Under the pieces are notes generated by a model, which worked only from the letters and a program-made list of their open reading frames with translations, was not told the DNA's origin and did not search any database. Positions 1 through 64,000 of a DNA stretch of 64,000 nt are shown here, in pieces. The DNA is taken from the NCBI GenBank assembly GCA_002451695.1, contig DKDC01000001.1, forward strand, positions 19,961 to 83,960. Reading direction: 5' to 3'. The stretch is from Prevotellaceae bacterium UBA6858 (GTDB lineage: Bacteria > Bacteroidota > Bacteroidia > Bacteroidales > Bacteroidaceae). Within the stretch, counting starts at the first letter, position 1. Each line of letters opens with the position of its first letter. The translations under genes were made by a program, and so were the position numbers.

Positions 1-640
1 GAACTTCAACCGCCGCACGGAGCGCATGTCGCAGGTGGCAAACCCCGTAATCAGGAAAGTTTACGAGGAGCAGGGCGACATGTACAAGCGCATACAGATA
101 CCCGTTACCGACGGCAAACGCCAGTACCTCATCACAAGCGACCTTGAGGAAGCCTACAACAGCGGGTGCAAGAGCGTGGTGAAGGACTTCGAGAAGTCAA
201 TCCTGCTCCACGACATCGACGATGCGTGGAAAGAGAACCTGCGCGAGCTCGACGAGCTGAAGCAGTCGGTTCAGAACGCAAGCTACGAACAGAAAGACCC
301 GCTCGTGATTTTCAAGCTCGAAAGCGTCAAGCTGTTCGACTCGATGATTGACGAGATAAACAACAACACCGTTTCGATACTCATGCGCGGGCAGATACCC
401 CTTCAAGCTCCCGAGGAGGTGCAGGAGGCTGACGACACACCCGCGCCGGGAAGGCCGCAATACACGGAAAGCCGCACCGACCTCGTTGACGAGAACCAGC
501 AGGCGGCAGCCCGCCGCGACACACGCGAGCCGCAGAAACAGCAGCCCATACACGTTGACAAACTTCCGGGACGCAACGATCCCTGCCCTTGCGGAAGCGG
601 CAAGAAGTTCAAGAACTGCCACGGCAGGGGCCTGGTGTAA
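1..640 (+). CDS. secA: Preprotein translocase SecA, C-terminal fragment (5' end outside window)
   Basis: The reading frame is open to the left edge. The C-terminal tail ...[19 protein letters not shown] is the Cys/His zinc-binding motif typical of SecA. Confidence 0.8.
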
Positions 641-860
641 GCAAAGCAGACACAAACGGGAAATCCCCACCCATCCCGTTTGTACCCGGCAGGGAGTTTT
701 CCGAAAGGAAACCTCCCTGCCATTTTTTTGCGCCGCCCGTCTGCCGCGCCGCATAATACAAAGGGAAACATACGCCAATTACCGGGAAAATCCGCAACAT
801 ATTGGATAACAACATTTTACCTCAATATCCCATTCTTATATAAAGCATTGTCAACCAAGC

Positions 861-986
861 ATTTGCAACGGCGGGAAAAAGGTCTGATATAGTTTGAATT
901 ATGTCTGATATAATTTTTCCTGCATAGGACATGGTTTTTTCAACATCCGATGTGGTTTTCGCGATTTTTGTTTTGCGCCATTGCAA
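861..986 (+). repeat. Composite intergenic repeat, copy 1 (module A only, degenerate; no palindromic core)
   Basis: ATTTGCAACGGCGGGAAAAAGG is followed by four 21-bp units at 881-964, then the tail GTTTTGCGCCATTGCAA. Homologous to the other copies listed below. Confidence 0.85.
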
Positions 987-1118
987 AATAAAAATCCGCA
1001 GCAGAACTTCGCCGTTTTTGGCAATGCCAAATGGCAAATCCCGGCACTTGAAAAATATTTTCCGCACAACCATTGTCTGTACAGCCTCTTTTTACGACAA
1101 TTAACCTTTTCCCAAAAC

Positions 1119-1132
1119 AAAAAAAAAAAAAA
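1119..1132 (+). repeat. Homopolymeric A14 tract 8 nt upstream of a near-consensus -7 box (TATATTTC, 1141-1148)
   Basis: Counted directly in the sequence. Lies about 120 nt upstream of the 1252 start codon. Confidence 0.9.
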
Positions 1133-1251
1133 CGAGTGCTTATATTTCTAAAATTATTCTTACATTAGCCTCGTGATTGCTACACGTGTTCTTAACACGG
1201 CTTTAACAATAAAGAAACAATTAACAACGCATCAATAATTAAGTATCAAGT

Positions 1252-4200
1252 ATGAAAAAGTTTACAAGAATTCTGACGCTTGTGATTGCAGTTTTTGCAA
1301 GCATCAACGCATGGGGACGCATCTCCCCGGGCGAAAGGGTTACCGACTACAGCCTGCTGAAGACCGGCGACCGCATCTTTGTGGAAGGCAAATGGGGGCC
1401 CAACAATGTTGACCTCGAAGCCGGACACTGGTTGAGTACGTACTTCCCCGCACGTAGGGCCGACAGCATTGTTGTGGCTGTGCAGGAAACCGTAGGTTCT
1501 CAAGCCGCATTCGAGCTTGAGGAAAGCGGCAGCACCTACACCATGAAGTATGCCGACGGAACCACGGAGGAACTCAAAGGCTTCTACGTGAAGAGCGCGA
1601 AGAGCGGGCTGTACCTCACCAAAGGGCAGGAGCAGGGCGTTACCTACACGTGCGACCTTCTGCTCACGGAAAACAAGACAACGGAATGGTACATCTGCAA
1701 GGCCGTTACAATGGGACAGAACCCCGACGACCCCGAGGGGGACAACATTAACATCGCCCCCGAAAACGCGGCGTTCTTCGCCTGCCTTGCAGGAGACGGC
1801 ACCGTATTGCGCCTCAACAACAACTACAAGGACGCATCGAGCACATATTTCTGCGACAAGGTGGCCTACTTCAACAACTCCACCGTATGGCATGAGATAA
1901 CCTACGCTTCCGAGGAGGACAACTCGCTCGAAGCAGTGCTTCTTGACATAGACGAGCTTTACACGCTCGCATACACCATGTCCCAGACTTTGGTTGTCGG
2001 CACAAACCCCGGCTTCTGCGATGAGAACTACTACAACGCCCTCGACGTTGCAATGGCAAGCTCGCAGGACGACTCGCAGCTCACCACGGCAGAGGCGGCA
2101 CAGACCTGCTATGACAACCTGCTCAACGCATACCTCGACATCAGCGAGAAAGGCGTTGTCCCTATTCGCGACGGATACTACTGGCTGGTGAACTGCCAAA
2201 ACGAATGGAACGCCCTTCAGGAGGGCGGCACACAGGTTGCGCTTTCCGCACAGGGCAAGGAGATTTGGTGGAACACCATCAACAAGGACAAGGCTGAATA
2301 CATCTGGAAAATCGCATTGCTTCCCGACGGCAAGTATGCAATGCAGAACCTCGGCACGCAGCAGTTTGTTGACTACGGCAGCGGCACCACACCCGTTTAC
2401 ACCTCTGTTGACTCAAGCAAGAACAACGTTGAGTTTATTGCGCTCGCCACAGCCGGCTCGTGGGGCATAAAAGCATACAACCCCACTCCCGACGGAGATG
2501 ATTCTTACATCCACTGCCGCAACCACAGCCTTGACCCGGCTACGGGTGCAAGCACATGCCTCTGGTTGCCGCGTCCGCAGGAGTTCTCGGGCTGGTATCT
2601 GCTCCAAGTTCCGCAGGACATCGTTGACAAACTTGCTCCCAAGGACGACGAGGTGGAGAAGCAGAAACTCGCAAGGGCTTTGGTTGACTCCCTCAACAAC
2701 CTCATCAGCGACGTGAAGGCAATGATCACGCCTTCGCTCGAATACGACAGGTCGAACGCCACAAGCGTCATACCAACACTCGAAGCCGCACAGGCAAACA
2801 ACTTCGCCGACTTCTTCTCGAACGCCGGCATGAGCGTTGAGCACGGCTACAGCTACGGAAACGACGGCGGCGGCTTCGCGGCACTTATAGACAACGACCC
2901 CGAAACCCACTTCCACACCACATACGGCACACAGCCCTCATGGAGCGACTACACCGACACGGGCACAGGCTACGGCTATCCCACAACCAAGCACAACCTC
3001 GGCTGCAAGCTCACACAGCCTGTGAACAACGTGTTCTTTGTATGGTACGAGCGCACCGGCAGCTACCACGACACTCCGTTGAAGATTGACCTCGAGGTGA
3101 GCAACGACGGCGAGAACTGGACAAACGTGTCCTATGGCTACAACCTATACACCGCTTCCGGTCAAAACGGCGCCGAAGTGCTTGTAGGTCCGTTCGAGTT
3201 CAACGACAACTACCAGTACGTGCGCTTCGCAACCGAAGGCAGCGCACGCGGAAAGTTCTTCAACCTCTCTGGCATGGACATCCTCACGGGCGTAACCTAT
3301 GCCAGCTCGTGCCAGTTGTCGGCTGTTGAACCCGCAACGCGAATTGCACTGTTCAACGCGCTCTCGAACGGCAACAAGCAGGCCGAGAACGACAGCGTAA
3401 GCAACATCGAAAACCTTAAGGCGGCAATCGCACAGCTCACAGACGCATACAACGCATTCGTTTCGACATTCGTTGACGTTAAGGATCTGAAAGACGTTAT
3501 CACAAAGGCAAAGAGCACTATCGAAGGAGTTGTGATAACCGAGAACACAGTAGGCACATACGACACAGCAGCCAACCCGGACGCAGTTACTTCGGCTGTA
3601 GAAGAGGCAGAAAGCCTGATTGCAAACGTGGGCTACACCCAGGATGAAGTTGACGCCGTGGCAAAGAAGATAAGCGACGCACTTGCAGAGCTCAGCACTC
3701 ACATGATTGCTCCCGACCCCACCAAGTGGTATCAGATACAGTTCGCTTCTGAAGAAGAATACACCGAGTTCAAATTCGATTCCGATGCAGAGGCATTGAT
3801 TGACCGCGTGGTTTGCGTAACCCAAGGACAAGACGAGACCACCAAAGCTCCCAAGCCTTACGATTCCGCCGAAGACGTGATATACGGTTCGGCATGGCTG
3901 CAGAGCGTTCCCGCAGAAAACGCTTGGGACGTTCCCGAACTTACATACTTCCGCTTCATCGCAGTTGGCGACAGCGGATATGTACTCCAGAACAAGGCAA
4001 CCGGCCTGTTCGTCCCCAACCTCGGCACAAGTGTGAAAGCGAACCTCAGCACCGTTCCCGGTGTGTTCACGGTTGAGTCGTTCGGACACGGATTTGTAAC
4101 GCTCAACACCCACAACCTGTTCGACGGCACGGCAAACGGCAACAACTTCCACTTCGGCAACTCATCCGATTATTCGCAATACTACATCGTGGGCTGGAAC

Positions 4201-4866
4201 AGCGGTATGTCAACCAAGTCGGCGTTCCACCTCGTTACTATTGATGAGGAAGAAACCCTTGGCAACGTGAACATGACAGGCACACGCGCCCTGACAATTC
4301 CCGAAACTCTGACTTTGGAAGGCGGAGCTAACGCATACACCGCAAAAGGAAAGGTTATCGAAGAAGACGGCACCACATACATTGCAATGGAACGCGTAGA
4401 GAAAGTTCCCGCAGGTATGCCGGCTGTAATTGTTCCCGAAGACGCAGAGGCAGCATACCTCATAAGCCTTGGCACAGACTTTGTGTCCAAAGAGGCAAGC
4501 ACCGTGGGCGTGAAAGGCACATTCGTTGCACAGACAATGCCCGACGGCTCGGCACTGCTGAGAAGCGCAGAAGACAAGTCGCTCTACTGGCAGCCACTTT
4601 CCACTGTCGGAATGAACTCCACGGCAAACGGCATCTATCTTGACGTTGCAAACATCGGACAAATGCCCGACGTTGCTAAGGATGACGCAGACCTGCTCAT
4701 TCTGGTTAAGGACTACAACTCCACCGTATCGGTTGACAAGGTTAAGACCAACGTCAGCGGCAAGCACGAAATCTACACTGTTGACGGCGTGAAACTCGAC
4801 ACCAAGCCCGAAAACCTCGGGAAAGGGCTCTACATCATCGACGGCAAAAAGGTTTATGTGCCATAA
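1252..4866 (+). CDS. Secreted 1204-aa surface protein: discoidin (F5/8 type C)-like domain, lectin-like modules, helical linkers, T9SS C-terminal sorting domain
   Basis: Signal peptide MKKFTRILTLVIAVFASINAWG. Discoidin-like segment ...ALIDNDPETHFHTTYG...YVRFATEG.... Recurrent motif YxLQNKATGLFV / YAMQNLGTQQFV. C-terminal tail ...EIYTVDGVKL...GLYIIDGKKVYVP matches the type A T9SS CTD pattern. Confidence 0.8.
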   Translation: MKKFTRILTLVIAVFASINAWGRISPGERVTDYSLLKTGDRIFVEGKWGPNNVDLEAGHWLSTYFPARRADSIVVAVQETVGSQAAFELEESGSTYTMKYADGTTEELKGFYVKSAKSGLYLTKGQEQGVTYTCDLLLTENKTTEWYICKAVTMGQNPDDPEGDNINIAPENAAFFACLAGDGTVLRLNNNYKDASSTYFCDKVAYFNNSTVWHEITYASEEDNSLEAVLLDIDELYTLAYTMSQTLVVGTNPGFCDENYYNALDVAMASSQDDSQLTTAEAAQTCYDNLLNAYLDISEKGVVPIRDGYYWLVNCQNEWNALQEGGTQVALSAQGKEIWWNTINKDKAEYIWKIALLPDGKYAMQNLGTQQFVDYGSGTTPVYTSVDSSKNNVEFIALATAGSWGIKAYNPTPDGDDSYIHCRNHSLDPATGASTCLWLPRPQEFSGWYLLQVPQDIVDKLAPKDDEVEKQKLARALVDSLNNLISDVKAMITPSLEYDRSNATSVIPTLEAAQANNFADFFSNAGMSVEHGYSYGNDGGGFAALIDNDPETHFHTTYGTQPSWSDYTDTGTGYGYPTTKHNLGCKLTQPVNNVFFVWYERTGSYHDTPLKIDLEVSNDGENWTNVSYGYNLYTASGQNGAEVLVGPFEFNDNYQYVRFATEGSARGKFFNLSGMDILTGVTYASSCQLSAVEPATRIALFNALSNGNKQAENDSVSNIENLKAAIAQLTDAYNAFVSTFVDVKDLKDVITKAKSTIEGVVITENTVGTYDTAANPDAVTSAVEEAESLIANVGYTQDEVDAVAKKISDALAELSTHMIAPDPTKWYQIQFASEEEYTEFKFDSDAEALIDRVVCVTQGQDETTKAPKPYDSAEDVIYGSAWLQSVPAENAWDVPELTYFRFIAVGDSGYVLQNKATGLFVPNLGTSVKANLSTVPGVFTVESFGHGFVTLNTHNLFDGTANGNNFHFGNSSDYSQYYIVGWNSGMSTKSAFHLVTIDEEETLGNVNMTGTRALTIPETLTLEGGANAYTAKGKVIEEDGTTYIAMERVEKVPAGMPAVIVPEDAEAAYLISLGTDFVSKEASTVGVKGTFVAQTMPDGSALLRSAEDKSLYWQPLSTVGMNSTANGIYLDVANIGQMPDVAKDDADLLILVKDYNSTVSVDKVKTNVSGKHEIYTVDGVKLDTKPENLGKGLYIIDGKKVYVP

Positions 4867-5024
4867 GCCGGACAACAGATAATACGCAAACATCTGCCGC
4901 ACCCAAGGGAAACCAGACAATGTTTTCTGCGGATGCGGCAGATTTAATGCTCCATCAATATTGTGCGGAAACTTTCCGCATTGATTAATAAAAGGATGCC
5001 AGACATCCGCATTCAAACAAAACG

Positions 5025-6455
5025 ATGAACAACATTATACTAAAAACCATAGCGGCGGCAGCCCTTTGTTTCGGTATGGTTAACGCCAATGCCGACAACG
5101 TAAGGATAAGGCTTGTTACGTCGCAAAGCCCCGGTGCGCAAATCACATTCAATTTGCCGTCGAACACCTACGTTAGCGTTGATTGGGGAAACGGGGAAAT
5201 ACAAAGCTATCGCGACAGCGTGGTAACCGGCACGCTTGCAGGAGATACGATAACTGTTACGGGCAACACCAAGTTTACAGGCTTCGGCTGCCATTCGCAG
5301 CACGTGAAATGGATTGACCTTTCGGAAGCCCCCAACCTGCTTTCGCTCGACTGCTCCGACAACGAACTTACAGAACTCTCGCTCACGGCCAATACCGCAT
5401 TGCAGGAACTCGACTGCTCGGGCAACAAGCTGAAAAGCCTCTCGGCGGTAAAGGCACAGGCACTCCGCAACCTCGACTGCGCCGGCAACGACCTAACCAC
5501 CCTCAACATTGTGCCAAACAACAGCCTTGAGTACATCAACATAAACGACAACCAAATCTCATCGCTCAACGTAAGGACAAAAAACAAGCTGCGCTCGCTG
5601 TGGGCGGCAAACAACAAGCTCACCCTCTTGAGCTTCTCCAACTACGCCCCGATGCAGTCTCTCGTATGCCCGCAAAACGACATTGAGATTGTGCAACTTT
5701 CAAACAAGGCGCAAATGCAGGACGTATGGATTGCAGGAAACAAAATCACCGACTTCGACCTGTCGGAAAGCGCAGAGCTGAAAACCCTTGACGTAAGCAA
5801 CAATGAACTCGATACATTGGCGTTGAGCAAGGCAATCACATCGGAAAATCCCATGCAATACATCAATTGCAGCGACAACCACCTTTCGTACCGTTGTTTC
5901 TACAATCCCGACATCACCAAGAAGTATGTTTGCGGAAACCAGTTTGTGAACTTCTCCCCCGACACCGTTGCCGCAGGAGTATATCTTGACTTCTCGCGCT
6001 TCATGATAAACGGCTCGGGCAGAAAGAACGGCATCCTCACTCTCTACAACGGCGAAGACGACACGCAGCTCAAATCGGGCAGTTCGGCAAAAGCTGGCGA
6101 CTACACCATGGTTGCCGCCGCAGGGCGCGTAAAGTACTGGAAAAACTTCCCTGCCGCATACCTCACCGTTACCAGCAAAGACTATCCCGACCTGAGCATA
6201 CGCACGAGCAACTATGTGGTTTATGACGAGGGAATAGCCAACGGCATTGAAAGCGTAACGGCAGACAAGGCCGGCATGACCGTACTTCGCGAAGGCAGAA
6301 CCATAATCCTCATGGCTTCCGCCGAACAGCCGGCAAGCGTTGTTACAACCGACGGCGTTACCGTATGGAAAGGCACGGTGGGCAGCACCCCTGTGGAAAT
6401 CAGCGTTACGCCCGGAGTGTATATCGTAGGACAGAAAAAAATCGTAGTAAACTAA
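5025..6455 (+). CDS. Leucine-rich-repeat protein with T9SS C-terminal sorting domain
   Basis: Signal peptide present. About 10 tandem 22-aa LRRs (LxxLDCSxNxLTxL). C-terminal ...TVWKGTVGSTPVEISVTPGVYIVGQKKIVVN resembles a T9SS CTD. Confidence 0.8.
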   Translation: MNNIILKTIAAAALCFGMVNANADNVRIRLVTSQSPGAQITFNLPSNTYVSVDWGNGEIQSYRDSVVTGTLAGDTITVTGNTKFTGFGCHSQHVKWIDLSEAPNLLSLDCSDNELTELSLTANTALQELDCSGNKLKSLSAVKAQALRNLDCAGNDLTTLNIVPNNSLEYININDNQISSLNVRTKNKLRSLWAANNKLTLLSFSNYAPMQSLVCPQNDIEIVQLSNKAQMQDVWIAGNKITDFDLSESAELKTLDVSNNELDTLALSKAITSENPMQYINCSDNHLSYRCFYNPDITKKYVCGNQFVNFSPDTVAAGVYLDFSRFMINGSGRKNGILTLYNGEDDTQLKSGSSAKAGDYTMVAAAGRVKYWKNFPAAYLTVTSKDYPDLSIRTSNYVVYDEGIANGIESVTADKAGMTVLREGRTIILMASAEQPASVVTTDGVTVWKGTVGSTPVEISVTPGVYIVGQKKIVVN

Positions 6456-6465
6456 CGGAAAAGTC

Positions 6466-9033
6466 ATGAACATTTTCAAATATACCATATCACTGCTCGC
6501 CGTGGCGTTGCTGCCAACCGCAAGCCCCGACACCTATGCGCAAAGCAATATCACGGACACGGAATCCCCTGTGATTGTCCCGTCAACGCCCTCACGCAGC
6601 ATATCATACCGCAAAGCTCTCGGCAAAGTGAAAATCGCGGCGAATGTAGACTACACCATAAGCAGTGACGCCGACTGGTGCACCGTTACCAAAAACGATG
6701 ACGGCTTCAACTTCCGCGTTTCCGCCAACATGACCAAAGCCGCACGTGTGGCGAAGGTTAAGTTATACAATGCAGAAAACGACATCACACGCTACGTGTC
6801 AATTTCGCAAGAAATGGCAGAACTCGAACAGTATGCGGAAAACCCCAACACAAGCGTAAAGCCAAAAGGAGCTTCCGCACCGGGAACCTCGTCGCTTCTG
6901 CGCACCATCGACGGCTACACAACCACATACTACGACTACTCCGCCGCCACGGGAACTGTTACGGAAAGCAGTCCTCTCGACCTTGACTACGCTTTCAGCG
7001 GTCAGCACATCGACAAGATAACCTATGTTCCCAACGGCACTTCACACGGCTACATGGGCAAGGCAAAGGTTTCTTACAAAAAGGTTGGCGAGGACGGCTA
7101 CACCGACCTCGGGACATACAACCTCACCACCGACGGCACCACCGTTGAGATAGACCTCGCCCAAGGCGGCGCAGACAATGTTGACACGTTGCGCATTTCC
7201 GTATGGGAAGGACTTGACAGCGGCAACGGCAACGAAATGTTCGGCTGCGCCGAGATGCAGTTCGCCATGTCGCTCAACAATTGTGCGCCCTATAACATCT
7301 TCGCCGATGATCTGCTCACCAAGCTGCGCCCGGAAATCACTGCCGATGTGGTTGACACTATCAGCAACCCGTTTGTAAGCGCACTCGCCGAGGAGCTGCT
7401 CAACAACACCTACGACACCAAGTACCGCGCAGCACGCTACAACTGCCTGCCGCCGGCATCATCGGTTGGCGACAGCCTGCTCACAGGCAAGAACTACGAC
7501 ATATTCGAGGGCGTTACCGGCATAAAGGTCAACCCCGGCAAATTCGCCGTTGTCGTTGCCGGACTTAAGCCCGGCGTGGACGCAAGCGTGTATGTAACGG
7601 CATACCGGCCCAAGAGCGGCAACACCGGCCCGTCATACAAGCTCTACACTCTCAAGAACGGCATGAACGTGATTAACTACACCGCCGACAGTGCCGGACT
7701 TGCATACATCAAATACAATTCCGACGTTCCCGAGAAGCACGACTCCATCGGCGTGCACTTCATCAACGGCGTTCAAAACGGCTATGTAACCTCAAAGATG
7801 TCGAACGACGAAATCACCGACGTGCTGAAAAAGGCGCAGTATATGTGCATGGACATTCTCGGCGACAGAGTGCACCTCGTGTTCGAGGGCAAATCCCTGC
7901 TCAAATACACCATTGGCAGATACCGCCAGCTGGTAAACGTTTACGACACCATAATCAGTTGGGAACACCGCGTGCTGGGACTTGAGAAATACAAAAAAGT
8001 TCCAAAGAACCGCACGCTGTTCTACGTAAACTACGACTACTTCATGTATCAGACAGGCTTGGGAGCTTCGGCAAAATACGATGTTACCGACATTCTCGAC
8101 CCGCGCAAATTCCTCACCAAGAGCCTTTCCACAGTATGGGGCGTGGCCCACGAATGGGGACACCAGCAGCAAAGTCCGTACTACACATGGGGAGGCATGG
8201 CCGAGGTTTCTAACAACATATTCTCGAGCTACGTCCTCATACACATCGGACAGAACACCGTGGGCTTCCTTGTGAACAACTTCAAGCAGGGCTACAGGGA
8301 ATATTTCCAGGAAGACTATTTCGCCACCCACGACTCCATAAGCCCGCAAAGGCAAAAGGCATACGCGGCGGCAAGCAAATACGCCTACTCCCCCAAGCTT
8401 CAGGAGGTGTTCCTTGCAATGAAGGACGCCAGGATACCTTCGCGTGCGGAAGACCCGCTCCACGCGGCAAGCTTCATCGAGCATTCCGACAACCTGTTCG
8501 CAAACCGCCTTACGAGCGTTTACGAAATAGGCCACTACTTTGAGTACGAACTCGGCAACAAGGACATCTTCCCCGACTTCTTCGAGTCTATCCGCCACAC
8601 CGAGACAGGCACGAACAAATACGAGCTTATCGCCGCCGTGCAGAAAGGCAAGAGCGCGCGCCTTGCGGTGCTTAAGGAACTCTATCCCAACAGCGTTTGG
8701 GTGAAGAACAACTATGTTTACGAAAAGTCGAAGTCAAACGAGAACGACGCCTCATACATCCTGAACTTCATCTACAAGATGTCAACCGCAACGGGCTACA
8801 ATATGTTCCCATACTTTGAGCAGTGGGGCTACCTGCGCCAGATTGCGACCTACACCAGCGATTACGGCGACCACTACTATTGCCTCACCAAGGATATGTA
8901 TGACGAGTTCAAGGCCGATATGGACGCGCGCGTTGAAAGCGGGGAGCTTAAGGTAATGTCCGACGAGCTTATCCGCACCATTTCGAGCTACCCGATACCC
9001 ACCGACACTCCCGTACTAACAGTTCCCAACTAA
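6466..9033 (+). CDS. Secreted M60-like (enhancin-type) zinc metallopeptidase with N-terminal BACON-like and discoidin-like domains
   Basis: Signal peptide present. HEWGH...E zinc motif (VAHEWGHQQQSPYYTWGGMAEVSNN). N-terminal segment DWCTVTKNDDGFNFRVSANMTKAARVAKVKLY is BACON-like. No T9SS CTD seen. Confidence 0.75.
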   Translation: MNIFKYTISLLAVALLPTASPDTYAQSNITDTESPVIVPSTPSRSISYRKALGKVKIAANVDYTISSDADWCTVTKNDDGFNFRVSANMTKAARVAKVKLYNAENDITRYVSISQEMAELEQYAENPNTSVKPKGASAPGTSSLLRTIDGYTTTYYDYSAATGTVTESSPLDLDYAFSGQHIDKITYVPNGTSHGYMGKAKVSYKKVGEDGYTDLGTYNLTTDGTTVEIDLAQGGADNVDTLRISVWEGLDSGNGNEMFGCAEMQFAMSLNNCAPYNIFADDLLTKLRPEITADVVDTISNPFVSALAEELLNNTYDTKYRAARYNCLPPASSVGDSLLTGKNYDIFEGVTGIKVNPGKFAVVVAGLKPGVDASVYVTAYRPKSGNTGPSYKLYTLKNGMNVINYTADSAGLAYIKYNSDVPEKHDSIGVHFINGVQNGYVTSKMSNDEITDVLKKAQYMCMDILGDRVHLVFEGKSLLKYTIGRYRQLVNVYDTIISWEHRVLGLEKYKKVPKNRTLFYVNYDYFMYQTGLGASAKYDVTDILDPRKFLTKSLSTVWGVAHEWGHQQQSPYYTWGGMAEVSNNIFSSYVLIHIGQNTVGFLVNNFKQGYREYFQEDYFATHDSISPQRQKAYAAASKYAYSPKLQEVFLAMKDARIPSRAEDPLHAASFIEHSDNLFANRLTSVYEIGHYFEYELGNKDIFPDFFESIRHTETGTNKYELIAAVQKGKSARLAVLKELYPNSVWVKNNYVYEKSKSNENDASYILNFIYKMSTATGYNMFPYFEQWGYLRQIATYTSDYGDHYYCLTKDMYDEFKADMDARVESGELKVMSDELIRTISSYPIPTDTPVLTVPN

Positions 9034-9100
9034 CAACAGGAGAAACAGAAGGTACGACCAGCCAAAGGGCGTCCGCAACAAAAACGCCCTCATTGAATAG

Positions 9101-9154
9101 GGAAACCCCACAGCCTGCGCAATTCCGCCAAGGCTGTGGGGTTTCCTGTGTTTT
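9101..9154 (+). terminator. Rho-independent terminator after the M60-like peptidase gene
   Basis: 15-bp stem GGAAACCCCACAGCC / GGCTGTGGGGTTTCC followed by TGTGTTTT. Confidence 0.75.
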
Positions 9155-9253
9155 ACGCCGGAGCATACCAGAAAGCAAAATTTTCCGCAAGCCGTTGACT
9201 GACAACAAATTGAACCGTTTTTGAAAATTTTCACAAGCATCTGCTTTTCAAGT

Positions 9254-9474
9254 ATTTGCGACAGTGAAAATTATGTCTGATGTAGTTTGAATTATGTCTG
9301 ATATAATTTTTTCTACATAGGACGTAGTTTTTCCAATGTCCCTTATAGTTTTCGGGATGCTTCGAAAAGAACAAGCGTTCTTGGTTTTGCGGGAATTGTA
9401 GTGGCGCAATTTCTTGAATGATTAATTACTGCGTATTTGTGCGGCGTATTGCATACGCCCCTACGGCGGTGCAA
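9254..9474 (+). repeat. Composite intergenic repeat, copy 2 (module A + core-less arms + one palindrome)
   Basis: Four 21-bp units at 9274-9357. Core-less arms TTGCGGGAATTGTAGTGGCGCAA at 9387-9409. Palindrome GGCGTATTGCATACGCCCCTACGGCGGTGCAA ends at 9474. Confidence 0.9.
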
Positions 9475-9565
9475 TACACTGGTTATTTGATATTTAATAT
9501 TCTTTACACGCCATTGCCCGGATTTTATAAGTCCACTATTCCGAACTCACGTATGTAATTTTTCG

Positions 9566-9573
9566 TAACTTTG
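9566..9573 (+). promoter_or_regulatory. Bacteroidetes -7 promoter box TAACTTTG upstream of the TPP riboswitch
   Basis: Exact match to TAnnTTTG, about 25 nt upstream of the riboswitch. Confidence 0.55.
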
Positions 9574-9591
9574 CACTCGGAAAGCAAACTG

Positions 9592-9675
9592 CTTTCTAAG
9601 GGGTGTCCGTCTTTTTGGGCGGTCTGAGATCATACCCTATAACCTGATCCGGGTAATGCCGGCGTAGGTAGGTGC
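9592..9675 (+). promoter_or_regulatory. TPP (THI-box) riboswitch
   Basis: GGGGTGTCC...CTGAGAT...ACCCTATAACCTGATCCGGGTAATGCCGGCGTAGG matches the conserved THI-box core (CUGAGA ... ACCUGAUCnGGnUAAUGCCnGCG). A small hairpin AAGGATT/AATCCCTT follows. Sits directly upstream of the TonB receptor gene. Confidence 0.9.
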
Positions 9676-9724
9676 AAGGATTATAATCCCTTCTTAATTT
9701 ATTATCAAAAAACAAAGGTGTCAA

Positions 9725-12073
9725 ATGAAGAATTTGATTTTAACCTCCTCTCTCGCCATTGCGGCTGCGGCAATTTTGCCCGCGAGCGCCGATGACTCAA
9801 TACGCAGCGAGAAATTGCAGGAAGTGGTGGTGAAAAGTGTGCGCGCACAGAAAAACGCGCCGTTTGCGGTGGCAAACATCAAACAAGCCGAACTCCACAA
9901 CTTTTCAAGGAGCGGCAAGGAACTTCCGTTCCTCTTCGCCAACACTCCGGGCATCACGGCGTGGAGCGAAAACGGTGTGGGCACAGGCACAACCGCAATG
10001 AGAATACGCGGTGCGGCAGGAAGCCGCATCAACGTAACCCTCGATGGCGTGCCTCTCAACTCGCCCGAAGACCAAACCGTGTTCTGGGCAAACATGAACT
10101 CGTACGGCTCGCTCCTCAAATCGGTGCAGATACAGCGCGGAATAGGCACGAGCACAAACGGCGACGGCGCGTTCGGCGGAACAATATCCCTGCTCACAAA
10201 TATGCCGAGCCGTGAGAAAATGCTTGAAGTGACAGGCTCATTCGGAAGCTACAACACATACAATGCCGGCGCGAGCTTCTCTACCGGGTTGCTTTGGAAC
10301 CACCTCATCTTTGACGGCGCGTACCACGAAACAGGCACAGACGGCTTCATACACGGCACTAACGGACGTTCCGGCTCATATTACGGCGGACTGACGTGGT
10401 TTGGCGACAAATTCACGCTGCGCTACAAGAACATTGGCAACTTCGAGAAAACCGGTCAGGCATGGAGCGGCATCACTGCGGGAAACGACGACGCAAGCCT
10501 TATGTTTCAGGGAATACGCTCCTACAAGGATATGTACAAGCACGGCCTTGGCAGGTTCAACTCCCTGTACGAGGGTATGGTTTTCGATTCAGGCAACTGG
10601 ACATTCCCGCAGGACGAAAAAGGGAACTTCCAAACCTACCGCTACAAGCTCGACAACGGCAAATATTGGGACAGGACAACCGACAACTTCTATCAGAACC
10701 ACAACATCCTCTCAGGCACGTGGATGCCAAACGAACACTGGAGCCATAACGCCGCACTCCACTACACCTACGGCTACGGTTATTACCTCGAGTTCCGTCC
10801 CCAGAACAAATTCAAGAAATTCGGACTTACGGCAACCGACGCGGAGGGCAACTCCATCACGAGAGCCGACTTCGTGAGAAAGAAAGGACTTACGCAGAAC
10901 AACTACGGCGCACTCTACAACGTGAACTTCAAGAACGACAAATGGGACGTTATCGGCGGCATGAACATCACGCAGTTCCGCTGCAACCACTTCGGCAAGC
11001 TCAAATACGTTTCAAACGTGGGGCAGGTTGAGAACTTCACAGGCTACAAGTATTACGACTCCGACGCACGCAAGGACGACTACTCCGCATTCGCAAAGGC
11101 TACATACCACGTGTCCGGCTTCCTCGACGTGTTCGGCGACCTGCAATACCGCCACGTGTTCTACAAGACAAGCGGCCTGAACGACAGATTCTACGAGAGC
11201 GACAACAGCAAGCAGTTCCTCGACATTCACAAAAAATATGATTTTTGGAATCCCAAGGCGGGAGTCAGCTTCCACCAAAGCGGACACAACGCATACTTCT
11301 CCGTGGCTTACGCAGGCCGCGAGCCGGAGCGCAACAACTTCACCGACAACGGCAGCTATCCCGCGCCCAAGGCGGAACACATGACCGACTATGAGCTGGG
11401 CTACAACTACGACGGCGGAAACTGGCACGCGGGAGTGAATTTCTATTATATGGACTACAAAGACCAGTTTGTGCAAACCGGCCAGCAGAGCGACATTGGC
11501 GAAAACCTCACGACAAACATAGACAAAAGCTACCGCCAAGGCGTTGAGATTTCGGCAGACTGGAGCCCGCTTTCATGGCTCACCGTTGCCGGCAACGCCG
11601 CACTCTCGCAAAACAAAATCAAGGACTTCACCGAGTATGTGGACAACTGGGACGGCAACGCCGAGACAAAGCATTACGGCAAATCCACCCTCTCGTTCTC
11701 GCCGTCGGTCATCCTGAACGGCTTCCTCAACTTCCACTGCGCCGGCTTCGACGCAACATGGCACACGAACTTTGTGGGACGGCAGTATCTTGACAACACC
11801 GAGAACAAAGACCGCTCGCTGCCCTGCTATTCCCAGACAAACGTGAACATGAACTACACCCTCGACACCAAAAAGCTTTCGCTGGGCGTAAAGCAGGTTG
11901 TGTTCGGCCTCAGCCTCAACAACATTTTCAACCGCCGCTATGCAAGCAGCGGCTGGGTTTACAGCGCGGTGAGCAAAAGCAGCGGCTACGACCTCGACAA
12001 CCGTTACTACCAGCTCGGCTTCATTCCCATGGCGGGCTTCACCGCAATGGGAAACATAACTTTGAGGTTCTGA
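9725..12073 (+). CDS. TonB-dependent outer-membrane receptor (putative thiamin uptake; riboswitch-controlled)
   Basis: Signal peptide present. Plug-domain motifs (VVVKSVRA..., GIT...RIRG, NVTLDGVPLN). C-terminal beta-barrel ends ...GNITLRF. Confidence 0.85.
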   Translation: MKNLILTSSLAIAAAAILPASADDSIRSEKLQEVVVKSVRAQKNAPFAVANIKQAELHNFSRSGKELPFLFANTPGITAWSENGVGTGTTAMRIRGAAGSRINVTLDGVPLNSPEDQTVFWANMNSYGSLLKSVQIQRGIGTSTNGDGAFGGTISLLTNMPSREKMLEVTGSFGSYNTYNAGASFSTGLLWNHLIFDGAYHETGTDGFIHGTNGRSGSYYGGLTWFGDKFTLRYKNIGNFEKTGQAWSGITAGNDDASLMFQGIRSYKDMYKHGLGRFNSLYEGMVFDSGNWTFPQDEKGNFQTYRYKLDNGKYWDRTTDNFYQNHNILSGTWMPNEHWSHNAALHYTYGYGYYLEFRPQNKFKKFGLTATDAEGNSITRADFVRKKGLTQNNYGALYNVNFKNDKWDVIGGMNITQFRCNHFGKLKYVSNVGQVENFTGYKYYDSDARKDDYSAFAKATYHVSGFLDVFGDLQYRHVFYKTSGLNDRFYESDNSKQFLDIHKKYDFWNPKAGVSFHQSGHNAYFSVAYAGREPERNNFTDNGSYPAPKAEHMTDYELGYNYDGGNWHAGVNFYYMDYKDQFVQTGQQSDIGENLTTNIDKSYRQGVEISADWSPLSWLTVAGNAALSQNKIKDFTEYVDNWDGNAETKHYGKSTLSFSPSVILNGFLNFHCAGFDATWHTNFVGRQYLDNTENKDRSLPCYSQTNVNMNYTLDTKKLSLGVKQVVFGLSLNNIFNRRYASSGWVYSAVSKSSGYDLDNRYYQLGFIPMAGFTAMGNITLRF

Positions 12074-12074
12074 C

Positions 12075-12662
12075 ATGGATTTTCTTGCCGCACACTGGCT
12101 TGACATACTCACAACAATCCTCGGGCTTGTTTACATCGCGCTCGAATACCGCGCAAGCATCGCGCTGTGGGTTGTGGGGATAATCATGCCCGCCCTCGAC
12201 ATTTACCTCTACTACAGCCACGGGCTTTACGGCGACGCCGGAATGGCGGTTTACTACACCGTGGCTGCCGTTTACGGTTACGCTGCCTGGAAGTTCGGCA
12301 AGAAAGACGGCGGAAAAGGCGGGGAGATGCCCATAACGCACTTCCCCAAGAAACTTGTCCTTCCGGCGTTCCTGTTCTTCGCCGCAGCCATGTGGGCGAC
12401 CCACTACGTGCTGGCCAACTACACTAACTCCACCGTCCCGGTGCTTGACAGTTTCACCAATGCCCTTAGCTTTGTGGGGCTGTGGGCGTTGGCGCGCAAA
12501 TACATCGAGCAGTGGTTCGTCTGGATTGCGGTTGACATCATCTCGTGCTACCTCTACATCGACAAGGGAATACCTTTCAAGGCCGGGCTTTACGGCCTGT
12601 ATGTTGTGATAGCCGTCATGGGCTACATCAAATGGTGTAAAATGATGCTGGCAAGGCAATGA
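12075..12662 (+). CDS. pnuT: PnuC-family transporter (PnuT-like, putative thiamin transporter)
   Basis: 195-aa polytopic membrane protein with a PnuC-like W-rich helix pattern (WVVGI..., WALARKYIEQWFVWIAVD). Starts 2 nt after the TBDR stop, within the riboswitch operon. Confidence 0.7.
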   Translation: MDFLAAHWLDILTTILGLVYIALEYRASIALWVVGIIMPALDIYLYYSHGLYGDAGMAVYYTVAAVYGYAAWKFGKKDGGKGGEMPITHFPKKLVLPAFLFFAAAMWATHYVLANYTNSTVPVLDSFTNALSFVGLWALARKYIEQWFVWIAVDIISCYLYIDKGIPFKAGLYGLYVVIAVMGYIKWCKMMLARQ

Positions 12663-12663
12663 C

Positions 12664-12703
12664 AAAAAACTCCCCGGCGCAAATGCCGGGGAGTTTTTGT
12701 TTT
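12664..12703. terminator. Bidirectional rho-independent terminator between convergent pnuT and serB
   Basis: Stem ACTCCCCGGC / GCCGGGGAGT flanked by A6 on the left and T5GT4 on the right. Confidence 0.8.
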
Positions 12704-12720
12704 ATTGCGGAACTGTCCCT

Positions 12721-13965
12721 TCAGAGTTTGCCCAGTTCCCCGAGATAGCTGTCCTTGAAGCCGAGGAAATAAAGCACTCCGTCAAGCCCGATGTTGCTTA
12801 TTGCCTGCCGGGCGTTGGCTATCACCTTCGGTTTGGCGTGGAAGGCAATTCCGAGGCCCGCCTCCGAAATCATCGGCAAATCGTTTGCCCCGTCGCCCAC
12901 GGCTATTGTCTGCGCAAGATTTATTTTCTCAACCTGCGCAATGAGCCTGAGCAGCTCCGCCTTCCGTGTGCCGTCAACAATCTCGCCCACATACCGCCCC
13001 GTCAGCTTTCCGTCCTCACCAATTTCAAGTTCGTTGGCATAAACATAGTCTATATTGTATTTGCGTTGCAGGTATTCGCCGAAATAGGTGAACCCGCCGC
13101 TGAGAATGGCGATTTTGTAGCCGCATTTTTTCAGCACCGACATTAGCCTGTCAGTTCCCTCTGTTATAGGCAGGTTTTCGGCAATGTCCCTCATCACTTC
13201 CACGTCAAGCCCTTTGAGCAATGCCACCCTCTGCATGAAGCTCTCCTTGAAGTCAATCTCCCCGCGCATGGCACGCGCCGTGATTTCCGCCACCTTGTCG
13301 CCCACTCCGTTGCGCTTCGCCAGCTCGTCAATGCACTCCGTCTGTATCAGCGTGCTGTCCATGTCGAAGCATATAAGCCTGCGCATACGCCGGTACATAT
13401 CATCGGTCTGGAACGAGAAGTCTATTCCGAACTCGGATGAAAGTTCCATAAGCTCCTTCTGCATTTCGGGATAGTTTCTCGGCGTTCCGCGCAAGGAGAA
13501 CTCTATGCACGCCCTGACGTTGCGCTTGGGGTGCACAATGCTCATGCGCCCGGTGAGGCGCAATATGGAGTCGATGTTCAGCCCCTGCGCCGCAATCACC
13601 TTTGCCGCCGCCGCAATCTGCCGCGCCGAAAGGCTGCGCCCAATAAGCGTGAGGATGTAGCGGTTCTTACCCTGCTGGTTCACCCAAGCCTCGTATTCCT
13701 CGTCGGTAACAGGGTCAAAGCCAATCTGCACATTGAGTTCCGAAGCCTTGAACAGCAGTTCCTTCATCACCTGCCCCGCCGAAACGTCGTCTATCCTTAT
13801 GAGTATTCCGAGCGACAGCGTGCTGTGTATGTCGGCCTGACCTATGTCGAGAATGTTTGCGCCATAGCGCGCAAGAACCTCCATCGCCGATGCCGTGAGC
13901 CCCGGCCGGTCCTTGCCCGTAATCCTTATGAGGATTTGCTCCTCCTTTGTAGATTTGTTCTGCAT
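12721..13965 (-). CDS. serB: Phosphoserine phosphatase SerB with N-terminal ACT domains
   Basis: HAD motifs ICFDMDSTLI and AVGDGANDLPM. ACT-like N-terminus ILIRITGKDRPGLTA. Start moved to MQNKSTKEEQ (13965) because the upstream extension of the ORF has no homology-like features. Confidence 0.85.
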   Translation of the reverse strand: MQNKSTKEEQILIRITGKDRPGLTASAMEVLARYGANILDIGQADIHSTLSLGILIRIDDVSAGQVMKELLFKASELNVQIGFDPVTDEEYEAWVNQQGKNRYILTLIGRSLSARQIAAAAKVIAAQGLNIDSILRLTGRMSIVHPKRNVRACIEFSLRGTPRNYPEMQKELMELSSEFGIDFSFQTDDMYRRMRRLICFDMDSTLIQTECIDELAKRNGVGDKVAEITARAMRGEIDFKESFMQRVALLKGLDVEVMRDIAENLPITEGTDRLMSVLKKCGYKIAILSGGFTYFGEYLQRKYNIDYVYANELEIGEDGKLTGRYVGEIVDGTRKAELLRLIAQVEKINLAQTIAVGDGANDLPMISEAGLGIAFHAKPKVIANARQAISNIGLDGVLYFLGFKDSYLGELGKL

Positions 13966-14192
13966 GATATAATAATATATGCGCGAATTTAGTGTTTTAT
14001 CACAACACAAACAAATAATGCCGCCCCGCCTGCCCGCCGAAAGCAGTCCGGCTTCGCGCCTTTGGCTGTGCTGCGCAAATTCTCCGAGTCCGTTTCCGCC
14101 ACAGGCACGCAAAGCGTCCGATTTTCAAAACAGTTTGATTTTCAAAGCATTAACCCAAAATTATTATCTTGTATATGTTATTGTAGTTCAAC

Positions 14193-14297
14193 CACTTGCA
14201 GCGGCGCAAAAAAGGTCTGATATAATTTTTCCTGCGTCTGATGTAGTTTTTTCCACATAGGACATAGTTTTTGCGGTGTCCTATGCAGTTTTTGCGG
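14193..14297 (+). repeat. Composite intergenic repeat, copy 3 (module A only)
   Basis: CTTGCAGCGGCGCAAAAAAGG plus four exact 21-nt units at 14214-14234, 14235-14255, 14256-14276 and 14277-14297. Confidence 0.9.
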
Positions 14298-14447
14298 CAC
14301 ACACAGACGCGCCCTCTCTTGTAACGCCATTGGCATGGGAAACGCATTTATTATATCGTTTGCGGGGCGTGTTACATCTTTTATATATTGTGCCACAAAT
14401 GAAAAAGAAAAAAGTAGTACTTTTGCACATAATGCGTAATCCGACAG

Positions 14448-14894
14448 GTGATGAAAGCAAGCGAGCAAACTCTGGAACAAATAAAAGGTGTCATATTGCA
14501 GGCAATCGGGGCATTCCCGCCCTCTGACGAAGCAATGCCCATAACCGACATCCTTATACAGGCCAACCCCGACACGGGGGAGATAACCGTAAGCGATGAC
14601 GACAACAACGAGCTTGCCCGCACGGTGGCTGAGGATTTGGCGGAAAACGCGCAAGGCGGCTTTTACGAAGAGCTGCAGCCCGTGCTGCGCCGCTGCATAG
14701 CCTCACTGCACACGCAGTTGCTCAACGCGGGAATAATGAAGCCATACGACATACTGCTCGTGAACGAGGACGGCGAAACCGTGGCAAACCTATATTGCGT
14801 GGAGGCGGACACCGTGGTGCTTGACGAGGACATGATAAGGAAGATTGACGAGGATCTCGACAATTTCCTTGAAAAACTGATGAAGGAGTGGTAA
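14448..14894 (+). CDS. Hypothetical small acidic protein (148 aa)
   Basis: Clean ORF in a coding-like context upstream of coaX. No recognisable motif. Confidence 0.55.
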   Translation: MMKASEQTLEQIKGVILQAIGAFPPSDEAMPITDILIQANPDTGEITVSDDDNNELARTVAEDLAENAQGGFYEELQPVLRRCIASLHTQLLNAGIMKPYDILLVNEDGETVANLYCVEADTVVLDEDMIRKIDEDLDNFLEKLMKEW

Positions 14895-14931
14895 GCCCGC
14901 CAGACAAAAGCATACAGGGACACAGAAAATC

Positions 14932-15663
14932 ATGGAGCTGATTATCGACATAGGGAACTCATCCGCCAAGATAGCCATTTTCGCAGACGGCGGAATAGTG
15001 TTTCAGGACTCATGCCGCAACGACTTTCTGCAGCCTCTCGACAGCATTCTCGGGAAATACCCCATAGACCGCAGCATTGTGTCAACCGTGGCGGGGCTTA
15101 AAGGCAAGGTGGGACCGCAACTGCGCCAGGCCGGGCTTCCCGACATACTGCTCAACGACGCAACCACCCCCGAATACAACAAACGCTACGGCCTGCCATC
15201 GACAATGGGCAGCGACCGCCTGGGGGCCATAGTGGCGGCAAAGACAAAGTTCCCCAACCGCAACATCCTTGTGGTGGACAACGGCAGTTGCATAACATAC
15301 GAGTTCATATCGGCAAGCGGCAAATATCTCGGCGGAAACATATCCCCGGGCATATATATGCGCCTTCAGGCAATGCACACGTGGACCTCGCTGCTGCCCC
15401 TCGTTGACACAGACGGACCTATACCCGAAATCGGCTACGACACCTACACGGCCATGCGCTCGGGAGCGGTGAACGGAGTGAACCACGAAGTGGAGGGGTA
15501 CATAAGGCACACGCTCACAAAGCACCCCGACCTGATTACCATAGTTACCGGCGGGGCGGAGACATACCTGTCGGTGAAAGGGGCGGAGATAATTTTCGAC
15601 AAGCACCTTGTGTTTGAAGGGCTGCGCGAAATACTGCTCAACGGAACTGCGGACAAAATTTGA
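14932..15663 (+). CDS. coaX: Type III pantothenate kinase
   Basis: N-terminal MELIIDIGNSSAKIAIF and ...VVDNGSCITYE..., characteristic of CoaX. Confidence 0.85.
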   Translation: MELIIDIGNSSAKIAIFADGGIVFQDSCRNDFLQPLDSILGKYPIDRSIVSTVAGLKGKVGPQLRQAGLPDILLNDATTPEYNKRYGLPSTMGSDRLGAIVAAKTKFPNRNILVVDNGSCITYEFISASGKYLGGNISPGIYMRLQAMHTWTSLLPLVDTDGPIPEIGYDTYTAMRSGAVNGVNHEVEGYIRHTLTKHPDLITIVTGGAETYLSVKGAEIIFDKHLVFEGLREILLNGTADKI

Positions 15664-15691
15664 AAAAACAGAGACTACACATTCGACAAAT

Positions 15692-17020
15692 ATGAACAAC
15701 AGGACAAAAATACTATCTGGAATTGCGGTTGCCGCCGCAATGTCGCTTCTCCCCATGCAGGCAAACGCGCAAAACGGCACAAACTCGCCCTACTCACGGT
15801 ATGGCTTCGGCACTATCAACGACCGCGCACAGGGTTTCAACAAGGGCATGGCAGGAGTTGCGCAGGGTTTCCGCGACGCCACGGCGGTGAATTTCCAGAA
15901 CCCCGCGTCATACTCCGCAGTTGACTCGCTCACGCTGCTTTTCGACATAGGGGTGTCGCTGCAAAACGCAAACTTCAAGCAGGGAAGCCTGAAGAAAAAC
16001 GCAAAGAACACCGCCGTTGACTACGTGAGCGCACAGTTCAGGGCGTGGCGCAACGTCGGAATGTCGTTCGGGCTTCTGCCGCTCACCTCAATAGGCTACA
16101 GTTTCAAGAACAAGCAGACGCTTGCCGACATTGACGGAAGCGGCGAGAAAACCGAAACCACCTCGTATTCGGGCGACGGCGGGCTGCGCGAAGTTTACCT
16201 CGGTGCGGGCTGGAACGTTTTCAAGGACTTTTCGATAGGCGCGAACGTGGGATTTGTTTGGGGCGACTACAGCCACACCATACAAGCGGCGTTCAGCGAC
16301 AACAACGTGAACCAGTTCCGCCGCGTGTATTCCGCCGACATTTCAACATACAAGATAGACTTCGGCGCACAATACAGCCGCCTCGTCTCAAAGAAAGACC
16401 TCGTAACCCTTGGAGCAAGCTACACTCTGGGGCATCAGATAAATTCCACCGCCATGTTCATGAACCAGATCGCCAACTATTCCGGCTCGGTTTCAACGGG
16501 CGACACGGTCAAGGTGAGGAACGCATTCGACATGCCCCACGCAATTGCCGCCGGAGTGGCGTGGAACCACAACAACAAGTGGAAGGTGGGGCTTGACTAC
16601 TCCATAGAACTGTGGAAAAACGCCAAGTTCCCGCAACTCACCTCAAACAACGGCGAAAACAAATACGTCTCGTCAACAGGCGCGTTTGACAACCGCCAGC
16701 GCGTGTCGCTGGGCGGCGAATACATCCACAACAGCCTCGGAATAAAATACCGCGACCACATACGCTACCGCGCCGGAGTTTCATACGGCACGGCATACGC
16801 CAAAGCCAACGGGCAGGACGGCGCAAAAGACCTTTTGGTAACAGTGGGCGTGGGGCTTCCCATCGCAAACATCATCAACAACCGCTCCACCCTAAACCTT
16901 TCGGCGCAGTGGGAGAACATAAAGCCTAAAGGCCCTGGGGCGATAACCGAGAACTACCTGCGCCTGTGCGTGGGCATCACCTTTAACGAGAAATGGTTCC
17001 AGAAGTGGAAGGCAGAATAA
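15692..17020 (+). CDS. Uncharacterised outer-membrane beta-barrel protein
   Basis: Start chosen at MNNRTKILSGIAVAAAMSLLPMQANAQ (signal peptide). Alternating beta-strand pattern, with aromatic residues near the C-terminus (GITFNEKWF). Confidence 0.65.
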   Translation: MNNRTKILSGIAVAAAMSLLPMQANAQNGTNSPYSRYGFGTINDRAQGFNKGMAGVAQGFRDATAVNFQNPASYSAVDSLTLLFDIGVSLQNANFKQGSLKKNAKNTAVDYVSAQFRAWRNVGMSFGLLPLTSIGYSFKNKQTLADIDGSGEKTETTSYSGDGGLREVYLGAGWNVFKDFSIGANVGFVWGDYSHTIQAAFSDNNVNQFRRVYSADISTYKIDFGAQYSRLVSKKDLVTLGASYTLGHQINSTAMFMNQIANYSGSVSTGDTVKVRNAFDMPHAIAAGVAWNHNNKWKVGLDYSIELWKNAKFPQLTSNNGENKYVSSTGAFDNRQRVSLGGEYIHNSLGIKYRDHIRYRAGVSYGTAYAKANGQDGAKDLLVTVGVGLPIANIINNRSTLNLSAQWENIKPKGPGAITENYLRLCVGITFNEKWFQKWKAE

Positions 17021-17721
17021 AAGCCGCGCTTTTCACCGTGGGTGCCGCAGTCCTCTCAATGGCGTGCAGCCACGACAAAAAGCCAACAGGTCCCGCCCTG
17101 CACAACAGGGACAAACTTCCAATCATGTCAACCACCGGGGTGTCGAAGCTCATATCCGACTCCGGCGTCATAAGATACAAACTTATTGCCGAGGACTGGA
17201 AGGTTTACGACCGCACAAAACCGCAAAAGCAGACTTTCATAAACGGCATCTTCATGGAGAAGTTTGACGAGCGGTTCAAGGTGGCGATGTACCTAACCGC
17301 CGACACGGCATACTGGTACGACCAAAACCTGTGGGAGCTTCGCGGACGGGTTGAGATAAGAAAGGAAAACGGCACGGTGTTCAACACCAACGAACTTTTC
17401 TGGGACATGGGCAAACACATAGTCTATTCAAGCAAACACGTACATATAGTTACGCCGCAACAGGAACTGCAAGGCGTGGGCTTCCGCTCGGACGAGGAAC
17501 TGACGAACTACGAGATAACGAACTCCGCCGGCTCATTCCCGATGCCCGATGACAAGAAGCAGGAAGACACCGTTAAGCGCGAGCCGGACATTTCCGAAAG
17601 CAAGACAATAATCACCGATGCGCCGAAAGACGCAGTGGAGGGAAACGGCGGAGACACCAAAAAGCGCGATTCCAAGACGGACAGCCACAAAAACAAGATT
17701 TTACCTCCAAAAATCAAGTAA
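16993..17721 (+). CDS. lptC: LptC-like periplasmic LPS-export protein (lipoprotein signal)
   Basis: Lipobox LSMAC. The segment ISDSGVIRYKLIAEDWKVYD... resembles the Bacteroidetes LptC family. Start is uncertain (28-nt overlap with the upstream gene). Confidence 0.55.
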   Translation: MVPEVEGRIKAALFTVGAAVLSMACSHDKKPTGPALHNRDKLPIMSTTGVSKLISDSGVIRYKLIAEDWKVYDRTKPQKQTFINGIFMEKFDERFKVAMYLTADTAYWYDQNLWELRGRVEIRKENGTVFNTNELFWDMGKHIVYSSKHVHIVTPQQELQGVGFRSDEELTNYEITNSAGSFPMPDDKKQEDTVKREPDISESKTIITDAPKDAVEGNGGDTKKRDSKTDSHKNKILPPKIK

Positions 17722-17905
17722 CCACAGGCAATGTATGGCATCACCCCGAATTTTTGCGGCGCAAAAAGCCCACAGTTTTACTGATTTTTATATCTTTGCA
17801 CGTATTTAAGTAAAAATCACGCAGGTCTTGTTTGGGCAGACACAGAAGAAACCCCGCCGGCAAGTTCCCGCAAACATTTACAACTGAAATAAAAAATATT
17901 ACATA

Positions 17906-20053
17906 ATGGCAGCAATTCAAACTATTAGGAAATGGGGCGTGGCCCTGTTGGTAGTAATAGGCCTGGGTCTTTTCTCTTTTATAGCGGAAGACTTCTTTCG
18001 CGTTTTCGACACGCTCTTCGGCGAGGACAAACGCCACGTAGGCCAAGTTTACAGCGAAAAACTTGCTATCAACGATTATCAGTCTTTAATTGACGAATAC
18101 ACCGAGGCGATTAAGTTCACTCGCGGGGAAAGCTCGCTGAGCGACGCTGAGCAGAACCAGCTCAAGGATCAGGTTTGGCAGACTTTCGTAAACAACGAGC
18201 TTATCAAGCATGAGGCAGACAAACTCGGCCTCACCGTTACCGACGCCGAGCTTAACAACGTTATAAGCACAGGCACTAACCCCATGCTCATGCAAACGCC
18301 GTTCGTGAACAAGCAGACAGGACGCTTCGACGCAACGCAGCTCAAGCAGTTCCTCGAGCAGTACAACCAGATGCAGACAAAGCCCGACCAGGTTCCGCAG
18401 GAGTACATCGAATACTACCAGCGTCTTTACAAATACTGGGGCTTCATTGAGAAAACACTCCGTTCAACGCTCCTGAACGAGAAATACCAGGCTCTCGTAG
18501 GGCGTTGCATCCTTTCGAACCCCATTTCAGCAAAACTCGCGTTCGAGGGCGTTTCGAGCAAGAGCAGCGCGGTTGTTGCCTCAATCCCCTACACCTCCGT
18601 TCCCGACAACGAGGTCAAGGTTTCGGACGAGGACATAAACAGGCTTTATGCACAATACAAGGAAATGTTCCGCCAGTTCAACGAAAGCCGCGACATCAAG
18701 TACATAAGCGTACAGGTTAAGGCTTCCGCCGGCGACAAGAAAGCCCTCGAAAACGAGATGGAAGGCTACGCCAAAGAGCTTGCAGAGGGAGAGAACATAG
18801 CAGCGACCGTAAGCCAGAGCAGCTCTCTCGTCCCCTACTCCAACGTGCCTTTCTCTAAAACCGCCTTCCCCAACGACATCCAGAGCAAAATCGATTCCCT
18901 GGGCGTTGGCGTTGTCAAAGGCCCGTACTACAACGCATACGACAACACGCAGAACATCCTCAAGCTCGTTGCCGTTGCCGAGCTTCCCGACTCTGTGGAA
19001 TACCGCGCAATCAACTGCGCCGGCACATCGCTTGACGCGGCAAAGACAACAGCCGACAGCGTTGTCAAGGCTATCAGCGGCGGCGCAAAGTTCGAGGACG
19101 TGGCAAAGAAGTACAACCAGCCCGCCCCCAGCGTATGGCTTACGGCAAACCAGTATGAGGGCCAGTCGATCGATGCCGACAACGCAAACTTCATAAACAC
19201 AATCACAACAAGCGCAGTCAACTCCATTCAGAAAATAGAGCTTGCCCAGAACGTTGTTGTGGTGCAGATCACGAAGCGTCAGGCAATGAAGAAGAAATAC
19301 AACCTTGCCGTAATCAAGCGCACCGTTGACTTCAGCAAAGACACCTATTCCAAGGAATACAACAAGTTCAGCCACTTCATTGCAAGCAACTCCACCTTTG
19401 CCCAAATGGAGGCAAACGCAGCCAAGAACGGCTACACCGTGCAGGAGCGCAAAGACCAGTTCTGCAACGAGCACTATGTGGCAAACATTCCCGGAACAAA
19501 AGACGCGCTGCGCTGGCTTTTCGAAGCCAAAGAGGGCGATATGTCGCAACTCTACGAATGCGGCAACAACGACAATATGCTCATTATATATGTAACGGGC
19601 AAACACAAAACCGGCTACCGCCCCGCGTCCGACCCTGAAGTGAAGAAAGCCCTCACGCAGCTCGCTCTCCGCGACAAGAAAGCCGAGAAGCTCATGGCAC
19701 AGCTAAAGGGCAAGGATTTGCAACAGGCTCTGGCACTCCCGGCAGCGTCAAAAGACACCCTCAACAACATTACATTCTCCATGCCCGCGTTCATCGCATC
19801 CACCGGCGGCAACGAGCCGGTTCTTTCCGGCGGCATCTGCTACGGCAAGCCCAACAAGAGCTACGGTCCTGTCAAGGGTAACAACGGCGTGTATATGTTC
19901 CAGGTTTCCGGGCGCACCAAGACGGGCGAGAAGTTCAACGAGAAGATGTACGAGCAGAGCGTGGCGGAAAGCTACCTCCGCAATGTGGGCCAATACACCA
20001 ACGACCTGTATTCAAAGGCCAAGGTTAAGGATCGCCGCTACCTCTACTTCTAA
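17906..20053 (+). CDS. ppiD: PpiD-like periplasmic chaperone / peptidyl-prolyl isomerase (SurA N-domain family)
   Basis: N-terminal membrane anchor, 715 aa, with SurA-like N-domain and parvulin-like region composition typical of PpiD. Confidence 0.7.
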   Translation: MAAIQTIRKWGVALLVVIGLGLFSFIAEDFFRVFDTLFGEDKRHVGQVYSEKLAINDYQSLIDEYTEAIKFTRGESSLSDAEQNQLKDQVWQTFVNNELIKHEADKLGLTVTDAELNNVISTGTNPMLMQTPFVNKQTGRFDATQLKQFLEQYNQMQTKPDQVPQEYIEYYQRLYKYWGFIEKTLRSTLLNEKYQALVGRCILSNPISAKLAFEGVSSKSSAVVASIPYTSVPDNEVKVSDEDINRLYAQYKEMFRQFNESRDIKYISVQVKASAGDKKALENEMEGYAKELAEGENIAATVSQSSSLVPYSNVPFSKTAFPNDIQSKIDSLGVGVVKGPYYNAYDNTQNILKLVAVAELPDSVEYRAINCAGTSLDAAKTTADSVVKAISGGAKFEDVAKKYNQPAPSVWLTANQYEGQSIDADNANFINTITTSAVNSIQKIELAQNVVVVQITKRQAMKKKYNLAVIKRTVDFSKDTYSKEYNKFSHFIASNSTFAQMEANAAKNGYTVQERKDQFCNEHYVANIPGTKDALRWLFEAKEGDMSQLYECGNNDNMLIIYVTGKHKTGYRPASDPEVKKALTQLALRDKKAEKLMAQLKGKDLQQALALPAASKDTLNNITFSMPAFIASTGGNEPVLSGGICYGKPNKSYGPVKGNNGVYMFQVSGRTKTGEKFNEKMYEQSVAESYLRNVGQYTNDLYSKAKVKDRRYLYF

Positions 20054-20121
20054 ACAGCGCAAGACATAAGAAACAACCAGGGTGCATCATTAACTCCGAC
20101 AGTCCCTGTTTATTACAAAAA

Positions 20122-20162
20122 ACTCGCGGTTTGGGCAAATTTCCCAAGCCGCGAGTTTTTTC
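20122..20162 (+). terminator. Rho-independent terminator after ppiD-like gene
   Basis: Stem ACTCGCGGTTTGGG / CCCAAGCCGCGAGT followed by T7. Confidence 0.8.
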
Positions 20163-20270
20163 TTGCATTCACACCGCCGCACGGCGAAGCCGTCATTATT
20201 CCGCAACTATTTGGTTCACAGAAAATTAGCCTCTTACAGGAACAGCCGAATAAGTATCTGAATTTCAGAT

Positions 20271-20534
20271 GTTTGCAAGCGGCTGAAAAAGGTCTGACGT
20301 AGTTTAAATTATGTCTGATACAATTTTTCCTACATCGGACATAGTTTTTCCTACATCAAATGTAGTTTTCGCGCTATTTTGAAAAGAGTGATTATTTTCT
20401 GTTTTGCGCGAAATGTAGGGGCGTATGGCATACGCCCTTCACACCACCGCATGAACCGCACCGCAAACCATCACAACATCATTACAAATTGGCGCAATCC
20501 AGGGCGTATTGCATACGCCCCTACGGCGGTGCAA
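20271..20534 (+). repeat. Composite intergenic repeat, copy 4 (most complete: module A + long module B with two palindromes)
   Basis: Units at 20291-20374. Palindromes GTAGGGGCGTATGGCATACGCCC (20415-20437) and GGGCGTATTGCATACGCCCCTAC (20502-20524), bracketed by TTGCGCG... / ...GGCGGTGCAA. Confidence 0.95.
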
Positions 20535-20813
20535 GTATTTGACAAATTGCGCTTTGAGCGTTTGTAATTTGTATGGCACAGTCCATACTACGGCACAAAT
20601 TACTGAATTATTGGAAAACACGGCTTATTATTGCGCCATAAGACGGAATGTCAAAATCATTGCATATGATATTGCGTCCAAAAACGGCGGCATTATGTTT
20701 TGCACCTGTCAAATTGCAACGGAGGGCGACCATATTTATTCTGAACTTTTGAAACCTTTACCTTTTCAAAAGCATTTTATTTTCAGAAATACCGCCATTA
20801 AACCAACTTTTTG

Positions 20814-20821
20814 TATATTTG
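20814..20821 (+). promoter_or_regulatory. -7 promoter box TATATTTG upstream of gdhA
   Basis: Exact TAnnTTTG, 39 nt upstream of the gdhA ATG. Confidence 0.55.
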
Positions 20822-20859
20822 CAGCACGATATGGAATATTAACAAACGAGTAACTTAAA

Positions 20860-22194
20860 ATGAAATCAAGCGAAGTTATTGAAAACCTAAAACGCCGTTA
20901 TCCGGGACAGCCGGAATACATTCAGGCTGTATCGCAGGTGCTTCCCACAATCGAGGAGACCTACAACCAGCACCCCGAGTTCGAGAAGTCAAACCTCATA
21001 GAGCGTCTCTGCATCCCCGACCGCATCTACCAGTTCCGTGTAACATGGGTTGACGACAAGGGCAAGGTTCAGACCAACAACGGCTACCGTGTGCAGCACA
21101 ACAACGCCATCGGTCCCTACAAGGGCGGCATCCGCTTCCACTCTTCCGTGAACCTCGGCATATTGAAGTTCCTTGCATTTGAGCAGACATTCAAGAACTC
21201 CCTCACCACCCTCCCCATGGGCGGCGCAAAGGGCGGCAGCGACTTCAGCCCGCGCGGCAAGAGCAACGCCGAAATCATGCGCTTCTGCCAGGCTTTCATG
21301 ACCGAGCTTTGGAGAAACATCGGTCCCAACACCGATGTTCCCGCCGGCGACATAGGCGTGGGCGGACGCGAAGTGGGATATATGTTCGGTATGTACAAGA
21401 AGCTCACTCACGAGTTCACCGGCACATTCACAGGCAAGGGTCTTGAATTTGGCGGCTCGCTCATCCGCCCAGAGGCAACCGGCTACGGAAACGTTTACTT
21501 CATGCTCGAAATGCTCAAGACAAGGGGCATCGACGTCAAGGGCAAGACCGTTTGCGTGAGCGGTTCGGGCAACGTGGCGCAATACACCGTTGACAAGCTC
21601 ATCGACCTCGGCGCGAAAGTTGTTACCCTCTCCGACTCCGACGGCTACATATACGACCCCGACGGCATTGACCGCGAAAAGTGGAACTACGTAATGGAAC
21701 TCAAGAACATCGAGCGCGGCCGCATTCGCGAATACGCCGAGAAATACGGCGTCAAGTACGTTGCCGGCGCACGTCCTTGGGGCGAGAAATGCGACATCGC
21801 GCTCCCCTCCGCAACACAAAACGAAATTGACGGCGATGACGCACGCAAGTTGGTTGAGAACGGCGTGATTGCAGTGAGCGAAGGCGCGAACATGCCGAGC
21901 ACACCCGAAGCTATCAAGGTGTTCCAGGATGCCAAGATACTCTACTCTCCGGGCAAGGCGGCAAACGCCGGCGGCGTGTCGGTTTCGGGTCTCGAGATGA
22001 CGCAGAACTCCGAACGTCTGAACTGGACGGCAGAAGAAGTTGACAAGAAACTCCACAATATAATGTGCGACATCCACGCTGCGTGCGTGAAATACGGCAC
22101 AGAGCCCGATGGCTACATAAACTATGTTAAGGGCGCAAACGTTGCCGGCTTTATGAAAGTTGCCAAGGCAATGATGGCGCAGGGCATTCTCTAA
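20860..22194 (+). CDS. gdhA: NAD(P)-dependent glutamate dehydrogenase
   Basis: 444 aa. Motifs GGIRFH, LPMGGAKGGSDFSP and VSGSGNVAQY are hallmark GDH sequences. Confidence 0.95.
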   Translation: MKSSEVIENLKRRYPGQPEYIQAVSQVLPTIEETYNQHPEFEKSNLIERLCIPDRIYQFRVTWVDDKGKVQTNNGYRVQHNNAIGPYKGGIRFHSSVNLGILKFLAFEQTFKNSLTTLPMGGAKGGSDFSPRGKSNAEIMRFCQAFMTELWRNIGPNTDVPAGDIGVGGREVGYMFGMYKKLTHEFTGTFTGKGLEFGGSLIRPEATGYGNVYFMLEMLKTRGIDVKGKTVCVSGSGNVAQYTVDKLIDLGAKVVTLSDSDGYIYDPDGIDREKWNYVMELKNIERGRIREYAEKYGVKYVAGARPWGEKCDIALPSATQNEIDGDDARKLVENGVIAVSEGANMPSTPEAIKVFQDAKILYSPGKAANAGGVSVSGLEMTQNSERLNWTAEEVDKKLHNIMCDIHAACVKYGTEPDGYINYVKGANVAGFMKVAKAMMAQGIL

Positions 22195-22218
22195 ACGCAT
22201 CCCCCTACACTTACAATA

Positions 22219-22261
22219 AATCCTCGCGGTTGCAAGCTGCACCCGCGAGGATTGTTTTTTG
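22219..22261 (+). terminator. Rho-independent terminator after gdhA
   Basis: Stem AATCCTCGCGG / CCGCGAGGATT followed by GTTTTTT. Confidence 0.8.
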
Positions 22262-22400
22262 AAAAACGGCAGCCAAGGACAAACTGCATTTCAAAAGCCC
22301 AAGCCCGCGCTTTTCCGCCTCAAAAACGCCTTGCAACAGTTGTCATGTCTCCCGAATTTTGTTGTATTTCATGCACAATGCGAAATACAACAAAATTTAT

Positions 22401-22411
22401 GGGGGGGGGGG
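22401..22411 (+). repeat. Homopolymeric G11 tract in the promoter spacer of the BspA-like gene
   Basis: Counted directly (followed by AGGGG). Ends 14 nt upstream of the -7 box. Confidence 0.9.
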
Positions 22412-22425
22412 AGGGGAAATGTGCC

Positions 22426-22433
22426 TATATTTG
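22426..22433 (+). promoter_or_regulatory. -7 promoter box TATATTTG upstream of the BspA-like gene
   Basis: Exact TAnnTTTG, 37 nt upstream of the ATG at 22470. Confidence 0.55.
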
Positions 22434-22469
22434 CATATAACAGCAAAACAAGACAAAACAACTACTATT

Positions 22470-23999
22470 ATGAACAAATCCCAAACTCAAAAACCGAAAC
22501 AAAAACACGCTGCCGGCAAAAAACTTCGCGGTGTGATGCTCGCCCTTCTTCTCTCGACAGTATTCCCTGCAACATCCTATGGCTTTGGCACGGGAATAAC
22601 TTTCGAATACACGCACAATAACACGACCTGCAGATACGAAATCATAAACAGATATCAGCGTTATGTGGAGTTGGACAGATGTCTGAACACAACATTAGGC
22701 AACAATGCCGACCCCGACAAGATAATACTTCCGGAAGTTGTGGAATACGAAGGCACGAAATACGAGGTAAGGTGGATAAACACCGGCGCGTTCCGTGACA
22801 AAACTGATATTGAATGCCTCAAACTTCCCTCCAAAGTAACGGAAATACAACCCTACACTTTCGAAGGCTGTACAGGTCTTAAAGAGGTACAACTGCCCGA
22901 CAGTCTGCGCTGGATTTACTACAACGCCTTCCAAAACTGCTCCTCGCTTGAAAGCATCACTATCCCCCAATATGTACATGCCATCGGACCGAATGTGTTC
23001 AGGGGTTGCCGCAGTCTCAAGTTCGTCGCATTCGCAAAAAAACGGGATGGAACAATAGCAGGCGGAATCAACGAAACAACATTCGACATAAGCGACACAG
23101 ACTCCGACACACCCAAATATCCGAAAACGCTGTACACAAGTTCCTACAGGGTTGCCGAGCTGCAAAGCACCTCCCCCTGGAACCTGTTCGGGGAAGTCAA
23201 GGCTTCAAAAGGATATTATGTCGAGTATATGTGCGAGGGAATAAACGACCTGAACCGCTCCTACATAAATCTTTGGAACACAAAGTTTGGGTCGAGTGGA
23301 AGAGTTTACTTCGACCCAGCCACCTCAACGCTTACGCTCGACAAACTGAAATGCGACTTCAGCAATATTTTCAGCATTATCGAAAACTCAAGAAACTCCG
23401 ACCTTACCATAAAAGTGAAAGGCGACTGCGTTCTTGATTTTGATTCTGACGACGGTGCTGCATTATACCTGACAGCAAACACAATCATAACCAATTACAA
23501 CTCAAGTTCCTCCCTGACCCTCAGACTTGGGGCAAAATCTTCCAGCATAAAGGCAACGGCAAACTCGCAATGCACGCTCAACAACGCAAATATAATTATA
23601 GAAAGCGCACCCAACGCTAACAGTTTCGCATACGGCATAAACGGAGACAACTTGGGAGAACTCAGCATAACAAACAGCGTTGTGCAGATAACGAACACTC
23701 CGGCCAACAGTGCTGCAATCGGCGGCTTCAAATCATTGAAGATTGACGGCTGCGAAATAATCACGCCGCAGAATGCCACAATCGGGGCGAACAACACAAT
23801 ATACGAAAACGGGGCAGCCGCAAAGAAAGTGCTGATAGCCCCCGCCGGACACCCGGTGGGCATTGCCTCCACGAAAAACGGCGCAACGTCCAAACGCGAA
23901 ACCATCTACACGCCCGACGGCGTAAGGCTGACAACGCCATTCAGTATGCTGCCGCGAGGGATTTATATTGTAAACGGAAAGAAAGTGGTGAAGTTATAA
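22470..23999 (+). CDS. BspA-like leucine-rich-repeat surface protein with T9SS C-terminal sorting domain
   Basis: Start set at MNKSQTQKPKQKHAAGKKLRGVMLALLLSTVFPATSYG (signal peptide). BspA-type LRRs (AFxxCxxLxxIxIP). C-terminal ...IYTPDGVRL...RGIYIVNGKKVVKL is CTD-like. Confidence 0.75.
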   Translation: MNKSQTQKPKQKHAAGKKLRGVMLALLLSTVFPATSYGFGTGITFEYTHNNTTCRYEIINRYQRYVELDRCLNTTLGNNADPDKIILPEVVEYEGTKYEVRWINTGAFRDKTDIECLKLPSKVTEIQPYTFEGCTGLKEVQLPDSLRWIYYNAFQNCSSLESITIPQYVHAIGPNVFRGCRSLKFVAFAKKRDGTIAGGINETTFDISDTDSDTPKYPKTLYTSSYRVAELQSTSPWNLFGEVKASKGYYVEYMCEGINDLNRSYINLWNTKFGSSGRVYFDPATSTLTLDKLKCDFSNIFSIIENSRNSDLTIKVKGDCVLDFDSDDGAALYLTANTIITNYNSSSSLTLRLGAKSSSIKATANSQCTLNNANIIIESAPNANSFAYGINGDNLGELSITNSVVQITNTPANSAAIGGFKSLKIDGCEIITPQNATIGANNTIYENGAAAKKVLIAPAGHPVGIASTKNGATSKRETIYTPDGVRLTTPFSMLPRGIYIVNGKKVVKL

Positions 24000-24029
24000 C
24001 GCCACCAACACACAAACTCTCATAAACCA

Positions 24030-24063
24030 ACCGTGTGCGCCGTGAAAGCGCACACGGTTTTTG
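24030..24063 (+). terminator. Rho-independent terminator after the BspA-like gene
   Basis: Stem CCGTGTGCGC / GCGCACACGG followed by TTTTTG. Confidence 0.8.
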
Positions 24064-24256
24064 TTTCATACACACTTCCGCCCGAAACAACAAGCCGCAA
24101 AAAAGAAAGCTACGGTGCAAGAAACACCGTTCCCCACCCCATGCCACTGACAAGTCTTTTCCGAGGCGGCAATCACCGCAAAAAATGTGTAACACATTGA
24201 GTCACAGGAAAATGCTCAAACAAAAGATTTGCGCTATAAGAATTTGTCTTTCAGCG

Positions 24257-24416
24257 GTTTGCAACGGCAGAAAAAAGGTCTGATGTAGTTTGAATTATAT
24301 CTGATGTAATTTTTCCTACGTCCTATGTAGTTTTTCCTACGTCAGAAGTTGTTTTCCCGACTTTGGTTTTGCGTCATTTGCAGGGGCGTATTGCATACGC
24401 CCCTACGGAGGCGCAA
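24257..24416 (+). repeat. Composite intergenic repeat, copy 5 (module A + single 48-bp palindrome)
   Basis: Units at 24277-24360. Palindrome TTGCGTCATTTGCAGGGGCGTATTGCATACGCCCCTACGGAGGCGCAA at 24369-24416. Confidence 0.95.
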
Positions 24417-24454
24417 ATTTTTGATTACATGGTTTTTGTGTCGGCAATGCGCAC

Positions 24455-25531
24455 TTAAATGCGGTTTGTCCTGCTTAAAAGGTAAAAATCGAGCGTTACC
24501 ATTGCCGCCATAGCCTCCACTATCGGCACTGCACGCGGAACTACGCAAGGGTCGTGCCGTCCGCGTGCCGCGATGACGGTGGAATTTCCCTTTATGTCCA
24601 CGGTCTGCTGCTCCACTTTCAGCGTGGGCACCGGCTTGAACGCCACACGGAAATCCACATCGCTTCCGCTCGTTATTCCGCCAAGCACACCGCCGTTATG
24701 GTTTGTTTCCGTTGCCACGCCGCCTTTGCCGTCGGGAACGAAAGCATCATTGTACTGCGTTCCGCGCATTGCCGCCGCACCGAAACCGTCGCCGAGTTCA
24801 AAACCCCTTGCCGCATTTATCGACATGACCGCAAAGGCAAGGGCGGCGTGAAACTTGCCAAACACCGGCTCGCCAAGTCCTGCGGGTACACCCTTTATAA
24901 TGCAGCTTACAATGCCGCCCATTGTGTCGCCATCGCCCAACGCGCCTTTTATCTCGTTTTCCATTTTAACCGCAAGCTCCGCATCCGGGCAGCGCACGTC
25001 GTTTTTCTCTATCTCCTCAACAGAACACCATTTGTATTCATTGCCAAGAGCCACCGCGCCTATCTGCGAGGTGTACGCCCTCACTTCCACGCCAACCTTG
25101 CGCAGGGCGAGTTTTGCAAAAGCACCGGCAACGACCCGCGCTATGGTTTCGCGCGCGCTCTGTCTGCCTCCGCCGCGATAGTCGCGCAAACCGTATTTTT
25201 CCTGATAGGTGAAATCGGCGTGCGAGGGGCGGTAAACGTCCTTCAGTTCCGAATAGTCCTTCGAGCGTTGGTTTTCGTTTCTCACCTCAAAGCCAATCGG
25301 CGTGCCTGTGGTCATGCCCTCGAAAACGCCGGACAGTATCTCCACCTTGTCCGCCTCTTTGCGCGGAGTAGTCAGGCAGCTCTGCCCCGGGCGGCGGCGG
25401 TCAAGCTCGCTTTGGATAAAATCCAAGTCAACCTCTATCCCGGCAGGCATTCCGTCAATCACACCCCCTACCGCCACGCCATGACTTTCGCCAAATGACG
25501 TGAGACGAAAAACATTTCCAAATGTATTCAT
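24455..25531 (-). CDS. aroC: Chorismate synthase
   Basis: [18 protein letters not shown]..., [18 protein letters not shown]. Start set at the conserved MNTFG (25531). Confidence 0.93.
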
Positions 25532-25607
25532 TATATATATGGTATCTCTTGCTGCAAATTTAATCAAAAAGTGCGTGTTTTCGGACTTTTCCCGGCGACA
25601 GCAGAGC

Positions 25608-25898
25608 TTATTTGAACATTATGTCGGTAATCACGTCAGCCTTGACATAAGCGTTTATCTTTTCCACAAGCTGCCTGCGCTGCATGAAAAGGTTGTTGCG
25701 CAACGCCGGCGACTGCACCTCGACAAACAAAACCTGGTTGTAAATCCTTATGTTCTGCGTTGCCCGCGCCACGCGCTCACCCACAATCTCGGGCCACGCA
25801 TTCACCGCCCGCGCCTCGTTGAGCGGCGTCTCCAAGCCCTGCGCCCGCAAAAACAACGACACCACATCGCCAATCTGCTCAACGTTCCTTCTTCTCAT
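25608..25898 (-). CDS. DUF721 (DciA-like) protein
   Basis: 96 aa. Start codon overlaps the recF stop (ATGA). Position downstream of recF and the sequence ...[14 protein letters not shown]... fit DUF721. Confidence 0.65.
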
Positions 25899-26992
25899 AG
25901 GCTTATCTCGCCGCCTTTTACATTGAACACCCGGTAATCGCGCTCCGTTGACGCAAGAATCGGGGCGAGCCTCCCGCGGTCGGTGTCGGTTATGAAAATC
26001 TGTCCGAAGTCGTTGCCCGCAACCATATTCACAATCTGCGAAACGCGTGAGGCATCCAACTTGTCAAACAAGTCGTCGAGCAGCAAAAGCGGCACATTTC
26101 CGCTGCCCGAATGGCGGAGCAGGTCAAACTGCGCGAACTTCAGCGCGAGCAGGAAAGACTTGGTCTGCCCCTGCGAACCCTCGTTGCGTATCGGGTATCC
26201 GCCAAGGCACATCTGCAGCTCGTCGCGGTGTATGCCGTGAAGCGAATGGCCTATAATGCGGTCTTTTGCCCGCCCGCCGCGTATGGTTTCCAAAAGCGGA
26301 CCTCTTTGGCAGTGCGAAACGTATGAGAGGGAGGGCTTCTCGGCATCGGCGGAAATCAGCGAATAATACTTCTGGAAAAGCGGAGTGAGCTTTTCGGTGA
26401 GAACAGCACGCGCCATGAAGATTTTCTCCCCCTCCGCAGCCATCTCCTCCTCGTATATGTCGAGCATAGAAGCGTCCGGCTCCGCATCGCCGCGCAGCAG
26501 GGCGTTGCGCTGCTTGAGGGCGCGGTTGTACTTTATGAGGGAGTCGAGGTAAAGCCTGTCGTATTGCGAAATTACTATGTCCATGAACTTCCTGCGCGCC
26601 TCTCCGCCGCCCGTAACAAGCTCGCCGTCGTTCGGCGACACCATGACCAACGGCACAAGCCCTATGTGCTCCGCAAGACGCTTGTACGCCTTTTTGTTCA
26701 AACTGAACTTTTTGCTTTTATGCTGCTTCACGCCGCATGAAACCTCATACTTCCTGCCGTCCTCGTCCTCATATCCGCCCACGGCAACCATATAGTCCTC
26801 GCCGTGCCTCACCGTAAGCGCATCGAGCATTGAGGTGGCGCTGTGGCAAAACGACATATAATATATCGCGTCGAGCACATTGGTTTTTCCCTCGCCGTTC
26901 CTGCCAATAAGACAGTTAATCTTGGGCGAAAACTCCAAGTCGGCGGCGGCAATGTTCCTGTAGTTTATCAAAGACAGCCTGTGAAGTATCAT
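25895..26992 (-). CDS. recF: DNA replication and repair protein RecF
   Basis: Walker A GRNGEGKTNVLDAIY. Signature SQGQTKSFLLALKFAQ. Walker B LLLLDDLFDKLD. Confidence 0.93.
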   Translation of the reverse strand: MILHRLSLINYRNIAAADLEFSPKINCLIGRNGEGKTNVLDAIYYMSFCHSATSMLDALTVRHGEDYMVAVGGYEDEDGRKYEVSCGVKQHKSKKFSLNKKAYKRLAEHIGLVPLVMVSPNDGELVTGGGEARRKFMDIVISQYDRLYLDSLIKYNRALKQRNALLRGDAEPDASMLDIYEEEMAAEGEKIFMARAVLTEKLTPLFQKYYSLISADAEKPSLSYVSHCQRGPLLETIRGGRAKDRIIGHSLHGIHRDELQMCLGGYPIRNEGSQGQTKSFLLALKFAQFDLLRHSGSGNVPLLLLDDLFDKLDASRVSQIVNMVAGNDFGQIFITDTDRGRLAPILASTERDYRVFNVKGGEISL

Positions 26993-27114
26993 ATCATGCA
27001 GTTTCCGTTTGCGAAGTTAGCTGTTTTCCCGCGTCCGAAAAGCGGTTTGTTGCAGAAATCAGCCCAAAAGAGAAAAAAGTGGGGATAAAATTTCACCATT
27101 TAATGCGAAAAGAC

Positions 27115-27122
27115 TAATTTTG
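27115..27122 (+). promoter_or_regulatory. -7 promoter box TAATTTTG upstream of the TPR-ribH operon
   Basis: Exact TAnnTTTG, 41 nt upstream of the ATG at 27163. Confidence 0.5.
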
Positions 27123-27162
27123 TCCCGCCTAACAGCAACAAACATAAAAGAACAACTACAAA

Positions 27163-27843
27163 ATGGCTAATATAAAGACTAACGGTTCAACGGAAATGGC
27201 TGAAGTTTTCAGCCGCTCGGAAGCATTTCTCACCAAGCAGAAAAAGCCCATACTGATTGTTTTGGCGGCTTTGATTGTTGTAATAGGCGGAGGATTGCTT
27301 TACCACAATCTCGTTTCCGTACCGAAAGAAAACAAAGCCTCGACCGCGCTTGCAAAAGGCCAGGAATACTTCTCACAGGGTGATTGGCAGAAAGCCCTCA
27401 ACGGCGACGGTGCGGGTTTTGCCGGCTTTGCAAGCATAGCAAAGCAGTACAGCGGAACCGACGCTGCAAACCTTGCAAAGCTTTATGCAGGTATCGCGCT
27501 CTACAACACAGGCAAGGTGCAAGAGGCACTCAAATATCTTAAAGACTACAGCACAGCCGGCGATGCGATGATTGAGGCAGAGGCTATCGGGGCTATGGGT
27601 GACTGCTACGCCACCCTCGGCCAGAAAGACGAAGCCGTAAACGCTTTCAAGAAAGCGGCAGCAAAGGCTGACAACAACTCCCTAAGTCCCATCTACCTTG
27701 TAAAGGCGGGTGAAGTTCTCGAGTCAGACAGCAAGTTTGACGAGGCTTTGAAGCTTTACCAAGAGGTCAAGGACAAATATGTGCAGAGCGCGATGCAGCA
27801 GGATATTGACAAATACATCGAGCGCGCAACTGTAAAGAAGTAA
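27163..27843 (+). CDS. Membrane-anchored tetratricopeptide-repeat protein (YfgM-like)
   Basis: One N-terminal transmembrane helix followed by TPR-like helices. Located between recF and ribH. Confidence 0.6.
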
Positions 27844-27856
27844 CTGCAAACAGGCA

Positions 27857-28348
27857 ATGTCGAGTAACGCATTCCAACTCTCCGACAGCGATATGTCTTC
27901 CGTTCCCTGTGGCAAGGGAATGAGAGTGGGTATAGTTGTAGCGGAATGGAATGACACTATAACCAAGGCACTTCTTGAAGGTGCAAAAAACACCCTTAAA
28001 GCCAACGGCGTGCTTCCCGAAGACATTGTGGTGGAGTTTGTTCCCGGCAGTTTTGAGCTGATTTTCGGGTGTTCGCAAATGGCGAAAAAGCACATTGCTG
28101 ACGCAGTAATTGCAATAGGCTGCGTAATCCGTGGCGACACGCCCCACTTCGACTACATTTGCCAGGCTGTGAGCGGCGGCATATCAAATATTAATGTCGA
28201 GGGTGACGTTCCCGTGATATTCGGATTGCTTACCACGAACAGTCAGGAGCAGGCCGAGGAACGTTCAGGGGGAATACTTGGAAACAAAGGCGATGAGTAC
28301 GCCATCACAGCATTGAAGATGGTTGCTTTCGCGCAGAAATATAAATAA
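27857..28348 (+). CDS. ribH: 6,7-dimethyl-8-ribityllumazine synthase
   Basis: [15 protein letters not shown]...VPGSFEL...[15 protein letters not shown]... are canonical RibH motifs. Confidence 0.93.
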
Positions 28349-28361
28349 TCTGGAGATATAA

Positions 28362-28444
28362 GGGCAAATTCCAGAGTGGCCAAATGGGGCAGACTGTAAA
28401 TCTGCTGACGTTCGTCTTCGGTGGTTCGAATCCATCTTTGCCCA
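28362..28444 (+). tRNA. tRNA-Tyr (GTA)
   Basis: Acceptor GGGCAAA/TTTGCCC, anticodon arm GCAGA-CTGTAAA-TCTGC, long variable arm, T-loop GGTTCGAATCC. Near-colinear with E. coli tRNA-Tyr. CCA is not encoded. Confidence 0.92.
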
Positions 28445-28446
28445 CA

Positions 28447-28490
28447 AAACATTCCGTTGAGAACTTATTCTTGACGGAATGTTTGTTTTC
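28447..28490 (+). terminator. Rho-independent terminator after tRNA-Tyr
   Basis: Stem AAACATTCCGT / ACGGAATGTTT followed by GTTTT. Confidence 0.7.
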
Positions 28491-28531
28491 ATATTCCTAC
28501 CGCAAACCACTTTGTTCTCAAAAATATGTTG

Positions 28532-28539
28532 TACTTTTG
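28532..28539 (+). promoter_or_regulatory. -7 promoter box TACTTTTG upstream of the glycosyltransferase gene
   Basis: Exact TAnnTTTG, 24 nt upstream of the ATG at 28563. Supports the shorter start. Confidence 0.5.
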
Positions 28540-28562
28540 ATAATGCAAATACAAAACAGCCA

Positions 28563-29591
28563 ATGAACTGCTACGCATCGCACAACTACCGCGATTTTTC
28601 GCACGCGGGGAACATCTCCAAGAATTTCAACGAACGCATAATGCAGGATATGGGGTTCAGGAATGCCGCCCTCAAGCAGACGCATTTCCACAATAAAGTC
28701 CTCGGTTTTTTCGCCACCCTTGCAGGGGTGTGCGTAATACCGTTCCGTCTGCACAAGGGCGACCGTCTCGTGTTGCAATATCCCGTGAAAAAGTACTACA
28801 CTCTCATCTGCAAAATGGCTCATTGGCGCGGCGCAAAAGTAATCACGCTTATCCACGACCTTGGATGCTGCCGACGCAAGCGGCTCACGCCCGAAAAAGA
28901 AATGAGACGCCTGAGAAATTCCGACGCGCTTATCGTTCACAACAACAACATGAAGCGTTGGATTGAGGAACACGCCTACAAGGGGGGCGTTGCCGTCCAT
29001 AAAATGACGGACTATCCCGCCGAGGCTCAAGCAACCGTCCACAAATACAGCGGCGGCAAACCAAAAGTCCTGTATGCCGGTGCGCTGCCAAAGAAAAAAA
29101 ACGCCTTTCTCTACGAACTTGCCGCGCAGGACATAAATTACGACATAGAACTTTACGGCAGGGGCTTTGACGGGACGCAAATAAAAAACGACTGCGTTCA
29201 CTACCACGGATTTGTGAGCGACACGGTTCTCATTTCGCAAAACAACTGCGATTTCGGGCTTGTATGGGACGGCGATTCGCTTGACGGATGCGAAGGCCCA
29301 TACGGCAGCTACCTGAAACTCAACAACCCGATAAAGACATCGCTATACATCCGCTGCCACCTTCCCGTGATTGTATGGGAGCAAGCCGCCATTGCCGAAG
29401 TTGTGAAAGAGAAAGAAATCGGCATTTGCGTGGCTTCGCTGCACGACCTTGACAAAACCCTTGCCCAAATCACACCCGAGGAATACGACAAGCTCGAACG
29501 CAACGTGATTGAGTGGAGCAAGGAACTGAAAAACGGCAACTGCACGCGAAATGCCATAAACGAATGCCTTGCATACCTGCAAGGGAAATAG
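28563..29591 (+). CDS. WbbI-like beta-1,6-galactofuranosyltransferase-family glycosyltransferase
   Basis: The C-terminal block FGLVWDGDSLDGCEGPYGSYLKLNNPIKTSLYIRCHLPVIVWEQAAIAEVV closely parallels E. coli WbbI (FGLIWDGDS...GEYLKFNNPHKTSLYL...PVFIWDKAA) from memory. Start set at MNCYASHNYRDFSHAG. Confidence 0.7.
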   Translation: MNCYASHNYRDFSHAGNISKNFNERIMQDMGFRNAALKQTHFHNKVLGFFATLAGVCVIPFRLHKGDRLVLQYPVKKYYTLICKMAHWRGAKVITLIHDLGCCRRKRLTPEKEMRRLRNSDALIVHNNNMKRWIEEHAYKGGVAVHKMTDYPAEAQATVHKYSGGKPKVLYAGALPKKKNAFLYELAAQDINYDIELYGRGFDGTQIKNDCVHYHGFVSDTVLISQNNCDFGLVWDGDSLDGCEGPYGSYLKLNNPIKTSLYIRCHLPVIVWEQAAIAEVVKEKEIGICVASLHDLDKTLAQITPEEYDKLERNVIEWSKELKNGNCTRNAINECLAYLQGK

Positions 29592-29675
29592 GGGTATAGG
29601 GGCTGTGTCATAAGATATTTGCCGCATTTCCTCACATACGCCAAGCAAATACATAATACACAAGCAGCCAACAAA

Positions 29676-29870
29676 TTGCGCCGCCGTAGGGGCGTATGGC
29701 ATACGCCCCGAGTTGCGCCGATTGGCGATATTGTGGCATCGCTTTGCGATGCGGTTTGTGCGGTGGGGTAAAGGGCGCATGCAATACGCCCCTACAATTT
29801 CCGCAAAACTTGTTCAGACACTCCGCATTCTCTCCTTCCGAAAACTACATCGGACATGGAAAAAACTATG
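29676..29870 (-). repeat. Composite intergenic repeat, copy 6a (reverse orientation; long module B + partial module A)
   Basis: Palindromes at about 29686-29709 and 29772-29796. Reverse-oriented units at 29839-29870. Confidence 0.9.
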
Positions 29871-29931
29871 TCTGATGTAGTATGAATTATGTCTGATATA
29901 ATTTTTTCTACATAGGACATAGTTTTCGCCC
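29869..29931 (+). repeat. Composite intergenic repeat, copy 6b (forward module A, three units, abutting 6a head to head)
   Basis: Units TGTCTGATGTAGTATGAATTA, TGTCTGATATAATTTTTTCTA and CATAGGACATAGTTTTCGCCC. Confidence 0.9.
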
Positions 29932-30114
29932 TTTGCATCATACTGAAAAACAAGACGTTATTCTTCGCACAACCTTACAACGTAAAACTTTGCAATTCAA
30001 GCCTTTACGCTGTTTTGACATTTAGTGGCAACCGCACGAAACACTCCGCCACTCTACCACCCCTAACATTCTGTGGAAATTGAAATCACGACCGCAAGCG
30101 TTGGCGAAAGTGGC

Positions 30115-30146
30115 AAAAAACAGGGCGTGTGCAAATACACACGCCC
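30115..30146 (-). terminator. Rho-independent terminator ending the ftsZ-yqeY transcription unit
   Basis: On the minus strand, stem GGGCGTGTG / CACACGCCC is followed by TGTTTTTT. Confidence 0.75.
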
Positions 30147-30192
30147 ATATTCTTTTACCGTTAAATTATCTGTCAACAAAGCTGGCACGATG

Positions 30193-30211
30193 CGGCGTAT
30201 TGCATACGCCC
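30193..30211. repeat. Solo REP-like hairpin (GGCGTAT-TGC-ATACGCC)
   Basis: Same palindromic core as module B, found without module A, 42 nt downstream of the yqeY stop. Confidence 0.8.
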
Positions 30212-30252
30212 ACCAATCCGTCGCGAAATCAGCGCATGCCCGGTTATGCCTC

Positions 30253-30702
30253 TTATGCCAGAAGTTTCCTGACTATTTCGGATATTATCCTGCCGTCGGC
30301 CTTGCCGGCAAGCGTTTTTGTCGCTGCCCCCATCACCTTTCCCATGTCGCGCATGGACGTTGCGCCAACGCTTGCTATTATCGCCTTGACCTCTTTCTCC
30401 ACTTCCCCGTCTGAAAGCTGTTTTGGCAAATACGCCTCTATCACCTTAACCTGCGCCTCCTCTTCTTCGGCAAGATCGGCACGGTTCTGCCCGTGATACA
30501 AAGCAGCCGTGTCTTTCCCCTGCTTTGCCATTTTGGCAAGGATTTTCAGAGCCGCATCGTCCGAAAGCTCATCATTTGCCCCGGGGGCGGTCTTTGCCTC
30601 TATGAAATTCTTCTTGATGTTGCGCAATGCCTCAAGGCGCACCTTGTCGTGCGCCTTCATTGCCGCCATTATGTCTTTGCTAATCTGTTCAAACAATGCC
30701 AT
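30253..30702 (-). CDS. yqeY: GatB/YqeY domain protein
   Basis: 149 aa. MALFEQISKDIMAAMKAHDKVRLEALRNIK... is typical of the YqeY family. Confidence 0.85.
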   Translation of the reverse strand: MALFEQISKDIMAAMKAHDKVRLEALRNIKKNFIEAKTAPGANDELSDDAALKILAKMAKQGKDTAALYHGQNRADLAEEEEAQVKVIEAYLPKQLSDGEVEKEVKAIIASVGATSMRDMGKVMGAATKTLAGKADGRIISEIVRKLLA

Positions 30703-30715
30703 TGTATTTGTGTTT

Positions 30716-32032
30716 TTAGAATTTTATCGCACCCGTGTCCGCCGGTGTCTCCGCGTCATTGGAACGTTCCGCCACCGCGCCGCCGTAGTTTTTCTCGTAT
30801 ATGCGCCGCAACATCGCGCTGCTGCGGTGCGCTGTAGGAGTTTGCTCCACCATTGATATTATGTCATCGTTGTCGATGTCAACGTCGTTGAAACGGAAAA
30901 CATGGTGAGGGCGGCGGTAAGCTCCCGCACGGCTTTTGTCCTCATAGCCGAACTTTTTGCGCCGTTCCGCCTTCTTCTCCTCCTCTTCCGCAGCCTGTGC
31001 CGCCCGTTCCGACTCATCGCCGCCATTGCGTATGAGGTATTCCTCCATATACGGCACATTTGCCAGCCCGAACCCCGAAGCCAGCACAGTAACCTTGACC
31101 TGCTTGCCAAGAGACGGGTCGAAAGCTATGCCCCACTTCACCTCGAAATCCCTGCCGAACTTGCTCATGAAATCATGAACCTCGTTCATTTCCTCCATCG
31201 TGATGGTGTCCTCGTCCTTGTCGGAGCAGTATATGTAAAGCAGCACCTTCTTGGCGTCGAAAATGTCGTTGTTGTTGAGCAGCGGGGAATTGAGCGCATC
31301 GTCTATGGCGCTCTTCACACGAAGTTCGCCCTCGCCTGTACCCGTGCTCATTATGGCAACGCCGCCGTCGCGAAGCACGGTGCACACATCGTTAAAGTCG
31401 AGGTTTATCTTGCCGTGGGTTGTTATAATCTCGGCTATGCTTCTTGCCGCAAGCGTCAGAGTGTCGTCAGCACGGCCGAAAGCGTCGCTGATTGTAAGTT
31501 CCGGGTATATCTCGCGCAAACGCTCGTTGTTGACCACAAGCAAAGCGTCAACATTCTTTGATATGGCCTCCACGCCGTCCAAAGCCTGGTCTATCTTGCG
31601 GTTTCCCTCAAATTGGAATGGAATGGTAACGATGCCAATCGTGAGGATGTTTTTGCTTTTGGCCTCACGCGCTATAATCGGGGCTGCACCTGTACCTGTG
31701 CCGCCGCCCATGCCGGCTGTGATAAACACCATTTTCGTGCCGTCCGAAAGCATCTTGTCGATAGATTCTATGCTCTCCTCCGCCGCATGGCGCGCCTTTT
31801 CGGGGATGTTTCCCGCTCCAAGGCCCTCGCTTCCCAACTGCACCTTAAACTGCACGGGAGAATCGTCCAAAGCCTGCGCGTCCGTGTTGCAAACCACGAA
31901 ACTCACATCGTGTATTCCTGTTTGGTACATATGGTTGACGGCATTCCCGCCGCCGCCGCCAACACCTATTACTTTTATTATATGAGGGTTGCCCGTTCTG
32001 AAGGCAAAGTCAACTATTTGATTATCGTCCAT
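30716..32032 (-). CDS. ftsZ: Cell division GTPase FtsZ (canonical-looking copy, 438 aa)
   Basis: GVGGGGGNA, NTDAQAL, GLGAG, GGGTGTG, PFQFEG and T7 loop NLDFNDV are all present. Long C-terminal linker plus tail motif. Confidence 0.93.
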   Translation of the reverse strand: MDDNQIVDFAFRTGNPHIIKVIGVGGGGGNAVNHMYQTGIHDVSFVVCNTDAQALDDSPVQFKVQLGSEGLGAGNIPEKARHAAEESIESIDKMLSDGTKMVFITAGMGGGTGTGAAPIIAREAKSKNILTIGIVTIPFQFEGNRKIDQALDGVEAISKNVDALLVVNNERLREIYPELTISDAFGRADDTLTLAARSIAEIITTHGKINLDFNDVCTVLRDGGVAIMSTGTGEGELRVKSAIDDALNSPLLNNNDIFDAKKVLLYIYCSDKDEDTITMEEMNEVHDFMSKFGRDFEVKWGIAFDPSLGKQVKVTVLASGFGLANVPYMEEYLIRNGGDESERAAQAAEEEEKKAERRKKFGYEDKSRAGAYRRPHHVFRFNDVDIDNDDIISMVEQTPTAHRSSAMLRRIYEKNYGGAVAERSNDAETPADTGAIKF

Positions 32033-32050
32033 TTTCCTGTGATTTTATAG

Positions 32051-33409
32051 TCAGTTGCCGAAATATATTTTGCCGTTGGCTGAACCCGAATACGCTTCTT
32101 CTGCGTTTTCACGTGCCTCCGTCCCGGCATAATCGTCAGACTGCCGTTGTATATTCTTCAAAGTCTCGTACCTGCGCGATTGCGTGTTGCTGTCCGAAAC
32201 CATGTCAATTACATCTTCGTTGTCGAGGTCACTGTCCGAAAACCTGTAAACAAGGTGGGAACGCCTCTGCCTGCTCATCACCTTGGGGTAGAAAATCTCT
32301 CGGCGGCGGTTGCGCACCTCCTGCACCTCTGGAGACTCTGCACCACTCCCGACAACCTCTGCCGGCAACTCCTGCCGCATATCGTCAGACACATAAGGCT
32401 GGGTTGCCAGTCCGAAGCCAGATGCAAGAATTGTAACCCTTATCTTGCCCCCCATTTCCGGCACATACGCCAGTCCCAGCTTGGTGTCGAACTCCCGGTT
32501 TACAAACTTGTCCATGAACTCATGAAGTTCGCCGGTTTCCTGCATCGTTATGGACTCCTCGTTTTTGTCGGACGTGTATATGGCTATCGTGGCGCGGCGG
32601 GCGTTAAAAATGTCGTTGTCGTTAAGCAACGGCGACTCAATGGCATTCTTTATTGCTTCCGAAACACGGTTCTCACCCTCCGCCTCGCCTGTGCTTATCA
32701 ACGCTATACCGCCATTTTTAAGCACTGTGTTCACATCGTTGAAGTCAAGATTCCAGTGCATCGGCGTTGTTATTATATCTGCAATGCTCTTCACCGCCAC
32801 AAACAACGTGTCATCGGACATCCGCAACGCCTCTATCCAGGTTTTGAACGCGCATATCTCGCAAAGACGCTCGTTGTTGATGACAAGCAGCGAGTCCACG
32901 TATTTTGACAGTTCGTAAACGCCGTCGAGCGCACGGTCTATTCTCAATTCGCGCTCCATGGCAAAAGGAATGGTTACTATGCCCACGGTAAGCATACCCG
33001 CCTTTTTGGCTTCGCGGGCTATTACAGGAGCCGCGCCTGTGCCTGTGCCGCCGCCCATGCCAGCTGTGATGAAAACCATCCGCGTGCCGTCGCAAAACAT
33101 CTTTTGTATCTCGTCAAGACTGTCTTCGGCAATCTTACGCGCCTTTTCGGGATTGCTTCCCGTTCCAAGTCCCTCCGAGCCTAACTGGCGGCGGATTGGC
33201 ACTGGGTTTCTTTCAAGATCCATGCGGTCGGTATTGCAAACCTCGAAACGCACATTGTGAAGTCCTTCTTCGTACATACGGGCAACGGCATTGCCACCGC
33301 CACCGCCAACACCTATCACCTTTATTATGCGGGGGTCGCTTGCAGACACAACCTCGCTTTCCTTTGGCAGGTTAAAATCTATGGTAGCATTGTCTTCTGA
33401 TACGCTCAT
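32051..33409 (-). CDS. Second, diverged FtsZ paralog (452 aa) immediately downstream of ftsA
   Basis: GVGGGGGNA, GGGTGTG and T7 NLDFNDV are retained. NTDRMDL, GLGTG, PFAMER and EALRMSDD deviate from consensus. About 60 percent identity to the downstream copy over the core, by hand alignment. Confidence 0.9.
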   Translation of the reverse strand: MSVSEDNATIDFNLPKESEVVSASDPRIIKVIGVGGGGGNAVARMYEEGLHNVRFEVCNTDRMDLERNPVPIRRQLGSEGLGTGSNPEKARKIAEDSLDEIQKMFCDGTRMVFITAGMGGGTGTGAAPVIAREAKKAGMLTVGIVTIPFAMERELRIDRALDGVYELSKYVDSLLVINNERLCEICAFKTWIEALRMSDDTLFVAVKSIADIITTPMHWNLDFNDVNTVLKNGGIALISTGEAEGENRVSEAIKNAIESPLLNDNDIFNARRATIAIYTSDKNEESITMQETGELHEFMDKFVNREFDTKLGLAYVPEMGGKIRVTILASGFGLATQPYVSDDMRQELPAEVVGSGAESPEVQEVRNRRREIFYPKVMSRQRRSHLVYRFSDSDLDNEDVIDMVSDSNTQSRRYETLKNIQRQSDDYAGTEARENAEEAYSGSANGKIYFGN

Positions 33410-33461
33410 CGTTCTGCTTTTTGAAATAAAAACAAGTGCAGCAAATCAAGTCCGCGCATTG

Positions 33462-34868
33462 TCATTCATCGGGGCTTACCACCTTGTCTGCGGTCTCCTT
33501 TACCTTCTTTGCCATATTTTTGAACCACGAGGAAATCCTACCGGGCTTTTTCGGTTCTTCAGACACATCCTCTTTTGTTACTTTCGGCTTTTTGTTCAAG
33601 TCGTCAACATTGTCCTTAGTTTCCCCAACCGCGCTTTCTTCAGGTTTTTCGCCATCAAACAGACCTTGGTCTTCGGAAATTGCATCGCCTGCGCATTCCT
33701 CCTTACCCAATGAAAGCAAAGAAAGAATGGCATTGAGAGAACCATCGGCACGTTTGGCTTCCTGGAACTTGGCGTTTACCTGAAAATTAACAAACTTGGC
33801 GAACCTTATCTTCTCCTCCCCTATTTTGGTGAACTGCTTGAACGCCTTGCCCAAATCGCGGAGATTTGAGCCGCCGCCGGTAAGTACGGCACCGCTTATC
33901 AAATCCTCGTTCACCTTCAAACCGGAACGGCGTATCTGCTCTTCTACATTAACAAGTATCTCCTCCATTCGGGCTTCGATTATCTCATTAAGCTCGCGTG
34001 CCTTTATTTCCCGCCCGTCGCTCAGCTTGTATGTTGCATCGTTTGCCTCGTCAACGTTTTCCTTTTCGGGAAAAGCAGAACCGTGGTTGCGTTTCAACGC
34101 TTCAGCCTCAGACTTCTCTATTCTGAAAACCGAGGCTATGTCTTTTGTTATGTTGTCCGAGCCAAGAGGTATAACGGCAAGGCGGCGCAATAGCTTGGAA
34201 GAATAAATTGCTACAGTCGTGGTGTCCATGCCAAAGTCCACAAGAACACAACCCGTGCGTTTTGCGTCCATACTAAGCAAGCCGTCCCCAAGCACGATAG
34301 GAGTCATCATGTATTCCACTTTCTTGAAACCGGCGCGCATAAGGCAGTCTTTTATTTTCTCGTAAAAGTCATGCCTGTAGAACACATTAAGAAAACTTCC
34401 TTCCAGCCTGTCGGTAACAACTCCCACCACCGAGGATGACGAAGTTTGGCGTTGCTTTCCCAGATAATAGTCTTGCGGAATTATTTTTGTAAGCCAATAT
34501 TTCCTTATGTCCAGTTCGCGGTCTTCCTCGTACAAGGCATCAACAATATCCTGCGTTACCTTTGTTTCCGCGTCAAACTCACGCGTTACCGTATTCAATA
34601 CAGAATGCAGGCTCTGCCCGCCTATGCAAACGTAAACCTTGGATATGTTTCGCTTGACCGCATCCTGAAGACGCAATTTTATATTCTTAAGGCATTCCGT
34701 GGCTTGATCCAAATTGTGTGCGTAGCCTCGCTTGATGCAGGCGTTTGAATCCTCTTGGGCATATGCCATTATCTGAATGCTACTGTCCGCCATTCTCCGG
34801 CCAATCATTCCTGTTATCTTTGACGAGCCTATCTCTATAGCAGCTATAAAATTGTCTGTTGTAGCCAT
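33462..34868 (-). CDS. ftsA: Cell division protein FtsA
   Basis: Actin-fold motifs (IAAIEIGSSKITG, VLVDFGMDTTTVAIY, VLTGGGSNL). C-terminal amphipathic tail. Confidence 0.92.
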   Translation of the reverse strand: MATTDNFIAAIEIGSSKITGMIGRRMADSSIQIMAYAQEDSNACIKRGYAHNLDQATECLKNIKLRLQDAVKRNISKVYVCIGGQSLHSVLNTVTREFDAETKVTQDIVDALYEEDRELDIRKYWLTKIIPQDYYLGKQRQTSSSSVVGVVTDRLEGSFLNVFYRHDFYEKIKDCLMRAGFKKVEYMMTPIVLGDGLLSMDAKRTGCVLVDFGMDTTTVAIYSSKLLRRLAVIPLGSDNITKDIASVFRIEKSEAEALKRNHGSAFPEKENVDEANDATYKLSDGREIKARELNEIIEARMEEILVNVEEQIRRSGLKVNEDLISGAVLTGGGSNLRDLGKAFKQFTKIGEEKIRFAKFVNFQVNAKFQEAKRADGSLNAILSLLSLGKEECAGDAISEDQGLFDGEKPEESAVGETKDNVDDLNKKPKVTKEDVSEEPKKPGRISSWFKNMAKKVKETADKVVSPDE

Positions 34869-34875
34869 ATTTATA

Positions 34876-35601
34876 TTATTTCTTGCATATTATCTGATTG
34901 TCGTACTCTAAATCTATCCTGGAATATTTGTTCCAGCCAACCTGCGGCAAAACCTGGGAATAAAAAGCCTTTAGCCGCTTAAGTTTCTGCGGAATTCCGC
35001 CCGGCTGTCCGATGTAAACCACGTGGTTGCCTATTCTCGGGTAAAGCTCCACGTTTCCTGCGGTGTCAACGCTAATCTGCTCTATCTGGCTGTCCCAAAA
35101 CTTGTCGTATTTCAGCAAACGCCCTATCGGCAAAAGTTTTGAATGGGCGTACTGCCTTGATATATGCCCTGTGGCCACAACCAAGTCTGCGGAATAGTGC
35201 ATATGCGGCATTATCTTCCCCCGGGTGTCCATATAATAATTGTCACCGTTATCGCTAATCACCCTCATGACGGGCAGACGCTGCGTCACGGTTACATAAA
35301 CGCGGTCTCCCGCTGTTTTGTAGCTTGTCGTGTTGTCTATGAAAGGATTCTTTGCAAGCACCTTCTCAATCTCGGCACAATTAATGCCGTTCATCTTCTT
35401 CCCTATCGGATACACCTTTGCCTCTTTGAGTATCGCGCGTATCTCGGAGGGCGTGATAAACCCCGCCACGTCGCTGTCTTTCACTACCACCTCCACCGCA
35501 GCGCAATGCTGCCGCATTTCGGGATTGTTAAGCACAGTAACAGCCAGCCCCAGATATACGGCAAGGGCGAGCAGCAACAACAACTTCAGCAGGTTCTTCA
35601 T
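34876..35601 (-). CDS. ftsQ: Cell division protein FtsQ
   Basis: Single N-terminal transmembrane helix plus a POTRA-like domain. Position between murC and ftsA. Confidence 0.8.
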   Translation of the reverse strand: MKNLLKLLLLLALAVYLGLAVTVLNNPEMRQHCAAVEVVVKDSDVAGFITPSEIRAILKEAKVYPIGKKMNGINCAEIEKVLAKNPFIDNTTSYKTAGDRVYVTVTQRLPVMRVISDNGDNYYMDTRGKIMPHMHYSADLVVATGHISRQYAHSKLLPIGRLLKYDKFWDSQIEQISVDTAGNVELYPRIGNHVVYIGQPGGIPQKLKRLKAFYSQVLPQVGWNKYSRIDLEYDNQIICKK

Positions 35602-35603
35602 TT

Positions 35604-36983
35604 TCAGCTGCGCGGAAGCAGGATTTTTGTTATTTCGGGAGTCATGTTGTCCAAATCGCCCGCCCCCAAAATCAGAAGCACGTCAACGTCCATGCTGCGA
35701 ACAACATCAAGCACCTCGTCCTTGCGTATCAGACGTTTCTTCATGCCGGGACGCAAATTATCGTATATCAAACGGCTTGTTACGCCGGGTATAAGGCGTT
35801 CACGCGCCGGATAGATTTCGGTAAGCACAACCTCGTCGAGCAAAGAAAGACTATTGGCAAAGTCTTTATAAAAATCGCGGGTGCGGGAATAAAGGTGGGG
35901 CTGGAATATAGCGGCTATCCTGCGTCCTTTGAACACCTTGCGCACGGAGCTGATGCATTGCTCTATTTCTTTGGGATGGTGTGCGTAGTCGCTTATCAGC
36001 ACAATCTTGTCGGTGTTTATCTTTATGTCGAAGCGGCGTTCCACCCCCGAGAACGTACGCATTCCCTCGCGTATGTCCTCTGCCGAAACCCCGGCTATCT
36101 GGGCGAGAGCCATTGCCGCCACACCGTTTTCAATGTTAACGTAAACAGGCACGCCCAAATCGATGTTGGTAATGTTTCCCAACGGCGAAACCAAGTCAAA
36201 CATAATCCTGCCGTTGCCAATGCGTATGTTTTCCGCATGGAAATCGCCCGCATCCACACCGTAGTCATAAAAGCGCACGCCGTCCTTCAACTGTGGCTTC
36301 AGGGCAATGTCCTTGTGCATCACGAGTGCGCCTCCCTTGCGGATAAGCGACGTGTATTTCTCAAAACTCTCAATATACGCCTCGTGCGTTCCGTATATAT
36401 CCAAATGGTCGGCATCAACGGCGGTAATCACCGAAGCATACGGCGTGAGCTGGTGGAACGAGCGGTCGTACTCGTCAGCCTCAATCACGACATAGGGGCT
36501 TGAGGAATTAAGCAGGTAGTTTGTGCCGTAGTTCTTGGATATTCCGCCAAGGAAAGCATTGCAGCCCACATGGCTTTGATGGATTATGTGCGCCGCCATT
36601 GTCGAGGTGGTGGTTTTGCCGTGGGTCCCCGCCACACACAGTCCGCGATATGCGCGTGTGAGTGTTCCGAGAACCTGTGCGCGCTTCACCACGTCATAAG
36701 CCATGTTTCTGAAATACCCCAGCACCTTGTTGTCCGCAGGTATTGCCGGCGTATATACCACAAGGGTGTTCCTCGGATTTTTGAATTCCGAGGAAATCTC
36801 ATCGGGGTCATCGTCATACTGCACTTTCGCGCCCTCAGCCTTCAGGCGTTCCGTGAGCACCGACGGAGTTTTGTCATATCCGCCCACCGGCGTTTCCCTC
36901 GACAGGAAATACCGTGCAATTGCGCTCATTCCGATACCGCCGATACCTATAAAATACACTGCCTTTATATCATTCAAATCCAT
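35604..36983 (-). CDS. murC: UDP-N-acetylmuramate--L-alanine ligase
   Basis: VYFIGIGGIGMSAIA, GTHGKTTTS. Start set at MDLNDIKAVYF (36983). An upstream ATG at 37034 would overlap murG by 14 nt. Confidence 0.92.
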   Translation of the reverse strand: MDLNDIKAVYFIGIGGIGMSAIARYFLSRETPVGGYDKTPSVLTERLKAEGAKVQYDDDPDEISSEFKNPRNTLVVYTPAIPADNKVLGYFRNMAYDVVKRAQVLGTLTRAYRGLCVAGTHGKTTTSTMAAHIIHQSHVGCNAFLGGISKNYGTNYLLNSSSPYVVIEADEYDRSFHQLTPYASVITAVDADHLDIYGTHEAYIESFEKYTSLIRKGGALVMHKDIALKPQLKDGVRFYDYGVDAGDFHAENIRIGNGRIMFDLVSPLGNITNIDLGVPVYVNIENGVAAMALAQIAGVSAEDIREGMRTFSGVERRFDIKINTDKIVLISDYAHHPKEIEQCISSVRKVFKGRRIAAIFQPHLYSRTRDFYKDFANSLSLLDEVVLTEIYPARERLIPGVTSRLIYDNLRPGMKKRLIRKDEVLDVVRSMDVDVLLILGAGDLDNMTPEITKILLPRS

Positions 36984-37020
36984 TTCTGTCTCAGTTTTTA
37001 GTTTTATTTTAGTTGTTTGT

Positions 37021-38130
37021 TCATTTCCCGGCAAGCGCCATGACTTCCTTCGCTATTATTTTAGCGGAATCGGGAAGGGCGAGTGCCTTTATGTTTTTGC
37101 CGAGGCTTGCCAAAAGCGCGTTGTCCGCCACTGCGTTCAGCGCACGCGGGATTAAGGTGCGCACGGCATCCGCGTCCTTCACATAGAGTGCGGCGTCGCG
37201 TGTGGTCAGAGCCAAAGTGTTTTTGGTCTGATGATCCTCCGCCACATTGGGCGACGGAACGAGTATCGCCGGCTTGCCCAAAAGCTGCAGCTCCGAAATG
37301 CTGCCCGCCCCCGAACGCGACACAACCAAGTCGGCAGCGCGGTAAGCCACCGCCATGTCCGAGATGAACTCCAGCACGGCAAGGTTTTCGGGCTTGCCTC
37401 TCTTTGCAAGCTCCTCCTGCACCGATGCGCTGTAATACTTTCCTGTCTGCCACACAAACTGCGCATCGCTCTGCTTTATCAGCACCAAGTTGTTCAGCAC
37501 AGCCTCATTCATGGTTCTCGCGCCCAGGCTGCCGCCTATAATCAGTATGGTTTTCTTTGCCGGGTCGAGACCGAAAGTCTTTACGGCATCCTCACGGCTC
37601 ACTTTGCAATCGAGCAGGTTCTGCCTCACAGGGTTTCCCGTCAGGATTATCTTGTCCTTAGGGAAAAAGCGTTCCATTCCGTCGTATGCCACGCATATCC
37701 TGTCGGCTTTTTTCGCGAGCAGCTTGTTTGTTACGCCCGCATAGGAGTTTTGCTCCTGTATAAGCGTGGGTATGCCCATAGCCTGCGCCTCATCAAGCGT
37801 GGGTCCGCTGGCATAGCCTCCCACCCCGACGGCAACCATTGGGCGGAAATCCTTTATTATGCGCTTCGCCAAGCTGCGGCTGCGCATTATCTTGAAAAGT
37901 GTCTTTATGTTGTTAAGAATGTGCTTTCTGTCAAAACCGCAAATCGGCAGTCCCTTTATCTCATATCCCGCTGCCGGCACACGCTGCATCTCCATTCGCC
38001 CCTCAGCCCCCACAAACAAAATTCTTGCATCGGGACACAAATCCCTCAGGGCGTTGGCTATCGAGACAGCCGGGAATATATGCCCCCCCGTACCGCCGCC
38101 GCTTATTATAACCCTTAATTCCTTATCCAT
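37021..38130 (-). CDS. murG: UDP-N-acetylglucosamine--LPS/lipid I N-acetylglucosamine transferase MurG
   Basis: SGGGTGGHIFPAVSIA and ...GGSLGART... motifs. Confidence 0.93.
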   Translation of the reverse strand: MDKELRVIISGGGTGGHIFPAVSIANALRDLCPDARILFVGAEGRMEMQRVPAAGYEIKGLPICGFDRKHILNNIKTLFKIMRSRSLAKRIIKDFRPMVAVGVGGYASGPTLDEAQAMGIPTLIQEQNSYAGVTNKLLAKKADRICVAYDGMERFFPKDKIILTGNPVRQNLLDCKVSREDAVKTFGLDPAKKTILIIGGSLGARTMNEAVLNNLVLIKQSDAQFVWQTGKYYSASVQEELAKRGKPENLAVLEFISDMAVAYRAADLVVSRSGAGSISELQLLGKPAILVPSPNVAEDHQTKNTLALTTRDAALYVKDADAVRTLIPRALNAVADNALLASLGKNIKALALPDSAKIIAKEVMALAGK

Positions 38131-38189
38131 TATTTTTCAAAGTTTTATTCCGCTTCCGCATTCCGAAGCACGCACTTTCGCGGATATTG

Positions 38190-38197
38190 CAAAATTA
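38190..38197 (-). promoter_or_regulatory. Candidate -7 box TAATTTTG (minus strand) upstream of murG
   Basis: Exact TAnnTTTG on the minus strand, about 60 nt upstream of the murG ATG, located after the GDPD terminator. Confidence 0.4.
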
Positions 38198-38230
38198 ATA
38201 ATAATATTTGCATTACGTGCGAAAACAGAC

Positions 38231-38281
38231 AAAAACTATAAGCCGCATCCCCCACTATTTTTCCTGCGGGGAACGCGGCTT
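38231..38281 (-). terminator. Rho-independent terminator after the glycerophosphodiesterase gene
   Basis: On the minus strand, a 14-bp stem AAGCCGCGTTCCCC / GGGGGATGCGGCTT (two G-U pairs) is followed by ATAGTTTTT. Confidence 0.7.
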
Positions 38282-38300
38282 TGTTATGCCGTTACGGAAG

Positions 38301-39056
38301 TTATTTCACTACGCCCTCGCAAACCACAGGCTGGTTGGTTGTGATGTAGTCAACGCCTGCGTCCACGAGTTCCTTCATTTGCTTAGGGTCGTCAACAGTC
38401 CAAATGTTAACCTTCAGTCCCAGTTTGTGAGCCTCGCCTATCCAGTCCCAATGCTTTTTGATGTGCCCCCAAGAATAGTCCAGGCCGGCGGCCCCCATCT
38501 CTTTAAGCTGGCGCGGCGAAAGTTCTCCGTTGAGATAGTAAACCTCGGTGCCTTTTGGGACTTCGGAAAGCAGTTTTACCATTGCAGGGAGGGAGAAAGT
38601 GATATAGGTTACGCGCTTGGTCAGCTTGTATTCCTTGAACAGCTTCAAGGTCTGCTCCACACACTTCAGGGTACGCGCCACGTCCTTGTGCGGCTTTATC
38701 TCGCATACAAGCTGCGTCTTCAGCTTCTTGCCAAGCGCGAGATACTCCTGCAACGTGGGGATTCTCTCACCGTTGGCAAGGGGGTGCTTCATAAGCTCGT
38801 CATAAGTCGCGTCCTCAATGATGAGGTCCTTCACATTGGCATCGTGGTGAACCACAATCTTGTTGTCCTTCGTAAGCCAAATGTCAAACTCACTGCCGTA
38901 GCACTTCACGGAATCCGCCTTGGCGAGCGCGGCCAGACTGTTCTGCGCCGAGCCTTCGGTTGTCCAAAAGCCGCGATGAGCCACAACTTTTGTCTGCGCC
39001 ACGGCAAAACCCGCCACCAAAAGCGACAGCGAAACTGCCAATACTCTATTTTTCAT
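38301..39056 (-). CDS. Secreted glycerophosphodiester phosphodiesterase
   Basis: Signal peptide present. AHRGFW...SLAAL...GSEFDIWLTKDNKIVVHHD is the GDPD catalytic motif. Confidence 0.85.
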   Translation of the reverse strand: MKNRVLAVSLSLLVAGFAVAQTKVVAHRGFWTTEGSAQNSLAALAKADSVKCYGSEFDIWLTKDNKIVVHHDANVKDLIIEDATYDELMKHPLANGERIPTLQEYLALGKKLKTQLVCEIKPHKDVARTLKCVEQTLKLFKEYKLTKRVTYITFSLPAMVKLLSEVPKGTEVYYLNGELSPRQLKEMGAAGLDYSWGHIKKHWDWIGEAHKLGLKVNIWTVDDPKQMKELVDAGVDYITTNQPVVCEGVVK

Positions 39057-39214
39057 TCCTTATAGTTTTTAGTTACGGCAAAAGTAACCATTTTTGCTTG
39101 AACATCCAAAACTGCAAATCCTTTGTTTTGACAATAATTCCGGCTGAAACACAGCATTTTTCACAACCCATTGGTTTGCAAAACCATACCCACAATTTAG
39201 CCGATATTGTAAGT

Positions 39215-39481
39215 TTTTGTTTTTCAAAGGTTTGCAGTTGGCGAAAAAAGGTCTGATGTAGTTTGGATTATGTCTGATGTAATTTTTTCTACATCGGACA
39301 TAGTTTTTCCTGCATCAAATGTAGTTATAGCGGTATTGGTTTTGCACCGTTTGTAGGGGCGTATTGCATTGTCCCATACACCAAACGCACGAGGCACATC
39401 GCCACAAAAGCGAGCCAACTCTGTTTTTATGGCAAATCAGCACAATCCGTGCGTATGCAATAAGCCACTACGGCGGCGCAA
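39215..39481 (+). repeat. Composite intergenic repeat, copy 8 (module A + degenerate long module B)
   Basis: Units at 39250-39333. GTAGGGGCGTATTGCAT... at 39353 and ...GCGTATGCAATAAGCCACTACGGCGGCGCAA ending at 39481. Confidence 0.9.
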
Positions 39482-39569
39482 TTCATTGGTTGGCCTTATA
39501 TTAGGCATTCACAGAGGCACATTGTTCTAATCAGCCCAAACGGACAAGCACATAAAAACTTTGGACTAC

Positions 39570-39601
39570 GAAAAAAGGAACTTCGCAATGAAGTTCCTTT
39601 T
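39570..39601 (-). terminator. Rho-independent terminator after tRNA-Cys
   Basis: Stem AAAGGAACTTC / GAAGTTCCTTT, with T6 on the minus strand. Confidence 0.7.
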
Positions 39602-39608
39602 GATTTTG

Positions 39609-39679
39609 AGGTGCCAAGCAGATTCGAACTGCTGTACACGGTTTTGCAGACCGTTACCTAGCCACTCGGTCATGGCACC
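39609..39679 (-). tRNA. tRNA-Cys (GCA)
   Basis: Minus strand: acceptor GGTGCCA/TGGCACC, anticodon arm ACGGT-CTGCAAA-ACCGT, T-arm AGCAG-TTCGAAT-CTGCT, and discriminator U73 typical of tRNA-Cys. Confidence 0.9.
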
Positions 39680-39698
39680 GTTGTGTTGTTTGCGGATG

Positions 39699-39706
39699 CA
39701 AAAGTA
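39699..39706 (-). promoter_or_regulatory. -7 box TACTTTTG (minus strand) upstream of tRNA-Cys
   Basis: Exact TAnnTTTG, 20 nt upstream of the mature tRNA 5' end. Confidence 0.5.
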
Positions 39707-39736
39707 AGAAATTAAGCCGAAACAGCCAAACGCCGC

Positions 39737-40342
39737 CTAAAATTTCTTTCCTGCAAATATCATTTTAGCCGTGAGGAGAATGATTTTCATATCCCCCCAA
39801 AGCGAGCGCGTCCTCAAATACTCAAGATCCATGTTGAGGCGTTGCAGCATTTTCTCCATTGTGTCGGTATATCCGTTGAAGAGCGTCGCCATCGACGTAA
39901 GCCCCGGGCGCATCAGGTATATAAAGCGATACCTTGCGTCGCGTTCCATTATCTTGTCGATGAAAATCTTCCTTTCGGGGCGCGGGCCGACTATGCTCAT
40001 GTCGCCCTTCAGCACATTAAGGAGCTGCGGAAGTTCGTCAAGGTGGTGAATGCGCAGGAACTTGCTGAAGCCGGTAACGTGCGCCTTGTCCTCGCATGGC
40101 GTGAGCCGCGGGCCGTTGTCCTCAAAGCCCTCGCTCAATGTGCGGAACTTGTAAATCATAAACGGTTTGCCGCCAAGCCCTATACGCTCCTGCCTGAAAA
40201 TGACGCTGCCTTTTTCGGTCAGTTTCAGCCTCAACGCTATATACAAGTACAGCGGCGTTGACAAAAGCATGACCACCGCCGCCCCGACAAAGTCGCACAG
40301 TCGCTTCACCGCCTTTGCCGGAGCGCACATATTGTCAGCCAT
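39737..40342 (-). CDS. Bacterial sugar transferase (polyprenyl-phosphate hexose-1-phosphate transferase, WbaP/EpsL C-terminal type)
   Basis: KRLCDFVGAAVVMLLSTPLYL...GSVIFRQERIGLGGKPFMIYKFRTL...DELPQLLNVLKGDMSIVGPRPE. Start set at MADNM (40342); the longer ORF start at 40498 is unlikely. Confidence 0.85.
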   Translation of the reverse strand: MADNMCAPAKAVKRLCDFVGAAVVMLLSTPLYLYIALRLKLTEKGSVIFRQERIGLGGKPFMIYKFRTLSEGFEDNGPRLTPCEDKAHVTGFSKFLRIHHLDELPQLLNVLKGDMSIVGPRPERKIFIDKIMERDARYRFIYLMRPGLTSMATLFNGYTDTMEKMLQRLNMDLEYLRTRSLWGDMKIILLTAKMIFAGKKF

Positions 40343-40452
40343 TTCGGCAGGTGCGCTGCCAGTTTCAATTGTTTTTATATTTTGCACTCTCTCAGATATC
40401 CCTTTTAATAATATATAACTTTGCGTTAATCTTTTTATTGTGCCGCCGCCGG

Positions 40453-41820
40453 TTATTTGGGGTGCTTTATCGGTTCCAGCACTATCTCGGAACGCCATGC
40501 GTCATGCGCGGAATAAACCACCGTGGCATATTTGTTCAACAGCCCATGCAATTTTCCGCCAAACAGCCCTTCGACAAACGGTGTATGCGCAATGGAGCGC
40601 GGAAAGGCTTTTGCATAGCACAATCTGCCTTTTGTATCATGGGGAAAAACAAGCGGCACGCCTTCTGCGGCTTTTCCCCCCGCCTTTGCGCCGTAACGGC
40701 ACAAAAGCCGTCCGTCCTTCCTCACGCCAAACTCAAAACTTTTTCCGTTGAGTGAGCACTTGTAGCCTCCGTCCGAAGTCCTCTCCGGCTTGCCTTGGGG
40801 GTTGTCCTTTTTCCATTGGGAAATGCCGTCAAGAAACGAGGCATCCTTTATTTCCGCCACAAGCGAAAAATTCATGCCGCCTTTTCCGTCAATGCCGTCA
40901 AGCGACAAGAGCGCGTCGCCGTCAATGCCGCCGATTATTTTTCCGAAATCCGCCACAACATTCATTGCCGCCCAAAATCCTTTTGCCGACCTGTCGGCAC
41001 GGAGTCGTTCGGCGAGTTTCCTTCCGTCAATGCCCATAAACGCATAAGCCATTGAGCCGCCCGTCAGCCGCTCCCCATCCATTCCGCCCCTATACGGTTT
41101 CAGCCCGGACGGCTTCGGCAATTCGCCGCCATCCGCCGCCGTCAGCTCGTTCTTCATTACAATTTTCCCGCCCGCGCCAAACGAACAGGAAGATTCAAGC
41201 AAAACGGAATCCGCGTCAGCCTCTCCCAAAACTTGCAGGGACAGCATGGTGCGCAATACGGACGGCAAGGACGAAAGCCGCGCCACGAGTTTTGCGCCGC
41301 CCGGCATTTTCTCCAGTCTGCCAAACAAATCGCTGCTACCAATGCCGCCGCCGCTTTTGAACATCGCACTCACCGTGCGGCGCATGAAAGACTGCTCTCC
41401 CGCCACCACAGGCCCGATGACAAGCAGCGCACCGCCGTTCCACGCCATCTGCCAATTTGATTTCCACACCGCCCAATGCAACCCCGAACTGTTGTCCCTC
41501 TGCGAAAATTCCTTGGATGCCGAAACCGCATCCAGCACATCCTTTTCATCGTCCACCGCCACAACCACGCCATAATAGCCGCCCGGCGAAACGAAAGCGT
41601 AAGCCGGCTGCGTAAGGTCTATCCCGGACGTGAACGGCAGCACATTCTTCATGCCATTCAAGCCACTTTCCGTTTCCGCCGCTATCTGCGCAAAATCAAG
41701 CGAGGCTACAGCCGGCGACGACTCGGGGATTATGTCGTAATAAGCCTTGCCGCACGACGACAACGCCATGGCAAGCGCCACGGCAAACACACTTTTGAAA
41801 AACTTGCGCATTGTGTTCAT
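40453..41820 (-). CDS. Putative lipoprotein (DUF4836-like, family assignment tentative)
   Basis: Start set at MNTMRKFFKSVFAVALAMALSSC (lipobox). This ATG overlaps the rsmE stop as ATGA. The 84-codon upstream extension lies inside rsmE. Confidence 0.65.
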   Translation of the reverse strand: MNTMRKFFKSVFAVALAMALSSCGKAYYDIIPESSPAVASLDFAQIAAETESGLNGMKNVLPFTSGIDLTQPAYAFVSPGGYYGVVVAVDDEKDVLDAVSASKEFSQRDNSSGLHWAVWKSNWQMAWNGGALLVIGPVVAGEQSFMRRTVSAMFKSGGGIGSSDLFGRLEKMPGGAKLVARLSSLPSVLRTMLSLQVLGEADADSVLLESSCSFGAGGKIVMKNELTAADGGELPKPSGLKPYRGGMDGERLTGGSMAYAFMGIDGRKLAERLRADRSAKGFWAAMNVVADFGKIIGGIDGDALLSLDGIDGKGGMNFSLVAEIKDASFLDGISQWKKDNPQGKPERTSDGGYKCSLNGKSFEFGVRKDGRLLCRYGAKAGGKAAEGVPLVFPHDTKGRLCYAKAFPRSIAHTPFVEGLFGGKLHGLLNKYATVVYSAHDAWRSEIVLEPIKHPK

Positions 41821-42587
41821 TCCAATGCCCATGACATTTTGGAGTTTTTCAAGTTCATCAGCATAACGGAGTACAGTGCCGCCGTTTCCGTGCGCAGACG
41901 GCTCTCGCCCAAACTCACGGGAATAAAGCCGTTGCGTATTGCCTGTTCCACCTCTTCGGGGGCGAAATCCCCTTCCGGACCAATGACCACCGTCTTTCCG
42001 CCGCCGCCCATCACCGCCGGCAAGTAGCAGCGCGGCGAAGCCACGGTGATTTCCCCGGAAAGCTCCCGGCAAACCTCCCCGTTAAGACAGTGTGCAATGT
42101 ATTTCTCACCCGAAATGTCGGGACGCGCAACAAACTCCCCGAAAGGCGCAAGGGCGTTCACCCTCGGCATTTGCGCCTTTCGGCTCTGCTTCATTGCCGA
42201 AACTACGATGCGCTCTATCCTTTCGGGCTTCAAAACCCTGCGCTCCGAAAAGCGGCAGTCTATAAAGGATATTTCATCAACGCCAATTTCCACGGCTTTC
42301 TCCACGAGCCATTCCGTGCGGTCCATGTTCTTTGTAGGGGCTACGGCAATGTGCAAATGCCCGCTCCACGGGCTTTCCGCCTTCCTCGTGTCCGTAATGC
42401 TGTAACTGCACGAGCGCGAAGAAACACCCGACACCTCGGCATCATAAAAGCAGCCGCAGCCGTCGGTTATGACAATGCGGTCGCCCACACCCAGGCGCAG
42501 CACCTTCACGGCATGGCGCGCCTCCTCATCGGGGAGTTCGCTTTTAACTCCCGCGTCAGGCACATAGAAATAATGTATTTCTTTCAT
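41817..42587 (-). CDS. rsmE: 16S rRNA (uracil1498-N3)-methyltransferase RsmE
   Basis: MKEIHYFYVP...HAVKVLRLGVGDRIVITDG...IGPEGDFAPEEV...LGESRLRTETAAL are RsmE hallmarks. Confidence 0.88.
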   Translation of the reverse strand: MKEIHYFYVPDAGVKSELPDEEARHAVKVLRLGVGDRIVITDGCGCFYDAEVSGVSSRSCSYSITDTRKAESPWSGHLHIAVAPTKNMDRTEWLVEKAVEIGVDEISFIDCRFSERRVLKPERIERIVVSAMKQSRKAQMPRVNALAPFGEFVARPDISGEKYIAHCLNGEVCRELSGEITVASPRCYLPAVMGGGGKTVVIGPEGDFAPEEVEQAIRNGFIPVSLGESRLRTETAALYSVMLMNLKNSKMSWALE

Positions 42588-42642
42588 CGCTGCACAAACA
42601 ATCGTGCAAAGTTACTCAAAACTTTCCTAACCCCGAATACGC

Positions 42643-42676
42643 AAAAAGGGATTGGGGCGTAACACCCCAATCCCCC
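42643..42676 (-). terminator. Rho-independent terminator after the J-domain gene
   Basis: Stem GGGATTGGGG / CCCCAATCCC with T5 on the minus strand. Confidence 0.75.
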
Positions 42677-42694
42677 TATATGCCATTACTGCTT

Positions 42695-43393
42695 TCAGTT
42701 GCCGGCAGCCCGCATCTGCTCCAAAAGCTCGCGCTGGCGGTCGTTGAGCGAAGCCGGCATTGTTACGTTGTAAGTGATTATCAAGTCGCCGTATGTGCCG
42801 TCGCCCTTGTCATAGCCTTTGCCTTTAAGGCGCACTTTCGCCCCCTGCTGAGTGCCGGGCTTTACGCGCAGCCGCAGCTTGGAACTTTGGGTCTGCAGAA
42901 TAATCTCGCCGCCCAGCAACGCCGTGTACATATCTATGTTTACCGTGGCGTGGGCATCGGCATCGGACTGTGCGCCAAATCCCGAGCCGCCCATTCCGAA
43001 CCCGCTGTACGAGCGAGAACTTCTGCGCCTCGCACCGCCGAAAAGCTGCTCGAAGAAACTTGAGAAACCGCTGCCGCCGCCACCTTCAAACTGGCTGAAG
43101 TCAAAGCCGCCGGAAGCAGAAGAATCTCCTCCCCCGCCAAAGCCGCCGGCCTGCTCATAAGCGTCCGCCTGTTCCCATTTCTCGCCATATTTGTCATATT
43201 TCCTGCGCTTTTCCGGGTCGCTCAACACATTGTTGGCCTCGTTCAAAGCCTGAAACTTGGCCTTCGCCTTGGGGTCGTCAGGATGCAGGTCGGGGTGGAA
43301 CTGCTTTGCACGGCGCATATAAGCCGCACGAATGTCCTTTTGCGGGGTATCCTTCGGGATACCCATTATCTTGTAGTAATCTATGAATGCCAT
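42695..43393 (-). CDS. J-domain protein (CbpA/DnaJ-like, no zinc-finger domain)
   Basis: DYYKIMGIPKDTPQKDIRAAYMRRAKQFHPDLHPDD (HPD motif), a Gly-rich linker, and a DnaJ C-terminal-like beta domain. Confidence 0.85.
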   Translation of the reverse strand: MAFIDYYKIMGIPKDTPQKDIRAAYMRRAKQFHPDLHPDDPKAKAKFQALNEANNVLSDPEKRRKYDKYGEKWEQADAYEQAGGFGGGGDSSASGGFDFSQFEGGGGSGFSSFFEQLFGGARRRSSRSYSGFGMGGSGFGAQSDADAHATVNIDMYTALLGGEIILQTQSSKLRLRVKPGTQQGAKVRLKGKGYDKGDGTYGDLIITYNVTMPASLNDRQRELLEQMRAAGN

Positions 43394-43511
43394 ATTTCTT
43401 AACTCCTTTCGTATATGCTACAGCAAAAGAAATGCCACAGGAGCAAACAAGGCAAACAATCTTCGCCCGCCCGCCCCATGCAAGTGCGCGGAACACAACA
43501 AACCAACGAAC

Positions 43512-43790
43512 TCCACCGCCGTAGGGGCGTATTGCATACGCCAAATATGCGCGGATTTGCAATGCTGCAACGGCGGTTTGCGATGCGGTTCATGCAGATG
43601 CGTACAGGGCGTATGCAATACGCCCCTACAAATGGCGAAAAACCTTAATCGCCCATCCTTTCCCAAACACCGCGAAAATTACATTTGAGGAGGAAAAACT
43701 ACATCGGACGTAGGAAAAATTATTTCAGACATAATCCAAACTACATCAGACCTTTTTTCTCCCCTGCGCAATGCTTTGAAAAACAAACCG
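43512..43790 (-). repeat. Composite intergenic repeat, copy 9 (reverse orientation, module A + long module B)
   Basis: Module B at 43512-43640 (palindromes at about 43520-43542 and 43606-43629). Four units at 43669-43752. Left flank extends to about 43790. Confidence 0.92.
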
Positions 43791-43875
43791 TTACAAAACA
43801 CTGCAACAATTTGCCAACTCTTTACAAATCAAAAGATTAGCTTTGGGATGCACGAGCGCCATTTGCCCGAACCGG

Positions 43876-46800
43876 CTACCGCGTGAGCGACACCTTTATG
43901 CTTACGCCGAAGTCCTGCGTGGTGGTGGGATATGACGACGAGGAAAGGAGCGGAGTGTTGGTCTGCCTGTCGTAATAGGCTGAAAGGGTTATGAGCTTCG
44001 ACAGCGTGTAGTCCGCCGAGAACGAAATCTTGAACGCCTTGTTTCCCGAAGTGGCCTGCGAGAGCATGGTGAGAATGTTGCGCTGGATGGAGCTTTGGTT
44101 GCGCAGCGAGAGGTCGAGGCGCAAATTGAGGTCGTTGCTTATGGTGCCGGAATTGGAGCTGCGACTGCTGCGCGAGGAGTTGTCGTCCGCGCTGCTTTCG
44201 CTGTCTTCGCTGTTCTTCCTGCGCGAGTTTGCCGCACGCCCCTTGCCGCCACGGCGTTTGGGGCGGCGCGTGGGCGAGAAAATCTTCAGGTCGTCAACCT
44301 TGTAGCCCACGCCTATCACGTAGTCGTTGGAGCGTGCCTCGGAAATCTGCTGCGATGTGAGCGAAAGCGAGAGCATACGGGTGCGGTTGTATTCTATCTT
44401 CGCTGTGAGGTTGTTGTCGAACGTCATGTCGAAGCCTATGAACGGCGAGAAGGTCTCGTTGATTGACACGGTGGAAATGTCGTACATTGACGACGGCACG
44501 GGGTTGCCGGTGGAAACGTCGTTGACGAACCCACGATCGCCGGCGAGCTTCATGAAAGAGGAGAATGTGTTGTAAGACCCCACGGAATACACCGACTGGT
44601 AGGAGTGGTTCACGTTGAACGTCTTGAAAATTGGTTTCATGAAGCGGAGCTTGCCAAGTCCGGAATATGTAAGCCTCCAGTTTGGCAGCATACGCGCAAT
44701 GGAGGGGAATATGCCGAGGTTTTTCGACCCGCCGCAGTATGCCGAAAGGAATGCGGGTATCATAACATCGGATGAGTACTGCGAGATTGTGCCGTTGGCG
44801 GGGTCGAATGTCTTTCCTGCCAATGTGCTGTTCACTGGGTACTGGCTTCCGCTGTACTGCGCTTCAACGCGGTTACGGAACAACGGCAGGGAGTTGACGA
44901 ACTTCGTGAAAGTCTTGTTCTCGTAGTTGTTCTTTGCGCTTCCTATGGAGGCGAAAGCCGATGACAGGGAAATGGTGGTGATGTTGAACGAGCCGGTTTC
45001 GGTGGCGGGCATACCGTCGAACATATATTGTATGCTGCGCGACTTGTTCACCGTGCGCGAAGCCGTGAGGTCTATCTTGAAATCGCGGAGCGGCTCGAGC
45101 GTCGCGCTAAGCTGCAAGGATTCGTTCTTGCTTGTGGCGGCGGGGGTCGTAATGCTGTCGTTTGAAAGCAGCCAACCCTTGCGCTGCGCCTTGGATATGT
45201 AGCTTTCGCCCGCCATGCCGAATGCGAAATCGAGTCCGGGCTGCAAGCCGCCCGCCGAACGCTGTCCGAACATATCGCCGATGTTGGGCAGGAAACCGGG
45301 CAACGACATGCTGAATGTGTTCTTGTAGGAAACGCTTATGTTTCTCACCGACATGGCAAGGCGTGCGGTAGTCTGCAAAGCCTTATACCAGAACCGGTTT
45401 TCCGGGTTGCTGCGCGGGCTTACGGTTATCTTCACCTTGGCCGTGTCGCGTGAGGTTACGAGTATGTGGTTATTGTCCACAACCTTGTAGCGTATGGGGT
45501 AGCTCGTGCCGTCCTGGCGGAACGCCCTTACGCGGAGGTTTTTGGAGCGGCGGTTGTGGGCAACATTCACCGTTGTGTCCTGAAGGAGCTGTATTTCGGA
45601 GGTGAAAAACTTGTTTTCCTCCTTGTCCTTGTCGTCCTTTTTCTTTGCGGCGTTTGACGCTGAGCTTGCAAACTTGCGGTTCACCTTTTTAAGGAAAGGC
45701 ACATTATTGTATAGCGTGAGCATATTGAGGCGCAGGTTGCCGTTTATGTCGCGCGTGTTGTTTATGGTGTTGCCCAAAGTTGAGCCGTCCTCGAGATACG
45801 TCCCCCTGTTCCAGCCGTAGGTGGAGCGGTAGGTGAAATCTGGAGTTACCCAGTTGAACGCGGGAATCTTGTTCAAAGGTATCTTCCACGAGAAGTCGAA
45901 CGACTGCTGGTAGGTGAGCGGTGTCCCGAAATGCTTGACGCTGCGCCACACGGAGTCTTTCCACGCCTCGTATTCGTTGGGGTAAAGCGACTTGTTCACA
46001 GGCACGTTGGGCTGCTCAATTTCCGCATTCGTGCCGGAGGAGAATGAGGTGTGGATGTTTGAGGTGAAGTCCCATTGCAGGTTGAAACGGCGGTTCCAGA
46101 AAAAGTCGCTCGCCCACGTGAGAGGGAGGGACGAGTTTTCGAGCTGCTGCATATCCCTTTCCTTGAGCTCGTAATACGAGCGCGTGATGTCTGAATTAAT
46201 CGAAAGGTTCTGCGGCGCGAAGTTAATCTTTTCGTCCTTCAGGAGTTTCAGCCACGGACTGTTGCTCTTCATCTTGGCAAACGGCGCGAGCGATTTGAAG
46301 TTCGGCGAATACGAGTAGTTGCCGCTGAGTTTCCAGCTGTCGTCCTTTTCCCACACAATTGTCTGCCCCTCGCTCTGCTTGTGGCTGTGGGAATAGCTGA
46401 ACGAGAAATTGGCCGGGTCATAAGGCATGGGGTGGGACTTGGTGGAGATGTTGAACTTCACGTTTGAAAGGCTGAAGTTTGAGTTTGTCTCGGTGGTCTC
46501 GCAAATGCGGCGCAGGGAGTCGCGCTCGTGCTTTGTGGTCAGAGCGTCTATGGCATCGTCCATTTCCATGTCAGTGTCGAGCGGGTTGTATTTCGGCTTT
46601 ACCTTCTCCTTGCTGTATGAATAGTAAAGCGGTGCCTTGAACTTGATTTTCTCGGGCAGGAAACGCCCGAGATCAACGTTCATAGACATATCGTACTCAT
46701 ATAGATTGTCATCGCGCCGCTGGTCAACGCGGTCTTCCACGCCACCAAAACCGTCGGTCTCGATGTGTCCGCCGAAATTGAACGTGCCAAGGTCGGAAAG

Positions 46801-49800
46801 TTGCAGGTTCAGATTGCCCTTTGCCGCCCAACCGCCCTTGTTGGTGTAGTGCTGTAGGCGCAGTTCGTTTACCCAGACCTCCACGTTGGAAACCTGGCGC
46901 GAGTTGTTGCGCACGCCGATCATCATGGTGTGTATCTCGCCAAGCGAGGGATTGCCCACAACAGTTATCTTGTTCTTGGGGCGGTCGGTGTCGTAGGACG
47001 AGAACTGCTGCGAAAACGATGCCTGCCCCGCACTTTTTTGCCTGTTGCGCTCGCGCTTCAAGTCGGTGAACTTGGCAAGGTTTATGTCGAGCATATTCTC
47101 CTCGGGCCACACAATGCGCCGCGCCGAAGTGGAATATCTGTCGTATTGTCCCTCTTCGGTTAGCTTCAAAGGTATCTCGTATTCATAGAAATTGCTCTTG
47201 TAGTCAGACCCCAGACGTATGAAAAGCGAAGTGGCGCCATCGGCAAGCGTCTTGTCGCCCACAAGGGCGTTTGCGTGCACGAACATCTGGATATGCTTGT
47301 ACTTGCGCAGGTCGAGCGAAATGTTTTTGTAAACTGCGCGTGCATCGCCGCTTGCAAGGTTCTTTATCACGAGCTGCAACGCCTGTTCGTTCTGCTCAAG
47401 AAGCTGCGACTCGTTCGGGTCAACCACACGCGATATGCCGGGAGGGATAACATAGTTCACAGGTTTTTTTTCGTTGTTCTCCTCGTAGTTCACCGCCGCC
47501 ACATCCATTGTGCCGCTCACCGCGGGAGCCTGACCGTTGTAAAGGTTCTGCTCGTAGCTTCTCCATTCGCCGCGTGAAAGTTCGAGGGTGGCGAAACGCA
47601 GCACAACCGGCTTCTCAAAGTTTGTGAGGTACATCCTCATAAACCTTATGCTGTTGAAGTCGCTTATATTGCCGACTTTGCTTGTGTAACTCTTAATGGG
47701 GACACGGAAAAGATACCACGAAACATTTGCCTTGCTGCCGTTGCGCAACGAAACAGCAGCCGTTCTCTGGTCAACGATATTGTTCTGCCCCACCTGCATT
47801 CCGTCGGGGGAAAGGTGCATCTTGTACTGAAAGTATTTCTCGTATTCGTTAAGAGTGTAGTCCTGGTTTATGTCCTCTACGTCTGGCGTGGACTTGAAAG
47901 CCGTGGCGTACCGCTCGGGAGAGTCCTTGGATTCCGGCGAATTGCCCTCAGGACCATTTATGTGCTTGTAGCGGTCGAGAATGGAAGTCTTGTTCCTGTC
48001 AAAATCCGAACCGCGGAAATAATGATAGTCGTCCCCTGCCGGATCAGCGGCTATGGAGTCATAAACCGCAGCGTTCACCTTGGCGCGTACCTCGTCAAGA
48101 TAGCTTTTATAAGTGGGAAACGTCGCCTCGTCCGCACTTGAAAGTCCGTTAAGCCCGATGTCCTGTCTGTCGCGTGCACCGCTGCTCGTGTTAAAGGCAT
48201 AGGTTACGCTGTTTTGCACAGGCACACGTCCCCAAGCCGTCTCCGTGTATTTTGAGGCATCACCGTCGATGGGCATTCCGCTCTCGTAGAATTTCTTTCC
48301 GTCCTTAAGTATGTCCTCGCTGACCTCGCCGAGATTTATGCAAAGGTCGCCCGAATAATCCCCAGTCTGCTCGCGAGTGTAAATAAACGGGTCCATCATC
48401 CAGAACTCCACGTACTCAATGTTCGCCTGTTCAAAGTCGCTCGTGTTGAGCTTGCGCATCATGCCTCCCCAATGGCTGCGCGGATTTGCGAGGTTGCCGT
48501 TTTCGTCAAGGTCGGGATTGAGATTGTACGGGCCGCGTTCGTTCGGGTAATAAGCAAGGTTGAGCACGGAAAGCGTGGAGCTTTCGCCAAAACGCTGTTC
48601 CTTGTTCGGGAATAACTCGCGGTTGTAAACCTCCCTCACGTAGTGGTTGGAAAGCTGGTCAAGGTCGCTCTTAATATGACTCGGAGTGAGCGAGGAACTG
48701 CGCCGGGTGAAAAGCGGGTCAATCTTGTACCATGCCAGCAGCGAGCGGTTGTAGCCATAGCGCACATCGTTGCTAAGCCGGCTTTCGGGGAACTCTGACG
48801 GAGTGGAGGCAAGTTGCCAGTCTGTGGGCGTGCTTATGTCTATTTTACTTTGCGTCTGCTCAAAGTCGTCAATATAAGAAGAGTTGCCCTGCGAGCCTTT
48901 GTTGTTGCCAGCCATAAGCTGTGCGAACTCCGCCGAAAAGTTTATGCTCGAGGGCTTGTCGAGCGACAGGAAAGGCAGCTTGTCAAGCATATCGGTAAGC
49001 CACTGGCTTTGTTTTTTCCAGTTAAGGCTCACGCCCCACACCGTGTTGTTGAGCGGTTCGCTTCCCATTGAAACTTTTGTTGTCAGAGGCTGTTCCGAAA
49101 GGTGCATTAAAGTTCCGCCGAGACGGAAATCCTTGTTAAACTCATATTCCCAGTTCAATCCCAAAAGCGTCTTGCGCTCAAGGCCGTAGTCGGTGTTGCT
49201 CTCAAGGCTCACGTTCACCGGCGTGCCGGCATCAAGAATGCTCTGGTTTATTATCGCCACCGTACCCTCGCTGTAGTTCACGGTATAGTCCACTCCCTCG
49301 GTTAGTGTTATGCCTCCGGCAGTAACCACCACGCTTCCCTGCGGCACATCAGTAGCACCGAGACTAATCTCGCCGCTTTTCTGCGAAGCCTTGAACTGTC
49401 CGGAAATGATATACTTGTTTTTCTCCGCAATCTGCCGTGCCACTGTTTTGGTGGAGTCATAAAGTTCCTGGAAGCAATATTTGTCGGCCACGGCCCCGCT
49501 TCCTATCTTTCCTCTCAGGAACTGCCCGAAAGGCTCTGCCGCCGGGAAGAATATGCGCCCAGTCGAAGCGTCAATGGTGTATCCGTCAACAAAGTCGAAA
49601 TAGCCGTTGGGATTGGCTTTGTTGTTATTGTCAAGTCTGTCGAGGTTCATAAGGCGCACAAGCGGCGTGTTCTTAAGTCCCGGTTCGGGCAGGTAAGTGA
49701 GGTAAACGCCGGTGGTGTCGCTCAAAATCTTCACGTCAAGGCGGAAGCGGTCTTTCTGCACCCTTGTGGCGTTGAGCGAGTAAACGTTCTTCATCATCAG

Positions 49801-51336
49801 CTTCCAGTTTGGCATCGCCGGCACATTCGACGTGTTCTTTATTGCCTTCACGAACAACGCCTGCGTGTTGTCCTTCACATCGGTGGAAAACTCTCCCACC
49901 TGAAAGTTCTGCCCGCGATAAGTGTATTCGTATGCTACGGCAAGCACTTGGTCGGTCTGCAAGGCTGACTTCAGCGAGATGTACCCCAGAGCATTGTTCA
50001 CCGTATATTCCGAAGAGCTAAGCATACGTGCGCTCTCCAACTTCTCATAGTCCGTGCCGCCCGCAAAGTTACCTATTCCGTCGAGCGTGGACGAAGTTTG
50101 GCTTATGTCTCTTGCGGCGGCATAGCTTCCGGTTATCGTGGCGTAAAGGGTGTTCGAGGTGTTCTGCGGCTGCTCCTGCCCGTTACCGCTCCACAAGGCG
50201 TTGCCAATATGGCGGCTTTCGCCAAGGTCGGCAAAAGCCACGATGTTGCGCGTGTTACTTGTTGCACCGGTTTTGTTTGTTACCCACACCTCAACACGGT
50301 TAATCTTTATGCCCGATGTGATATTGGGCAACTGCGCCATTGAGCGGTCGTAATTGTCGCGGAAAAAGTGCGAAAGGAAAAAGTGGCGGTTCTCCTCATA
50401 GTCGGCAGCCGAAATCTCAAAGGGCGTAAGCTGGTTGCCGCCGCTCGACTTCACCGACGAGCTTGACGAGTTCTTGCGCGAGATCACGCTTTGCAGCTTC
50501 AGTTTGCCGAACTGCATATCGGCCCTCACGCCAAACAATGACGACGCGCCCCTGACCAACGACACGTTAGACGGCATAGACACGTTGCCGGCTTCGAGCA
50601 GCTTCACAATCTCGTCCTCCTTGCCTTGGTATGTCAGCTTCAGGTCTTTCGAGTCAACATCGAATGTGGCTTCTGTGTTATAGTTCAGCGTCATGTCCAT
50701 TTTGTCGCCAATCCTTCCGTTCACGCTAAGGTTAACCTTTTCGTCAAAGTCAAAGCCGAAAGTCTTGCGGAAACGCAGCGGCAGCGTGGGGTTGTCAACA
50801 CTCGTGGTGTTCGCCCCGATTTTCAGCTCTGCCGAACCCTGCGTTTTAATCTGCACGCCGCCCGGACCGAAAATCTTCTCCGCCGGACCGAGGCTGAAGT
50901 GCATATCGGTGAAGTCGAACTTTTCCTTTCCCTCGTTCTTGAAAAGCTCGCTGTTTTTGCTTGCATAGTATTTCTGCATCGACTGCCTCAGGCTCCAGCG
51001 CATATATTCGTCCCGCGTGAGCAGCACAGGAGTGTTAAGGTAAGAGTCGCCAATCTTAGTGCCAAGGCGGTAGCCGCCGCTTTCGTCAAGCTCCGCCTCT
51101 TCCTTCATGTTCTTGGGAGTGGCGAGGTCAACGGGGCGTTTTCTTATGTCGTCCTCATTCTGCGGCGAAGTCTTGCTCACATTTGCGCGTATGCGCCCCA
51201 CGCTGTCGCCCGCCTCCACGGCGTTCTGGGCTTCAGCCCCAACGCCGAAGCCGGCAAATGCCGCCAAAAGCAGCACGCACCTTAACAGCATATTGCGAAA
51301 CAACGTCCTTTCCACACCTTTTTCCTTCAAGAACAA
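43876..51336 (-). CDS. sprA: T9SS translocon / gliding-motility protein SprA (2486 aa)
   Basis: Giant beta-barrel-type protein with a signal peptide, immediately downstream of ruvA (the conserved Bacteroidetes arrangement). Size and composition match SprA. Confidence 0.88.
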   Translation of the reverse strand: MFLKEKGVERTLFRNMLLRCVLLLAAFAGFGVGAEAQNAVEAGDSVGRIRANVSKTSPQNEDDIRKRPVDLATPKNMKEEAELDESGGYRLGTKIGDSYLNTPVLLTRDEYMRWSLRQSMQKYYASKNSELFKNEGKEKFDFTDMHFSLGPAEKIFGPGGVQIKTQGSAELKIGANTTSVDNPTLPLRFRKTFGFDFDEKVNLSVNGRIGDKMDMTLNYNTEATFDVDSKDLKLTYQGKEDEIVKLLEAGNVSMPSNVSLVRGASSLFGVRADMQFGKLKLQSVISRKNSSSSSVKSSGGNQLTPFEISAADYEENRHFFLSHFFRDNYDRSMAQLPNITSGIKINRVEVWVTNKTGATSNTRNIVAFADLGESRHIGNALWSGNGQEQPQNTSNTLYATITGSYAAARDISQTSSTLDGIGNFAGGTDYEKLESARMLSSSEYTVNNALGYISLKSALQTDQVLAVAYEYTYRGQNFQVGEFSTDVKDNTQALFVKAIKNTSNVPAMPNWKLMMKNVYSLNATRVQKDRFRLDVKILSDTTGVYLTYLPEPGLKNTPLVRLMNLDRLDNNNKANPNGYFDFVDGYTIDASTGRIFFPAAEPFGQFLRGKIGSGAVADKYCFQELYDSTKTVARQIAEKNKYIISGQFKASQKSGEISLGATDVPQGSVVVTAGGITLTEGVDYTVNYSEGTVAIINQSILDAGTPVNVSLESNTDYGLERKTLLGLNWEYEFNKDFRLGGTLMHLSEQPLTTKVSMGSEPLNNTVWGVSLNWKKQSQWLTDMLDKLPFLSLDKPSSINFSAEFAQLMAGNNKGSQGNSSYIDDFEQTQSKIDISTPTDWQLASTPSEFPESRLSNDVRYGYNRSLLAWYKIDPLFTRRSSSLTPSHIKSDLDQLSNHYVREVYNRELFPNKEQRFGESSTLSVLNLAYYPNERGPYNLNPDLDENGNLANPRSHWGGMMRKLNTSDFEQANIEYVEFWMMDPFIYTREQTGDYSGDLCINLGEVSEDILKDGKKFYESGMPIDGDASKYTETAWGRVPVQNSVTYAFNTSSGARDRQDIGLNGLSSADEATFPTYKSYLDEVRAKVNAAVYDSIAADPAGDDYHYFRGSDFDRNKTSILDRYKHINGPEGNSPESKDSPERYATAFKSTPDVEDINQDYTLNEYEKYFQYKMHLSPDGMQVGQNNIVDQRTAAVSLRNGSKANVSWYLFRVPIKSYTSKVGNISDFNSIRFMRMYLTNFEKPVVLRFATLELSRGEWRSYEQNLYNGQAPAVSGTMDVAAVNYEENNEKKPVNYVIPPGISRVVDPNESQLLEQNEQALQLVIKNLASGDARAVYKNISLDLRKYKHIQMFVHANALVGDKTLADGATSLFIRLGSDYKSNFYEYEIPLKLTEEGQYDRYSTSARRIVWPEENMLDINLAKFTDLKRERNRQKSAGQASFSQQFSSYDTDRPKNKITVVGNPSLGEIHTMMIGVRNNSRQVSNVEVWVNELRLQHYTNKGGWAAKGNLNLQLSDLGTFNFGGHIETDGFGGVEDRVDQRRDDNLYEYDMSMNVDLGRFLPEKIKFKAPLYYSYSKEKVKPKYNPLDTDMEMDDAIDALTTKHERDSLRRICETTETNSNFSLSNVKFNISTKSHPMPYDPANFSFSYSHSHKQSEGQTIVWEKDDSWKLSGNYSYSPNFKSLAPFAKMKSNSPWLKLLKDEKINFAPQNLSINSDITRSYYELKERDMQQLENSSLPLTWASDFFWNRRFNLQWDFTSNIHTSFSSGTNAEIEQPNVPVNKSLYPNEYEAWKDSVWRSVKHFGTPLTYQQSFDFSWKIPLNKIPAFNWVTPDFTYRSTYGWNRGTYLEDGSTLGNTINNTRDINGNLRLNMLTLYNNVPFLKKVNRKFASSASNAAKKKDDKDKEENKFFTSEIQLLQDTTVNVAHNRRSKNLRVRAFRQDGTSYPIRYKVVDNNHILVTSRDTAKVKITVSPRSNPENRFWYKALQTTARLAMSVRNISVSYKNTFSMSLPGFLPNIGDMFGQRSAGGLQPGLDFAFGMAGESYISKAQRKGWLLSNDSITTPAATSKNESLQLSATLEPLRDFKIDLTASRTVNKSRSIQYMFDGMPATETGSFNITTISLSSAFASIGSAKNNYENKTFTKFVNSLPLFRNRVEAQYSGSQYPVNSTLAGKTFDPANGTISQYSSDVMIPAFLSAYCGGSKNLGIFPSIARMLPNWRLTYSGLGKLRFMKPIFKTFNVNHSYQSVYSVGSYNTFSSFMKLAGDRGFVNDVSTGNPVPSSMYDISTVSINETFSPFIGFDMTFDNNLTAKIEYNRTRMLSLSLTSQQISEARSNDYVIGVGYKVDDLKIFSPTRRPKRRGGKGRAANSRRKNSEDSESSADDNSSRSSRSSNSGTISNDLNLRLDLSLRNQSSIQRNILTMLSQATSGNKAFKISFSADYTLSKLITLSAYYDRQTNTPLLSSSSYPTTTQDFGVSIKVSLTR

Positions 51337-51339
51337 GTG

Positions 51340-51939
51340 TCAGAGCATCTTCAACGCCCGCTTTATTATCTCCTCCACGGCTATCTCGCCGGCATCGGCC
51401 TTCAATATGGCGTTCACCGCCTTCTGCGCCAGCGGTGCGGGATAGCCGAGCGTGGCGAGTGCGCCCAACGCCTCATCGGCGCTCTCCCGGCGTGCGTAAC
51501 GCTCACCCGCCCCAAGGCTGGCGGATGTCGCGGTGTCTCCTGCGCCAAGTTTGTCCTTCAAATCTACGATTATGCGCTGGGCGGTTTTAAGCCCTATGCC
51601 CTTCACCGACTTCAATGCCCTCGAATCCTCGTTTGCCACCACGTTGCGCAGCTCTCCCGGGGCAAAAGCCGAAAGAATGGTGCGCGCCGTGTTGCCGCCA
51701 ACACCCGACACGGAGAGCAGAGCCTCGAACACCTCGCGCTCCTCACGCGAGGCAAAGCCCCAAAGCACGTACGCGTCCTCCCTTATGCTTTCGTAAACAT
51801 AAAGCCTCACGTCCTTTTTCCCTTTCAGCGAGTCGTATGTGGTCAGCGATATGTTCAGTCCGTAACCCACCCCGCCGGCCTCTACAACCGCCATTGTGGG
51901 GAAAAGCTCCGCCAGTTCGCCGTGAATGTATTCTATCAT
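51340..51939 (-). CDS. ruvA: Holliday junction branch migration complex subunit RuvA
   Basis: MIEYIHGEL...GVGYGLNISL...VSGVGGNTARTILS...KSVKGIGLKTAQRII (HhH motifs). Confidence 0.93.
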   Translation of the reverse strand: MIEYIHGELAELFPTMAVVEAGGVGYGLNISLTTYDSLKGKKDVRLYVYESIREDAYVLWGFASREEREVFEALLSVSGVGGNTARTILSAFAPGELRNVVANEDSRALKSVKGIGLKTAQRIIVDLKDKLGAGDTATSASLGAGERYARRESADEALGALATLGYPAPLAQKAVNAILKADAGEIAVEEIIKRALKML

Positions 51940-52153
51940 CAGTTTTTTCTTTTCTGCATAATAAGACTTAATTTATAACGCACGCTTTTATTACATATTG
52001 CATCCGCAGGGAACATATAACACCAAAAATCCCGCAACACACAGGCATTGCGGGATTAAGTCCTTATAACACGACCGCATTAAAAGCGGAACTTCACGTC
52101 TTTAAGGATAAACGCACCGCCACAAAACACACAATACAATATCATCCAAAGGA

Positions 52154-52320
52154 TTGCGTTGCCGTATGGGCGTATGGCATACGCCCATACAAACGGCGCA
52201 AAACCCCGAAAACTACATCAGACATAAGAAAAACTACGTCCTATGTAGGAAAAACTACATAGGACGTAGGAAAAATTATATCAGACCTTTTTCAGCCCTT
52301 TGCAAACCTTTGAAAAACAA
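52154..52320 (-). repeat. Composite intergenic repeat, copy 10 (reverse orientation, module A + single 48-bp palindrome)
   Basis: Palindrome TTGCGTTGCCGTATGGGCGTATGGCATACGCCCATACAAACGGCGCAA at 52154-52201. Four units at 52204-52287. Flank extends to 52320. Confidence 0.95.
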
Positions 52321-52441
52321 AAACTTACATTTTTACTGTAAAACCAAGGCAAGTTTCTGCAAATCAAAGAATTGCACAACTTTATCCGTGTTGGGTGCAA
52401 TCGGGAACGGCATGGACTTTACGGGTTGCAGGTAACGGCAA

Positions 52442-53158
52442 TCAAAACAGCGGCCACGCATCGGCGAGAGCCTGCATTGAGGGGAACACAAGGTTTGCGC
52501 CCGCATCGCTGAGCGTCTGTGGGGAAAGCGGGCCTGTGTTCACGGCTATGGTGAATATTCCCGCCGCCACGGCAGCCTCAACGCCCAACGGCGCGTTCTC
52601 GACAACCATCGCCTCGTTGGGTTTCAGTCCGCCTTTTTCCAGACCTTTCAGATACGGTTCGGGAAAAGGCTTGCCGTGAACGGTGTCGTGGCTCGAAACA
52701 ACAAGCTCCTTTTTGAAGAAACCGTGATAGCCGTGTTCCAGACGCGAAAGCAGGGACTCCTGTCCGCTGCCCGTTACGACTATTATCTTCAAGCCTTGCG
52801 AGCGCACCTTTTCAAGCAGTTCCCCCGCGCCCGGCATCTTCGGGGCTTCCTCGGTGTAGGAATTGAACAGGCGGCACTTCTCGTCGTATATTTCGCGTTT
52901 CTCCTCCGCCGTGGCGTGCCGCCCCCAAAAGCGTTGGGCGAAAATGTCTATCGTGTCGTCGCCCGTGCGCCCCTCGTGCATATACAGTTCCTCACGGCTT
53001 ATGTTGAGCCCGAACTTTCGGCACACAGCCTCCCACGATTTGGCGTGGCGGGGCATGGAGTCGAACAGCACGCCGTCCATGTCAAACAACACGGCTTTAA
53101 GGTTCAAAGCCTTAAAGCCGTGGTTGCTGAGATATTCGTCAAGTTGCTTCCTGTACAT
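52442..53158 (-). CDS. HAD-superfamily hydrolase (beta-phosphoglucomutase-like subfamily IA)
   Basis: Motif I VLFDMDGVLFDS. C-terminal ...VVENAPLGVEAAVAAG.... Confidence 0.8.
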   Translation of the reverse strand: MYRKQLDEYLSNHGFKALNLKAVLFDMDGVLFDSMPRHAKSWEAVCRKFGLNISREELYMHEGRTGDDTIDIFAQRFWGRHATAEEKREIYDEKCRLFNSYTEEAPKMPGAGELLEKVRSQGLKIIVVTGSGQESLLSRLEHGYHGFFKKELVVSSHDTVHGKPFPEPYLKGLEKGGLKPNEAMVVENAPLGVEAAVAAGIFTIAVNTGPLSPQTLSDAGANLVFPSMQALADAWPLF

Positions 53159-53160
53159 GG

Positions 53161-54513
53161 TTACTCCTTGTCAAGACGGGCGCGGATGGCTTCGCTCTCC
53201 TTTTCGTAGCCAGGCTTGTTGAGCAGGGCGAACATATTCTTTTTGTAAGCCTCAACGCCCGGCTGGTTGAATGGGTTGACACCGATGATGTTGCCGCTCA
53301 CGCCGCACGCACGCTCGAAGAAGTAGATGAGCTGCCCTATGTAACGCTCCGAGAGTTTCGGAACGATTACGCGGATGTTTGGCACACCGCCGTCAACATG
53401 GGCAAGGCGCGTGCCGAGCTCCGCCATTTTGTTCACCTCGTCAACCCTGCGGCCCTCGAGGAAGTTAAGCCCGTCAAGGTTTTCGTCATCATGGGGGAAC
53501 AACACCTTGTGGTCAACCTCCTCGACGCTCAACACGGTCTCGAAGATTGAACGCTCGCCTTCCTGAATCCACTGTCCCATTGAATGGAGGTCGGTGGTGA
53601 AGTCAACCGAAGCGGGGAAAATTCCCTTGTTGTCCTTGCCCTCGCTCTCGCCGTAGAGCTGCTTCCACCACTCCGCCATATAGTGGAGCTTGGGTTGGAA
53701 GTCGGCAAGAATTTCTATTTTCTTGCCCTCGCTGTAGAGCGCGTTGCGCACTGCCGCATACTGAAGGCAGATGTTCTGTTCGAAAGGCACGTCAGCCGCT
53801 GCGGCTTTCTCGATGTCGCACGCGCCTGCCACGAGTTCGTCAATGTCGAACCCTGCACACGCAATGGGAAGGAGGCCCACCGGGGTGAGCACCGAGAAGC
53901 GCCCGCCCACGTTGTCGGGAATGACGAACGAGGTGTAGCCCTCCTTGTCGGCTGTTGTACGCGCCGCGCCCTTGTGTGCGTCGGTTATGGCGACAATCAC
54001 CTTGCGTGCGGTGTCCTTTCCCATCTGGTCCTCGCACTGCTTTTTGAGCAGACGGAACGTGAGTGCGGTTTCTGTGGTCGTACCCGACTTGGATATGTTG
54101 ATTACACCGAATTTCTTGTCCTTCAGATATTCGGTGAGTTCAAAAAGATAGTCCTCGCTAATGCTGTTGCCGGCAAAAAGCACTGTGGGGTTCTTCTTGT
54201 CGTTCACAAGCCATGAAAGGGTGTTTGAGAGAGCCTCGATAACAGCCCTTGCGCCAAGATAGCTGCCGCCGATGCCTGCAACGACAATGGTGTCGCACTC
54301 CTTGCGGAGCGTTGCGGCGCAGTCCTTGATAGCCTTCAGGTCTGCCTGGCTTATCGACGAGGGCAGGTGAAGCCAGCCGAGAAAGTCATTGCCCGGGCAA
54401 GTTCCTGCCTCAAGCTCTTTCTGGGCCTCAACAGCCTTGTTCTGCATTTCGGCAAGAGTGGAACCCTTGACGAACTGGCTTGCCTTTGAAAAATCCAAAC
54501 TGATAGTTTTCAT
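53161..54513 (-). CDS. pgi: Glucose-6-phosphate isomerase
   Basis: [25 protein letters not shown] and GGRFSVLT are PGI signatures. Confidence 0.93.
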
Positions 54514-54541
54514 ATCACTTCTATGTTTTGTTGTTTTATGT

Positions 54542-55537
54542 TCATCTTAAAGAGTCGGTGAGCAGACCTATCTCGAGCGCGGGCGACACATGGTTGTAAA
54601 GTATGTCGTAAACCGCGTAGAGTATCGGCATGTTCACCCCGAACTGGCGGTTTATTATATAAAGGCATTTGGTGCCGTAATATCCCTCCGCCACCATTTC
54701 CATTTCAATCTGTGCGCTTTTCACGCTGTAGCCCTTGCCAATCATCGTGCCGAACTCGCGGTTGCGGCTGAAATTGGAATAGCCCGTAACAAGCAGGTCG
54801 CCGAGGTAGGCAGTTGCGTAAACGTCGCGGCTTATCGGGTAAACGGCTTTCAGGAAACGGTTCATTTCCTTCACGGCATTGGATATGAGCACCGCCTGGA
54901 AGTTGTCGCCGTAGCCAAGTCCCTTGCAGATGCCGGCGGCTATGGCATAGACATTCTTAAGCACTGCGGCATACTCTATGCCCACCACATCGGTGTTTAC
55001 GGATGTCTTTATGTAGGAGCTCGAAAGGAAGCCGGCAAGCGCACGTCCCAGCTTTTTGTCAATGCAGCCTATGGTGAGGTACGTGAGCCGCCCGAGGGCG
55101 ACCTCCTCTGCGTGGCTCGGTCCGCTGATCACCGCAAGCTGGTCGTCGGGTACGTTGTATATCTGGCGGAAATACTCGGTAACGACCAAATCTTCGTCAG
55201 GGACAATTCCCTTTATGGCAGTAACCACAAACTTGTTGACAAGCGGGGTCTTCAGTTTCTTCAGACTGCTCTTGAGATAGGGCGACGGGGTTACGAAAAT
55301 AACCGTGTCGCTTTTGGAAACGACCTCGTTTATGTCGCTGCTGAAGTTTATCGCTTCAACGTCAAACTTTGCCATCGTAAGATAGTGGGGATTATGCCCG
55401 AGACGCTTAAATTCGCCGATGGTCTCCTTTGAGCGCACAAACCAGTTGAGCGCACCGCAATTCTCCATTATTATCTTGGCGATTGCAGTGGCCCAGCTTC
55501 CGCTGCCCACAAGCCCTATCCTTCCGCAGTCTGACAT
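54542..55537 (-). CDS. gpsA: NAD(P)H-dependent glycerol-3-phosphate dehydrogenase
   Basis: [16 protein letters not shown]ossmann motif. ...[20 protein letters not shown].... Confidence 0.9.
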
Positions 55538-55565
55538 TATTTATATTGCGTAAGCCCCAAGTTTT

Positions 55566-57296
55566 TCAAACAAGCTTTGCGGTCCACGCCGCCACTTCGT
55601 CAACCGATGGCCTTACGGTGGAGAGTTTGTATTTCTTGATTATCTCGCCTATCTGCATCTGTATTTTCTGCGGATTAACGTCCTTCATGTCAGCAACCGT
55701 GTTGTAACCAGCTTTCTGAAGAATGGGGACAATTTCCTCCGCCACGCCGAGAGCCGTGTATTTGTCGGCGGAATCGCGCTGCGGCTTTGCCTCGGGACGC
55801 ATTTGGGGGAACAGCAGAACTTCCTGAATTGTTGTCTTGCCCGTCATGAGCATCACGAGTCGGTCTATGCCTATGCCGATGCCGCTTGTGGGGGGCATTC
55901 CGTACTGCAGGGCGCGCAGGAAGTCCTGATCAATGACCATTGCCTCGTCATCGCCCTTGTCGGCAAGGCGCATCTGCTCCTTGAAGCGTTCCTCCTGGTC
56001 TATCGGGTCGTTAAGCTCGGAGTAGGCGTTTGCAAGCTCTTTTCCGTTTACCATAAGCTCGAACCTTTCGGTAAGCCCCGCCTTTGAGCGGTGCATTTTG
56101 GTGAGCGGCGACATTTCCACGGGATAGTCGGTGATGAACGTGGGCTGTATGTAAGTGCCCTCGCAGAACTCGCCGAAAATCTCGTCTATCATCTTGCCCT
56201 TGCCATAGGTTTCGTCAACCTCCTCGAGGTTGAGTTTTTTGCAAACTTCGCGTATTTCGTCCTCGCTCTTGCCTTCGAGGTCGTAGCCGGTTTTCTCCTT
56301 TATCGCCTCAAGGATGGGCAGACGGCGGTAAGGTGCTTTGAAGCTCACAATATTGCCGTCGATTTCGCGCTCGGGCTTGCCGTTGACCGCGATGCAGACC
56401 TTTTCGAGCAGCTTTTCGGTGAACGACATCATCCAATTGTAGTCCTTGTAGGCTATATAAAACTCAAGGCACGTGAACTCCGGATTGTGGTTGCGGTCCA
56501 TGCCTTCGTTGCGGAAATTCTTGCCAATCTCGTAAACCCCCTCAAAGCCGCCCACGATGAGACGCTTCAAGTAAAGTTCGGTGGCTATACGCATATACAT
56601 ATCCACATTAAGCGCGTTGTAGTGGGTTATGAACGGGCGCGCGCTCGCGCCGCCGGGAATGCTCTGGAGCGTGGGGGTTTCAACCTCGGTGGCGCCTATG
56701 GCGTTCAGCTCCCTGCGGATTGTGTCTATCACCGCAGCCCTCTGCACGAATGTCTCCTTCACGCCCTTGTTCACTATGAGGTCAACGTAACGCTGCCGGT
56801 AGCGCAATTCGGCGTCGTCAAAGCTGTCGTACGTCTTGCCGTCCTTTTCCTTCACCACAGGAAGCGGCTTGAGGCTCTTCGAGAGAAGCTTCAGCTCCTC
56901 GGCATGAACGGAAATCTCGCCGGTCTGTGTGCGGAACACATAGCCTTTCACTCCCACAAAGTCGCCGAAATCGAGCAGACGCTTGAACACCACGTTGTAC
57001 AGGTCCTTGTCTTCACCGGGGCAGATGCCGTCGCGGGTAACGTAAACCTGCACCCTGCCCTTGGAGTCCTGAAGCTCGATGAAGCTCGCCTTGCCCATTA
57101 TGCGGCGGCTCATCATACGGCCGGCTATGCATACACGGCGCGGATCGGCGTTTTCGTCAAAGTTTTCCTTTATGTCTGTTGAGAAAGCGTCCGTGGGATA
57201 TTCTTCGGCAGGATAAGGGTCAACGCCCAATTTCCTCAGTTCCGCCAAACTCTCGCGGCGGTTGATTTCCTGCTCACTCAAATCTAATACGTTCAT
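55566..57296 (-). CDS. lysS: Lysine--tRNA ligase (class II)
   Basis: Start set at MNVLDLSEQEINRRESL. Class II motifs FRNEGMDRNHNPEFT and GIGIGIDRLVMLMT. Confidence 0.93.
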   Translation of the reverse strand: MNVLDLSEQEINRRESLAELRKLGVDPYPAEEYPTDAFSTDIKENFDENADPRRVCIAGRMMSRRIMGKASFIELQDSKGRVQVYVTRDGICPGEDKDLYNVVFKRLLDFGDFVGVKGYVFRTQTGEISVHAEELKLLSKSLKPLPVVKEKDGKTYDSFDDAELRYRQRYVDLIVNKGVKETFVQRAAVIDTIRRELNAIGATEVETPTLQSIPGGASARPFITHYNALNVDMYMRIATELYLKRLIVGGFEGVYEIGKNFRNEGMDRNHNPEFTCLEFYIAYKDYNWMMSFTEKLLEKVCIAVNGKPEREIDGNIVSFKAPYRRLPILEAIKEKTGYDLEGKSEDEIREVCKKLNLEEVDETYGKGKMIDEIFGEFCEGTYIQPTFITDYPVEMSPLTKMHRSKAGLTERFELMVNGKELANAYSELNDPIDQEERFKEQMRLADKGDDEAMVIDQDFLRALQYGMPPTSGIGIGIDRLVMLMTGKTTIQEVLLFPQMRPEAKPQRDSADKYTALGVAEEIVPILQKAGYNTVADMKDVNPQKIQMQIGEIIKKYKLSTVRPSVDEVAAWTAKLV

Positions 57297-57438
57297 ATTT
57301 GCGCTGTAATGTGATTTTACCTGCAAAATTACTAATTTCTTTCCGATACGCCCCAATTTGGCGGCATTCATCTGACAATTGCCACCGCCGCCCCATGCTC
57401 CTTATGACATATCGCGGGAAGCGCATTTCAAGGGGCAA

Positions 57439-57640
57439 GAATTATGTCTGATATAATTTTTCCTACGTCCGATGTAGTTTTTCCTACATCAAATGTATTT
57501 TTCCGGGTGTTCGGCAAAGGGCAATTGACTTGCGTTTTGCGCCATTTGCCGAACGGTGCAAATACTGGTTAATAGGTTACTGTATATATGTAGGGGCGTA
57601 TTGCATACGCCCTGCACGCCACCGCATGAACCGCATCGCA
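57439..57640 (+). repeat. Composite intergenic repeat, copy 11 (5'-truncated module A + core-less arms + half module B)
   Basis: Three units at 57445-57507. Core-less arms TTGCGCCATTTGCCGAACGGTGCAA at 57537-57561. GTAGGGGCGTATTGCATACGCCC at 57590-57612 followed by CACGCCACCGCATGAACCGCATCGCAAA. Confidence 0.9.
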
Positions 57641-57674
57641 AAAAAAATCCCGCAGCCCGGAAGGGCCGCAGGAT
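57640..57674 (-). terminator. Rho-independent terminator after ilvC
   Basis: On the minus strand, stem ATCCTGCGGCCC / GGGCTGCGGGAT (GGAA/TTCC loop) is followed by T8, 24 nt downstream of the ilvC stop. Confidence 0.85.
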
Positions 57675-57697
57675 TGAACCTTATTCCAAAGCCGGAA

Positions 57698-58741
57698 TTA
57701 GTTGTTCTCGGGACGGAGCTTGCGCACGGTCTCGCCGGTGCGCCACATTTCGCTGTTGTGTATCGCCTCAAGTTCCTTGTTGAGCTTTTCGCGGTAGTCG
57801 GGCTTCGAGTTGCTGTCGATTGAAATCTGAGCCTCGTTGCCTGTTGCCACGCTTTCGTAAAGTTTCTCCATTACAGGCTTGATTGCATCGTGGAACGGGC
57901 CCATCCAGTCGAGAGCGCCGCGCTGCGCGGTTGTGGAGCAGTTTGCGTACATCCAGTCCATGCCATTCTTGCCCACCATCGGGAGAAGGCTCTGGGTGAA
58001 CTCCTCAACCGTTTCGTTGAACGCCTCGGACGGTGTGTGTCCGTGGCTGCGGAGGGTCTCATACTGTGCGAGGAACATTCCCTGCACGGCTCCCATCAGC
58101 GCGCCGCGCTCGCCGGTAAGGTCGCTGTAGGTCTCGCGGGTGAACGTTGTCTTGAACATATAGCCCGAACCGATGCCTATGCCCATTGCCATTGTGCGCT
58201 CCTCTGCCTTGCCTGTCGCGTCCTGGAACACAGCATACGAACTGTTGATGCCGCGCCCTTCGAGGAACAGCGAACGGAGGGAAGTGCCAGACCCCTTGGG
58301 GGCAACCATGATTACGTCAACATCCGTGGGGGGTACAACGTTGGTGCGATCCTTGTAGGTGATGGCAAAACCGTGGGAGAAGTAAAGAGCCTTGCCCTTG
58401 GTTACATATTGCTTGATTTTGGGCCACATCTCAATCTGTGCGGCATCGCTCAGAAGCATACAGATGATTGTTCCCTTTTCGGCAGCCTCCTCGACAGAGA
58501 ACAGGGTTTCGCCCGGCACCCAGCCGTCGGCCACACATTTATCATAAGTTTTGCTCTTGCGCTGACCTACGATCACGTTGAAACCGTTGTCGCGGAGGTT
58601 CAAAGCCTGACCCGGACCCTGAATGCCATAACCAAGAACTGCGATAGTCTCGTCTTTCAGAACTTCACGAGCCTTGCTCAACGGAAATTCTTCACGCGTT
58701 GCAACATCCTCAACAACGCCGCCAAAGTTAATCTTTGCCAT
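57698..58741 (-). CDS. ilvC: Ketol-acid reductoisomerase
   Basis: IAVLGYGIQGPGQALNLRDNG... and conserved class I KARI blocks. Confidence 0.93.
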   Translation of the reverse strand: MAKINFGGVVEDVATREEFPLSKAREVLKDETIAVLGYGIQGPGQALNLRDNGFNVIVGQRKSKTYDKCVADGWVPGETLFSVEEAAEKGTIICMLLSDAAQIEMWPKIKQYVTKGKALYFSHGFAITYKDRTNVVPPTDVDVIMVAPKGSGTSLRSLFLEGRGINSSYAVFQDATGKAEERTMAMGIGIGSGYMFKTTFTRETYSDLTGERGALMGAVQGMFLAQYETLRSHGHTPSEAFNETVEEFTQSLLPMVGKNGMDWMYANCSTTAQRGALDWMGPFHDAIKPVMEKLYESVATGNEAQISIDSNSKPDYREKLNKELEAIHNSEMWRTGETVRKLRPENN

Positions 58742-58814
58742 TTTGTTTTTTGTTTTTGCGCCTCCCCAAGCCCTCGGGCGGGAAGGCTGTGTTATACATG
58801 TTTATATTATTGTC

Positions 58815-59579
58815 CTACTTGAAAGTTATGCGGCAGGAGCATACCTTTTTCTCCCTTCCCTCCCCGTCCCCGGGTTGCAGGCGCACTTCCACATTGTATA
58901 TGTTTTCCGAAACGCGTTCCTTGTAGAAAGCCAGGCGGTCGCCAAAGTGAGCCTCGCCGTGATAGGCAATCTCCAAGCCTGAAACACGCCGCGTGGAATA
59001 CACTTCCTGCGGAAAAAGGTCCAGAATATGCTCTATGTACCTTATGCTGTTGAAATGCCGGTTGATGTCGATGTCGCTGTAATAAGCCGTGATTATGCGC
59101 TGCGGCTCTTCCGCCGTAACCCTGATGCGCGAGAAGTCCTCAACTTCGCACGCCTTTTCCGCATCCGCCCACTTGGCGAAGCCGCCGCCCGGAAGCGTCT
59201 CAAGGTTTACCGGCATACGGGTCTCTGAATTTATCAAAGCCCACGTGGTGTAGGCGTAACCGTAAGCCGTGTTGTCGGGACGCAATATTGAAAAGCATCT
59301 GTCCGTAAACGTGCGGTAAACATTGCGTATCCACGTCTCTATTTCATAACGCTCGTTCACCTTGGGCATTTCGTCCATGCTGATTATCATACGCGACAAA
59401 ACCCACGCCTGTTTCTGCGGCATGAGCTGCTTCATTCCAAAACCGTGGCTGTCGGCGTGCATCCCCGCAGTGGCGAGGATTCTCTTTCCCAGCTCCTGCC
59501 ACGCAAGAACACCCGTGAAGTCCTCGGTGAAAGGCTCCACTACGTAATCAAACCTGCTTGACTTGTCCGGCGTTTCCAT
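58815..59579 (-). CDS. Acyl-ACP thioesterase
   Basis: FDYVVEPFTEDFTG...WVLSRMIISMDEMPKVNERYEIETWIRNVYRTFTDRCF matches the Bacteroides acyl-ACP thioesterase pattern from memory. Confidence 0.75.
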   Translation of the reverse strand: METPDKSSRFDYVVEPFTEDFTGVLAWQELGKRILATAGMHADSHGFGMKQLMPQKQAWVLSRMIISMDEMPKVNERYEIETWIRNVYRTFTDRCFSILRPDNTAYGYAYTTWALINSETRMPVNLETLPGGGFAKWADAEKACEVEDFSRIRVTAEEPQRIITAYYSDIDINRHFNSIRYIEHILDLFPQEVYSTRRVSGLEIAYHGEAHFGDRLAFYKERVSENIYNVEVRLQPGDGEGREKKVCSCRITFK

Positions 59580-59580
59580 T

Positions 59581-60138
59581 TCAGTTTTCTGTTTCCTGAC
59601 GCGTGCGGTTGCGGTGCAGCAGATACTCCGTTACAAACTCGCGGCGGCTTTTTGTTACGGCGATAGAGCCGGAGTGGACAAACTGCAATATGCAGTCGAG
59701 CACCTTGAGATGTTTGTAAAGACTGTTTATCTCTTCCGTAAGCCCCTCCATTGAAACTATGGAGTAAGTGGAGTTGACCTCCACGAACTTAGCCCCATAA
59801 GTGCGGATTTCCCTTGAAATCTGGCGGTTTTCCAAAACAGCCGGGGTGGAAAGCTTGAACAGCGCGGTTTCAAGAGTGAAGATTTCGTCCTCGGTGAAAT
59901 AGTTTGCCGACACAACGTCTATAATCTTCTCTATCTGCTTGGCTATTTTGTCGATAATCAACTCGGTGGAATAACAGGTGATTGTATATCTGTGAAGCCC
60001 CTCAATGCTCGAAGCCGACACATTAAGGCTCTCGATGTTAACCTGCCTGCGCGTAAACACCGTTGTTATGTGATTGAGCACGCCAGGAAGGTTCTCGGAG
60101 AATATTATCAGTGTATATAATGTTTCGTCTGATTGCAT
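59581..60138 (-). CDS. ilvN: Acetolactate synthase small (regulatory) subunit
   Basis: ACT-domain start YTLIIFSENLPGVLNHITTVFTRRQVNIESLNVS. Confidence 0.88.
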   Translation of the reverse strand: MQSDETLYTLIIFSENLPGVLNHITTVFTRRQVNIESLNVSASSIEGLHRYTITCYSTELIIDKIAKQIEKIIDVVSANYFTEDEIFTLETALFKLSTPAVLENRQISREIRTYGAKFVEVNSTYSIVSMEGLTEEINSLYKHLKVLDCILQFVHSGSIAVTKSRREFVTEYLLHRNRTRQETEN

Positions 60139-60156
60139 GATTGTAAACTTTGCGGT

Positions 60157-61860
60157 TTATTTCAGTTCGAGCAGCATATCGTCCACATCGTGTCCGGGGA
60201 AGCACATCGGCAGGACATTCTCCTCCTCCGCCACTGCCGTCTGCAAAAGGAACGGGCCGTCGGTCTCCACCATTTCCTTCACGGCCGCCGCAAGGTCTTT
60301 GCGGTCAACCACAGTGCGGCACGGTATGTTGTACGCCGAAGCTATCTTCTCGTAATCAGGGTTCATCATCCGGGTGAACGAATAGCGCGAATCGAAGAAC
60401 AGTTCCTGCCACTGGCGCACGTTGCCGAGGAAATTATTGTTCATCAATATAATCTTCACAGGCGAATGCTGCTCCATTATAGTGCCGAACTCCTCTATCG
60501 TCATCTGCAGTCCCCCGTCGCCGGTAAAGAAGCAAACTGTCCTGTCGGGGGCGGCGAATGCCGCGCCTATGGCGGCGGGAAGTCCGAAACCCATAGTCCC
60601 CATTCCGCCCGAGGTTACAATGCTGTTGTTTTTGGAGAACTTGAAATAGCGTGCCGACATCATCTGGTTCTGCCCCACATCGGTTACGAGTATTGCCGCG
60701 TTGTTTGTGGCTTCCGTAACAGCGTTCACAACCTCACCCATACGGAGCGGGCCAGCTGCGGGATGGATTTCGGGGGTTATCACTTTTTCGTTCTCTATAT
60801 CCCTGAACTGTTCAAAACTCTTGCGCCACGCCTTGTGGTTGCCCGGCTTCAGAAGTTTTGTTACCTCGGCAAGCGTTTCCTTGCAGTCGCCAAGCACAGG
60901 CACGTCAACAGAAACATTTTTGTTAATCTCCGACGGGTCTATGTCAAAGTGAATCTTCTTTGCGCGACCAGCGTATGTGCTCAACTTTCCTGTTATGCGG
61001 TCGTCAAAGCGCATTCCAACGGCTATCAGCAGGTCGCACTCCTGTGTTTTTACATTTGCGGCATAACTTCCGTGCATACCAAGCATCCCCACATTCAGAG
61101 GATGACTGCTCGGGAGTGCGGAAAGCCCGAGCAATGTGCAGCCTGCGGGAGCGTCAATGCGCTCTATAAACTCCTGCAACTCCTTTTGCGCGCCGCCAAG
61201 CTGCACACCCTGCCCCACAAGCACGAGCGGCTTGCAACTTTCGTTTATTAGCTGTGCCGCTTCTTTGATTGCTTCGGGAGTATGTTCGGGAACAGGCTGA
61301 TAACTGCGGATAAAATTGATATTACGTTTTTCGTATTCCGCCAGCTCCACTTGCGCGTTCTTAGTGAAATCGAGAACCACTGGACCGGGTCGCCCGCTGC
61401 GTGCAATATAAAACGCACGGCTCACAGCCCACGCCACCTTTTCTGCGCTTCTTATCTGATACGCCCACTTTGATATAGGCTGTGCTATGTCCACAACGTC
61501 GCATTCCTGAAAGGCGTCCGTCCCGAGCGCGCCGACACCCACCTGCCCTGTAATTACAACCATTGGCGTGCTGTCCATCATGGCATCGGCTATGCCCGTA
61601 ATGGTGTTGGTAGCGCCGGGACCGCTCGTGGCTATCGCCACGCCCACTTTCCCGCTGACACGCGCATATCCCTCGGCGGCGTGTGCCGCCGCCTGTTCGT
61701 GGCGCACAAGAATGTGGTTAATCTGCTTGCCTTGGTAATCATACAGCTTGTCATACACAGGCATAATTGCACCGCCGGGATAGCCGAACACGGTTGTTAC
61801 GCCTTCGTCAATAAGAGAGCGTATGAGTATTTCTGCGCCGGAAATCAATTCGTTTCCCAT
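60157..61860 (-). CDS. ilvB: Acetolactate synthase large subunit (ThDP-dependent)
   Basis: GAEILIRSLIDEGVTTVFGYPGGAIMP... and the ThDP motif GDGGLQMTIEEF...N. Confidence 0.93.
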   Translation of the reverse strand: MGNELISGAEILIRSLIDEGVTTVFGYPGGAIMPVYDKLYDYQGKQINHILVRHEQAAAHAAEGYARVSGKVGVAIATSGPGATNTITGIADAMMDSTPMVVITGQVGVGALGTDAFQECDVVDIAQPISKWAYQIRSAEKVAWAVSRAFYIARSGRPGPVVLDFTKNAQVELAEYEKRNINFIRSYQPVPEHTPEAIKEAAQLINESCKPLVLVGQGVQLGGAQKELQEFIERIDAPAGCTLLGLSALPSSHPLNVGMLGMHGSYAANVKTQECDLLIAVGMRFDDRITGKLSTYAGRAKKIHFDIDPSEINKNVSVDVPVLGDCKETLAEVTKLLKPGNHKAWRKSFEQFRDIENEKVITPEIHPAAGPLRMGEVVNAVTEATNNAAILVTDVGQNQMMSARYFKFSKNNSIVTSGGMGTMGFGLPAAIGAAFAAPDRTVCFFTGDGGLQMTIEEFGTIMEQHSPVKIILMNNNFLGNVRQWQELFFDSRYSFTRMMNPDYEKIASAYNIPCRTVVDRKDLAAAVKEMVETDGPFLLQTAVAEEENVLPMCFPGHDVDDMLLELK

Positions 61861-61861
61861 T

Positions 61862-63670
61862 TCATTCGTCTTTGAGTATTCTTACTCCGCCTTTGTCGGC
61901 AGAGCTTACCATCGCCGCATAGGCACGCAAAGCCTTCGACACAGTGCGGTTTCTTTTCAACGGCACTTGCGGACGCGCTCCAAGCTCCTCGTCAGAAAGA
62001 TGCACGTTGATTGTGCGTTCGGGGATGTTTATTTCGATAATGTCCCCGTCAACGATTTTGCCTATCGCGCCGCCCGAAGCTGCCTCCGGCGATATATGCC
62101 CGATGCTGAGTCCCGAAGTTCCGCCGCTGAAGCGTCCGTCGGTTATAAGGGCGCACTCCTTGCCAAGGTGAATGCTCTTTATGTATGATGTGGGATAAAG
62201 CATTTCCTGCATACCCGGGCCTCCCTTGGGGCCTTCATGAGTTATCACGACCACATCGCCGCTCTTGACCTTGCCGCCAAGTATGCCCTCGCAAGCGGCT
62301 TCCTGTGAATCGAACACCTTCGCCGGACCTTGGAAATGCCATATCGACTCGTCCACGCCGGCAGTCTTGACAACGCATCCGTCCTTCGCTATGTTTCCGA
62401 AAAGCACCGCAAGCCCGCCGTCTTTTGAGTAGGCGTGTTCCAGGTCGCGAATACAGCCCCCGGCACGGTCTGTGTCAAGGGTTTCCCACTGCGCGTCCTG
62501 CGAACCCATTGTTGTGGTGAATTTTCTGCCGGGTGCGCTGTGGTATATGCGCGAAGCCTCGGAATCTATATTTTCCTTTGTTATGTCGTATTTTGCCACC
62601 GCCTCTCCGAGCGTAATTCCGTCAACGCGCCTTACGGACGTGTCGAGCAAGCCGCCTTTTGCCAGTTCGCCAAGAATGCCGAGGATGCCGCCCGCACGGT
62701 TGCAGTTTTCCACGGAGTACTTCTGCGTGTTGGGGGCGAGCTTGCACAGGCAGGGCACTTTGCGGCTCAAAGCGTCAATGTCCTTCATCTTGAAGTCAAC
62801 GCCGCCCTCGTTTGCCACGGCAAGCAGGTGCAATATAGTGTTTGTAGAGCCGCCCATGGCTATGTCAAGCGACATGGCGTTCAAAAATGCTTCCCTTGTG
62901 GCAATGCTGCGCGGCAGCACGCTCTCGTCGCCCTCACCATAATACTTATATGCGTTCCCGACTATCAGTCTGGCTGCATCCTTGAACAGCTGCAGACGGT
63001 TCACGTGCGAGGCGAGCACAGTCCCGTTCCCCGGCAGCGCGAGCCCTATCGCCTCGGTCAGCGAGTTCATCGAGTTTGCCGTGAACATTCCCGAACAGCA
63101 TCCGCATCCGGGACAGGCGCGTTCCTCTATTTTGTCCAGCTCTTCCTGCGAAACGCTCTTGTCCGCGCCCTTAACCATTGCCGTAATGAGGTCGATGTTC
63201 CGGTTGTCCCATCTTCCCGCCTCCATAGGGCCTCCCGACACAAACACTGTGGGGATGTTAAGCCTCATCGCCGCCATAAGCATTCCCGGAGTTATCTTGT
63301 CGCAGTTGCTTATGCACACAAGCGCGTCCGCCTTGTGGGCGTTCACCATATACTCCACGGAGTCGGCTATCAAGTCGCGTGAGGGAAGCGAGTAAAGCAT
63401 CCCGTCATGCCCCATCGCTATGCCGTCGTCAATGGCTATCGTGTTGAACTCGGCAGCATAGCAACCGAGTTTCTCTATTTCTTTCTTTACAAGCTGACCC
63501 GCCTCGTGAAGGTGCGTATGTCCCGGCACAAACTGCGTGAACGAGTTGGCAATCGCAATTATAGGCTTGCCGAATTGCCCGCGCTTCATTCCCGTGGCCA
63601 CCCACAAGGCACGCGAGCCCGCCATTTTCCTTCCTTCTGTGGAGACGGCGCTCCTTAGTTGTATTTTCAT
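61862..63670 (-). CDS. ilvD: Dihydroxy-acid dehydratase
   Basis: [23 protein letters not shown]...[12 protein letters not shown]...GGPMEAG.... Start set at the conserved MK..LRS (63670). In-frame ATGs at 63682 and 63712 are possible. Confidence 0.92.
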
Positions 63671-64000
63671 CTTTTCTGTCATTACCTTATCCTGTTCGGA
63701 GTATATATGCAATTTCTATGTCATTCGCAAAAGTAGGTATTTGAGGGCGAAAAAACAAGCAAAAACGAATGATTTAACGATTTTCAGCCATATTAACTGA
63801 CAAAATAACACACAATCGCGGCAAACGTGCAAACTTTTGCAAGAGACTATAAACAGCACTTGACAAAACAATGCGCCATGCAGTTGCCCGGCAGCCCACA
63901 CTTAAATGAGTTCGGGGCAATGGCTTCCAATATACAATCAGACGTGCAGCTTGCCAGCACGATTCAAACACAGGTACGCAGCGTACTCTTACAGATAAGC

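Follow-up and report, generated by a model that had tools for sequence, protein, structure and literature searches.

To our knowledge, REP- and BIME-type repeats have been studied almost solely in Proteobacteria. In the BIMEs of Escherichia coli, which lie between transcription units, extragenic GTAG-headed REPs alternate in orientation, are joined by conserved linkers and occur in a number of pairs that varies between strains; BIME-1 (RIP) carries an IHF site in its long linker and BIME-2 consists of amplified REP pairs. The intergenic element that we describe here from a Bacteroidota host follows the same general plan and also contains one long linker resembling a protein-binding region. Unlike in E. 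coli, however, this long 'linker' is composed of a left module and an array of four 21-bp dyad-symmetric units without any E. coli counterpart, and the REPs of the clade never occur without the array.

The REPs and REPINs of the GTAG superfamily and their RAYT transposases (TnpA-REP subclass 2.4) share with our element the GTAG head, the GC-rich imperfect palindrome and the head-out doublets that fold as one long hairpin, and a REP identical to ours is present beside and inside Y1-transposase genes of other organisms. The element differs from these systems in that its doublets, in the genome under study, are attached to a larger element at a single fixed position, and in that no RAYT gene was found in the clade DNA sampled (about 0.7 Mb). 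GTAG-type REPs are absent among those listed for Bacteroidetes in a survey from 2013 (PMC3733652).

BrickBuilt of Porphyromonas gingivalis also has a Bacteroidales host, is strictly intergenic, is present in tens of copies in one lineage and places a head-to-tail repeat of about 20 nt between unique leader-like and tail-like parts. Its units are 23 nt long, non-palindromic (AGACCATAGTATCCTCTCATATG) and present in 1–23 copies between IS5-type terminal inverted repeats, whereas those of the present element are 21 nt long, dyad-symmetric, always about four in number and each of its own identity, with no such terminal repeats and no sequence similarity to BrickBuilt. Judged by its unit length, lack of symmetry, variable unit number and terminal repeats, BrickBuilt is unrelated to the element. 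BOX elements of Streptococcus pneumoniae and the Correia/NIME elements of Neisseria are likewise modular intergenic repeats that are built from few box types, one of them varying in number, and that reach high copy numbers and a few percent of the genome. Their sequences are unrelated to ours, they are thought to act largely via RNA structure or promoter creation, and they are not known to possess a REP/RAYT component or a phased dyad array.

The array module had no match in Rfam, plasmids and phages (distant blastn for both), the papers searched or BrickBuilt. Literature searches with the element's sequence strings returned one chance match only, and no Prevotella MITE paper describing the element was found. 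By these searches, the array module is previously undescribed; the REP half of the element is of an already known kind.

An element family in the long inter-operon gaps

A repeat search of the window (the whole 64,000-nucleotide stretch analyzed) returned families of 12–13 copies, and nhmmer profiles together with a sequence-only Infernal model located arrays in ten loci (Table 1). Real arrays score 64–92 bits and chance matches at most 23 bits; by this measure, the single-match loci of other phyla and the first 100 of the 120 IMG/VR matches of an 18-mer were rejected as chance. The palindrome had no match in 100 shuffles. All copies listed in the original prediction were recovered, at the same positions or a few bases off, and its description of a dispersed, non-coding and strictly intergenic family, the copies of which differ by point changes and indels, was borne out: beyond the window, over 80 additional copies came to light in several strains and three related representative genomes. 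Since the window is matched by an independent JGI contig (100% identity) and an ENA contig (99.96%), the family is not an assembly artefact, as had also been argued from the differences between copies. Two quantities needed correction. The ten loci and one solo palindrome amount to about 2.9 kb or 4.5% of the window instead of about 2.1 kb or 3%, and the conserved part of the element begins about 85–100 nt further to the left than was assumed.

Table 1. Positions and composition of the element copies in the window
Feature	Position	Strand	Composition	Remarks
Copy 1	770..1000	+	Left module ~770-856, array 857-964, then REP-less scaffold GTTTTGCGCCATTGCAAAA	Array covers nhmmer profile positions 1-108, E=8e-30; R1 model 89.6 bits
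Copy 2	9165..9495	+	Left module, array 9250-9357, degenerate REP-A head at 9398, REP-B 9425-9479 inverted	
Copy 3	14105..14300	+	Left module, array 14190-14297, without REP	Followed by a remnant of the island left end; full island in strains L120 and L121
Copy 4 (full-length reference)	20183..20560	+	Left module 20183-20267, array 20268-20374, variable linker, REP-A, conserved spacer, REP-B	
Copy 4 REPs	20400-20472 (REP-A); 20463-20540 (REP-B)		GTAG head of REP-A at 20415; REP-B in inverted orientation	
Copy 5	24169..24430	+	Left module, array 24254-24360, single collapsed palindrome 24380-24406	Orthologous site with one REP doublet in L110 and two in L092
Copy 6	29646..29930	-	REP-B 29670-29747, REP-A 29736-29810, array with distal units 29853-29930 inverted	Model matches both strands
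Solo palindrome GCGGCGTATTGCATACGCCC	30189..30215	none	Without GTAG head	Degenerate in orthologous regions of L006 and L095
Copy 7	39140..39510	+	Left module, array 39226-39333, degenerate REP-A/REP-B doublet 39338-39487	
Copy 8	43505..43860	-	REP-B 43505-43581, REP-A 43572-43645, array 43670-43775, left module to ~43860	Arrangement shared with strains L113 and L114
Copy 9	52156..52400	-	Single palindrome 52164-52190, array 52204-52311, left module	DUF5025 gene in place of the window's REP in L113, L114 and L117
Copy 10	57439..57648	+	Truncated array 57439-57507 (profile positions 40-108), REP-A 57575-57648	Conserved in L113

All ten intergenic gaps of more than 300 nt in the window are occupied by an element, and the element-free gaps measure 130–190 nt. 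Intrinsic terminators belonging to the upstream genes themselves precede the element, and the downstream genes possess canonical TAnnTTTG promoters located outside of it. The gene layout, judged by inspection, shows most copies pointing in the direction of the upstream gene, with three or four antisense to both neighboring genes. Copy 2 is located upstream of the promoter of a TPP riboswitch. A gut Bacteroidota lineage carries a pan-phylum REP welded to a new module in every long inter-operon gap of the window, on about 4.5% of this DNA; if the same density held genome-wide, several hundred arrays would be expected.

Left module, array and REP doublets

The element consists of three modules, namely the left module, the four-unit array and zero to three inverted REP doublets, always in the order array–(REP-A, REP-B)n with n = 0–3. 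The left module spans about 85–100 nt and carries motifs at fixed spacing. Each 21-bp unit of the array is composed of a 15-bp dyad core, CTAYRTC-N-GAYRTAG, and a subsequent tract of five to six T. The T-tracts begin at array positions 19, 40, 61 and 82 and are thus phased at exactly 21 bp, so that sites and T-tracts recur every two helical turns. The four units of 21 bp had been recognized in the original prediction, which missed both their division into core and T-tract and the left module of about 100 nt; the label 'minisatellite' does not fit a structure fixed at about four units with a period of 21 nt, in which every unit has its own identity.

Single cores occur in exact reverse-complement form in the same frame, and their orientation differs between orthologous copies, that is, they flip in place. 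Copy 6 extends this to several units: the region 29676–29931, previously counted as two copies, is one minus-strand copy with inverted distal units, and the array at this site is intact, on the minus strand, in L119 and L121. Across most copies, the T-tracts share a single strand orientation. This bias hints at a strand-specific process, e.g. transcription or lagging-strand events, and would not be required by symmetric binding to double-stranded DNA. By eye, the units could not be assigned to sigma-70 or Bacteroidetes -7 boxes, nor the left module to a sigma-54, ECF or FNR-type site, as the spacing is wrong in either case.

The REP palindrome, GTAG GGGCGTAT KGC ATACGCCC, possesses a GC-rich stem of 8 bp and a loop of 3 nt. 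REP-A and REP-B are both headed by GTAG (consensus of 18 doublets), and REPs in third position within clusters are without GTAG. The two REPs form inverted doublets with their heads outward, pair with each other in a single-strand DNA fold and are accompanied by a conserved A-tail, a conserved B-tail and a conserved linker between pairs; the number of pairs varies between orthologous sites and between strains. The single 'GTAGGGGCG...CCCCTAC' palindrome that had been taken as the consensus does exist, but it is the collapsed version of two inverted palindromes with a conserved spacer, which the long copies carry.

The exact REP 23-mer was found in at least 120 metagenome loci of 31–70% GC, 17 of these 120, among the matches listed, with exact head-out REP pairs. 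In other organisms, RAYT-like genes with a Pfam Y1_Tnp match have the REP beside or within them (L129 and L179) or adjacent to them (L181), and homologs were also detected in L237, L210 and L156. A transposase gene interrupted by its own REP is a trait of TnpA-REP subclass 2.4 (PMC6006769). The distribution of the 23-mer in metagenomes and its position beside and inside RAYT-like genes show that the right-hand palindrome module is a true REP of an already known kind, where the original prediction had called it only 'REP-like' and of no recognized family. Every REP in the window and in 49 related loci follows a type-1 array on its right-hand side at a fixed distance, with exceptions at locus ends; locus ends aside, no independently dispersed REPs or REPINs were found in this set, nor was any RAYT gene detected by motif or tblastn in the window and the clade loci. 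Never being free-standing in this clade, the REPs differ from classical REPINs, which could mean that they are inert passengers.

A probable BIME-like mosaic at the DNA level or a transcribed RNA

We incline, with moderate confidence, to the view that the element is a genus-specific, BIME-like mosaic located between transcription units that acts at the level of DNA and not as a structured RNA. RAYT (Y1, HUH) transposases bind REPs of this kind and process them in the form of single-strand hairpins, a role that a RAYT may also have had in the genome under study, and the REP doublets are gained, lost and tandemly amplified on the time-scale of strains. The array may serve as a phased, intrinsically bent platform to which a dimeric DNA-binding protein would bind cooperatively and sequence-specifically, in analogy to E. 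coli BIME-1, the long linker of which carries an IHF site. Neighboring genes might be affected as well. Arrays would be old residents of inter-operon spacers that evolve in concert within a genome, probably homogenized by gene conversion, and such concerted evolution would lead to a species-specific set of cores. Their quasi-palindromic cores invert in place, and the copies would also act as portable homology where gene islands are inserted or deleted.

Alternatively, the element might be transcribed, either as a stabilizer or terminator module in 3'-UTRs or as a multi-copy small RNA, with hairpins formed by unit pairs and the REP doublet acting on RNA. The fold of the whole composite is indeed much more stable than that of shuffled sequence (z = -5.1), the hairpin-capable cores are each followed by what would be a U-run, and most copies are co-oriented with their upstream gene, as judged by inspecting the gene layout. 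Furthermore, E. coli REPs influence mRNA stability and termination according to two reports (PMC3733652, PMC3479197). However, the opposite strand folds equally well (z = -5.2), and RNAalifold on 44 arrays yielded -6.3 kcal/mol and not a single compensatory pair. Core flips abolish the complementarity between particular units; with this independent flipping and no covariation, pairing of units 2 and 3 as a conserved hairpin in RNA was rejected. The context of the copies points in the same direction, as strong terminators of the upstream genes precede the element, a Bacteroidetes-type promoter (TTTG-N17-23-TAnnTTTG) is not recurrent in the elements, and three or four copies are antisense to both flanking genes. 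Searching the window in Rfam at gathering thresholds returned only two tRNAs and the TPP riboswitch, no match to the element among them, and a permissive search of 20150–20650 gave only chance-level snoRNA matches. We hence consider an RNA function unlikely.

Relatives, strains and the question of mobility

The array module is restricted to one uncultured Prevotellaceae genus. Related species (L110, L111, L112 and L116) share its scaffold and architecture and possess different cores, whereas within each genome the cores are uniform across arrays and the ordered set of unit types is the same in every copy. Such uniformity is also what a master copy predicts, and the species-specific cores could alternatively, instead of by gene conversion, have arisen if transposition occurred in several bursts, each from another master copy. 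The element would then be a conventional non-autonomous transposon, a MITE that contains a tandem repeat, as BrickBuilt or MITEPgRS does, and that is mobilized in trans by a DDE transposase of the IS5 or IS1182 type. A dispersed, intergenic family of high copy number in one lineage only is in line with this scenario, as are a degraded IS beside a copy in L006, the loose resemblance of the left flank and first unit (TTTGCAAAGG...GGTCTGA) to TTTTGCAAAGGTCTC, the terminal repeat of IS5 type given for ISNme1 and BrickBuilt, and the weak inverted repeat TTGCAAnCGG / CCGnTGCAA that bounds the stretch from array to REP. Yet conserved sequence extends past this inverted repeat, the only candidate, with the left module lying outside the putative terminal repeat, and the BrickBuilt unit resembles that of the element in neither length, sequence nor symmetry. 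The IS5-type terminal inverted repeats of BrickBuilt (GAGACCTTTGCA / TGCAAAGGTCTC) are not enriched, with 6 matches at up to 2 mismatches versus 5.6 expected and only one of them in an element.

The comparison of strains likewise revealed no sign of MITE-type transposition. At each of the seven sites compared, strains of 90–100% identity carry the array, without any presence/absence polymorphism, and it is absent only in relatives in which the neighboring protein is 58–80% identical; these relatives are too diverged to define the ends of the element, so that they were discarded as clean empty sites. A target-site duplication was not seen, including at the boundaries of site 3. Altogether, we regard mobilization as a MITE as improbable.

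Gene content next to the elements is variable. At site 3, L120 and L121 carry an island of 1–2 kb with conserved ends and different gene content, flanked by direct array repeats of about 85 nt, the right one of which starts precisely at the first core. The window itself contains an island (1252–9033) bracketed by copies 1 and 2, which are direct array copies as well; it is absent in L110 and not polymorphic among the strains retrieved, 8 of 8 of which carry it. Gains or losses of an LRR gene and a DUF5025 gene also abut elements.

These observations would suit arrays that serve as attachment or landing-pad sites for a site-specific recombinase that moves small cassettes between operons, in the manner of a dispersed integron, with the dyad cores as its binding sites. 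The conserved ends around variable content, the exact junction at the first core and the in-place inversion of cores and unit blocks would be accommodated as well. However, no recombinase is encoded in the islands or next to them, no second location was found for the site 3 island, and inverting a single 15-bp core is impossible by recombination between two sites. The deletions and duplications are explained by homologous recombination between repeats of 100–300 bp that recur every 5 kb, which leaves site-specific recombination, in our judgement, as a very doubtful explanation. A related idea, which we rate as highly speculative, is that the arrays are platforms recognized by a DNA-binding protein or recombinase that the genome encodes and that evolves fast, and that they form a chromosome-wide, integron-like set of landing pads for small cassettes between operons, colonized secondarily by RAYT-type REPs; a species-specific pairing of protein and core, if it exists, would explain why each genome has one core set and the orthologous arrays of a sister species another.

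Whichever process acts on it, the array is a tractable natural system, being strictly phased and dyad-symmetric, flipping in place and having cores that are uniform per genome yet different between sister species. Its properties bear on the homogenization of dispersed repeats, on the rearrangement of palindromic DNA and on a possible role of such repeats in organizing the nucleoid or in insulating the transcription units of gut anaerobes. On the practical side, the elements flag hot spots at which strains gain or lose genes, and assemblies of their host genomes from short reads are likely to break at them.

Anatomy and extent of the composite element

The expected sequence was read at the positions where the original prediction had placed a composite intergenic repeat. 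Repeat finding in the window assigned its 21-bp part to families that each hold 12-13 copies and its palindrome part to several families, and a 27-nt palindrome had zero occurrences in shuffled sequence. Three local profiles were built, for the left flank plus array and for REP-A and REP-B, the two palindromes of one inverted doublet. The arrays found by nhmmer score 64-92 bits with a sequence-only Infernal model and are pairwise 65-88% identical (mean 77%). Since the window is matched by a 330-kb JGI contig (100% identity) and an independent ENA contig (99.96%), the repeats are not assembly artefacts.

The element extends further than proposed, and its parts are more regularly ordered. An alignment of 52 full-length copies with their flanks reveals conserved motifs at fixed spacing over about 100 nt left of the array: ..AAAT..GCGyAA-N5-TTGAtt..CA.aa..tT..(about 18 nt)..tgTAAg..tTTGttTTTCAg..g.TTGcAA..Gg.c.AAAAAAGG. 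With these left modules included, the elements occupy about 2.9 kb (4.5% of the window) instead of ~2.1 kb (~3%), and what had been counted as two copies at 29676-29931 is a single minus-strand element with inverted distal units, whose array is intact in two related strain contigs (L119 and L121). The array contains four units in nearly all copies, each with its own consensus, and hence is not a variable minisatellite. Each unit comprises a 15-bp core, CTAYRTC-N-GAYRTAG, and a T5-6 tract; the tracts, which begin at positions 19, 40, 61 and 82 of the array, are phased at exactly 21 nt.

Right of the array, a short variable linker leads to 0 to 3 palindrome doublets. REP-A reads GTTTTGCg..AaTT-GTAG-GGGCGTATtGCATACGCCC with a conserved tail, TgTACgCcaCCGCatgAACCGCAcCGCAAAC; REP-B is this palindrome inverted, ends in CCCCTAC-gGcGGcGCAA and is predicted to pair with REP-A in a single-stranded DNA fold. 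Where a short copy has a single palindrome, this is a collapsed doublet. In the window, one palindrome stands at the site of copy 5, against one doublet in L110 (from a contig of 201 kb that shares 80-83% nucleotide identity with the window and is colinear with parts of it) and two in the related contig L092. The REP part of copy 1 is reduced to its outer arms (TTTTGCGCCATTGCAAAA).

Coordinates of elements and neighbouring features
Feature	Sequence	Location	Array (nhmmer)
Copy 1	Window	near 770	857
Copy 2	Window	near 9165	9250
Copy 3	Window	near 14105	14190
Copy 4	Window	near 20183	20268
Copy 5	Window	near 24169	24254
Copy 6	Window	near 29646 (-)	29853
Copy 7	Window	near 39140	39226
Copy 8	Window	near 43505 (-)	43670 (-)
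Copy 9	Window	near 52156 (-)	52204 (-)
Copy 10	Window	near 57439	57439
Colinear with L110	Window	2-656; 9552-28489	
8.4-kb three-gene segment	Window	1252-9033	
63-nt periodic repeat	Window	5338-5507	
TPP riboswitch	Window	9589-9685 (+)	
BspA-type LRR gene	Window	22359-23999	
Regions compared for the BspA-type LRR gene	Window; L119	22229-24384; 11369-11662	
FtsZ/tubulin-family paralogs	Window	30716-32032 (-); 32051-33409 (-)	
Site 9 difference	Window	52109-52200	
DUF5025 gene	L113	10959-11708	
Site 3 island	L120; L121	2166-3196; 1352-3376	
Degraded insertion sequence and run of N	L006	about 3950-4900	
RAYT-like gene	L129	674-1297	

Relationships of the REP and array components

The palindrome, which the original prediction could not assign to any described REP, is a true and widespread REP with a GTAG head and head-out inverted doublets. 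A metagenome scan with the exact 23-mer GTAGGGGCGTATKGCATACGCCC yielded at least 120 loci with a GC content of 31% to 70% and unrelated flanks, and the 23-mer is also present in 31 IMG/VR contigs. Homologs of Y1 transposases (Pfam Y1_Tnp) are found in six of the 120 listed loci (L129, L179, L181, L237, L210 and L156). The gene in L129, which resembles REP-associated Y1 transposases (RAYTs), has a REP ~20 nt upstream, another in frame inside it and more downstream; that in L179 is split by a REP, and in L181 a REP abuts the gene. These RAYT-like loci lie on unrelated metagenome contigs. Insertion of REPs within the tnpA-REP gene is given as the hallmark of subclass 2.4, known from Cyanobacteria, Bacteroidetes and other phyla (PMC6006769). 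For Bacteroidetes, the tagged REPs listed in a 2013 survey were all of the CGTC type (PMC3733652). Given the head, the doublet arrangement and the Y1-transposase genes beside or split by the 23-mer, the REP half is a member of a known system. It has the traits of REPs/REPINs apart from two, independent dispersal in this genome and a demonstrated RAYT in it. In the window's clade, REPs are confined to one fixed place next to arrays; RAYT-like genes were found in loci of other organisms, and none was found in the roughly 0.7 Mb of clade sequence sampled. The cluster architecture agrees at the sequence level with that of BIMEs, the mosaics of REPs.

The array is present in just one of the 120 listed metagenome loci with the REP 23-mer. 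That it forms a dispersed family was borne out by a genome-collection scan with an array 18-mer and by the profiles: among the matches listed, three MAGs (CAVCON01, Prevotellaceae bacterium UBA6398 and a Hadza-gut 'Bacteroidaceae' MAG) are the only multi-match genomes and the only ones with real array copies. Single 18-mer matches in other phyla, among those listed, are chance occurrences according to the profiles, as are the first 100 of 120 matches in viral contigs, which were re-checked with the model. The contigs under the accession prefix CAVCON01 (L012-L095) are 91-93% identical to the window and those of UBA6398 about 85%. In GenBank, CAVCON01 is labelled 'Oscillospiraceae bacterium' despite this similarity to DNA of a Prevotellaceae; probably the label is incorrect or the bin is chimeric. 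A UBA6398 contig (L006) carries a degraded insertion sequence and a run of N directly beside the copy 6 orthologue, with a reading frame whose N-terminus is, by eye, like IS5/IS1182-type (DUF772) transposases. Homologs of the PpiD-like neighbour range from 92% identity down to about 50%, the latter in named members of Paraprevotella and Prevotella. Since loci with a 58-80% identical PpiD-like protein lack the element or hold remnants only, the array family belongs, on this comparison, to one uncultured genus-level clade.

Core flips, species-specific cores and the nature of the element

Among 44 arrays, single 15-nt cores were found as exact reverse complements with the frame of the T-tracts unchanged: the unit 2 core TTATGTCTGATATAA (n=21) as TTATATCAGACATAA (n=4), and the unit 3 cores CTACATAGGACATAG (n=6) and CTACATAGGACGTAG (n=4) as CTATGTCCTATGTAG (n=3) and CTACGTCCTATGTAG (n=3), respectively. 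At the site orthologous to copy 5, units 2 and 3 have the same orientation in the window and L092, and both are flipped in L110. Hence, no fixed pairing between particular units survives, and each site is still a 7-1-7 dyad. Such flips would be tolerable to a dimeric DNA-binding protein, and quasi-palindromes experience them via template switching or by conversion from inverted copies.

These flips bear on whether the element is a transcribed RNA. The full composite folds well (z = -5.1 and -5.2 on the two strands), which would be expected of any nest of inverted repeats, and the one structure that RNAalifold predicted for the 44 arrays is a weak hairpin, rich in GU, of -6.3 kcal/mol and with 0 compensatory pairs. 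No Rfam match to the element was found, and no Bacteroidetes-type promoter recurs within it. The array does not behave like RNA, the core reverse complements being the decisive point, and we consider a transcribed RNA element unlikely. The same low probability applies to a conventional MITE; conserved sequence runs past the one candidate inverted repeat, and no target-site duplication was seen at the boundaries of site 3. BrickBuilt, a candidate considered for the array, differs from it in unit length, sequence, symmetry, copy-number behaviour and terminal repeats.

At the sites of copies 2, 3 and 4, L110 carries arrays that keep the left-module motifs of the window (TGTAAG..CTGTTTTTCC..TTACGAA..GCC-AAAAA), four 21-nt units and the TTTTCG ending, with a different core (ATACAAGGCACTTAT / ATAAGTGCCTTGTAT) that is absent from the window and 111 other loci searched; at the site of copy 5 it retains a window-type array and REP doublet. 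Other relatives have cores of their own, namely CAATGTCTGACATCG and the perfect palindrome CTATGTCTGACATAG in L111, ATAGGTCGGACTAAT in L112 and, in L116, an ordered series of five to six units (TAGGTCGGACCT, three AATGTCCGATATT, GATATGCCTTATAT, CGACATC) that is the same at three loci. None of these variant-core arrays (L110 sites 2-4, L111, L112 and L116) contains REPs. One ordered set of unit types is common to all arrays of a genome and differs between species, orthologous gaps included; at site 3 the segment that cannot be aligned measures 345 nt in the window versus 346 nt in L110, and the two arrays share one register. Such sets may reflect in-place homogenisation by gene conversion, repeated re-insertion into nearly saturated permissive gaps or co-evolution with a trans-acting factor.

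The reading that we favour, with moderate confidence, is a BIME-like element acting at the DNA level. Its REP doublets would be RAYT-type hairpin repeats subject to local expansion, contraction and collapse, with putative RAYT activity in this genome. The array would serve as a platform, phased and probably bent, to which a dimeric protein binds cooperatively, with the IHF-binding linker of BIME-1 as a proposed parallel; dispersed copies would evolve in concert and act as recombination substrates, and an insulating or topological role is conceivable. Searches of Rfam, plasmid/phage collections and the paper library turned up no described family matching the array and left module. What is new, next to the known REP component, is the array component, including its core flips and its species-specific cores; a mosaic intergenic repeat is not categorically so. 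Its density, exact phasing and concerted array evolution, as opposed to a REP identical across phyla, are of specialist interest for bacterial repeats and genome architecture.

Genomic setting and gene turnover at element sites

The elements are flanked by ordinary chromosomal genes, including secA, an M60 peptidase gene, a TonB-dependent receptor gene behind a TPP riboswitch, serB-like, coaX, ppiD-like, gdhA, aroC, yqeY, ruvA, lysS and ilvC. Each of the ten intergenic gaps >300 nt in the window contains an element, and element-free gaps measure 130-190 nt. Strong intrinsic terminators of upstream genes are kept before the element, as are canonical TAnnTTTG promoters of downstream genes past it. 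Inspection of the gene layout shows mixed orientations: most copies run in the direction of the upstream gene, whose antisense strand is represented by none of these, and three or four copies are antisense.

The presence/absence polymorphism that strain comparison was proposed to reveal concerns the REP part and neighbouring genes, and not the arrays, which are present at 7/7 sites (L113, L114, L118-L122; 90-100% identity). At site 3, a REP is absent from the window and present in L119. Between the array of site 9 and ruvA, L113 and L114 (same species, 95.6% identity) as well as L117, which is more distant, have a DUF5025 gene, and the window has a REP instead. L119 lacks the BspA-type LRR gene that lies left of copy 5, and its element directly follows gdhA. 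The three-gene segment bounded by copies 1 and 2, which encodes a lectin-like protein of 1204 aa, an LRR protein and a peptidase of the M60/BACON type, is present in 8/8 same-species strains retrieved and absent from L110, in which the riboswitch operon directly follows secA.

Site 3 also harbors an island of 1-2 kb in L120 and L121 with conserved ends and different gene content: both contain two small homologous ORFs of unknown function, to which L121 adds a DUF4417 gene. The island is bracketed by direct array repeats of about 85 nt, of which the right-hand one begins exactly at the first core and alone keeps the REP; in the window, the array at this site is followed by a leftover piece of the left island end. 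A site-specific cassette landing pad might be suspected from such an island, which encodes no recombinase in L120 or L121, and this is the least probable of the alternatives. Since REPs, neighbouring genes and islands vary at element sites, the elements mark gene gain and loss, and probably mediate it.

Further observations concern neighbouring genes. The TPP riboswitch (Rfam RF00059, 57 bits) precedes genes for the TonB-dependent receptor and a PnuC-family transporter, which together look like a thiamine-uptake operon; its promoter, TAACTTTG, lies immediately right of copy 2. The 63-nt periodic repeat within the LRR protein gene represents coding leucine-rich repeats outside the intergenic family. 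Two FtsZ/tubulin-family paralogs (438 and 452 aa) lie side by side, followed by an ftsA-like gene, and their DNA is 72-80% identical over stretches; tandem duplication of ftsZ is unusual.

What the first reader, a model, noticed from the sequence alone, without database searches (positions are those of the whole stretch)
24277..24360. Module A is an array of four dyad-symmetric 15-bp boxes phased exactly 21 bp apart
Each 21-bp unit resolves into a hyphenated inverted repeat CTACRT-nnn-AYGTAG followed by a T5-6 C spacer. Examples are CTACATCAAATGTAG+TTTTC and CTACGTCCTATGTAG+TTTTTC.

In copy 10 two neighbouring cores, 52234-52248 (CTACGTCCTATGTAG) and 52255-52269 (CTACATAGGACGTAG), are exact reverse complements of each other. 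The A/T spacer keeps one polarity across both, so the functional unit appears to be a symmetric box rather than a simple direct repeat.

The 21-bp spacing equals two helical turns. Four boxes on one DNA face is the geometry of an operator or iteron array for a dimeric DNA-binding protein. If transcribed in the forward sense, each unit would instead form a 6-bp hairpin followed by a U-run, giving a string of weak intrinsic terminators. Neither role can be decided from sequence alone.
Basis: partly seen in the sequence, partly recalled or inferred. Interest (0 to 1): 0.7.

Follow-up and report, generated by a model that had tools for sequence, protein, structure and literature searches.

The report
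Phased palindrome array in dispersed repeat
The 84-bp array is real, but it is one of about ten copies in this window (probably several hundred per genome) of a conserved intergenic repeat found in a small group of uncultured gut Bacteroidales, and it looks like a bent DNA platform for a symmetric DNA-binding protein, not a gene-specific operator, a replication iteron set or a terminator.

Summary
At 24279-24357 a half-box and three 15-bp near-palindromes sit exactly 21 bp apart, separated by T-tracts. Only one box (24316-24330) fits the strict consensus.

It is not a local regulatory site. It is the conserved core of a mosaic intergenic repeat: a ~110-nt leader, the array, then an optional GTAG-tagged hairpin. 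There are 10 copies in 64 kb (~5% of the window). They fill most sizeable intergenic gaps, in either orientation relative to genes and to GC skew. The family occurs in several related gut Bacteroidales assemblies and gut metagenomes. It is absent from phage, plasmid and Rfam collections.

Across hundreds of copies the 21-bp phase holds in 95-98% of neighbouring units. Spacers are A- or T-tracts of either polarity. Between orthologous copies in sister species, 46 of 89 array columns stay 96% identical while variable columns fall to 44%. Whole boxes flip to their reverse complement inside an unchanged frame.

There is no compensatory covariation, no strand preference, no promoter and no terminator signal. 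I read it as double-stranded, intrinsically curved architectural DNA that binds a symmetric protein (inferred; binder unknown). The closest analogues are BrickBuilt, BIME and BOX elements.

The parts
24157..24269 (+). Leader of the element. Short conserved islands (AAAAtTGCGTAAC, TTGAnTTTCA, TGTAAs, TTTGTTTTTCA, GTTTGCAA, GGC) sit at fixed spacing in otherwise random sequence.
   Evidence: An nhmmer profile of the leader hits 24172-24276. All 9 hits in the window abut an array. RNAalifold predicts no consensus structure.
24270..24278 (+). A-tract GAAAAAAGG that joins the leader to the array.
   Evidence: Pairwise column identity among copies is about 0.9 or higher.
24279..24288 (+). Half-box TCTGATGTAG, the right arm of a box.
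24289..24294 (+). Spacer 1, TTTGAA.
   Evidence: This is the commonest spacer 1, found in 51 of 92 copies.
24295..24309 (+). Box 2, TTATATCTGATGTAA. T/A-ended variant with 7-1-7 dyad symmetry.
24310..24315 (+). Spacer 2, T-tract TTTTTC.
   Evidence: Spacer 2 is TTTTTT or TTTTTC in 92 of 92 copies.
24316..24330 (+). Box 3, CTACGTCCTATGTAG. The only box in this copy that fits the strict consensus.
24331..24336 (+). Spacer 3, T-tract TTTTTC.
24337..24351 (+). Box 4, CTACGTCAGAAGTTG. Degenerate, with 4 of 6 arm pairs.
   Evidence: Box 4 is the least conserved slot family-wide.
24352..24379 (+). Terminal T-tract TTTTCC plus the short linker CGACTTTGGTTTTGCGTCATTT.
24380..24416 (+). Module B. A REP-like hairpin GGGGCGTAT-TGC-ATACGCCCC (24383-24403) with flanks GCAG... 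and ...CTACGGAGGCGCAA.
   Evidence: Repeat families D5 and D9. The longer REPIN-like doublet forms are shown.
883..961 (+). Other array copy, with leader.
9276..9354 (+). Other array copy, with leader. It lies upstream of a TPP riboswitch.
14216..14294 (+). Other array copy, with leader.
20293..20371 (+). Other array copy, with leader and a REPIN-like module B.
29840..29922 (-). Other array copy in a complex locus that also has an inverted partial unit and REPINs.
39252..39330 (+). Other array copy, with leader.
43672..43750 (-). Other array copy, with leader and REPIN.
52209..52287 (-). Its neighbouring boxes are exact reverse complements. The locus is orthologous to L034.
57447..57525 (+). 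Other array copy, without a leader.

Best explanation
The array is the conserved core of an old, lineage-restricted, very abundant mosaic intergenic repeat: leader, then array, then an optional REP/REPIN-like hairpin module.

I propose that it acts as double-stranded DNA. Three and a half near-palindromic 15-bp boxes (consensus YTAYRTC-N-GAYRTAR) are separated by 6-bp A/T-tracts. This places every box on the same helical face of an intrinsically curved ~90-bp segment. A symmetric (dimeric) protein could then bind cooperatively and wrap or bridge the DNA. The binder could be a nucleoid-associated or architectural protein, or the recombination protein that once spread the element.

Copies sit one per gap in most gaps between transcription units, so the likely role is architectural, for example marking or insulating unit boundaries. 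It is unlikely to regulate a particular gene.

The array changes by three routes: transitions at four arm positions, inversion of whole boxes or spacers (replication template switching at quasi-palindromes), and gain or loss of whole 21-bp units. All three preserve the phase.

Shown here: the repeat family, the phasing, position-specific conservation, orientation independence, box flips, and the absence of RNA-type signals.

Inferred: protein binding, bending, and any benefit to the host.
For: 1. Dispersed family.
- 10 arrays in 64 kb, taking about 5% of the window.
- Found in three further species-level assemblies and many gut metagenome contigs.

2. Strict phase.
- 344 of 363 neighbouring units are 21 bp apart.
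- 314 of 321 in the metagenome loci.
- 88 of 95 arrays have the same number of boxes.

3. Spacers are A/T-tracts whatever the strand.
- 87% are homopolymeric tracts: 140 T-tracts and 134 A-tracts.
- They are 90% A+T against 52% for the surrounding loci.
- A sub-family runs A5-box-A6-box-T6-box-T5.

4. Predicted curvature. Arrays fall in the most curved 0.1-2% of 105-bp windows.

5. Constraint in place.
- Mean pairwise column identity is 0.82 in arrays. Non-motif leader columns score 0.2-0.35, close to random.
- Between 8 orthologous pairs, family-conserved array columns are 96% identical and variable columns 44%. Upstream flanks of 7 of these pairs average 84%.

6. Orientation-free boxes. 6 of 27 orthologous boxes are reverse complements inside the same frame.

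7. No polarity.
- Gene contexts: 28 convergent, 22 and 18 tandem, 12 divergent.
- Top strand is the G-rich strand in 86 arrays and the C-rich strand in 90, P=0.82.

8. Even spacing, and no two arrays close together.
- Spacing in the window has CV 0.32, P about 5e-4.
- No neighbouring arrays lie closer than 1.5 kb, against 16.8 expected.

9. Template switching between short inverted repeats is a documented cause of spacer and loop inversion (PMC8604942, PMC8794818).
Against: - No binding protein is identified, and nothing here shows binding or bending.
- The curvature calculation uses wedge parameters that I recalled from memory.
- Short-tract gene conversion among several hundred copies could produce the conservation without any selection.
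- The element could be purely selfish. Even spacing could then reflect saturation of the tolerated sites.
- The dyad is imperfect. The 5-11 pair is almost never Watson-Crick in boxes 2 and 3. A strictly symmetric reader would have to tolerate Y/R degeneracy there.
- Orthologous pairs were found only among loci already selected for carrying arrays.
Confidence: 0.5

Rival explanations
1. A selfish non-autonomous mobile element, that is a cluster of mini-REPs or a MITE. The boxes would be hairpins recognised in single-stranded DNA by a trans-acting HUH/RAYT-like or other transposase. There would be no host function.
For: - Every box is bounded by CTAC...GTAG, and the adjacent module B is a GTAG-tagged hairpin that forms REPIN-like doublets. 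GTAG REPs are linked to RAYT transposases, and tandem REP clusters are known (PMC3733652).
- Module B and the leader are gained or lost between orthologous loci.
- Box flips imply that hairpins do form.
- Copy number is very high, and sites next to gene 3' ends are favoured.
Against: - No Y1 transposase was found by tblastn in 1.66 Mb of held DNA. This is a weak negative because the query was recalled from memory.
- There is no orientation bias relative to GC skew, 86 against 90. IS200/IS605-type elements, which insert into the lagging-strand template (PMC6006769), would be expected to show one.
- Arrays sit at the same loci in species about 10% diverged.
- Neutral decay of dead copies would not leave single conserved columns beside saturated ones.
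- In the boxes GTAG is part of the stem. In REPs it is an unpaired tag.
Confidence: 0.2
2. An old repeat with no present function. Its uniformity would be kept up by frequent short-tract gene conversion and template switching among several hundred copies.
For: - Orthologous arrays are no more alike (0.80) than random paralogous arrays (0.82).
- Whole boxes are replaced or flipped between orthologues.
Against: - In the leader, conserved and random columns alternate at single-nucleotide scale. Conversion tracts would homogenise neighbouring columns too.
- The unit number is fixed in 88 of 95 arrays.
- About 5% of a compact genome is retained.
Confidence: 0.2
3. An RNA-level element. Each unit would form a small hairpin followed by a U-run (weak terminators or insulators), or the whole array would fold into one long hairpin inside a transcript or small RNA.
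For: - The + strand of this copy folds to -35.1 kcal/mol, z = -4.25, as one nested hairpin. The - strand gives z = -1.35.
- T-runs follow the boxes in the canonical orientation.
Against: - No covariation for local or long-range pairs on either strand. Observed pairing equals the shuffled control.
- G-U-type pairs are equally frequent on both strands.
- Box 3 usually has two A-C mismatches on the T-run strand.
- Orientation relative to genes is random.
- Spacer polarity flips in relatives.
- The terminator scan is negative and there are no Rfam hits.
- No Bacteroidetes promoter consensus is conserved.
- This copy lies downstream of a real terminator, between convergent genes.
Confidence: 0.06
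4. A classical operator array for a local regulator, or an iteron set of a replicon or integrated element.
For: 21-bp direct phasing of dyad boxes is typical of iterons and of some operators.
Against: - Ten copies in 64 kb of housekeeping chromosome.
- No adjacent rep or regulator gene, and no solitary boxes.
- No phage, plasmid or viral matches.
Confidence: 0.02

Closest known systems
BrickBuilt MITE of Porphyromonas gingivalis (Klein et al. 2015, PMC4596501)
   Same: - Host order is also Bacteroidales.
- Strictly intergenic and modular: a leader, then spacer-less tandem repeats of about two helical turns (23 nt), then a tail.
[quoted passage not shown]
- No Rfam match, and confined to a narrow host range.
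   Different: - BrickBuilt has 1 to 22.8 repeats per copy and 19 copies per genome. Here the unit number is almost fixed (88 of 95) and density is about 1 per 6 kb.
- BrickBuilt has IS5-type terminal inverted repeats, GAGACCTTTGCA. Here only an internal AGACCTTT at the leader-array junction resembles them.
- BrickBuilt carries promoters. None is conserved here.
- The period is 21 nt here, not 23, and the units are dyad boxes plus A/T-tracts.
E. coli BIMEs: REP mosaics, including IHF-binding RIB/RIP and gyrase-binding forms (my own knowledge, plus PMC3733652 and PMC3116915)
   Same: - A mosaic of palindromic units and conserved linkers in extragenic DNA.
- Commonly found at gene 3' ends, in several hundred copies.
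- Bound by architectural proteins.
- GTAG-tagged hairpins (module B here) form inverted doublets.
   Different: - There is no sequence relationship.
- BIMEs have no 21-bp phased array of short dyad boxes with A-tract spacers.
- GTAG REPs were not reported in Bacteroidetes in the 2013 survey.
- No RAYT gene was found here.
Pneumococcal BOX elements, boxA-(boxB)n-boxC (my own knowledge, plus the review PMC10969869)
   Same: A modular dispersed intergenic repeat with a tandemly repeated central module flanked by distinct end modules. Elements cluster with other repeats.
   Different: - boxB is 45 nt, varies in number and is not a dyad box.
- BOX elements are thought to act as RNA structures.
- The host phylum is different.
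Plasmid and phage iterons, and centromere-like repeat arrays (my own knowledge)
   Same: Units of 19-22 bp, directly phased on one helical face and bound cooperatively by dimeric proteins. This is how I think the array works.
   Different: Those arrays occur once per replicon, next to a rep or par gene. This one occurs several hundred times in chromosomal intergenic gaps.

Membership tests
MITE | Short, non-coding, multi-copy and intergenic | tested here: met
   Elements are about 200-580 bp. There are 10 copies in 64 kb, all intergenic.
MITE | Terminal inverted repeats that match an autonomous IS | tested here: inconclusive
   The only candidates are weak inverted words, CACCGCC / GGCGGTG, near the outer ends (read). 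No parent IS was seen in the 1.66 Mb of DNA held, which was not scanned systematically for IS elements.
MITE | Target-site duplications and insertion polymorphism | tested here: inconclusive
   This copy is identical across 8 strain assemblies. Arrays are shared at orthologous loci. Only the leader and module B show presence/absence. Target-site duplications were not resolved.
REP/REPIN-RAYT system | Short hairpin with an unpaired 5' GTAG tag, often in inverted doublets | tested here: inconclusive
   Module B meets this: TGTAG-GGGCGTAT-TGC-ATACGCCC, with doublets. The array boxes do not, because their GTAG/CTAC forms the stem itself.
REP/REPIN-RAYT system | A single-copy RAYT (Y1 HUH transposase) gene flanked by the REPs | tested here: inconclusive
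   tblastn with an IS608-like TnpA sequence recalled from memory found nothing in 0.77 Mb and then 1.66 Mb. The genome is only partly sampled.
BrickBuilt-type minisatellite MITE | Leader, spacer-less tandem repeats and tail, all intergenic | tested here: met
   compared with PMC4596501.
BrickBuilt-type minisatellite MITE | Highly variable repeat number, and IS5-like terminal repeats GAGACCTTTGCA | tested here: not met
   88 of 95 arrays have the same box number. No such terminal repeats are present at the outer ends.
Iterons of a replicon | Directly phased 17-22-bp repeats | tested here: met
   21-bp phase.
Iterons of a replicon | A single locus next to a rep gene or origin on a plasmid or phage | tested here: not met
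   Ten chromosomal copies lie among housekeeping genes. There are no plasmid or phage matches.
Operator array | Lies in the promoter region of the regulated or regulator gene, with consistent orientation | tested here: not met
   Convergent gaps are the commonest context and orientation is unbiased. This copy lies between two gene 3' ends.
Intrinsic terminators | Stable G+C-rich stem followed by a U-run on the transcribed strand downstream of a gene | tested here: not met
   The scan finds none in the array. Stems are 6 bp, A/T-rich and often mismatched. Orientation and spacer polarity are not fixed.
Structured RNA family | Compensatory covariation, or a match to a curated model | tested here: not met
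   No covariation. RNAalifold predicts 0 pairs for the leader. Rfam is negative.
CRISPR array or Cas12a-type repeat | Repeats separated by unique spacers of 25-40 nt, with cas genes nearby | tested here: not met
   Spacers are 6-nt A/T-tracts. No Cas12a-type repeat occurs in the held DNA.

The most novel reading that the evidence does not exclude
The several hundred arrays would be the genome-wide binding sites of a still unidentified lineage-specific chromosome-organising protein. Each would be a curved, four-site platform placed once in most gaps between transcription units. Together they would act as topological or transcriptional boundary elements and be maintained by purifying selection. 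That would amount to a bacterial insulator system built from a domesticated repeat.
Probability: 0.15. Interest if true: 0.8.

Novelty: new variant of a known kind. Interest (0 to 1): 0.55.

Why it matters
Dispersed intergenic repeats such as REP/BIME, BOX, Correia and BrickBuilt are known, but their functions remain debated.

This family is unusual in four ways:
- it takes about 5% of the window;
- it occupies most sizeable intergenic gaps, one copy per gap;
- half of the array positions stay nearly invariant over a period in which neighbouring positions have randomised;
- its strict two-helical-turn architecture tolerates inversion of its boxes and of its A/T-tracts.

That combination points to a DNA-level architectural role. 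It also gives a clean, testable system: a 90-bp probe and several hundred genomic sites in a gut bacterium. With it one could ask whether such repeats are parasites or chromosome-organising elements.

On the practical side, these arrays break short-read assemblies of this lineage. Contig ends and N-gaps fall inside them.

Tried and rejected
- **Rfam.** The gathering scan of the window and the E-value scan of the locus gave only a sub-threshold sucC hit, E=2.
- **Phage, plasmid and viral-contig searches.** None found the element itself.
- **One viral hit to the three-box pattern**. It sat next to a putative winged-helix gene and looked like a real operator. With more flank, the 21-nt repeats proved to encode DVKDTTS x4 at the C-terminus of a 415-aa ORF. 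tblastn of the winged-helix protein against the held DNA was negative. Rejected.
- **Other non-family hits in the metagenome scan** (marine, freshwater). They appear to be coding heptad repeats or AT-rich satellites.
- **Resemblance to the Cas12a crRNA handle** (TTTC-CTAC...GTAG), recalled from memory. No such CRISPR repeat occurs in the held DNA.
- **Bacteroidetes promoter consensus** (TTTG ... TAnnTTTG), recalled from memory. Not conserved anywhere in the element. Only box 4 gives TACATTTG on the reverse strand, in 19 of 87 copies, with no -33 partner.
- **Sigma-70 promoter and terminator scan.** Negative within the element.
- **RAYT/IS200-type transposase.** Not found.
- **Similarity of AAAGGTCT to the IS5/BrickBuilt terminal repeat.** The sequence is internal here, not terminal, so I treated it as coincidence.
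- **Strain-level variation at this copy.** None. Eight assemblies are identical apart from N-gaps.
- **Hairpin flanking GTAA in the leader.** It looked compensatory by eye, but RNAalifold did not support it.
- **CpG decay as the cause of the Y/R variation.** The genome shows no CpG depletion (O/E 1.18; ACGT 0.78). Left open.
- **Replication-strand bias.** None. GC skew does not change sign across the window.

Full report
**1. What is at the coordinates**

Reading the sequence gives the following, all on the + strand:
- GAAAAAAGG, 24270-24278
- half-box TCTGATGTAG, 24279-24288
- TTTGAA
- TTATATCTGATGTAA, 24295-24309
- TTTTTC
- CTACGTCCTATGTAG, 24316-24330
- TTTTTC
- CTACGTCAGAAGTTG, 24337-24351
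- TTTTCC

Box starts are exactly 21 bp apart. The second is a T/A-ended variant. The fourth is degenerate. The first is a half-site.

The strict pattern occurs 7 times in the window against 0.00 expected. The copy-10 statement is correct. A 7-1-7 version, YTAYRTC-N-GAYRTAR, with one mismatch allowed gives 23 hits against 0.24 expected. All of them lie inside arrays and none is solitary.

**2. It is one copy of a dispersed mosaic element**

Repeat finding and manual parsing show 10 arrays in 64 kb. Seven are on the + strand and three on the - strand.

The canonical element has these parts:
- A leader of about 110 nt. It carries short conserved islands (AAAAtTGCGTAAC; TTGAnTTTCA; TGTAAs; TTTGTTTTTCA; GTTTGCAA; GGCGAAAAAAGG) at fixed spacing in otherwise random sequence.
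- The array: half-box, TTTGAA, TTATGTCTGATATAA, TTTTTY, CTACATAGGACATAG, TTTTTC, CTACATCnnATGTAG, TTTTCG.
- Often a linker and module B. Module B is a GTAG-tagged hairpin, TGTAG-GGGCGTAT-TGC-ATACGCCC, single or as a REPIN-like inverted doublet.

A leader profile finds 9 hits in the window, and every one abuts an array. 88 of 95 arrays have three full boxes. Together the elements occupy about 3.2 kb, roughly 5% of the window.

**3. Host and distribution**

Flanking genes are ordinary Bacteroidales housekeeping genes: gdh, a BspA-type LRR protein, aroC, recF, ruvA, sprA, and a TonB receptor behind a TPP riboswitch. Identical proteins occur in UBA-series MAGs and in metagenome assemblies from ENA, JGI and Logan.

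- 'Prevotellaceae bacterium UBA6398';
- a Hadza 'Bacteroidaceae' MAG;
- a bin titled Oscillospiraceae, whose contigs are 94% identical to this window.

A metagenome scan found it in many contigs, several of them labelled human gut metagenome, with 40-55% G+C. It is absent from the phage, plasmid and viral-contig collections and from Rfam.

**4. Phase, boxes and spacers across the family**

- With a unit weight matrix, successive units are 21 bp apart in 344 of 363 cases, 42 bp in 18 and 17 bp in 1.
- In the metagenome loci, 314 of 321 neighbouring boxes are 21 bp apart. These loci were fetched with a pattern that required three phased boxes, so the figure is partly guaranteed by selection.
- Arm positions 1-3, 6, 10 and 13-15 are nearly invariant. 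Positions 4, 5, 11 and 12 vary only by transitions. The centre differs between slots.
- 87% of spacers are homopolymeric A- or T-tracts, 90% A+T against 52% for the loci. Both polarities occur, and one sub-family reads A5-box-A6-box-T6-box-T5.
- A wedge-model calculation puts the arrays among the most curved 0.1-2% of 105-bp windows. I recalled the wedge parameters from memory, so the result is indicative only.

**5.

*Covariation.* For the three local hairpins, 85% of arm pairs are Watson-Crick or wobble. Shuffling partners between copies gives 87%. G-U-type pairs are 12.7% on one strand and 12.3% on the other. The long nested hairpin that RNAfold draws for this copy (-35.1 kcal/mol, z = -4.25 on +; z = -1.35 on -) also shows no excess over shuffles. 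In boxes 2 and 3 the 5-11 pair is Watson-Crick in only 11 and 2 of 92 copies. So the dyad is a property of the consensus and is not maintained by compensatory change. No strand is favoured.

*Orientation.*
- Relative to flanking genes: 28 convergent, 22 and 18 tandem, 12 divergent.
- Relative to local GC skew: 86 against 90.

*Promoters and terminators.* No Bacteroidetes promoter consensus is conserved. The terminator scan finds only the upstream gene's own terminator, at 24029-24059.

**6. Evolution at orthologous loci**

Nine locus pairs between species are orthologous by both flanks, with flank identity of 76-94%. Arrays are present at the same sites, so the insertions are old and vertically inherited.

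Within them:
- 6 of 27 boxes are reverse complements of their orthologue inside an unchanged frame. The clearest case is TTATGTCTGATATAA against TTATATCAGACATAA, 15 of 15 as reverse complement.
- One spacer is inverted (tttcga against aaaaaa).
- One array has gained a whole unit.
- One leader is deleted between TTGCA repeats.
- Interval lengths differ by roughly 110-320 bp in four pairs. In the pairs I inspected directly, the difference is presence or absence of module B.

Family-conserved array columns (46 of 89) are 96% identical between orthologues. Family-variable columns are 44% identical, and the upstream flanks of 7 of the pairs average 84%. Orthologous arrays as wholes (0.80) are no more alike than random paralogues (0.82). 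The variable positions are therefore saturated and the rest are held.

Template switching at short inverted repeats is a documented source of such loop and spacer inversions (PMC8604942, PMC8794818). This copy is identical in eight strain assemblies, apart from N-gaps that fall inside the array.

**7. Placement**

- Spacing in the window is 4.0-9.4 kb, CV 0.32. This gives P about 5e-4 against both random positions and random gene junctions.
- In 40 other loci no two arrays lie closer than 1.5 kb, against 16.8 expected under a uniform null.
- By my reading of the gene map, about 10 of 14 sizeable intergenic gaps carry exactly one element.

**8. Interpretation**

The RNA, terminator, operator and iteron readings each fail direct tests (sections 5 and 7).

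The following features fit recognition of double-stranded DNA by a symmetric protein on a curved platform:
- position-specific conservation;
- a fixed unit number;
- a strict two-turn phase;
- A/T-tracts on either strand;
- indifference to box orientation, to gene direction and to replication strand.

An architectural role at boundaries between transcription units is plausible. Binding, bending and host benefit are all inferences.

Two rivals remain open:
- a selfish REP-like cluster mobilised through single-stranded hairpins, favoured by the CTAC/GTAG ends and the neighbouring GTAG REPINs;
- a functionless relic homogenised by gene conversion.

**9. Comparison with known systems**

The nearest described element is BrickBuilt of P. 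gingivalis, which has a leader, 23-nt spacer-less repeats and a tail (PMC4596501). It differs in having a variable repeat number, IS5-type terminal repeats, a low copy number and promoter activity.

E. coli BIMEs and pneumococcal BOX elements are functional and architectural analogues without sequence relationship.

Module B resembles GTAG REPs. The 2013 survey did not report these in Bacteroidetes (PMC3733652).

I file the array as a new variant of the known class of mosaic intergenic repeats.

Noticed in passing
window 20413-20533, 29641-29809, 43476-43643, 24380-24416 and others: Module B is a GTAG-tagged hairpin with an 8-bp stem (TGTAG-GGGCGTAT-TGC-ATACGCCC). It often forms REPIN-like inverted doublets of about 170 nt. 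It is present or absent between orthologous loci. The 2013 survey did not report GTAG-type REPs in Bacteroidetes (PMC3733652).
   Followed up: partly
whole window: CTAG is almost absent: 2 occurrences counting both strands, observed/expected 0.02. GATC is strongly depleted, observed/expected 0.22. This probably reflects restriction avoidance.
   Followed up: no
whole window; loci L005-L097: The elements are evenly spaced: 4.0-9.4 kb apart, CV 0.32, P about 5e-4. Elsewhere no two arrays lie closer than 1.5 kb. About 10 of 14 sizeable intergenic gaps hold exactly one element.
   Followed up: partly
L007, L051 and other CAVCON01 loci: The MAG titled 'Oscillospiraceae bacterium H07624-L1_cleanbin_000029' has contigs 94% identical to this Bacteroidales window. 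The bin is probably mislabelled or chimeric.
   Followed up: no
L102 and L103, orthologous to window 24300-24325: The UBA MAG scaffolds carry runs of N exactly inside the array, and many contigs of related MAGs end in arrays. The repeat breaks short-read assemblies.
   Followed up: no
L004:2018-2587, beside the copy orthologous to window 52209-52287: One strain assembly has an extra 189-aa DUF5025 gene between the HAD hydrolase and ruvA, next to the array, and a different tail after the array.
   Followed up: no
window 29641-30224: A complex locus. It holds a REPIN doublet, an inverted partial array unit, a minus-strand array with its leader, and a further REP about 270 nt away.
   Followed up: partly
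window 9589-9685: A TPP riboswitch upstream of a TonB-dependent receptor gene. One copy of the element lies immediately 5' of it.
   Followed up: no
window 31502-33339: Direct repeats with a 1347-bp offset (families D6, D11, D13; 72-80% identity). They correspond to two adjacent paralogous minus-strand genes, 30716-32032 and 32051-33409.
   Followed up: no
L108 and L180 (IMGVR_UViG_3300009152_000182): A viral contig carries 4 x 21 bp of TTACATCTGACGTAGTATCTT, which mimics the array. The repeats encode DVKDTTS x4 at the C-terminus of a 415-aa ORF, near a TET/JBP-family dioxygenase gene.
   Followed up: yes

What the first reader, a model, noticed from the sequence alone, without database searches (positions are those of the whole stretch)
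30716..33409. Two full-length, diverged ftsZ genes in tandem at the end of the dcw cluster
The order on the minus strand is murG-murC-ftsQ-ftsA-ftsZ'(32051-33409)-ftsZ(30716-32032)-yqeY, with only 18 nt between the two ftsZ genes. My hand alignment of the core gives 188 identities over 308 positions, about 60 percent. This is therefore an old duplication, not a recent or assembly duplicate.

Both copies keep the GTP-binding signature GGGTGTG, the GVGGGGGNA loop and the catalytic T7 loop NLDFNDV, so both look like active GTPases. The ftsA-proximal copy has lost several otherwise near-invariant motifs:
- NTDAQAL has become NTDRMDL.
- GLGAG has become GLGTG.
- PFQFEG has become PFAMER.
- DAFGRADD has become EALRMSDD.

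Bacteria normally carry a single ftsZ. Paired FtsZ paralogs with divided labour are known from archaea, plastids and some magnetotactic bacteria. I am not aware of a described tandem pair in Bacteroidales.
Basis: partly seen in the sequence, partly recalled or inferred. Interest (0 to 1): 0.7.

Follow-up and report, generated by a model that had tools for sequence, protein, structure and literature searches.

The report
Conserved tandem ftsZ pair in Prevotellaceae
A group of uncultured gut and rumen Prevotellaceae carries two full-length, co-transcribed copies of the cell-division gene ftsZ side by side, one canonical and one fast-evolving but clearly maintained by selection, which is an unusual arrangement for bacteria and suggests a two-subunit division ring.

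Summary
Two intact FtsZ genes lie 18 nt apart on the minus strand, ftsZ' at 32051-33409 and ftsZ at 30716-32032, between ftsA and yqeY. They are 61% identical over the core and 51-53% overall.

The pair is neither an assembly artefact nor a decaying copy. The same ftsA-ftsZ'-ftsZ-yqeY order occurs in every related locus I fetched that extends past ftsZ', about 36 loci and at least 10 lineages. Six of 185,579 GTDB species representatives carry it, all uncultured Prevotellaceae-type MAGs.

The proximal copies form one clade (bootstrap 100) arising inside Prevotellaceae. They evolve about 2.3-6 times faster than their partners but remain under strong purifying selection (dN/dS 0.03-0.05, against about 0.018 for the partner).

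They keep the T1, T4 and T7 motifs, the FtsZ fold and the C-terminal box. They carry a fixed signature at the inter-subunit GTPase site. This includes a reciprocal swap at the SaFtsZ Q48 and R143 positions, where mutations in S. aureus lower GTPase about 6-fold.

My best reading is co-assembling FtsZ subunits with different turnover. That is inferred, not shown.

A sister lineage has a second, differently ordered tandem pair, and one relative has lost the proximal copy. A 2026 preprint reports two redundant ftsZ genes in S. copri, so the novelty is qualified. I found no description of a conserved tandem pair inside the dcw cluster.

The parts
37021..38130 (-). murG, the first gene of this truncated dcw block
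   Evidence: Pfam Glyco_transf_28 and Glyco_tran_28_C. The upstream neighbour is a GDPD gene, not ftsW.
35604..37034 (-). murC
   Evidence: Pfam Mur_ligase, Mur_ligase_M and Mur_ligase_C.
34876..35601 (-). ftsQ
   Evidence: Pfam FtsQ_DivIB_C, 25.2 bits against a cut-off of 21.
33462..34868 (-). ftsA
   Evidence: TIGR01174 ftsA at 185.8 bits against a cut-off of 175.85; Pfam FtsA.
33410..33461 (-). 52-nt ftsA-ftsZ' spacer
   Evidence: Sequence read directly. No terminator-like site.
32051..33409 (-). ftsZ' (called FtsZp here): the ftsA-proximal, fast-evolving FtsZ paralog, 452 aa
   Evidence: - Pfam Tubulin and FtsZ_C; TIGR00065 at 300.4 bits.
- AF2 core pLDDT 85-93; Foldseek TM 0.91-0.93 to SaFtsZ.
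- The clade-specific signature matches at 32696-32761.
- dN/dS 0.027-0.053.
32033..32050 (-). 18-nt ftsZ'-ftsZ spacer (CTATAAAATCACAGGAAA)
   Evidence: Sequence read directly. No terminator lies between the genes, so co-transcription is inferred.
30716..32032 (-). ftsZ (called FtsZd here): the distal, canonical-type FtsZ, 438 aa
   Evidence: - TIGR00065 at 316.9 bits.
- Sits on a short branch within canonical Prevotellaceae FtsZ.
- dN/dS about 0.018.
30253..30702 (-). yqeY (GatB/YqeY-domain protein), the last gene of the operon, starting 13 nt after ftsZ
   Evidence: Pfam YqeY, 149 bits. Spacer read directly.
30123..30146 (-). Intrinsic-terminator-like hairpin followed by a T-run, closing the operon
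   Evidence: 10-bp stem with 7 G-C pairs, then TGTTTTTTGC.

Best explanation
The pair is an ancient tandem duplication of ftsZ inside the murG-murC-ftsQ-ftsA-ftsZ-yqeY operon. It is inherited vertically in a clade of uncultured gut and rumen Prevotellaceae.

The distal copy (FtsZd) stayed a slowly evolving, canonical FtsZ. The ftsA-proximal copy (FtsZp) became a distinct paralog that evolves faster and is selectively maintained. FtsZp keeps everything needed to bind GTP, to supply a T7 catalytic loop, and to carry the lineage-typical C-terminal box and tail. Its changes are concentrated on the loops that build the inter-subunit GTPase site: T2, T3, T5 and the residues flanking T7.

The two genes are co-transcribed. 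I infer that both proteins enter the same Z ring and co-polymerise. The four possible subunit interfaces (d-d, d-p, p-d, p-p) would then hydrolyse GTP at different rates. On that model the canonical copy acts as the scaffold and the paralog tunes filament stability and treadmilling, much as plastid FtsZ2 and FtsZ1 divide labour.

Shown: the duplication, its age, synteny, selection, and the pattern of retained and changed residues. Inferred: co-transcription, co-assembly and altered kinetics.
For: **Real and old**
- The exact window proteins are found on 31-36 independent contigs.
- The ftsA-FtsZp-FtsZd-yqeY order is seen in L001-L009, L010-L014, L019-L035 and L037-L039 wherever the contig extends.
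- The p-specific DNA signature hits only 6 of 185,579 GTDB species representatives, all Prevotellaceae-type MAGs, and 17 metagenome contigs, mostly human gut.

**Phylogeny**
- The p clade has bootstrap 100. The partner copies form a compact clade (bootstrap 100) with broadly congruent topology.
- Both lie inside Prevotellaceae relative to a Phocaeicola outgroup.
- GC and GC3 are similar in the two genes.

**Selection**
- dN/dS is 0.027-0.053 for p and about 0.018 for d at dS 0.3-1.2, with dNp/dNd of 2.3.
- At greater depth, p is 57-75% identical to the window's where d is 79-95% identical.

**Function retained**
- 122 of 164 canonical-invariant columns are kept.
- The T1 GGGGGNA, T4 GGGTGTG and T7 N-x-D-F-x-D motifs are invariant or nearly so.
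- The FtsZ fold is predicted.
- The C-terminal RRxHxVYRFxDxDLDNxDVI box and the terminal I-x-F are present in both window proteins.

**Retuned active site**
- In Klebsiella/E. coli numbering, p has Q47->non-Q (12/13), K->R at 142 (13/13), G139->R/K/M/L (13/13) and G204->M (13/13); M206->W occurs in the window subgroup only.
- In SaFtsZ, Q48A and R143K each allow assembly but lower GTPase about 6-fold and stabilise polymers (PMC8936486).
- E. coli M206 lies in the T7 loop, and M206I modulates subunit contacts (PMC4603965).

**Operon**
- Spacers of 52, 18 and 13 nt, with the only strong terminator after yqeY.

**Tail loss**
- In some lineages the divergent paralog has lost the extreme C-terminal tail: L008/L012 p, and q-type P0194/P0195. 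This fits reliance on a tailed partner for membrane anchoring.
Against: - There is no expression, localisation or biochemical evidence for this organism, and none of these organisms is cultured.
- The only experimental data in the family, ASO knock-down in S. copri DSM 18205T, indicate redundancy of two FtsZ proteins rather than divided labour.
- One relative nested in the partner clade has a single ftsZ (L017), so the paralog is dispensable in at least one lineage.
- The Q48/R143 effects were measured in S. aureus FtsZ. All canonical Bacteroidales FtsZ examined already carry K at the R143 position, so the direction and size of any kinetic difference here are unknown.
- Faster evolution of p is also what simple relaxed constraint on a redundant copy would give.
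Confidence: 0.5

Rival explanations
1. The two copies are functionally redundant duplicates. Both are ordinary Z-ring FtsZ proteins, and the second copy provides dosage or a back-up. The proximal copy simply drifts faster under partly relaxed constraint.
For: - S. copri DSM 18205T has two ftsZ genes, and only simultaneous ASO knock-down causes filamentation.
- The proximal copy has been lost in L017.
- dN/dS of p is about 2.3 times that of d.
Against: - Redundant copies are rarely kept over this depth. The p clade spans at least 10 lineages, with d copies down to 79% identity.
- The p copy shows clade-wide fixed substitutions at active-site and interface loops rather than scattered drift: 13/13 for K->R142, G->M204, Y->C, A->V and M->I.
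- dN/dS of 0.03-0.05 is as tight as for yqeY and tighter than for ftsA.
Confidence: 0.25
2. The proximal copy is a specialised or protective FtsZ. It might be used under particular conditions or for a morphogenetic role other than the main ring. Alternatively it might be an inhibitor-insensitive variant that keeps division going when the canonical FtsZ is targeted by a phage, toxin or SOS-type inhibitor.
For: - Rapid, lineage-specific sequence change on a conserved scaffold: p identity saturates at 57-65% while d stays at 79-92%.
- The changed surface loops T3, T5, T6 and T7-flank include regions bound by known FtsZ inhibitors (my knowledge, not tested).
- In S. sanihominis, a second, truncated ftsZ affects morphology rather than division.
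Against: - The gene sits between ftsA and ftsZ in one operon with no promoter or terminator of its own, which argues against separate regulation.
- No inhibitor gene is linked in the window or in any fetched locus.
- dN/dS gives no sign of positive selection at the whole-gene level.
Confidence: 0.15
3. The proximal copy is a xenolog acquired by horizontal transfer and inserted next to the resident ftsZ, rather than an in-place duplication.
For: - In a midpoint-rooted tree the p clade falls outside all other Prevotellaceae FtsZ in the sample.
- Support for the node joining the c and d clades to the exclusion of p+q is only 53.5%.
Against: - With a Phocaeicola outgroup, p lies inside Prevotellaceae next to the clade of its own partners.
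- The best-scoring canonical hits to p are its partners' clade, P0016-P0030.
- p shares the Bacteroidales-type C-terminal box and tail.
- GC and GC3 match the neighbouring gene.
- There are no mobile-element genes at the junctions.
Confidence: 0.05
4. The pair is an assembly artefact, or the second copy is a decaying pseudogene.
For: None for the window. A few low-coverage metagenome contigs show frameshifts (L022, L023, L026, L030). One scaffold has an in-frame stop in the distal copy (L038).
Against: - The ORFs are intact in 22 distinct complete pairs.
- The copies are only 61% identical at nucleotide level.
- The same pair appears in many independent assemblies.
- Purifying selection is strong.
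Confidence: 0.02

Closest known systems
Two ftsZ genes of Segatella copri DSM 18205T (Cosi et al., bioRxiv 10.64898/2026.04.17.719208, April 2026)
   Same: Same family (Prevotellaceae). Two FtsZ proteins, each with a GTPase core and a C-terminal region. This is experimental evidence that two FtsZ proteins can both serve division in this family.
   Different: - It is a different genus. Segatella FtsZ sequences sit far from the clade studied here in the tree.
- The p-type signature hit no Segatella genome among the GTDB representatives.
- The published ASO target sites imply start contexts AGAAATGATGA and CGACTATGCTA, which do not match either start region in the window.
- The preprint does not say whether its genes are adjacent, and it describes no conserved paralog clade. 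It reports redundancy and strain-level presence or absence.
- I could not fetch the S. copri genome to compare directly.
Plastid FtsZ1/FtsZ2 (FtsZB/FtsZA) pairs
   Same: Two full GTPase-competent FtsZ paralogs are co-expressed and co-assemble in one ring. One confers stability and the other enhances dynamics (abstract of PMC12343686). This is the functional model I propose.
   Different: - Independent origin (cyanobacterial/eukaryotic lineage).
- The genes are nuclear and unlinked.
- In plants only FtsZ2 keeps the C-terminal peptide (my knowledge). Here both window proteins keep the tail.
- Co-assembly is demonstrated there and only inferred here.
Archaeal FtsZ1/FtsZ2 (e.g. Haloferax volcanii; bioRxiv 10.1101/2020.06.04.133736)
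   Same: Two conserved FtsZ paralog families with distinct roles, ring assembly versus constriction, in one division site.
   Different: - That duplication dates to the last archaeal common ancestor (PMC9871819).
- The genes are not in tandem and not in a dcw cluster.
- The pair here arose within one bacterial family.
Alphaproteobacterial FtsZ paralogs (Agrobacterium FtsZ_AT/FtsZ1/FtsZ3; Hyphomicrobiales truncated paralogs; bioRxiv 10.1101/412759 and 10.1101/2025.09.29.679267)
   Same: Bacterial ftsZ duplications maintained over long times. At least some paralogs localise to midcell, have GTPase activity and co-polymerise with the main FtsZ.
   Different: - Those paralogs are often truncated, lacking the linker and C-terminal peptide.
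- In the bacteria surveyed by Santana-Molina et al. (PMC9871819), the extra copy lies outside the dcw cluster.
- Here both copies are full-length and adjacent inside the dcw operon.
Second tandem pair type found here in a sister lineage (L016, L036)
   Same: Same family and same operon position: ftsA, two FtsZ genes, then yqeY. One copy is canonical and one is divergent.
   Different: - The order is reversed, with the divergent copy distal.
- The divergent copy keeps the canonical Q47, K142, G139 and G204 and lacks the p indels.
- It shares only three derived states with p.

Membership tests
FtsZ (TIGR00065; Pfam PF00091 + PF12327) | Tubulin/FtsZ GTPase domain followed by an FtsZ C-terminal domain, scoring above curated cut-offs | tested here: met
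   Both proteins match PF00091 (133.6 and 141.4 bits) and PF12327 (53.7 and 54.7 bits). Both pass TIGR00065, 300.4 and 316.9 bits against a cut-off of 295.2.
FtsZ (TIGR00065; Pfam PF00091 + PF12327) | Nucleotide-binding loops T1 (GGGGGNA) and T4 (GGGTGTG), and the T7 synergy loop N-x-D-F-x-D | tested here: met
   Present in both window proteins. Invariant or at least 90% conserved across the p clade, the partners and canonical FtsZ. A single p sequence, P0012, reads NQAFNDV, but its near-identical relative L027 has D.
FtsZ (TIGR00065; Pfam PF00091 + PF12327) | FtsZ three-dimensional fold | tested here: met
   AF2 model of FtsZp has core pLDDT 85-93. Foldseek gives TM 0.91-0.93 normalised to the target and RMSD about 2 Å to S. 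aureus, E. coli and M. tuberculosis FtsZ. FtsZd was not modelled.
FtsZ (TIGR00065; Pfam PF00091 + PF12327) | Position downstream of ftsA at the end of the dcw cluster | tested here: met
   Order murG-murC-ftsQ-ftsA-ftsZ'-ftsZ-yqeY.
FtsZ (TIGR00065; Pfam PF00091 + PF12327) | C-terminal linker plus a conserved terminal peptide for membrane anchors | tested here: met
   Both window proteins carry the Bacteroidales-type conserved box (RRxHxVYRFxDxDLDNxDVI...T..R) and the terminal I-x-F. That this peptide binds FtsA in Bacteroidales is assumed, not tested. L008/L012 p lack the terminal I-x-F.
FtsZ (TIGR00065; Pfam PF00091 + PF12327) | GTP-dependent polymerisation and Z-ring localisation | not testable with these tools
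   Requires biochemistry and microscopy. The organisms are uncultured.
Divided-labour FtsZ paralog pairs (plastid FtsZ1/FtsZ2, archaeal FtsZ1/FtsZ2) | Two paralogs, each forming its own orthologous clade conserved across species | tested here: met
   The p clade and the partner d clade each have bootstrap 100, with broadly congruent topology across at least 10 lineages.
Divided-labour FtsZ paralog pairs (plastid FtsZ1/FtsZ2, archaeal FtsZ1/FtsZ2) | Common descent with those pairs | tested here: not met
   p arises inside Prevotellaceae relative to a Phocaeicola outgroup. This is an independent duplication, so any similarity is functional analogy only.
Divided-labour FtsZ paralog pairs (plastid FtsZ1/FtsZ2, archaeal FtsZ1/FtsZ2) | Different assembly or GTPase properties of the two paralogs | tested here: inconclusive
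   There is a fixed reciprocal difference at the SaFtsZ Q48 and R143 positions, plus T5 and T7-flank changes. The effects are known only for S. aureus FtsZ.
Divided-labour FtsZ paralog pairs (plastid FtsZ1/FtsZ2, archaeal FtsZ1/FtsZ2) | Co-assembly in one ring and non-redundant phenotypes | not testable with these tools
   No experimental data exist for these organisms.
Truncated or ectopic bacterial ftsZ paralogs (Hyphomicrobiales type; Bipolaricaulota type) | Paralog truncated, lacking the linker and C-terminal peptide | tested here: not met
   The window FtsZp is 452 aa with linker, conserved box and tail. Literature definition.
Truncated or ectopic bacterial ftsZ paralogs (Hyphomicrobiales type; Bipolaricaulota type) | Extra copy located outside the dcw cluster | tested here: not met
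   The extra copy lies between ftsA and ftsZ. Literature statement from PMC9871819.
S. copri DSM 18205T FtsZ1/FtsZ2 pair | Same paralog clade and same arrangement | tested here: inconclusive
   - The p signature gave no hit in any Segatella representative genome.
- The ASO target sites do not match the window start regions.
- The S. copri sequences themselves could not be retrieved, and the preprint does not state the gene arrangement.

The most novel reading that the evidence does not exclude
These Prevotellaceae divide with an obligate two-subunit FtsZ ring. A canonical scaffold FtsZ and a dedicated, kinetically retuned partner are encoded side by side and co-polymerise. This would be a bacterial counterpart of the plastid FtsZ2/FtsZ1 system. 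It would have evolved within one gut bacterial family, possibly twice, given the reversed-order pair in the sister lineage.
Probability: 0.3. Interest if true: 0.75.

Novelty: new variant of a known kind. Interest (0 to 1): 0.6.

Why it matters
FtsZ is the textbook single-copy organiser of bacterial division and an antibiotic target. Stable two-FtsZ systems are well studied in plastids and archaea. In bacteria they are rare, usually truncated, and located away from the dcw cluster.

A full-length pair kept for a long time inside the division operon is a natural experiment on how FtsZ turnover can be split between two subunits. The fixed, reciprocal changes at residues that set the GTP hydrolysis rate add to that.

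The pair occurs in Prevotellaceae lineages that are frequently assembled from human gut and rumen samples. It therefore also bears on interpreting ftsZ-targeted knock-downs and inhibitors in this family. The S. copri work shows that a second copy can mask phenotypes.

The p-specific DNA signature and the lineages identified give direct handles for cloning both proteins and testing co-assembly in vitro.

Tried and rejected
- **S. copri pair.** I tried to establish whether it is the same thing. Only indirect negative evidence resulted.
- **Loss of the catalytic T7 Asp in P0012 (NQAFNDV).** Rejected as a clade feature. The near-identical L027 copy has D, so this is a singleton variant or an error.
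- **Long 'hits' P0196 (573 aa) and P0015 (549 aa).** These looked like fusions or novel paralogs. They are canonical FtsZ with an internally repeated block, probably assembly artefacts.
- **P0007.** It has a foreign N-terminus joined to a p-type body, probably a chimeric contig. I excluded it from conclusions.
- **Common origin of p and the second divergent type (q).** The NJ tree groups them at bootstrap 95.5. However, both are long branches, they share only 3 identical derived states and no indels, and the gene order is opposite. Left unresolved rather than claimed.
- **Gene conversion between the copies.** The longest shared nucleotide word is 20 nt, in the G-box region, which gives no sign of it.
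- **Failed steps.** The first large dN/dS script timed out and was redone with one multiple alignment. Two classic FtsZ mutagenesis papers (PMC1070378, PMC32248) are not held. My recollection that E. coli A70T is a SulA-resistant, low-GTPase allele could therefore not be checked and is not used as evidence.
- **Rfam scan of the operon.** No RNA family found.
- **Sigma-70 promoter scan.** Not informative for Bacteroidota.


Full report
**1. Observation**

On the minus strand the window has, in order:

| Gene | Coordinates | Support |
|---|---|---|
| murG | 37021-38130 | Pfam Glyco_transf_28 N- and C-terminal domains |
| murC | 35604-37034 | Pfam Mur ligase domains |
| ftsQ | 34876-35601 | Pfam FtsQ_DivIB_C |
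| ftsA | 33462-34868 | TIGR01174 |
| FtsZ ORF, 452 aa | 32051-33409 | Pfam Tubulin + FtsZ_C |
| FtsZ ORF, 438 aa | 30716-32032 | Pfam Tubulin + FtsZ_C |
| yqeY | 30253-30702 | Pfam YqeY |

The spacers are 52 nt (ftsA to first ftsZ), 18 nt (between the two ftsZ genes) and 13 nt (second ftsZ to yqeY). The only strong terminator-like hairpin follows yqeY at 30146-30123. I infer that the two ftsZ genes are co-transcribed.

Both FtsZ proteins have Pfam Tubulin and FtsZ_C domains. Both exceed the curated TIGR00065 ftsZ cut-off of 295.2 bits, at 300.4 for the proximal copy and 316.9 for the distal copy.

They are 51% identical over the full length and 187/307, or 60.9%, over the globular core. At nucleotide level they are 61% identical, with 44% identity at third positions and a longest shared word of 20 nt.

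**2. Not an artefact, and old**

The exact window proteins are on record from 36 contigs (FtsZp) and 31 contigs (FtsZd) in NCBI, JGI, ENA and Logan assemblies.

A homolog search with FtsZp found a small set of closer relatives at 56-97% identity, and then the bulk of canonical Prevotellaceae FtsZ at about 50%. Every relative whose contig I could read has the same arrangement, ftsA-FtsZp-FtsZd-yqeY:
- L001-3 (FtsZp 91% identical to the window's), L004/5 (75%), L006/7 (63%), L008/9 (61%)
- L037, L038 and L039 (64%, 57% and 65%)

I derived a DNA pattern for a peptide signature specific to FtsZp (M-x-x-N-x-D-F-x-D-V...G-G-I-A-L-I). It hits only the proximal gene in the window and in all loci.
- Among 185,579 GTDB species-representative genomes it matched six. 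All are uncultured MAGs: Prevotellaceae bacterium UBA6398, uncultured Prevotella sp. UMGS1320, Prevotellaceae bacterium SUG1766, a Hadza gut MAG, the rumen MAG hRUG897, and a 4.7-kb contig placed in an 'Oscillospiraceae' bin that is clearly the window's own species.
- All six show the tandem pair where the contig allows.
- In the metagenome collection it matched 17 contigs, mostly labelled human gut. All were again ftsQ-ftsA-FtsZp-FtsZd-yqeY.
- I found no case of FtsZp without an adjacent canonical FtsZ.

**3. Phylogeny and rates**

I built a bootstrapped NJ tree on 315 core columns, rooted with a Phocaeicola FtsZ.
- FtsZp sequences form one clade (bootstrap 100) with long branches.
- Their partners form a compact clade (bootstrap 100) nested among canonical Prevotellaceae FtsZ, with broadly the same internal order.
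- The FtsZp clade lies inside Prevotellaceae, next to the clade of its partners. The node joining the canonical clades to the exclusion of the paralogs has only 53.5% support.
- The best canonical hits to FtsZp are the partner clade.
- GC and GC3 are similar in the two genes.

This favours an in-place duplication in an ancestor of this group rather than horizontal acquisition.

Where synonymous change is unsaturated (dS 0.3-1.2), the values are:

| Copy | dN/dS |
|---|---|
| FtsZp | 0.027-0.053 |
| FtsZd | about 0.018 |

dN is consistently 2.3-fold higher in FtsZp. At greater depth the asymmetry grows:

| Locus | Distal copy identity to window | Proximal copy identity to window |
|---|---|---|
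| L038 | 89% | 57% |
| L004 | 95% | 75% |

So FtsZp is not decaying. It is constrained about as strongly as yqeY and more strongly than ftsA, but it is distinctly less constrained than the canonical copy.

**4. What is kept and what is changed in FtsZp**

Of 164 columns that are at least 95% invariant in canonical Prevotellaceae FtsZ, 122 are kept in at least 90% of the FtsZp clade.

Kept:
- The T1 loop GGGGGNA, the T4 G-box GGGTGTG and the T7 loop N-x-D-F-x-D.
- The linker, a Bacteroidales-type conserved C-terminal box (RRxHxVYRFxDxDLDNxDVI...) and the terminal I-x-F.
- The fold. An AlphaFold2 model of FtsZp has core pLDDT 85-93 and superposes on S. aureus, E. coli and M. tuberculosis FtsZ with TM 0.91-0.93 and RMSD about 2 Å.

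The clade-wide changes are few and specific. I numbered them by alignment to Klebsiella FtsZ, PDB 9isk, which to my knowledge has the same numbering as E. coli FtsZ.

| Window FtsZp residue | E. coli position | Change from canonical | Frequency in p clade |
|---|---|---|---|
| M63 | Q47 (T2 loop) | Q -> M/K/I/T/A/V | 12 of 13 |
| R153 | G139 (T5 loop) | G -> R/K/M/L | 13 of 13 |
| R156 | R142 | K -> R | 13 of 13 |
| C186 | L172 | Y -> C | 13 of 13 |
| S198 | A185 | A -> S | 11-12 of 13 |
| V206 | V193 | A -> V | 13 of 13 |
| M217 | G204 (just before T7) | G -> M | 13 of 13 |
| I238 | M225 | M -> I | 13 of 13 |
| V316 | D299 | D -> V/L/I/M | 13 of 13 |

The clade also has a 7-residue N-terminal insertion.

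Ruiz et al. 2022 (PMC8936486) report the following for S. aureus FtsZ:
- Q48 of the lower subunit locks the K+ ion in the T7 loop of the upper subunit.
- R143 acts like an arginine finger.
- Q48A and R143K both still assemble, but they have about 6-fold lower GTPase and form stabilised filaments.
- R143Q is inactive.

Canonical Prevotellaceae and Phocaeicola FtsZ have Q and K at these two positions. FtsZp has non-Q and R. That is a fixed, reciprocal swap at two residues that set the hydrolysis rate.

E. coli M206 lies in the T7 loop, and M206I changes subunit contacts (PMC4603965). The window subgroup of FtsZp has W there, next to the invariant G->M.

**5. Interpretation**

Shown:
- An old tandem duplication, vertical inheritance and purifying selection on both copies.
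- Retention of GTP-binding, catalytic and C-terminal elements.
- Fixed substitutions concentrated on the loops that form the inter-subunit active site.

Inferred:
- The two proteins are made from one transcript.
- Both enter the Z ring and co-polymerise.
- The mixed interfaces hydrolyse GTP at different rates, so the paralog tunes filament stability or treadmilling while the canonical copy remains the scaffold.

The nearest functional analogy is the plastid FtsZ2/FtsZ1 pair, in which one paralog confers stability and the other enhances dynamics (PMC12343686 abstract). It is an analogy only, since the origin here is independent.

In L008/L012 the paralog has lost its extreme C-terminal tail. 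That would make sense if it relies on a tailed partner for anchoring.

Points against this reading:
- There are no experimental data for these uncultured organisms.
- The one experiment in the family found redundancy.
- One relative, L017, nested in the partner clade, has only a single ftsZ.
- The residue effects come from a distant FtsZ.

I put the co-assembly and retuned-kinetics model at about 0.5, simple redundancy at 0.25, a specialised or inhibitor-escape role at 0.15, a xenolog at 0.05, and an artefact or pseudogene at 0.02.

**6. A second kind of tandem pair**

The closest canonical lineage to the partner clade (P0018, P0020) also has two adjacent ftsZ genes, in L016 and L036. There the canonical gene is proximal and a divergent one, which I call 'q' (P0194, 414 aa; P0197, 449 aa), is distal.
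- q keeps the canonical Q47, K142, G139 and G204, and lacks the p indels.
- q shares only three identical derived states with p.
- P0194 and P0195 also lack the terminal tail.
- The NJ tree joins p and q at bootstrap 95.5, but both are long branches.

Two scenarios remain open. One is a single duplication with a later order swap. The other, which I think more likely given the opposite order and different substitutions, is two independent tandem duplications in sister lineages.

**7. Comparison with the literature**

- Santana-Molina et al. 2023 state that in the few bacteria with two ftsZ genes the extra copy lies outside the dcw cluster (PMC9871819).
- Randich et al. 2025 count at least five independent bacterial duplications and note that the paralogs are often truncated.
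- Agrobacterium has three homologs, of which two co-polymerise.
- Cosi et al. (bioRxiv, April 2026) report two ftsZ genes in Segatella copri DSM 18205T that are redundant by ASO knock-down, and a truncated second copy in S. sanihominis. They do not describe gene arrangement or a conserved paralog clade. The p signature hit no Segatella representative genome. Their ASO target sites do not match the start regions here.
- Searches for tandem or adjacent ftsZ genes in Bacteroidota or Prevotellaceae found nothing else.

So two FtsZ proteins in Prevotellaceae now have a precedent. I found no description of a conserved, full-length tandem pair inside the dcw operon with a fixed active-site signature.

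**8. Verdict**

I rate the pair a new variant of a known kind (bacterial FtsZ paralogy) with interest about 0.6.

It is real, evolutionarily stable, mechanistically suggestive and directly testable with synthetic genes. However, its functional significance is still inferred, and a related phenomenon in the same family has just been reported.

Noticed in passing
L016:4001-6619 and L036:2648-5350: A second kind of tandem ftsZ pair in a sister lineage. The order is ftsA, canonical FtsZ (P0018/P0020), a divergent 'q' FtsZ (P0194, 414 aa without the terminal I-x-F; P0197, 449 aa), then yqeY. The order is reversed relative to the window, and the substitutions differ.
   Followed up: partly
L017:4001-5779: A relative whose FtsZ (P0030) nests inside the partner clade has only one ftsZ between ftsA and yqeY. 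This implies secondary loss of the proximal paralog.
   Followed up: partly
L038:2587-3930: The distal, canonical ftsZ of this scaffold has a single in-frame stop in the linker (EEEEK*AERRKKF). The downstream C-terminal box and tail remain in frame. It is seen in one metagenome scaffold only, so it may be a sequencing error or a real truncation.
   Followed up: no
window 38301-51336 (minus strand): The dcw block here starts at murG. The upstream genes are a GDPD phosphodiesterase, a bacterial sugar transferase, a DUF4836 protein, a DnaJ-like protein and a 2486-aa SprA (type IX secretion) gene, not ftsW or murD. The same GDPD-murG junction occurs in L001, L004-L006 and L008, so the dcw cluster is split in this clade.
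   Followed up: partly
window 28479-30250; L001:11332-13657; L004:9202-11593; L006:9352-13113: The region just downstream of yqeY differs between relatives:
- Window and L001: a 370-aa ORF with no Pfam hit in the window; the L001 homolog is called Gtf3-like. L001 also has a DDE transposase fragment.
- L004/L005: GmrSD/HNH plus an EcoRI-type methylase.
- L006: DMP19, SmpB and MetH.
   Followed up: no
L011 (CAVCON010000177.1, 4673 nt): This contig carries the window species' ftsA-ftsZ'-ftsZ-yqeY (97.6% and 98.9% protein identity) but is deposited in an 'Oscillospiraceae bacterium' MAG. It is probably mis-binned.
   Followed up: no
P0007, P0015, P0196, P0005 (proteins): Four anomalous FtsZ sequences, probably assembly or gene-calling artefacts:
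- P0007 is a p-type FtsZ with an unrelated FtsZ N-terminus.
- P0015 and P0196 are canonical FtsZ with an internally repeated block.
- P0005 (L005) is a p-type with a 29-residue deficit relative to its near-identical relative P0004.
   Followed up: partly
L008:6001-7266, L012 p copy, P0194/P0195: In some lineages the divergent paralog ends right after the conserved C-terminal box and lacks the terminal I-x-F tail that all canonical copies keep.
   Followed up: partly
window 33462-34868 and homologs in L001-L008: FtsA evolves unusually fast in this clade. dN is 0.09-0.42 across the same genome pairs, similar to or above FtsZp and far above FtsZd. This raises the possibility of co-evolution between FtsA and the proximal paralog.
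   Followed up: no
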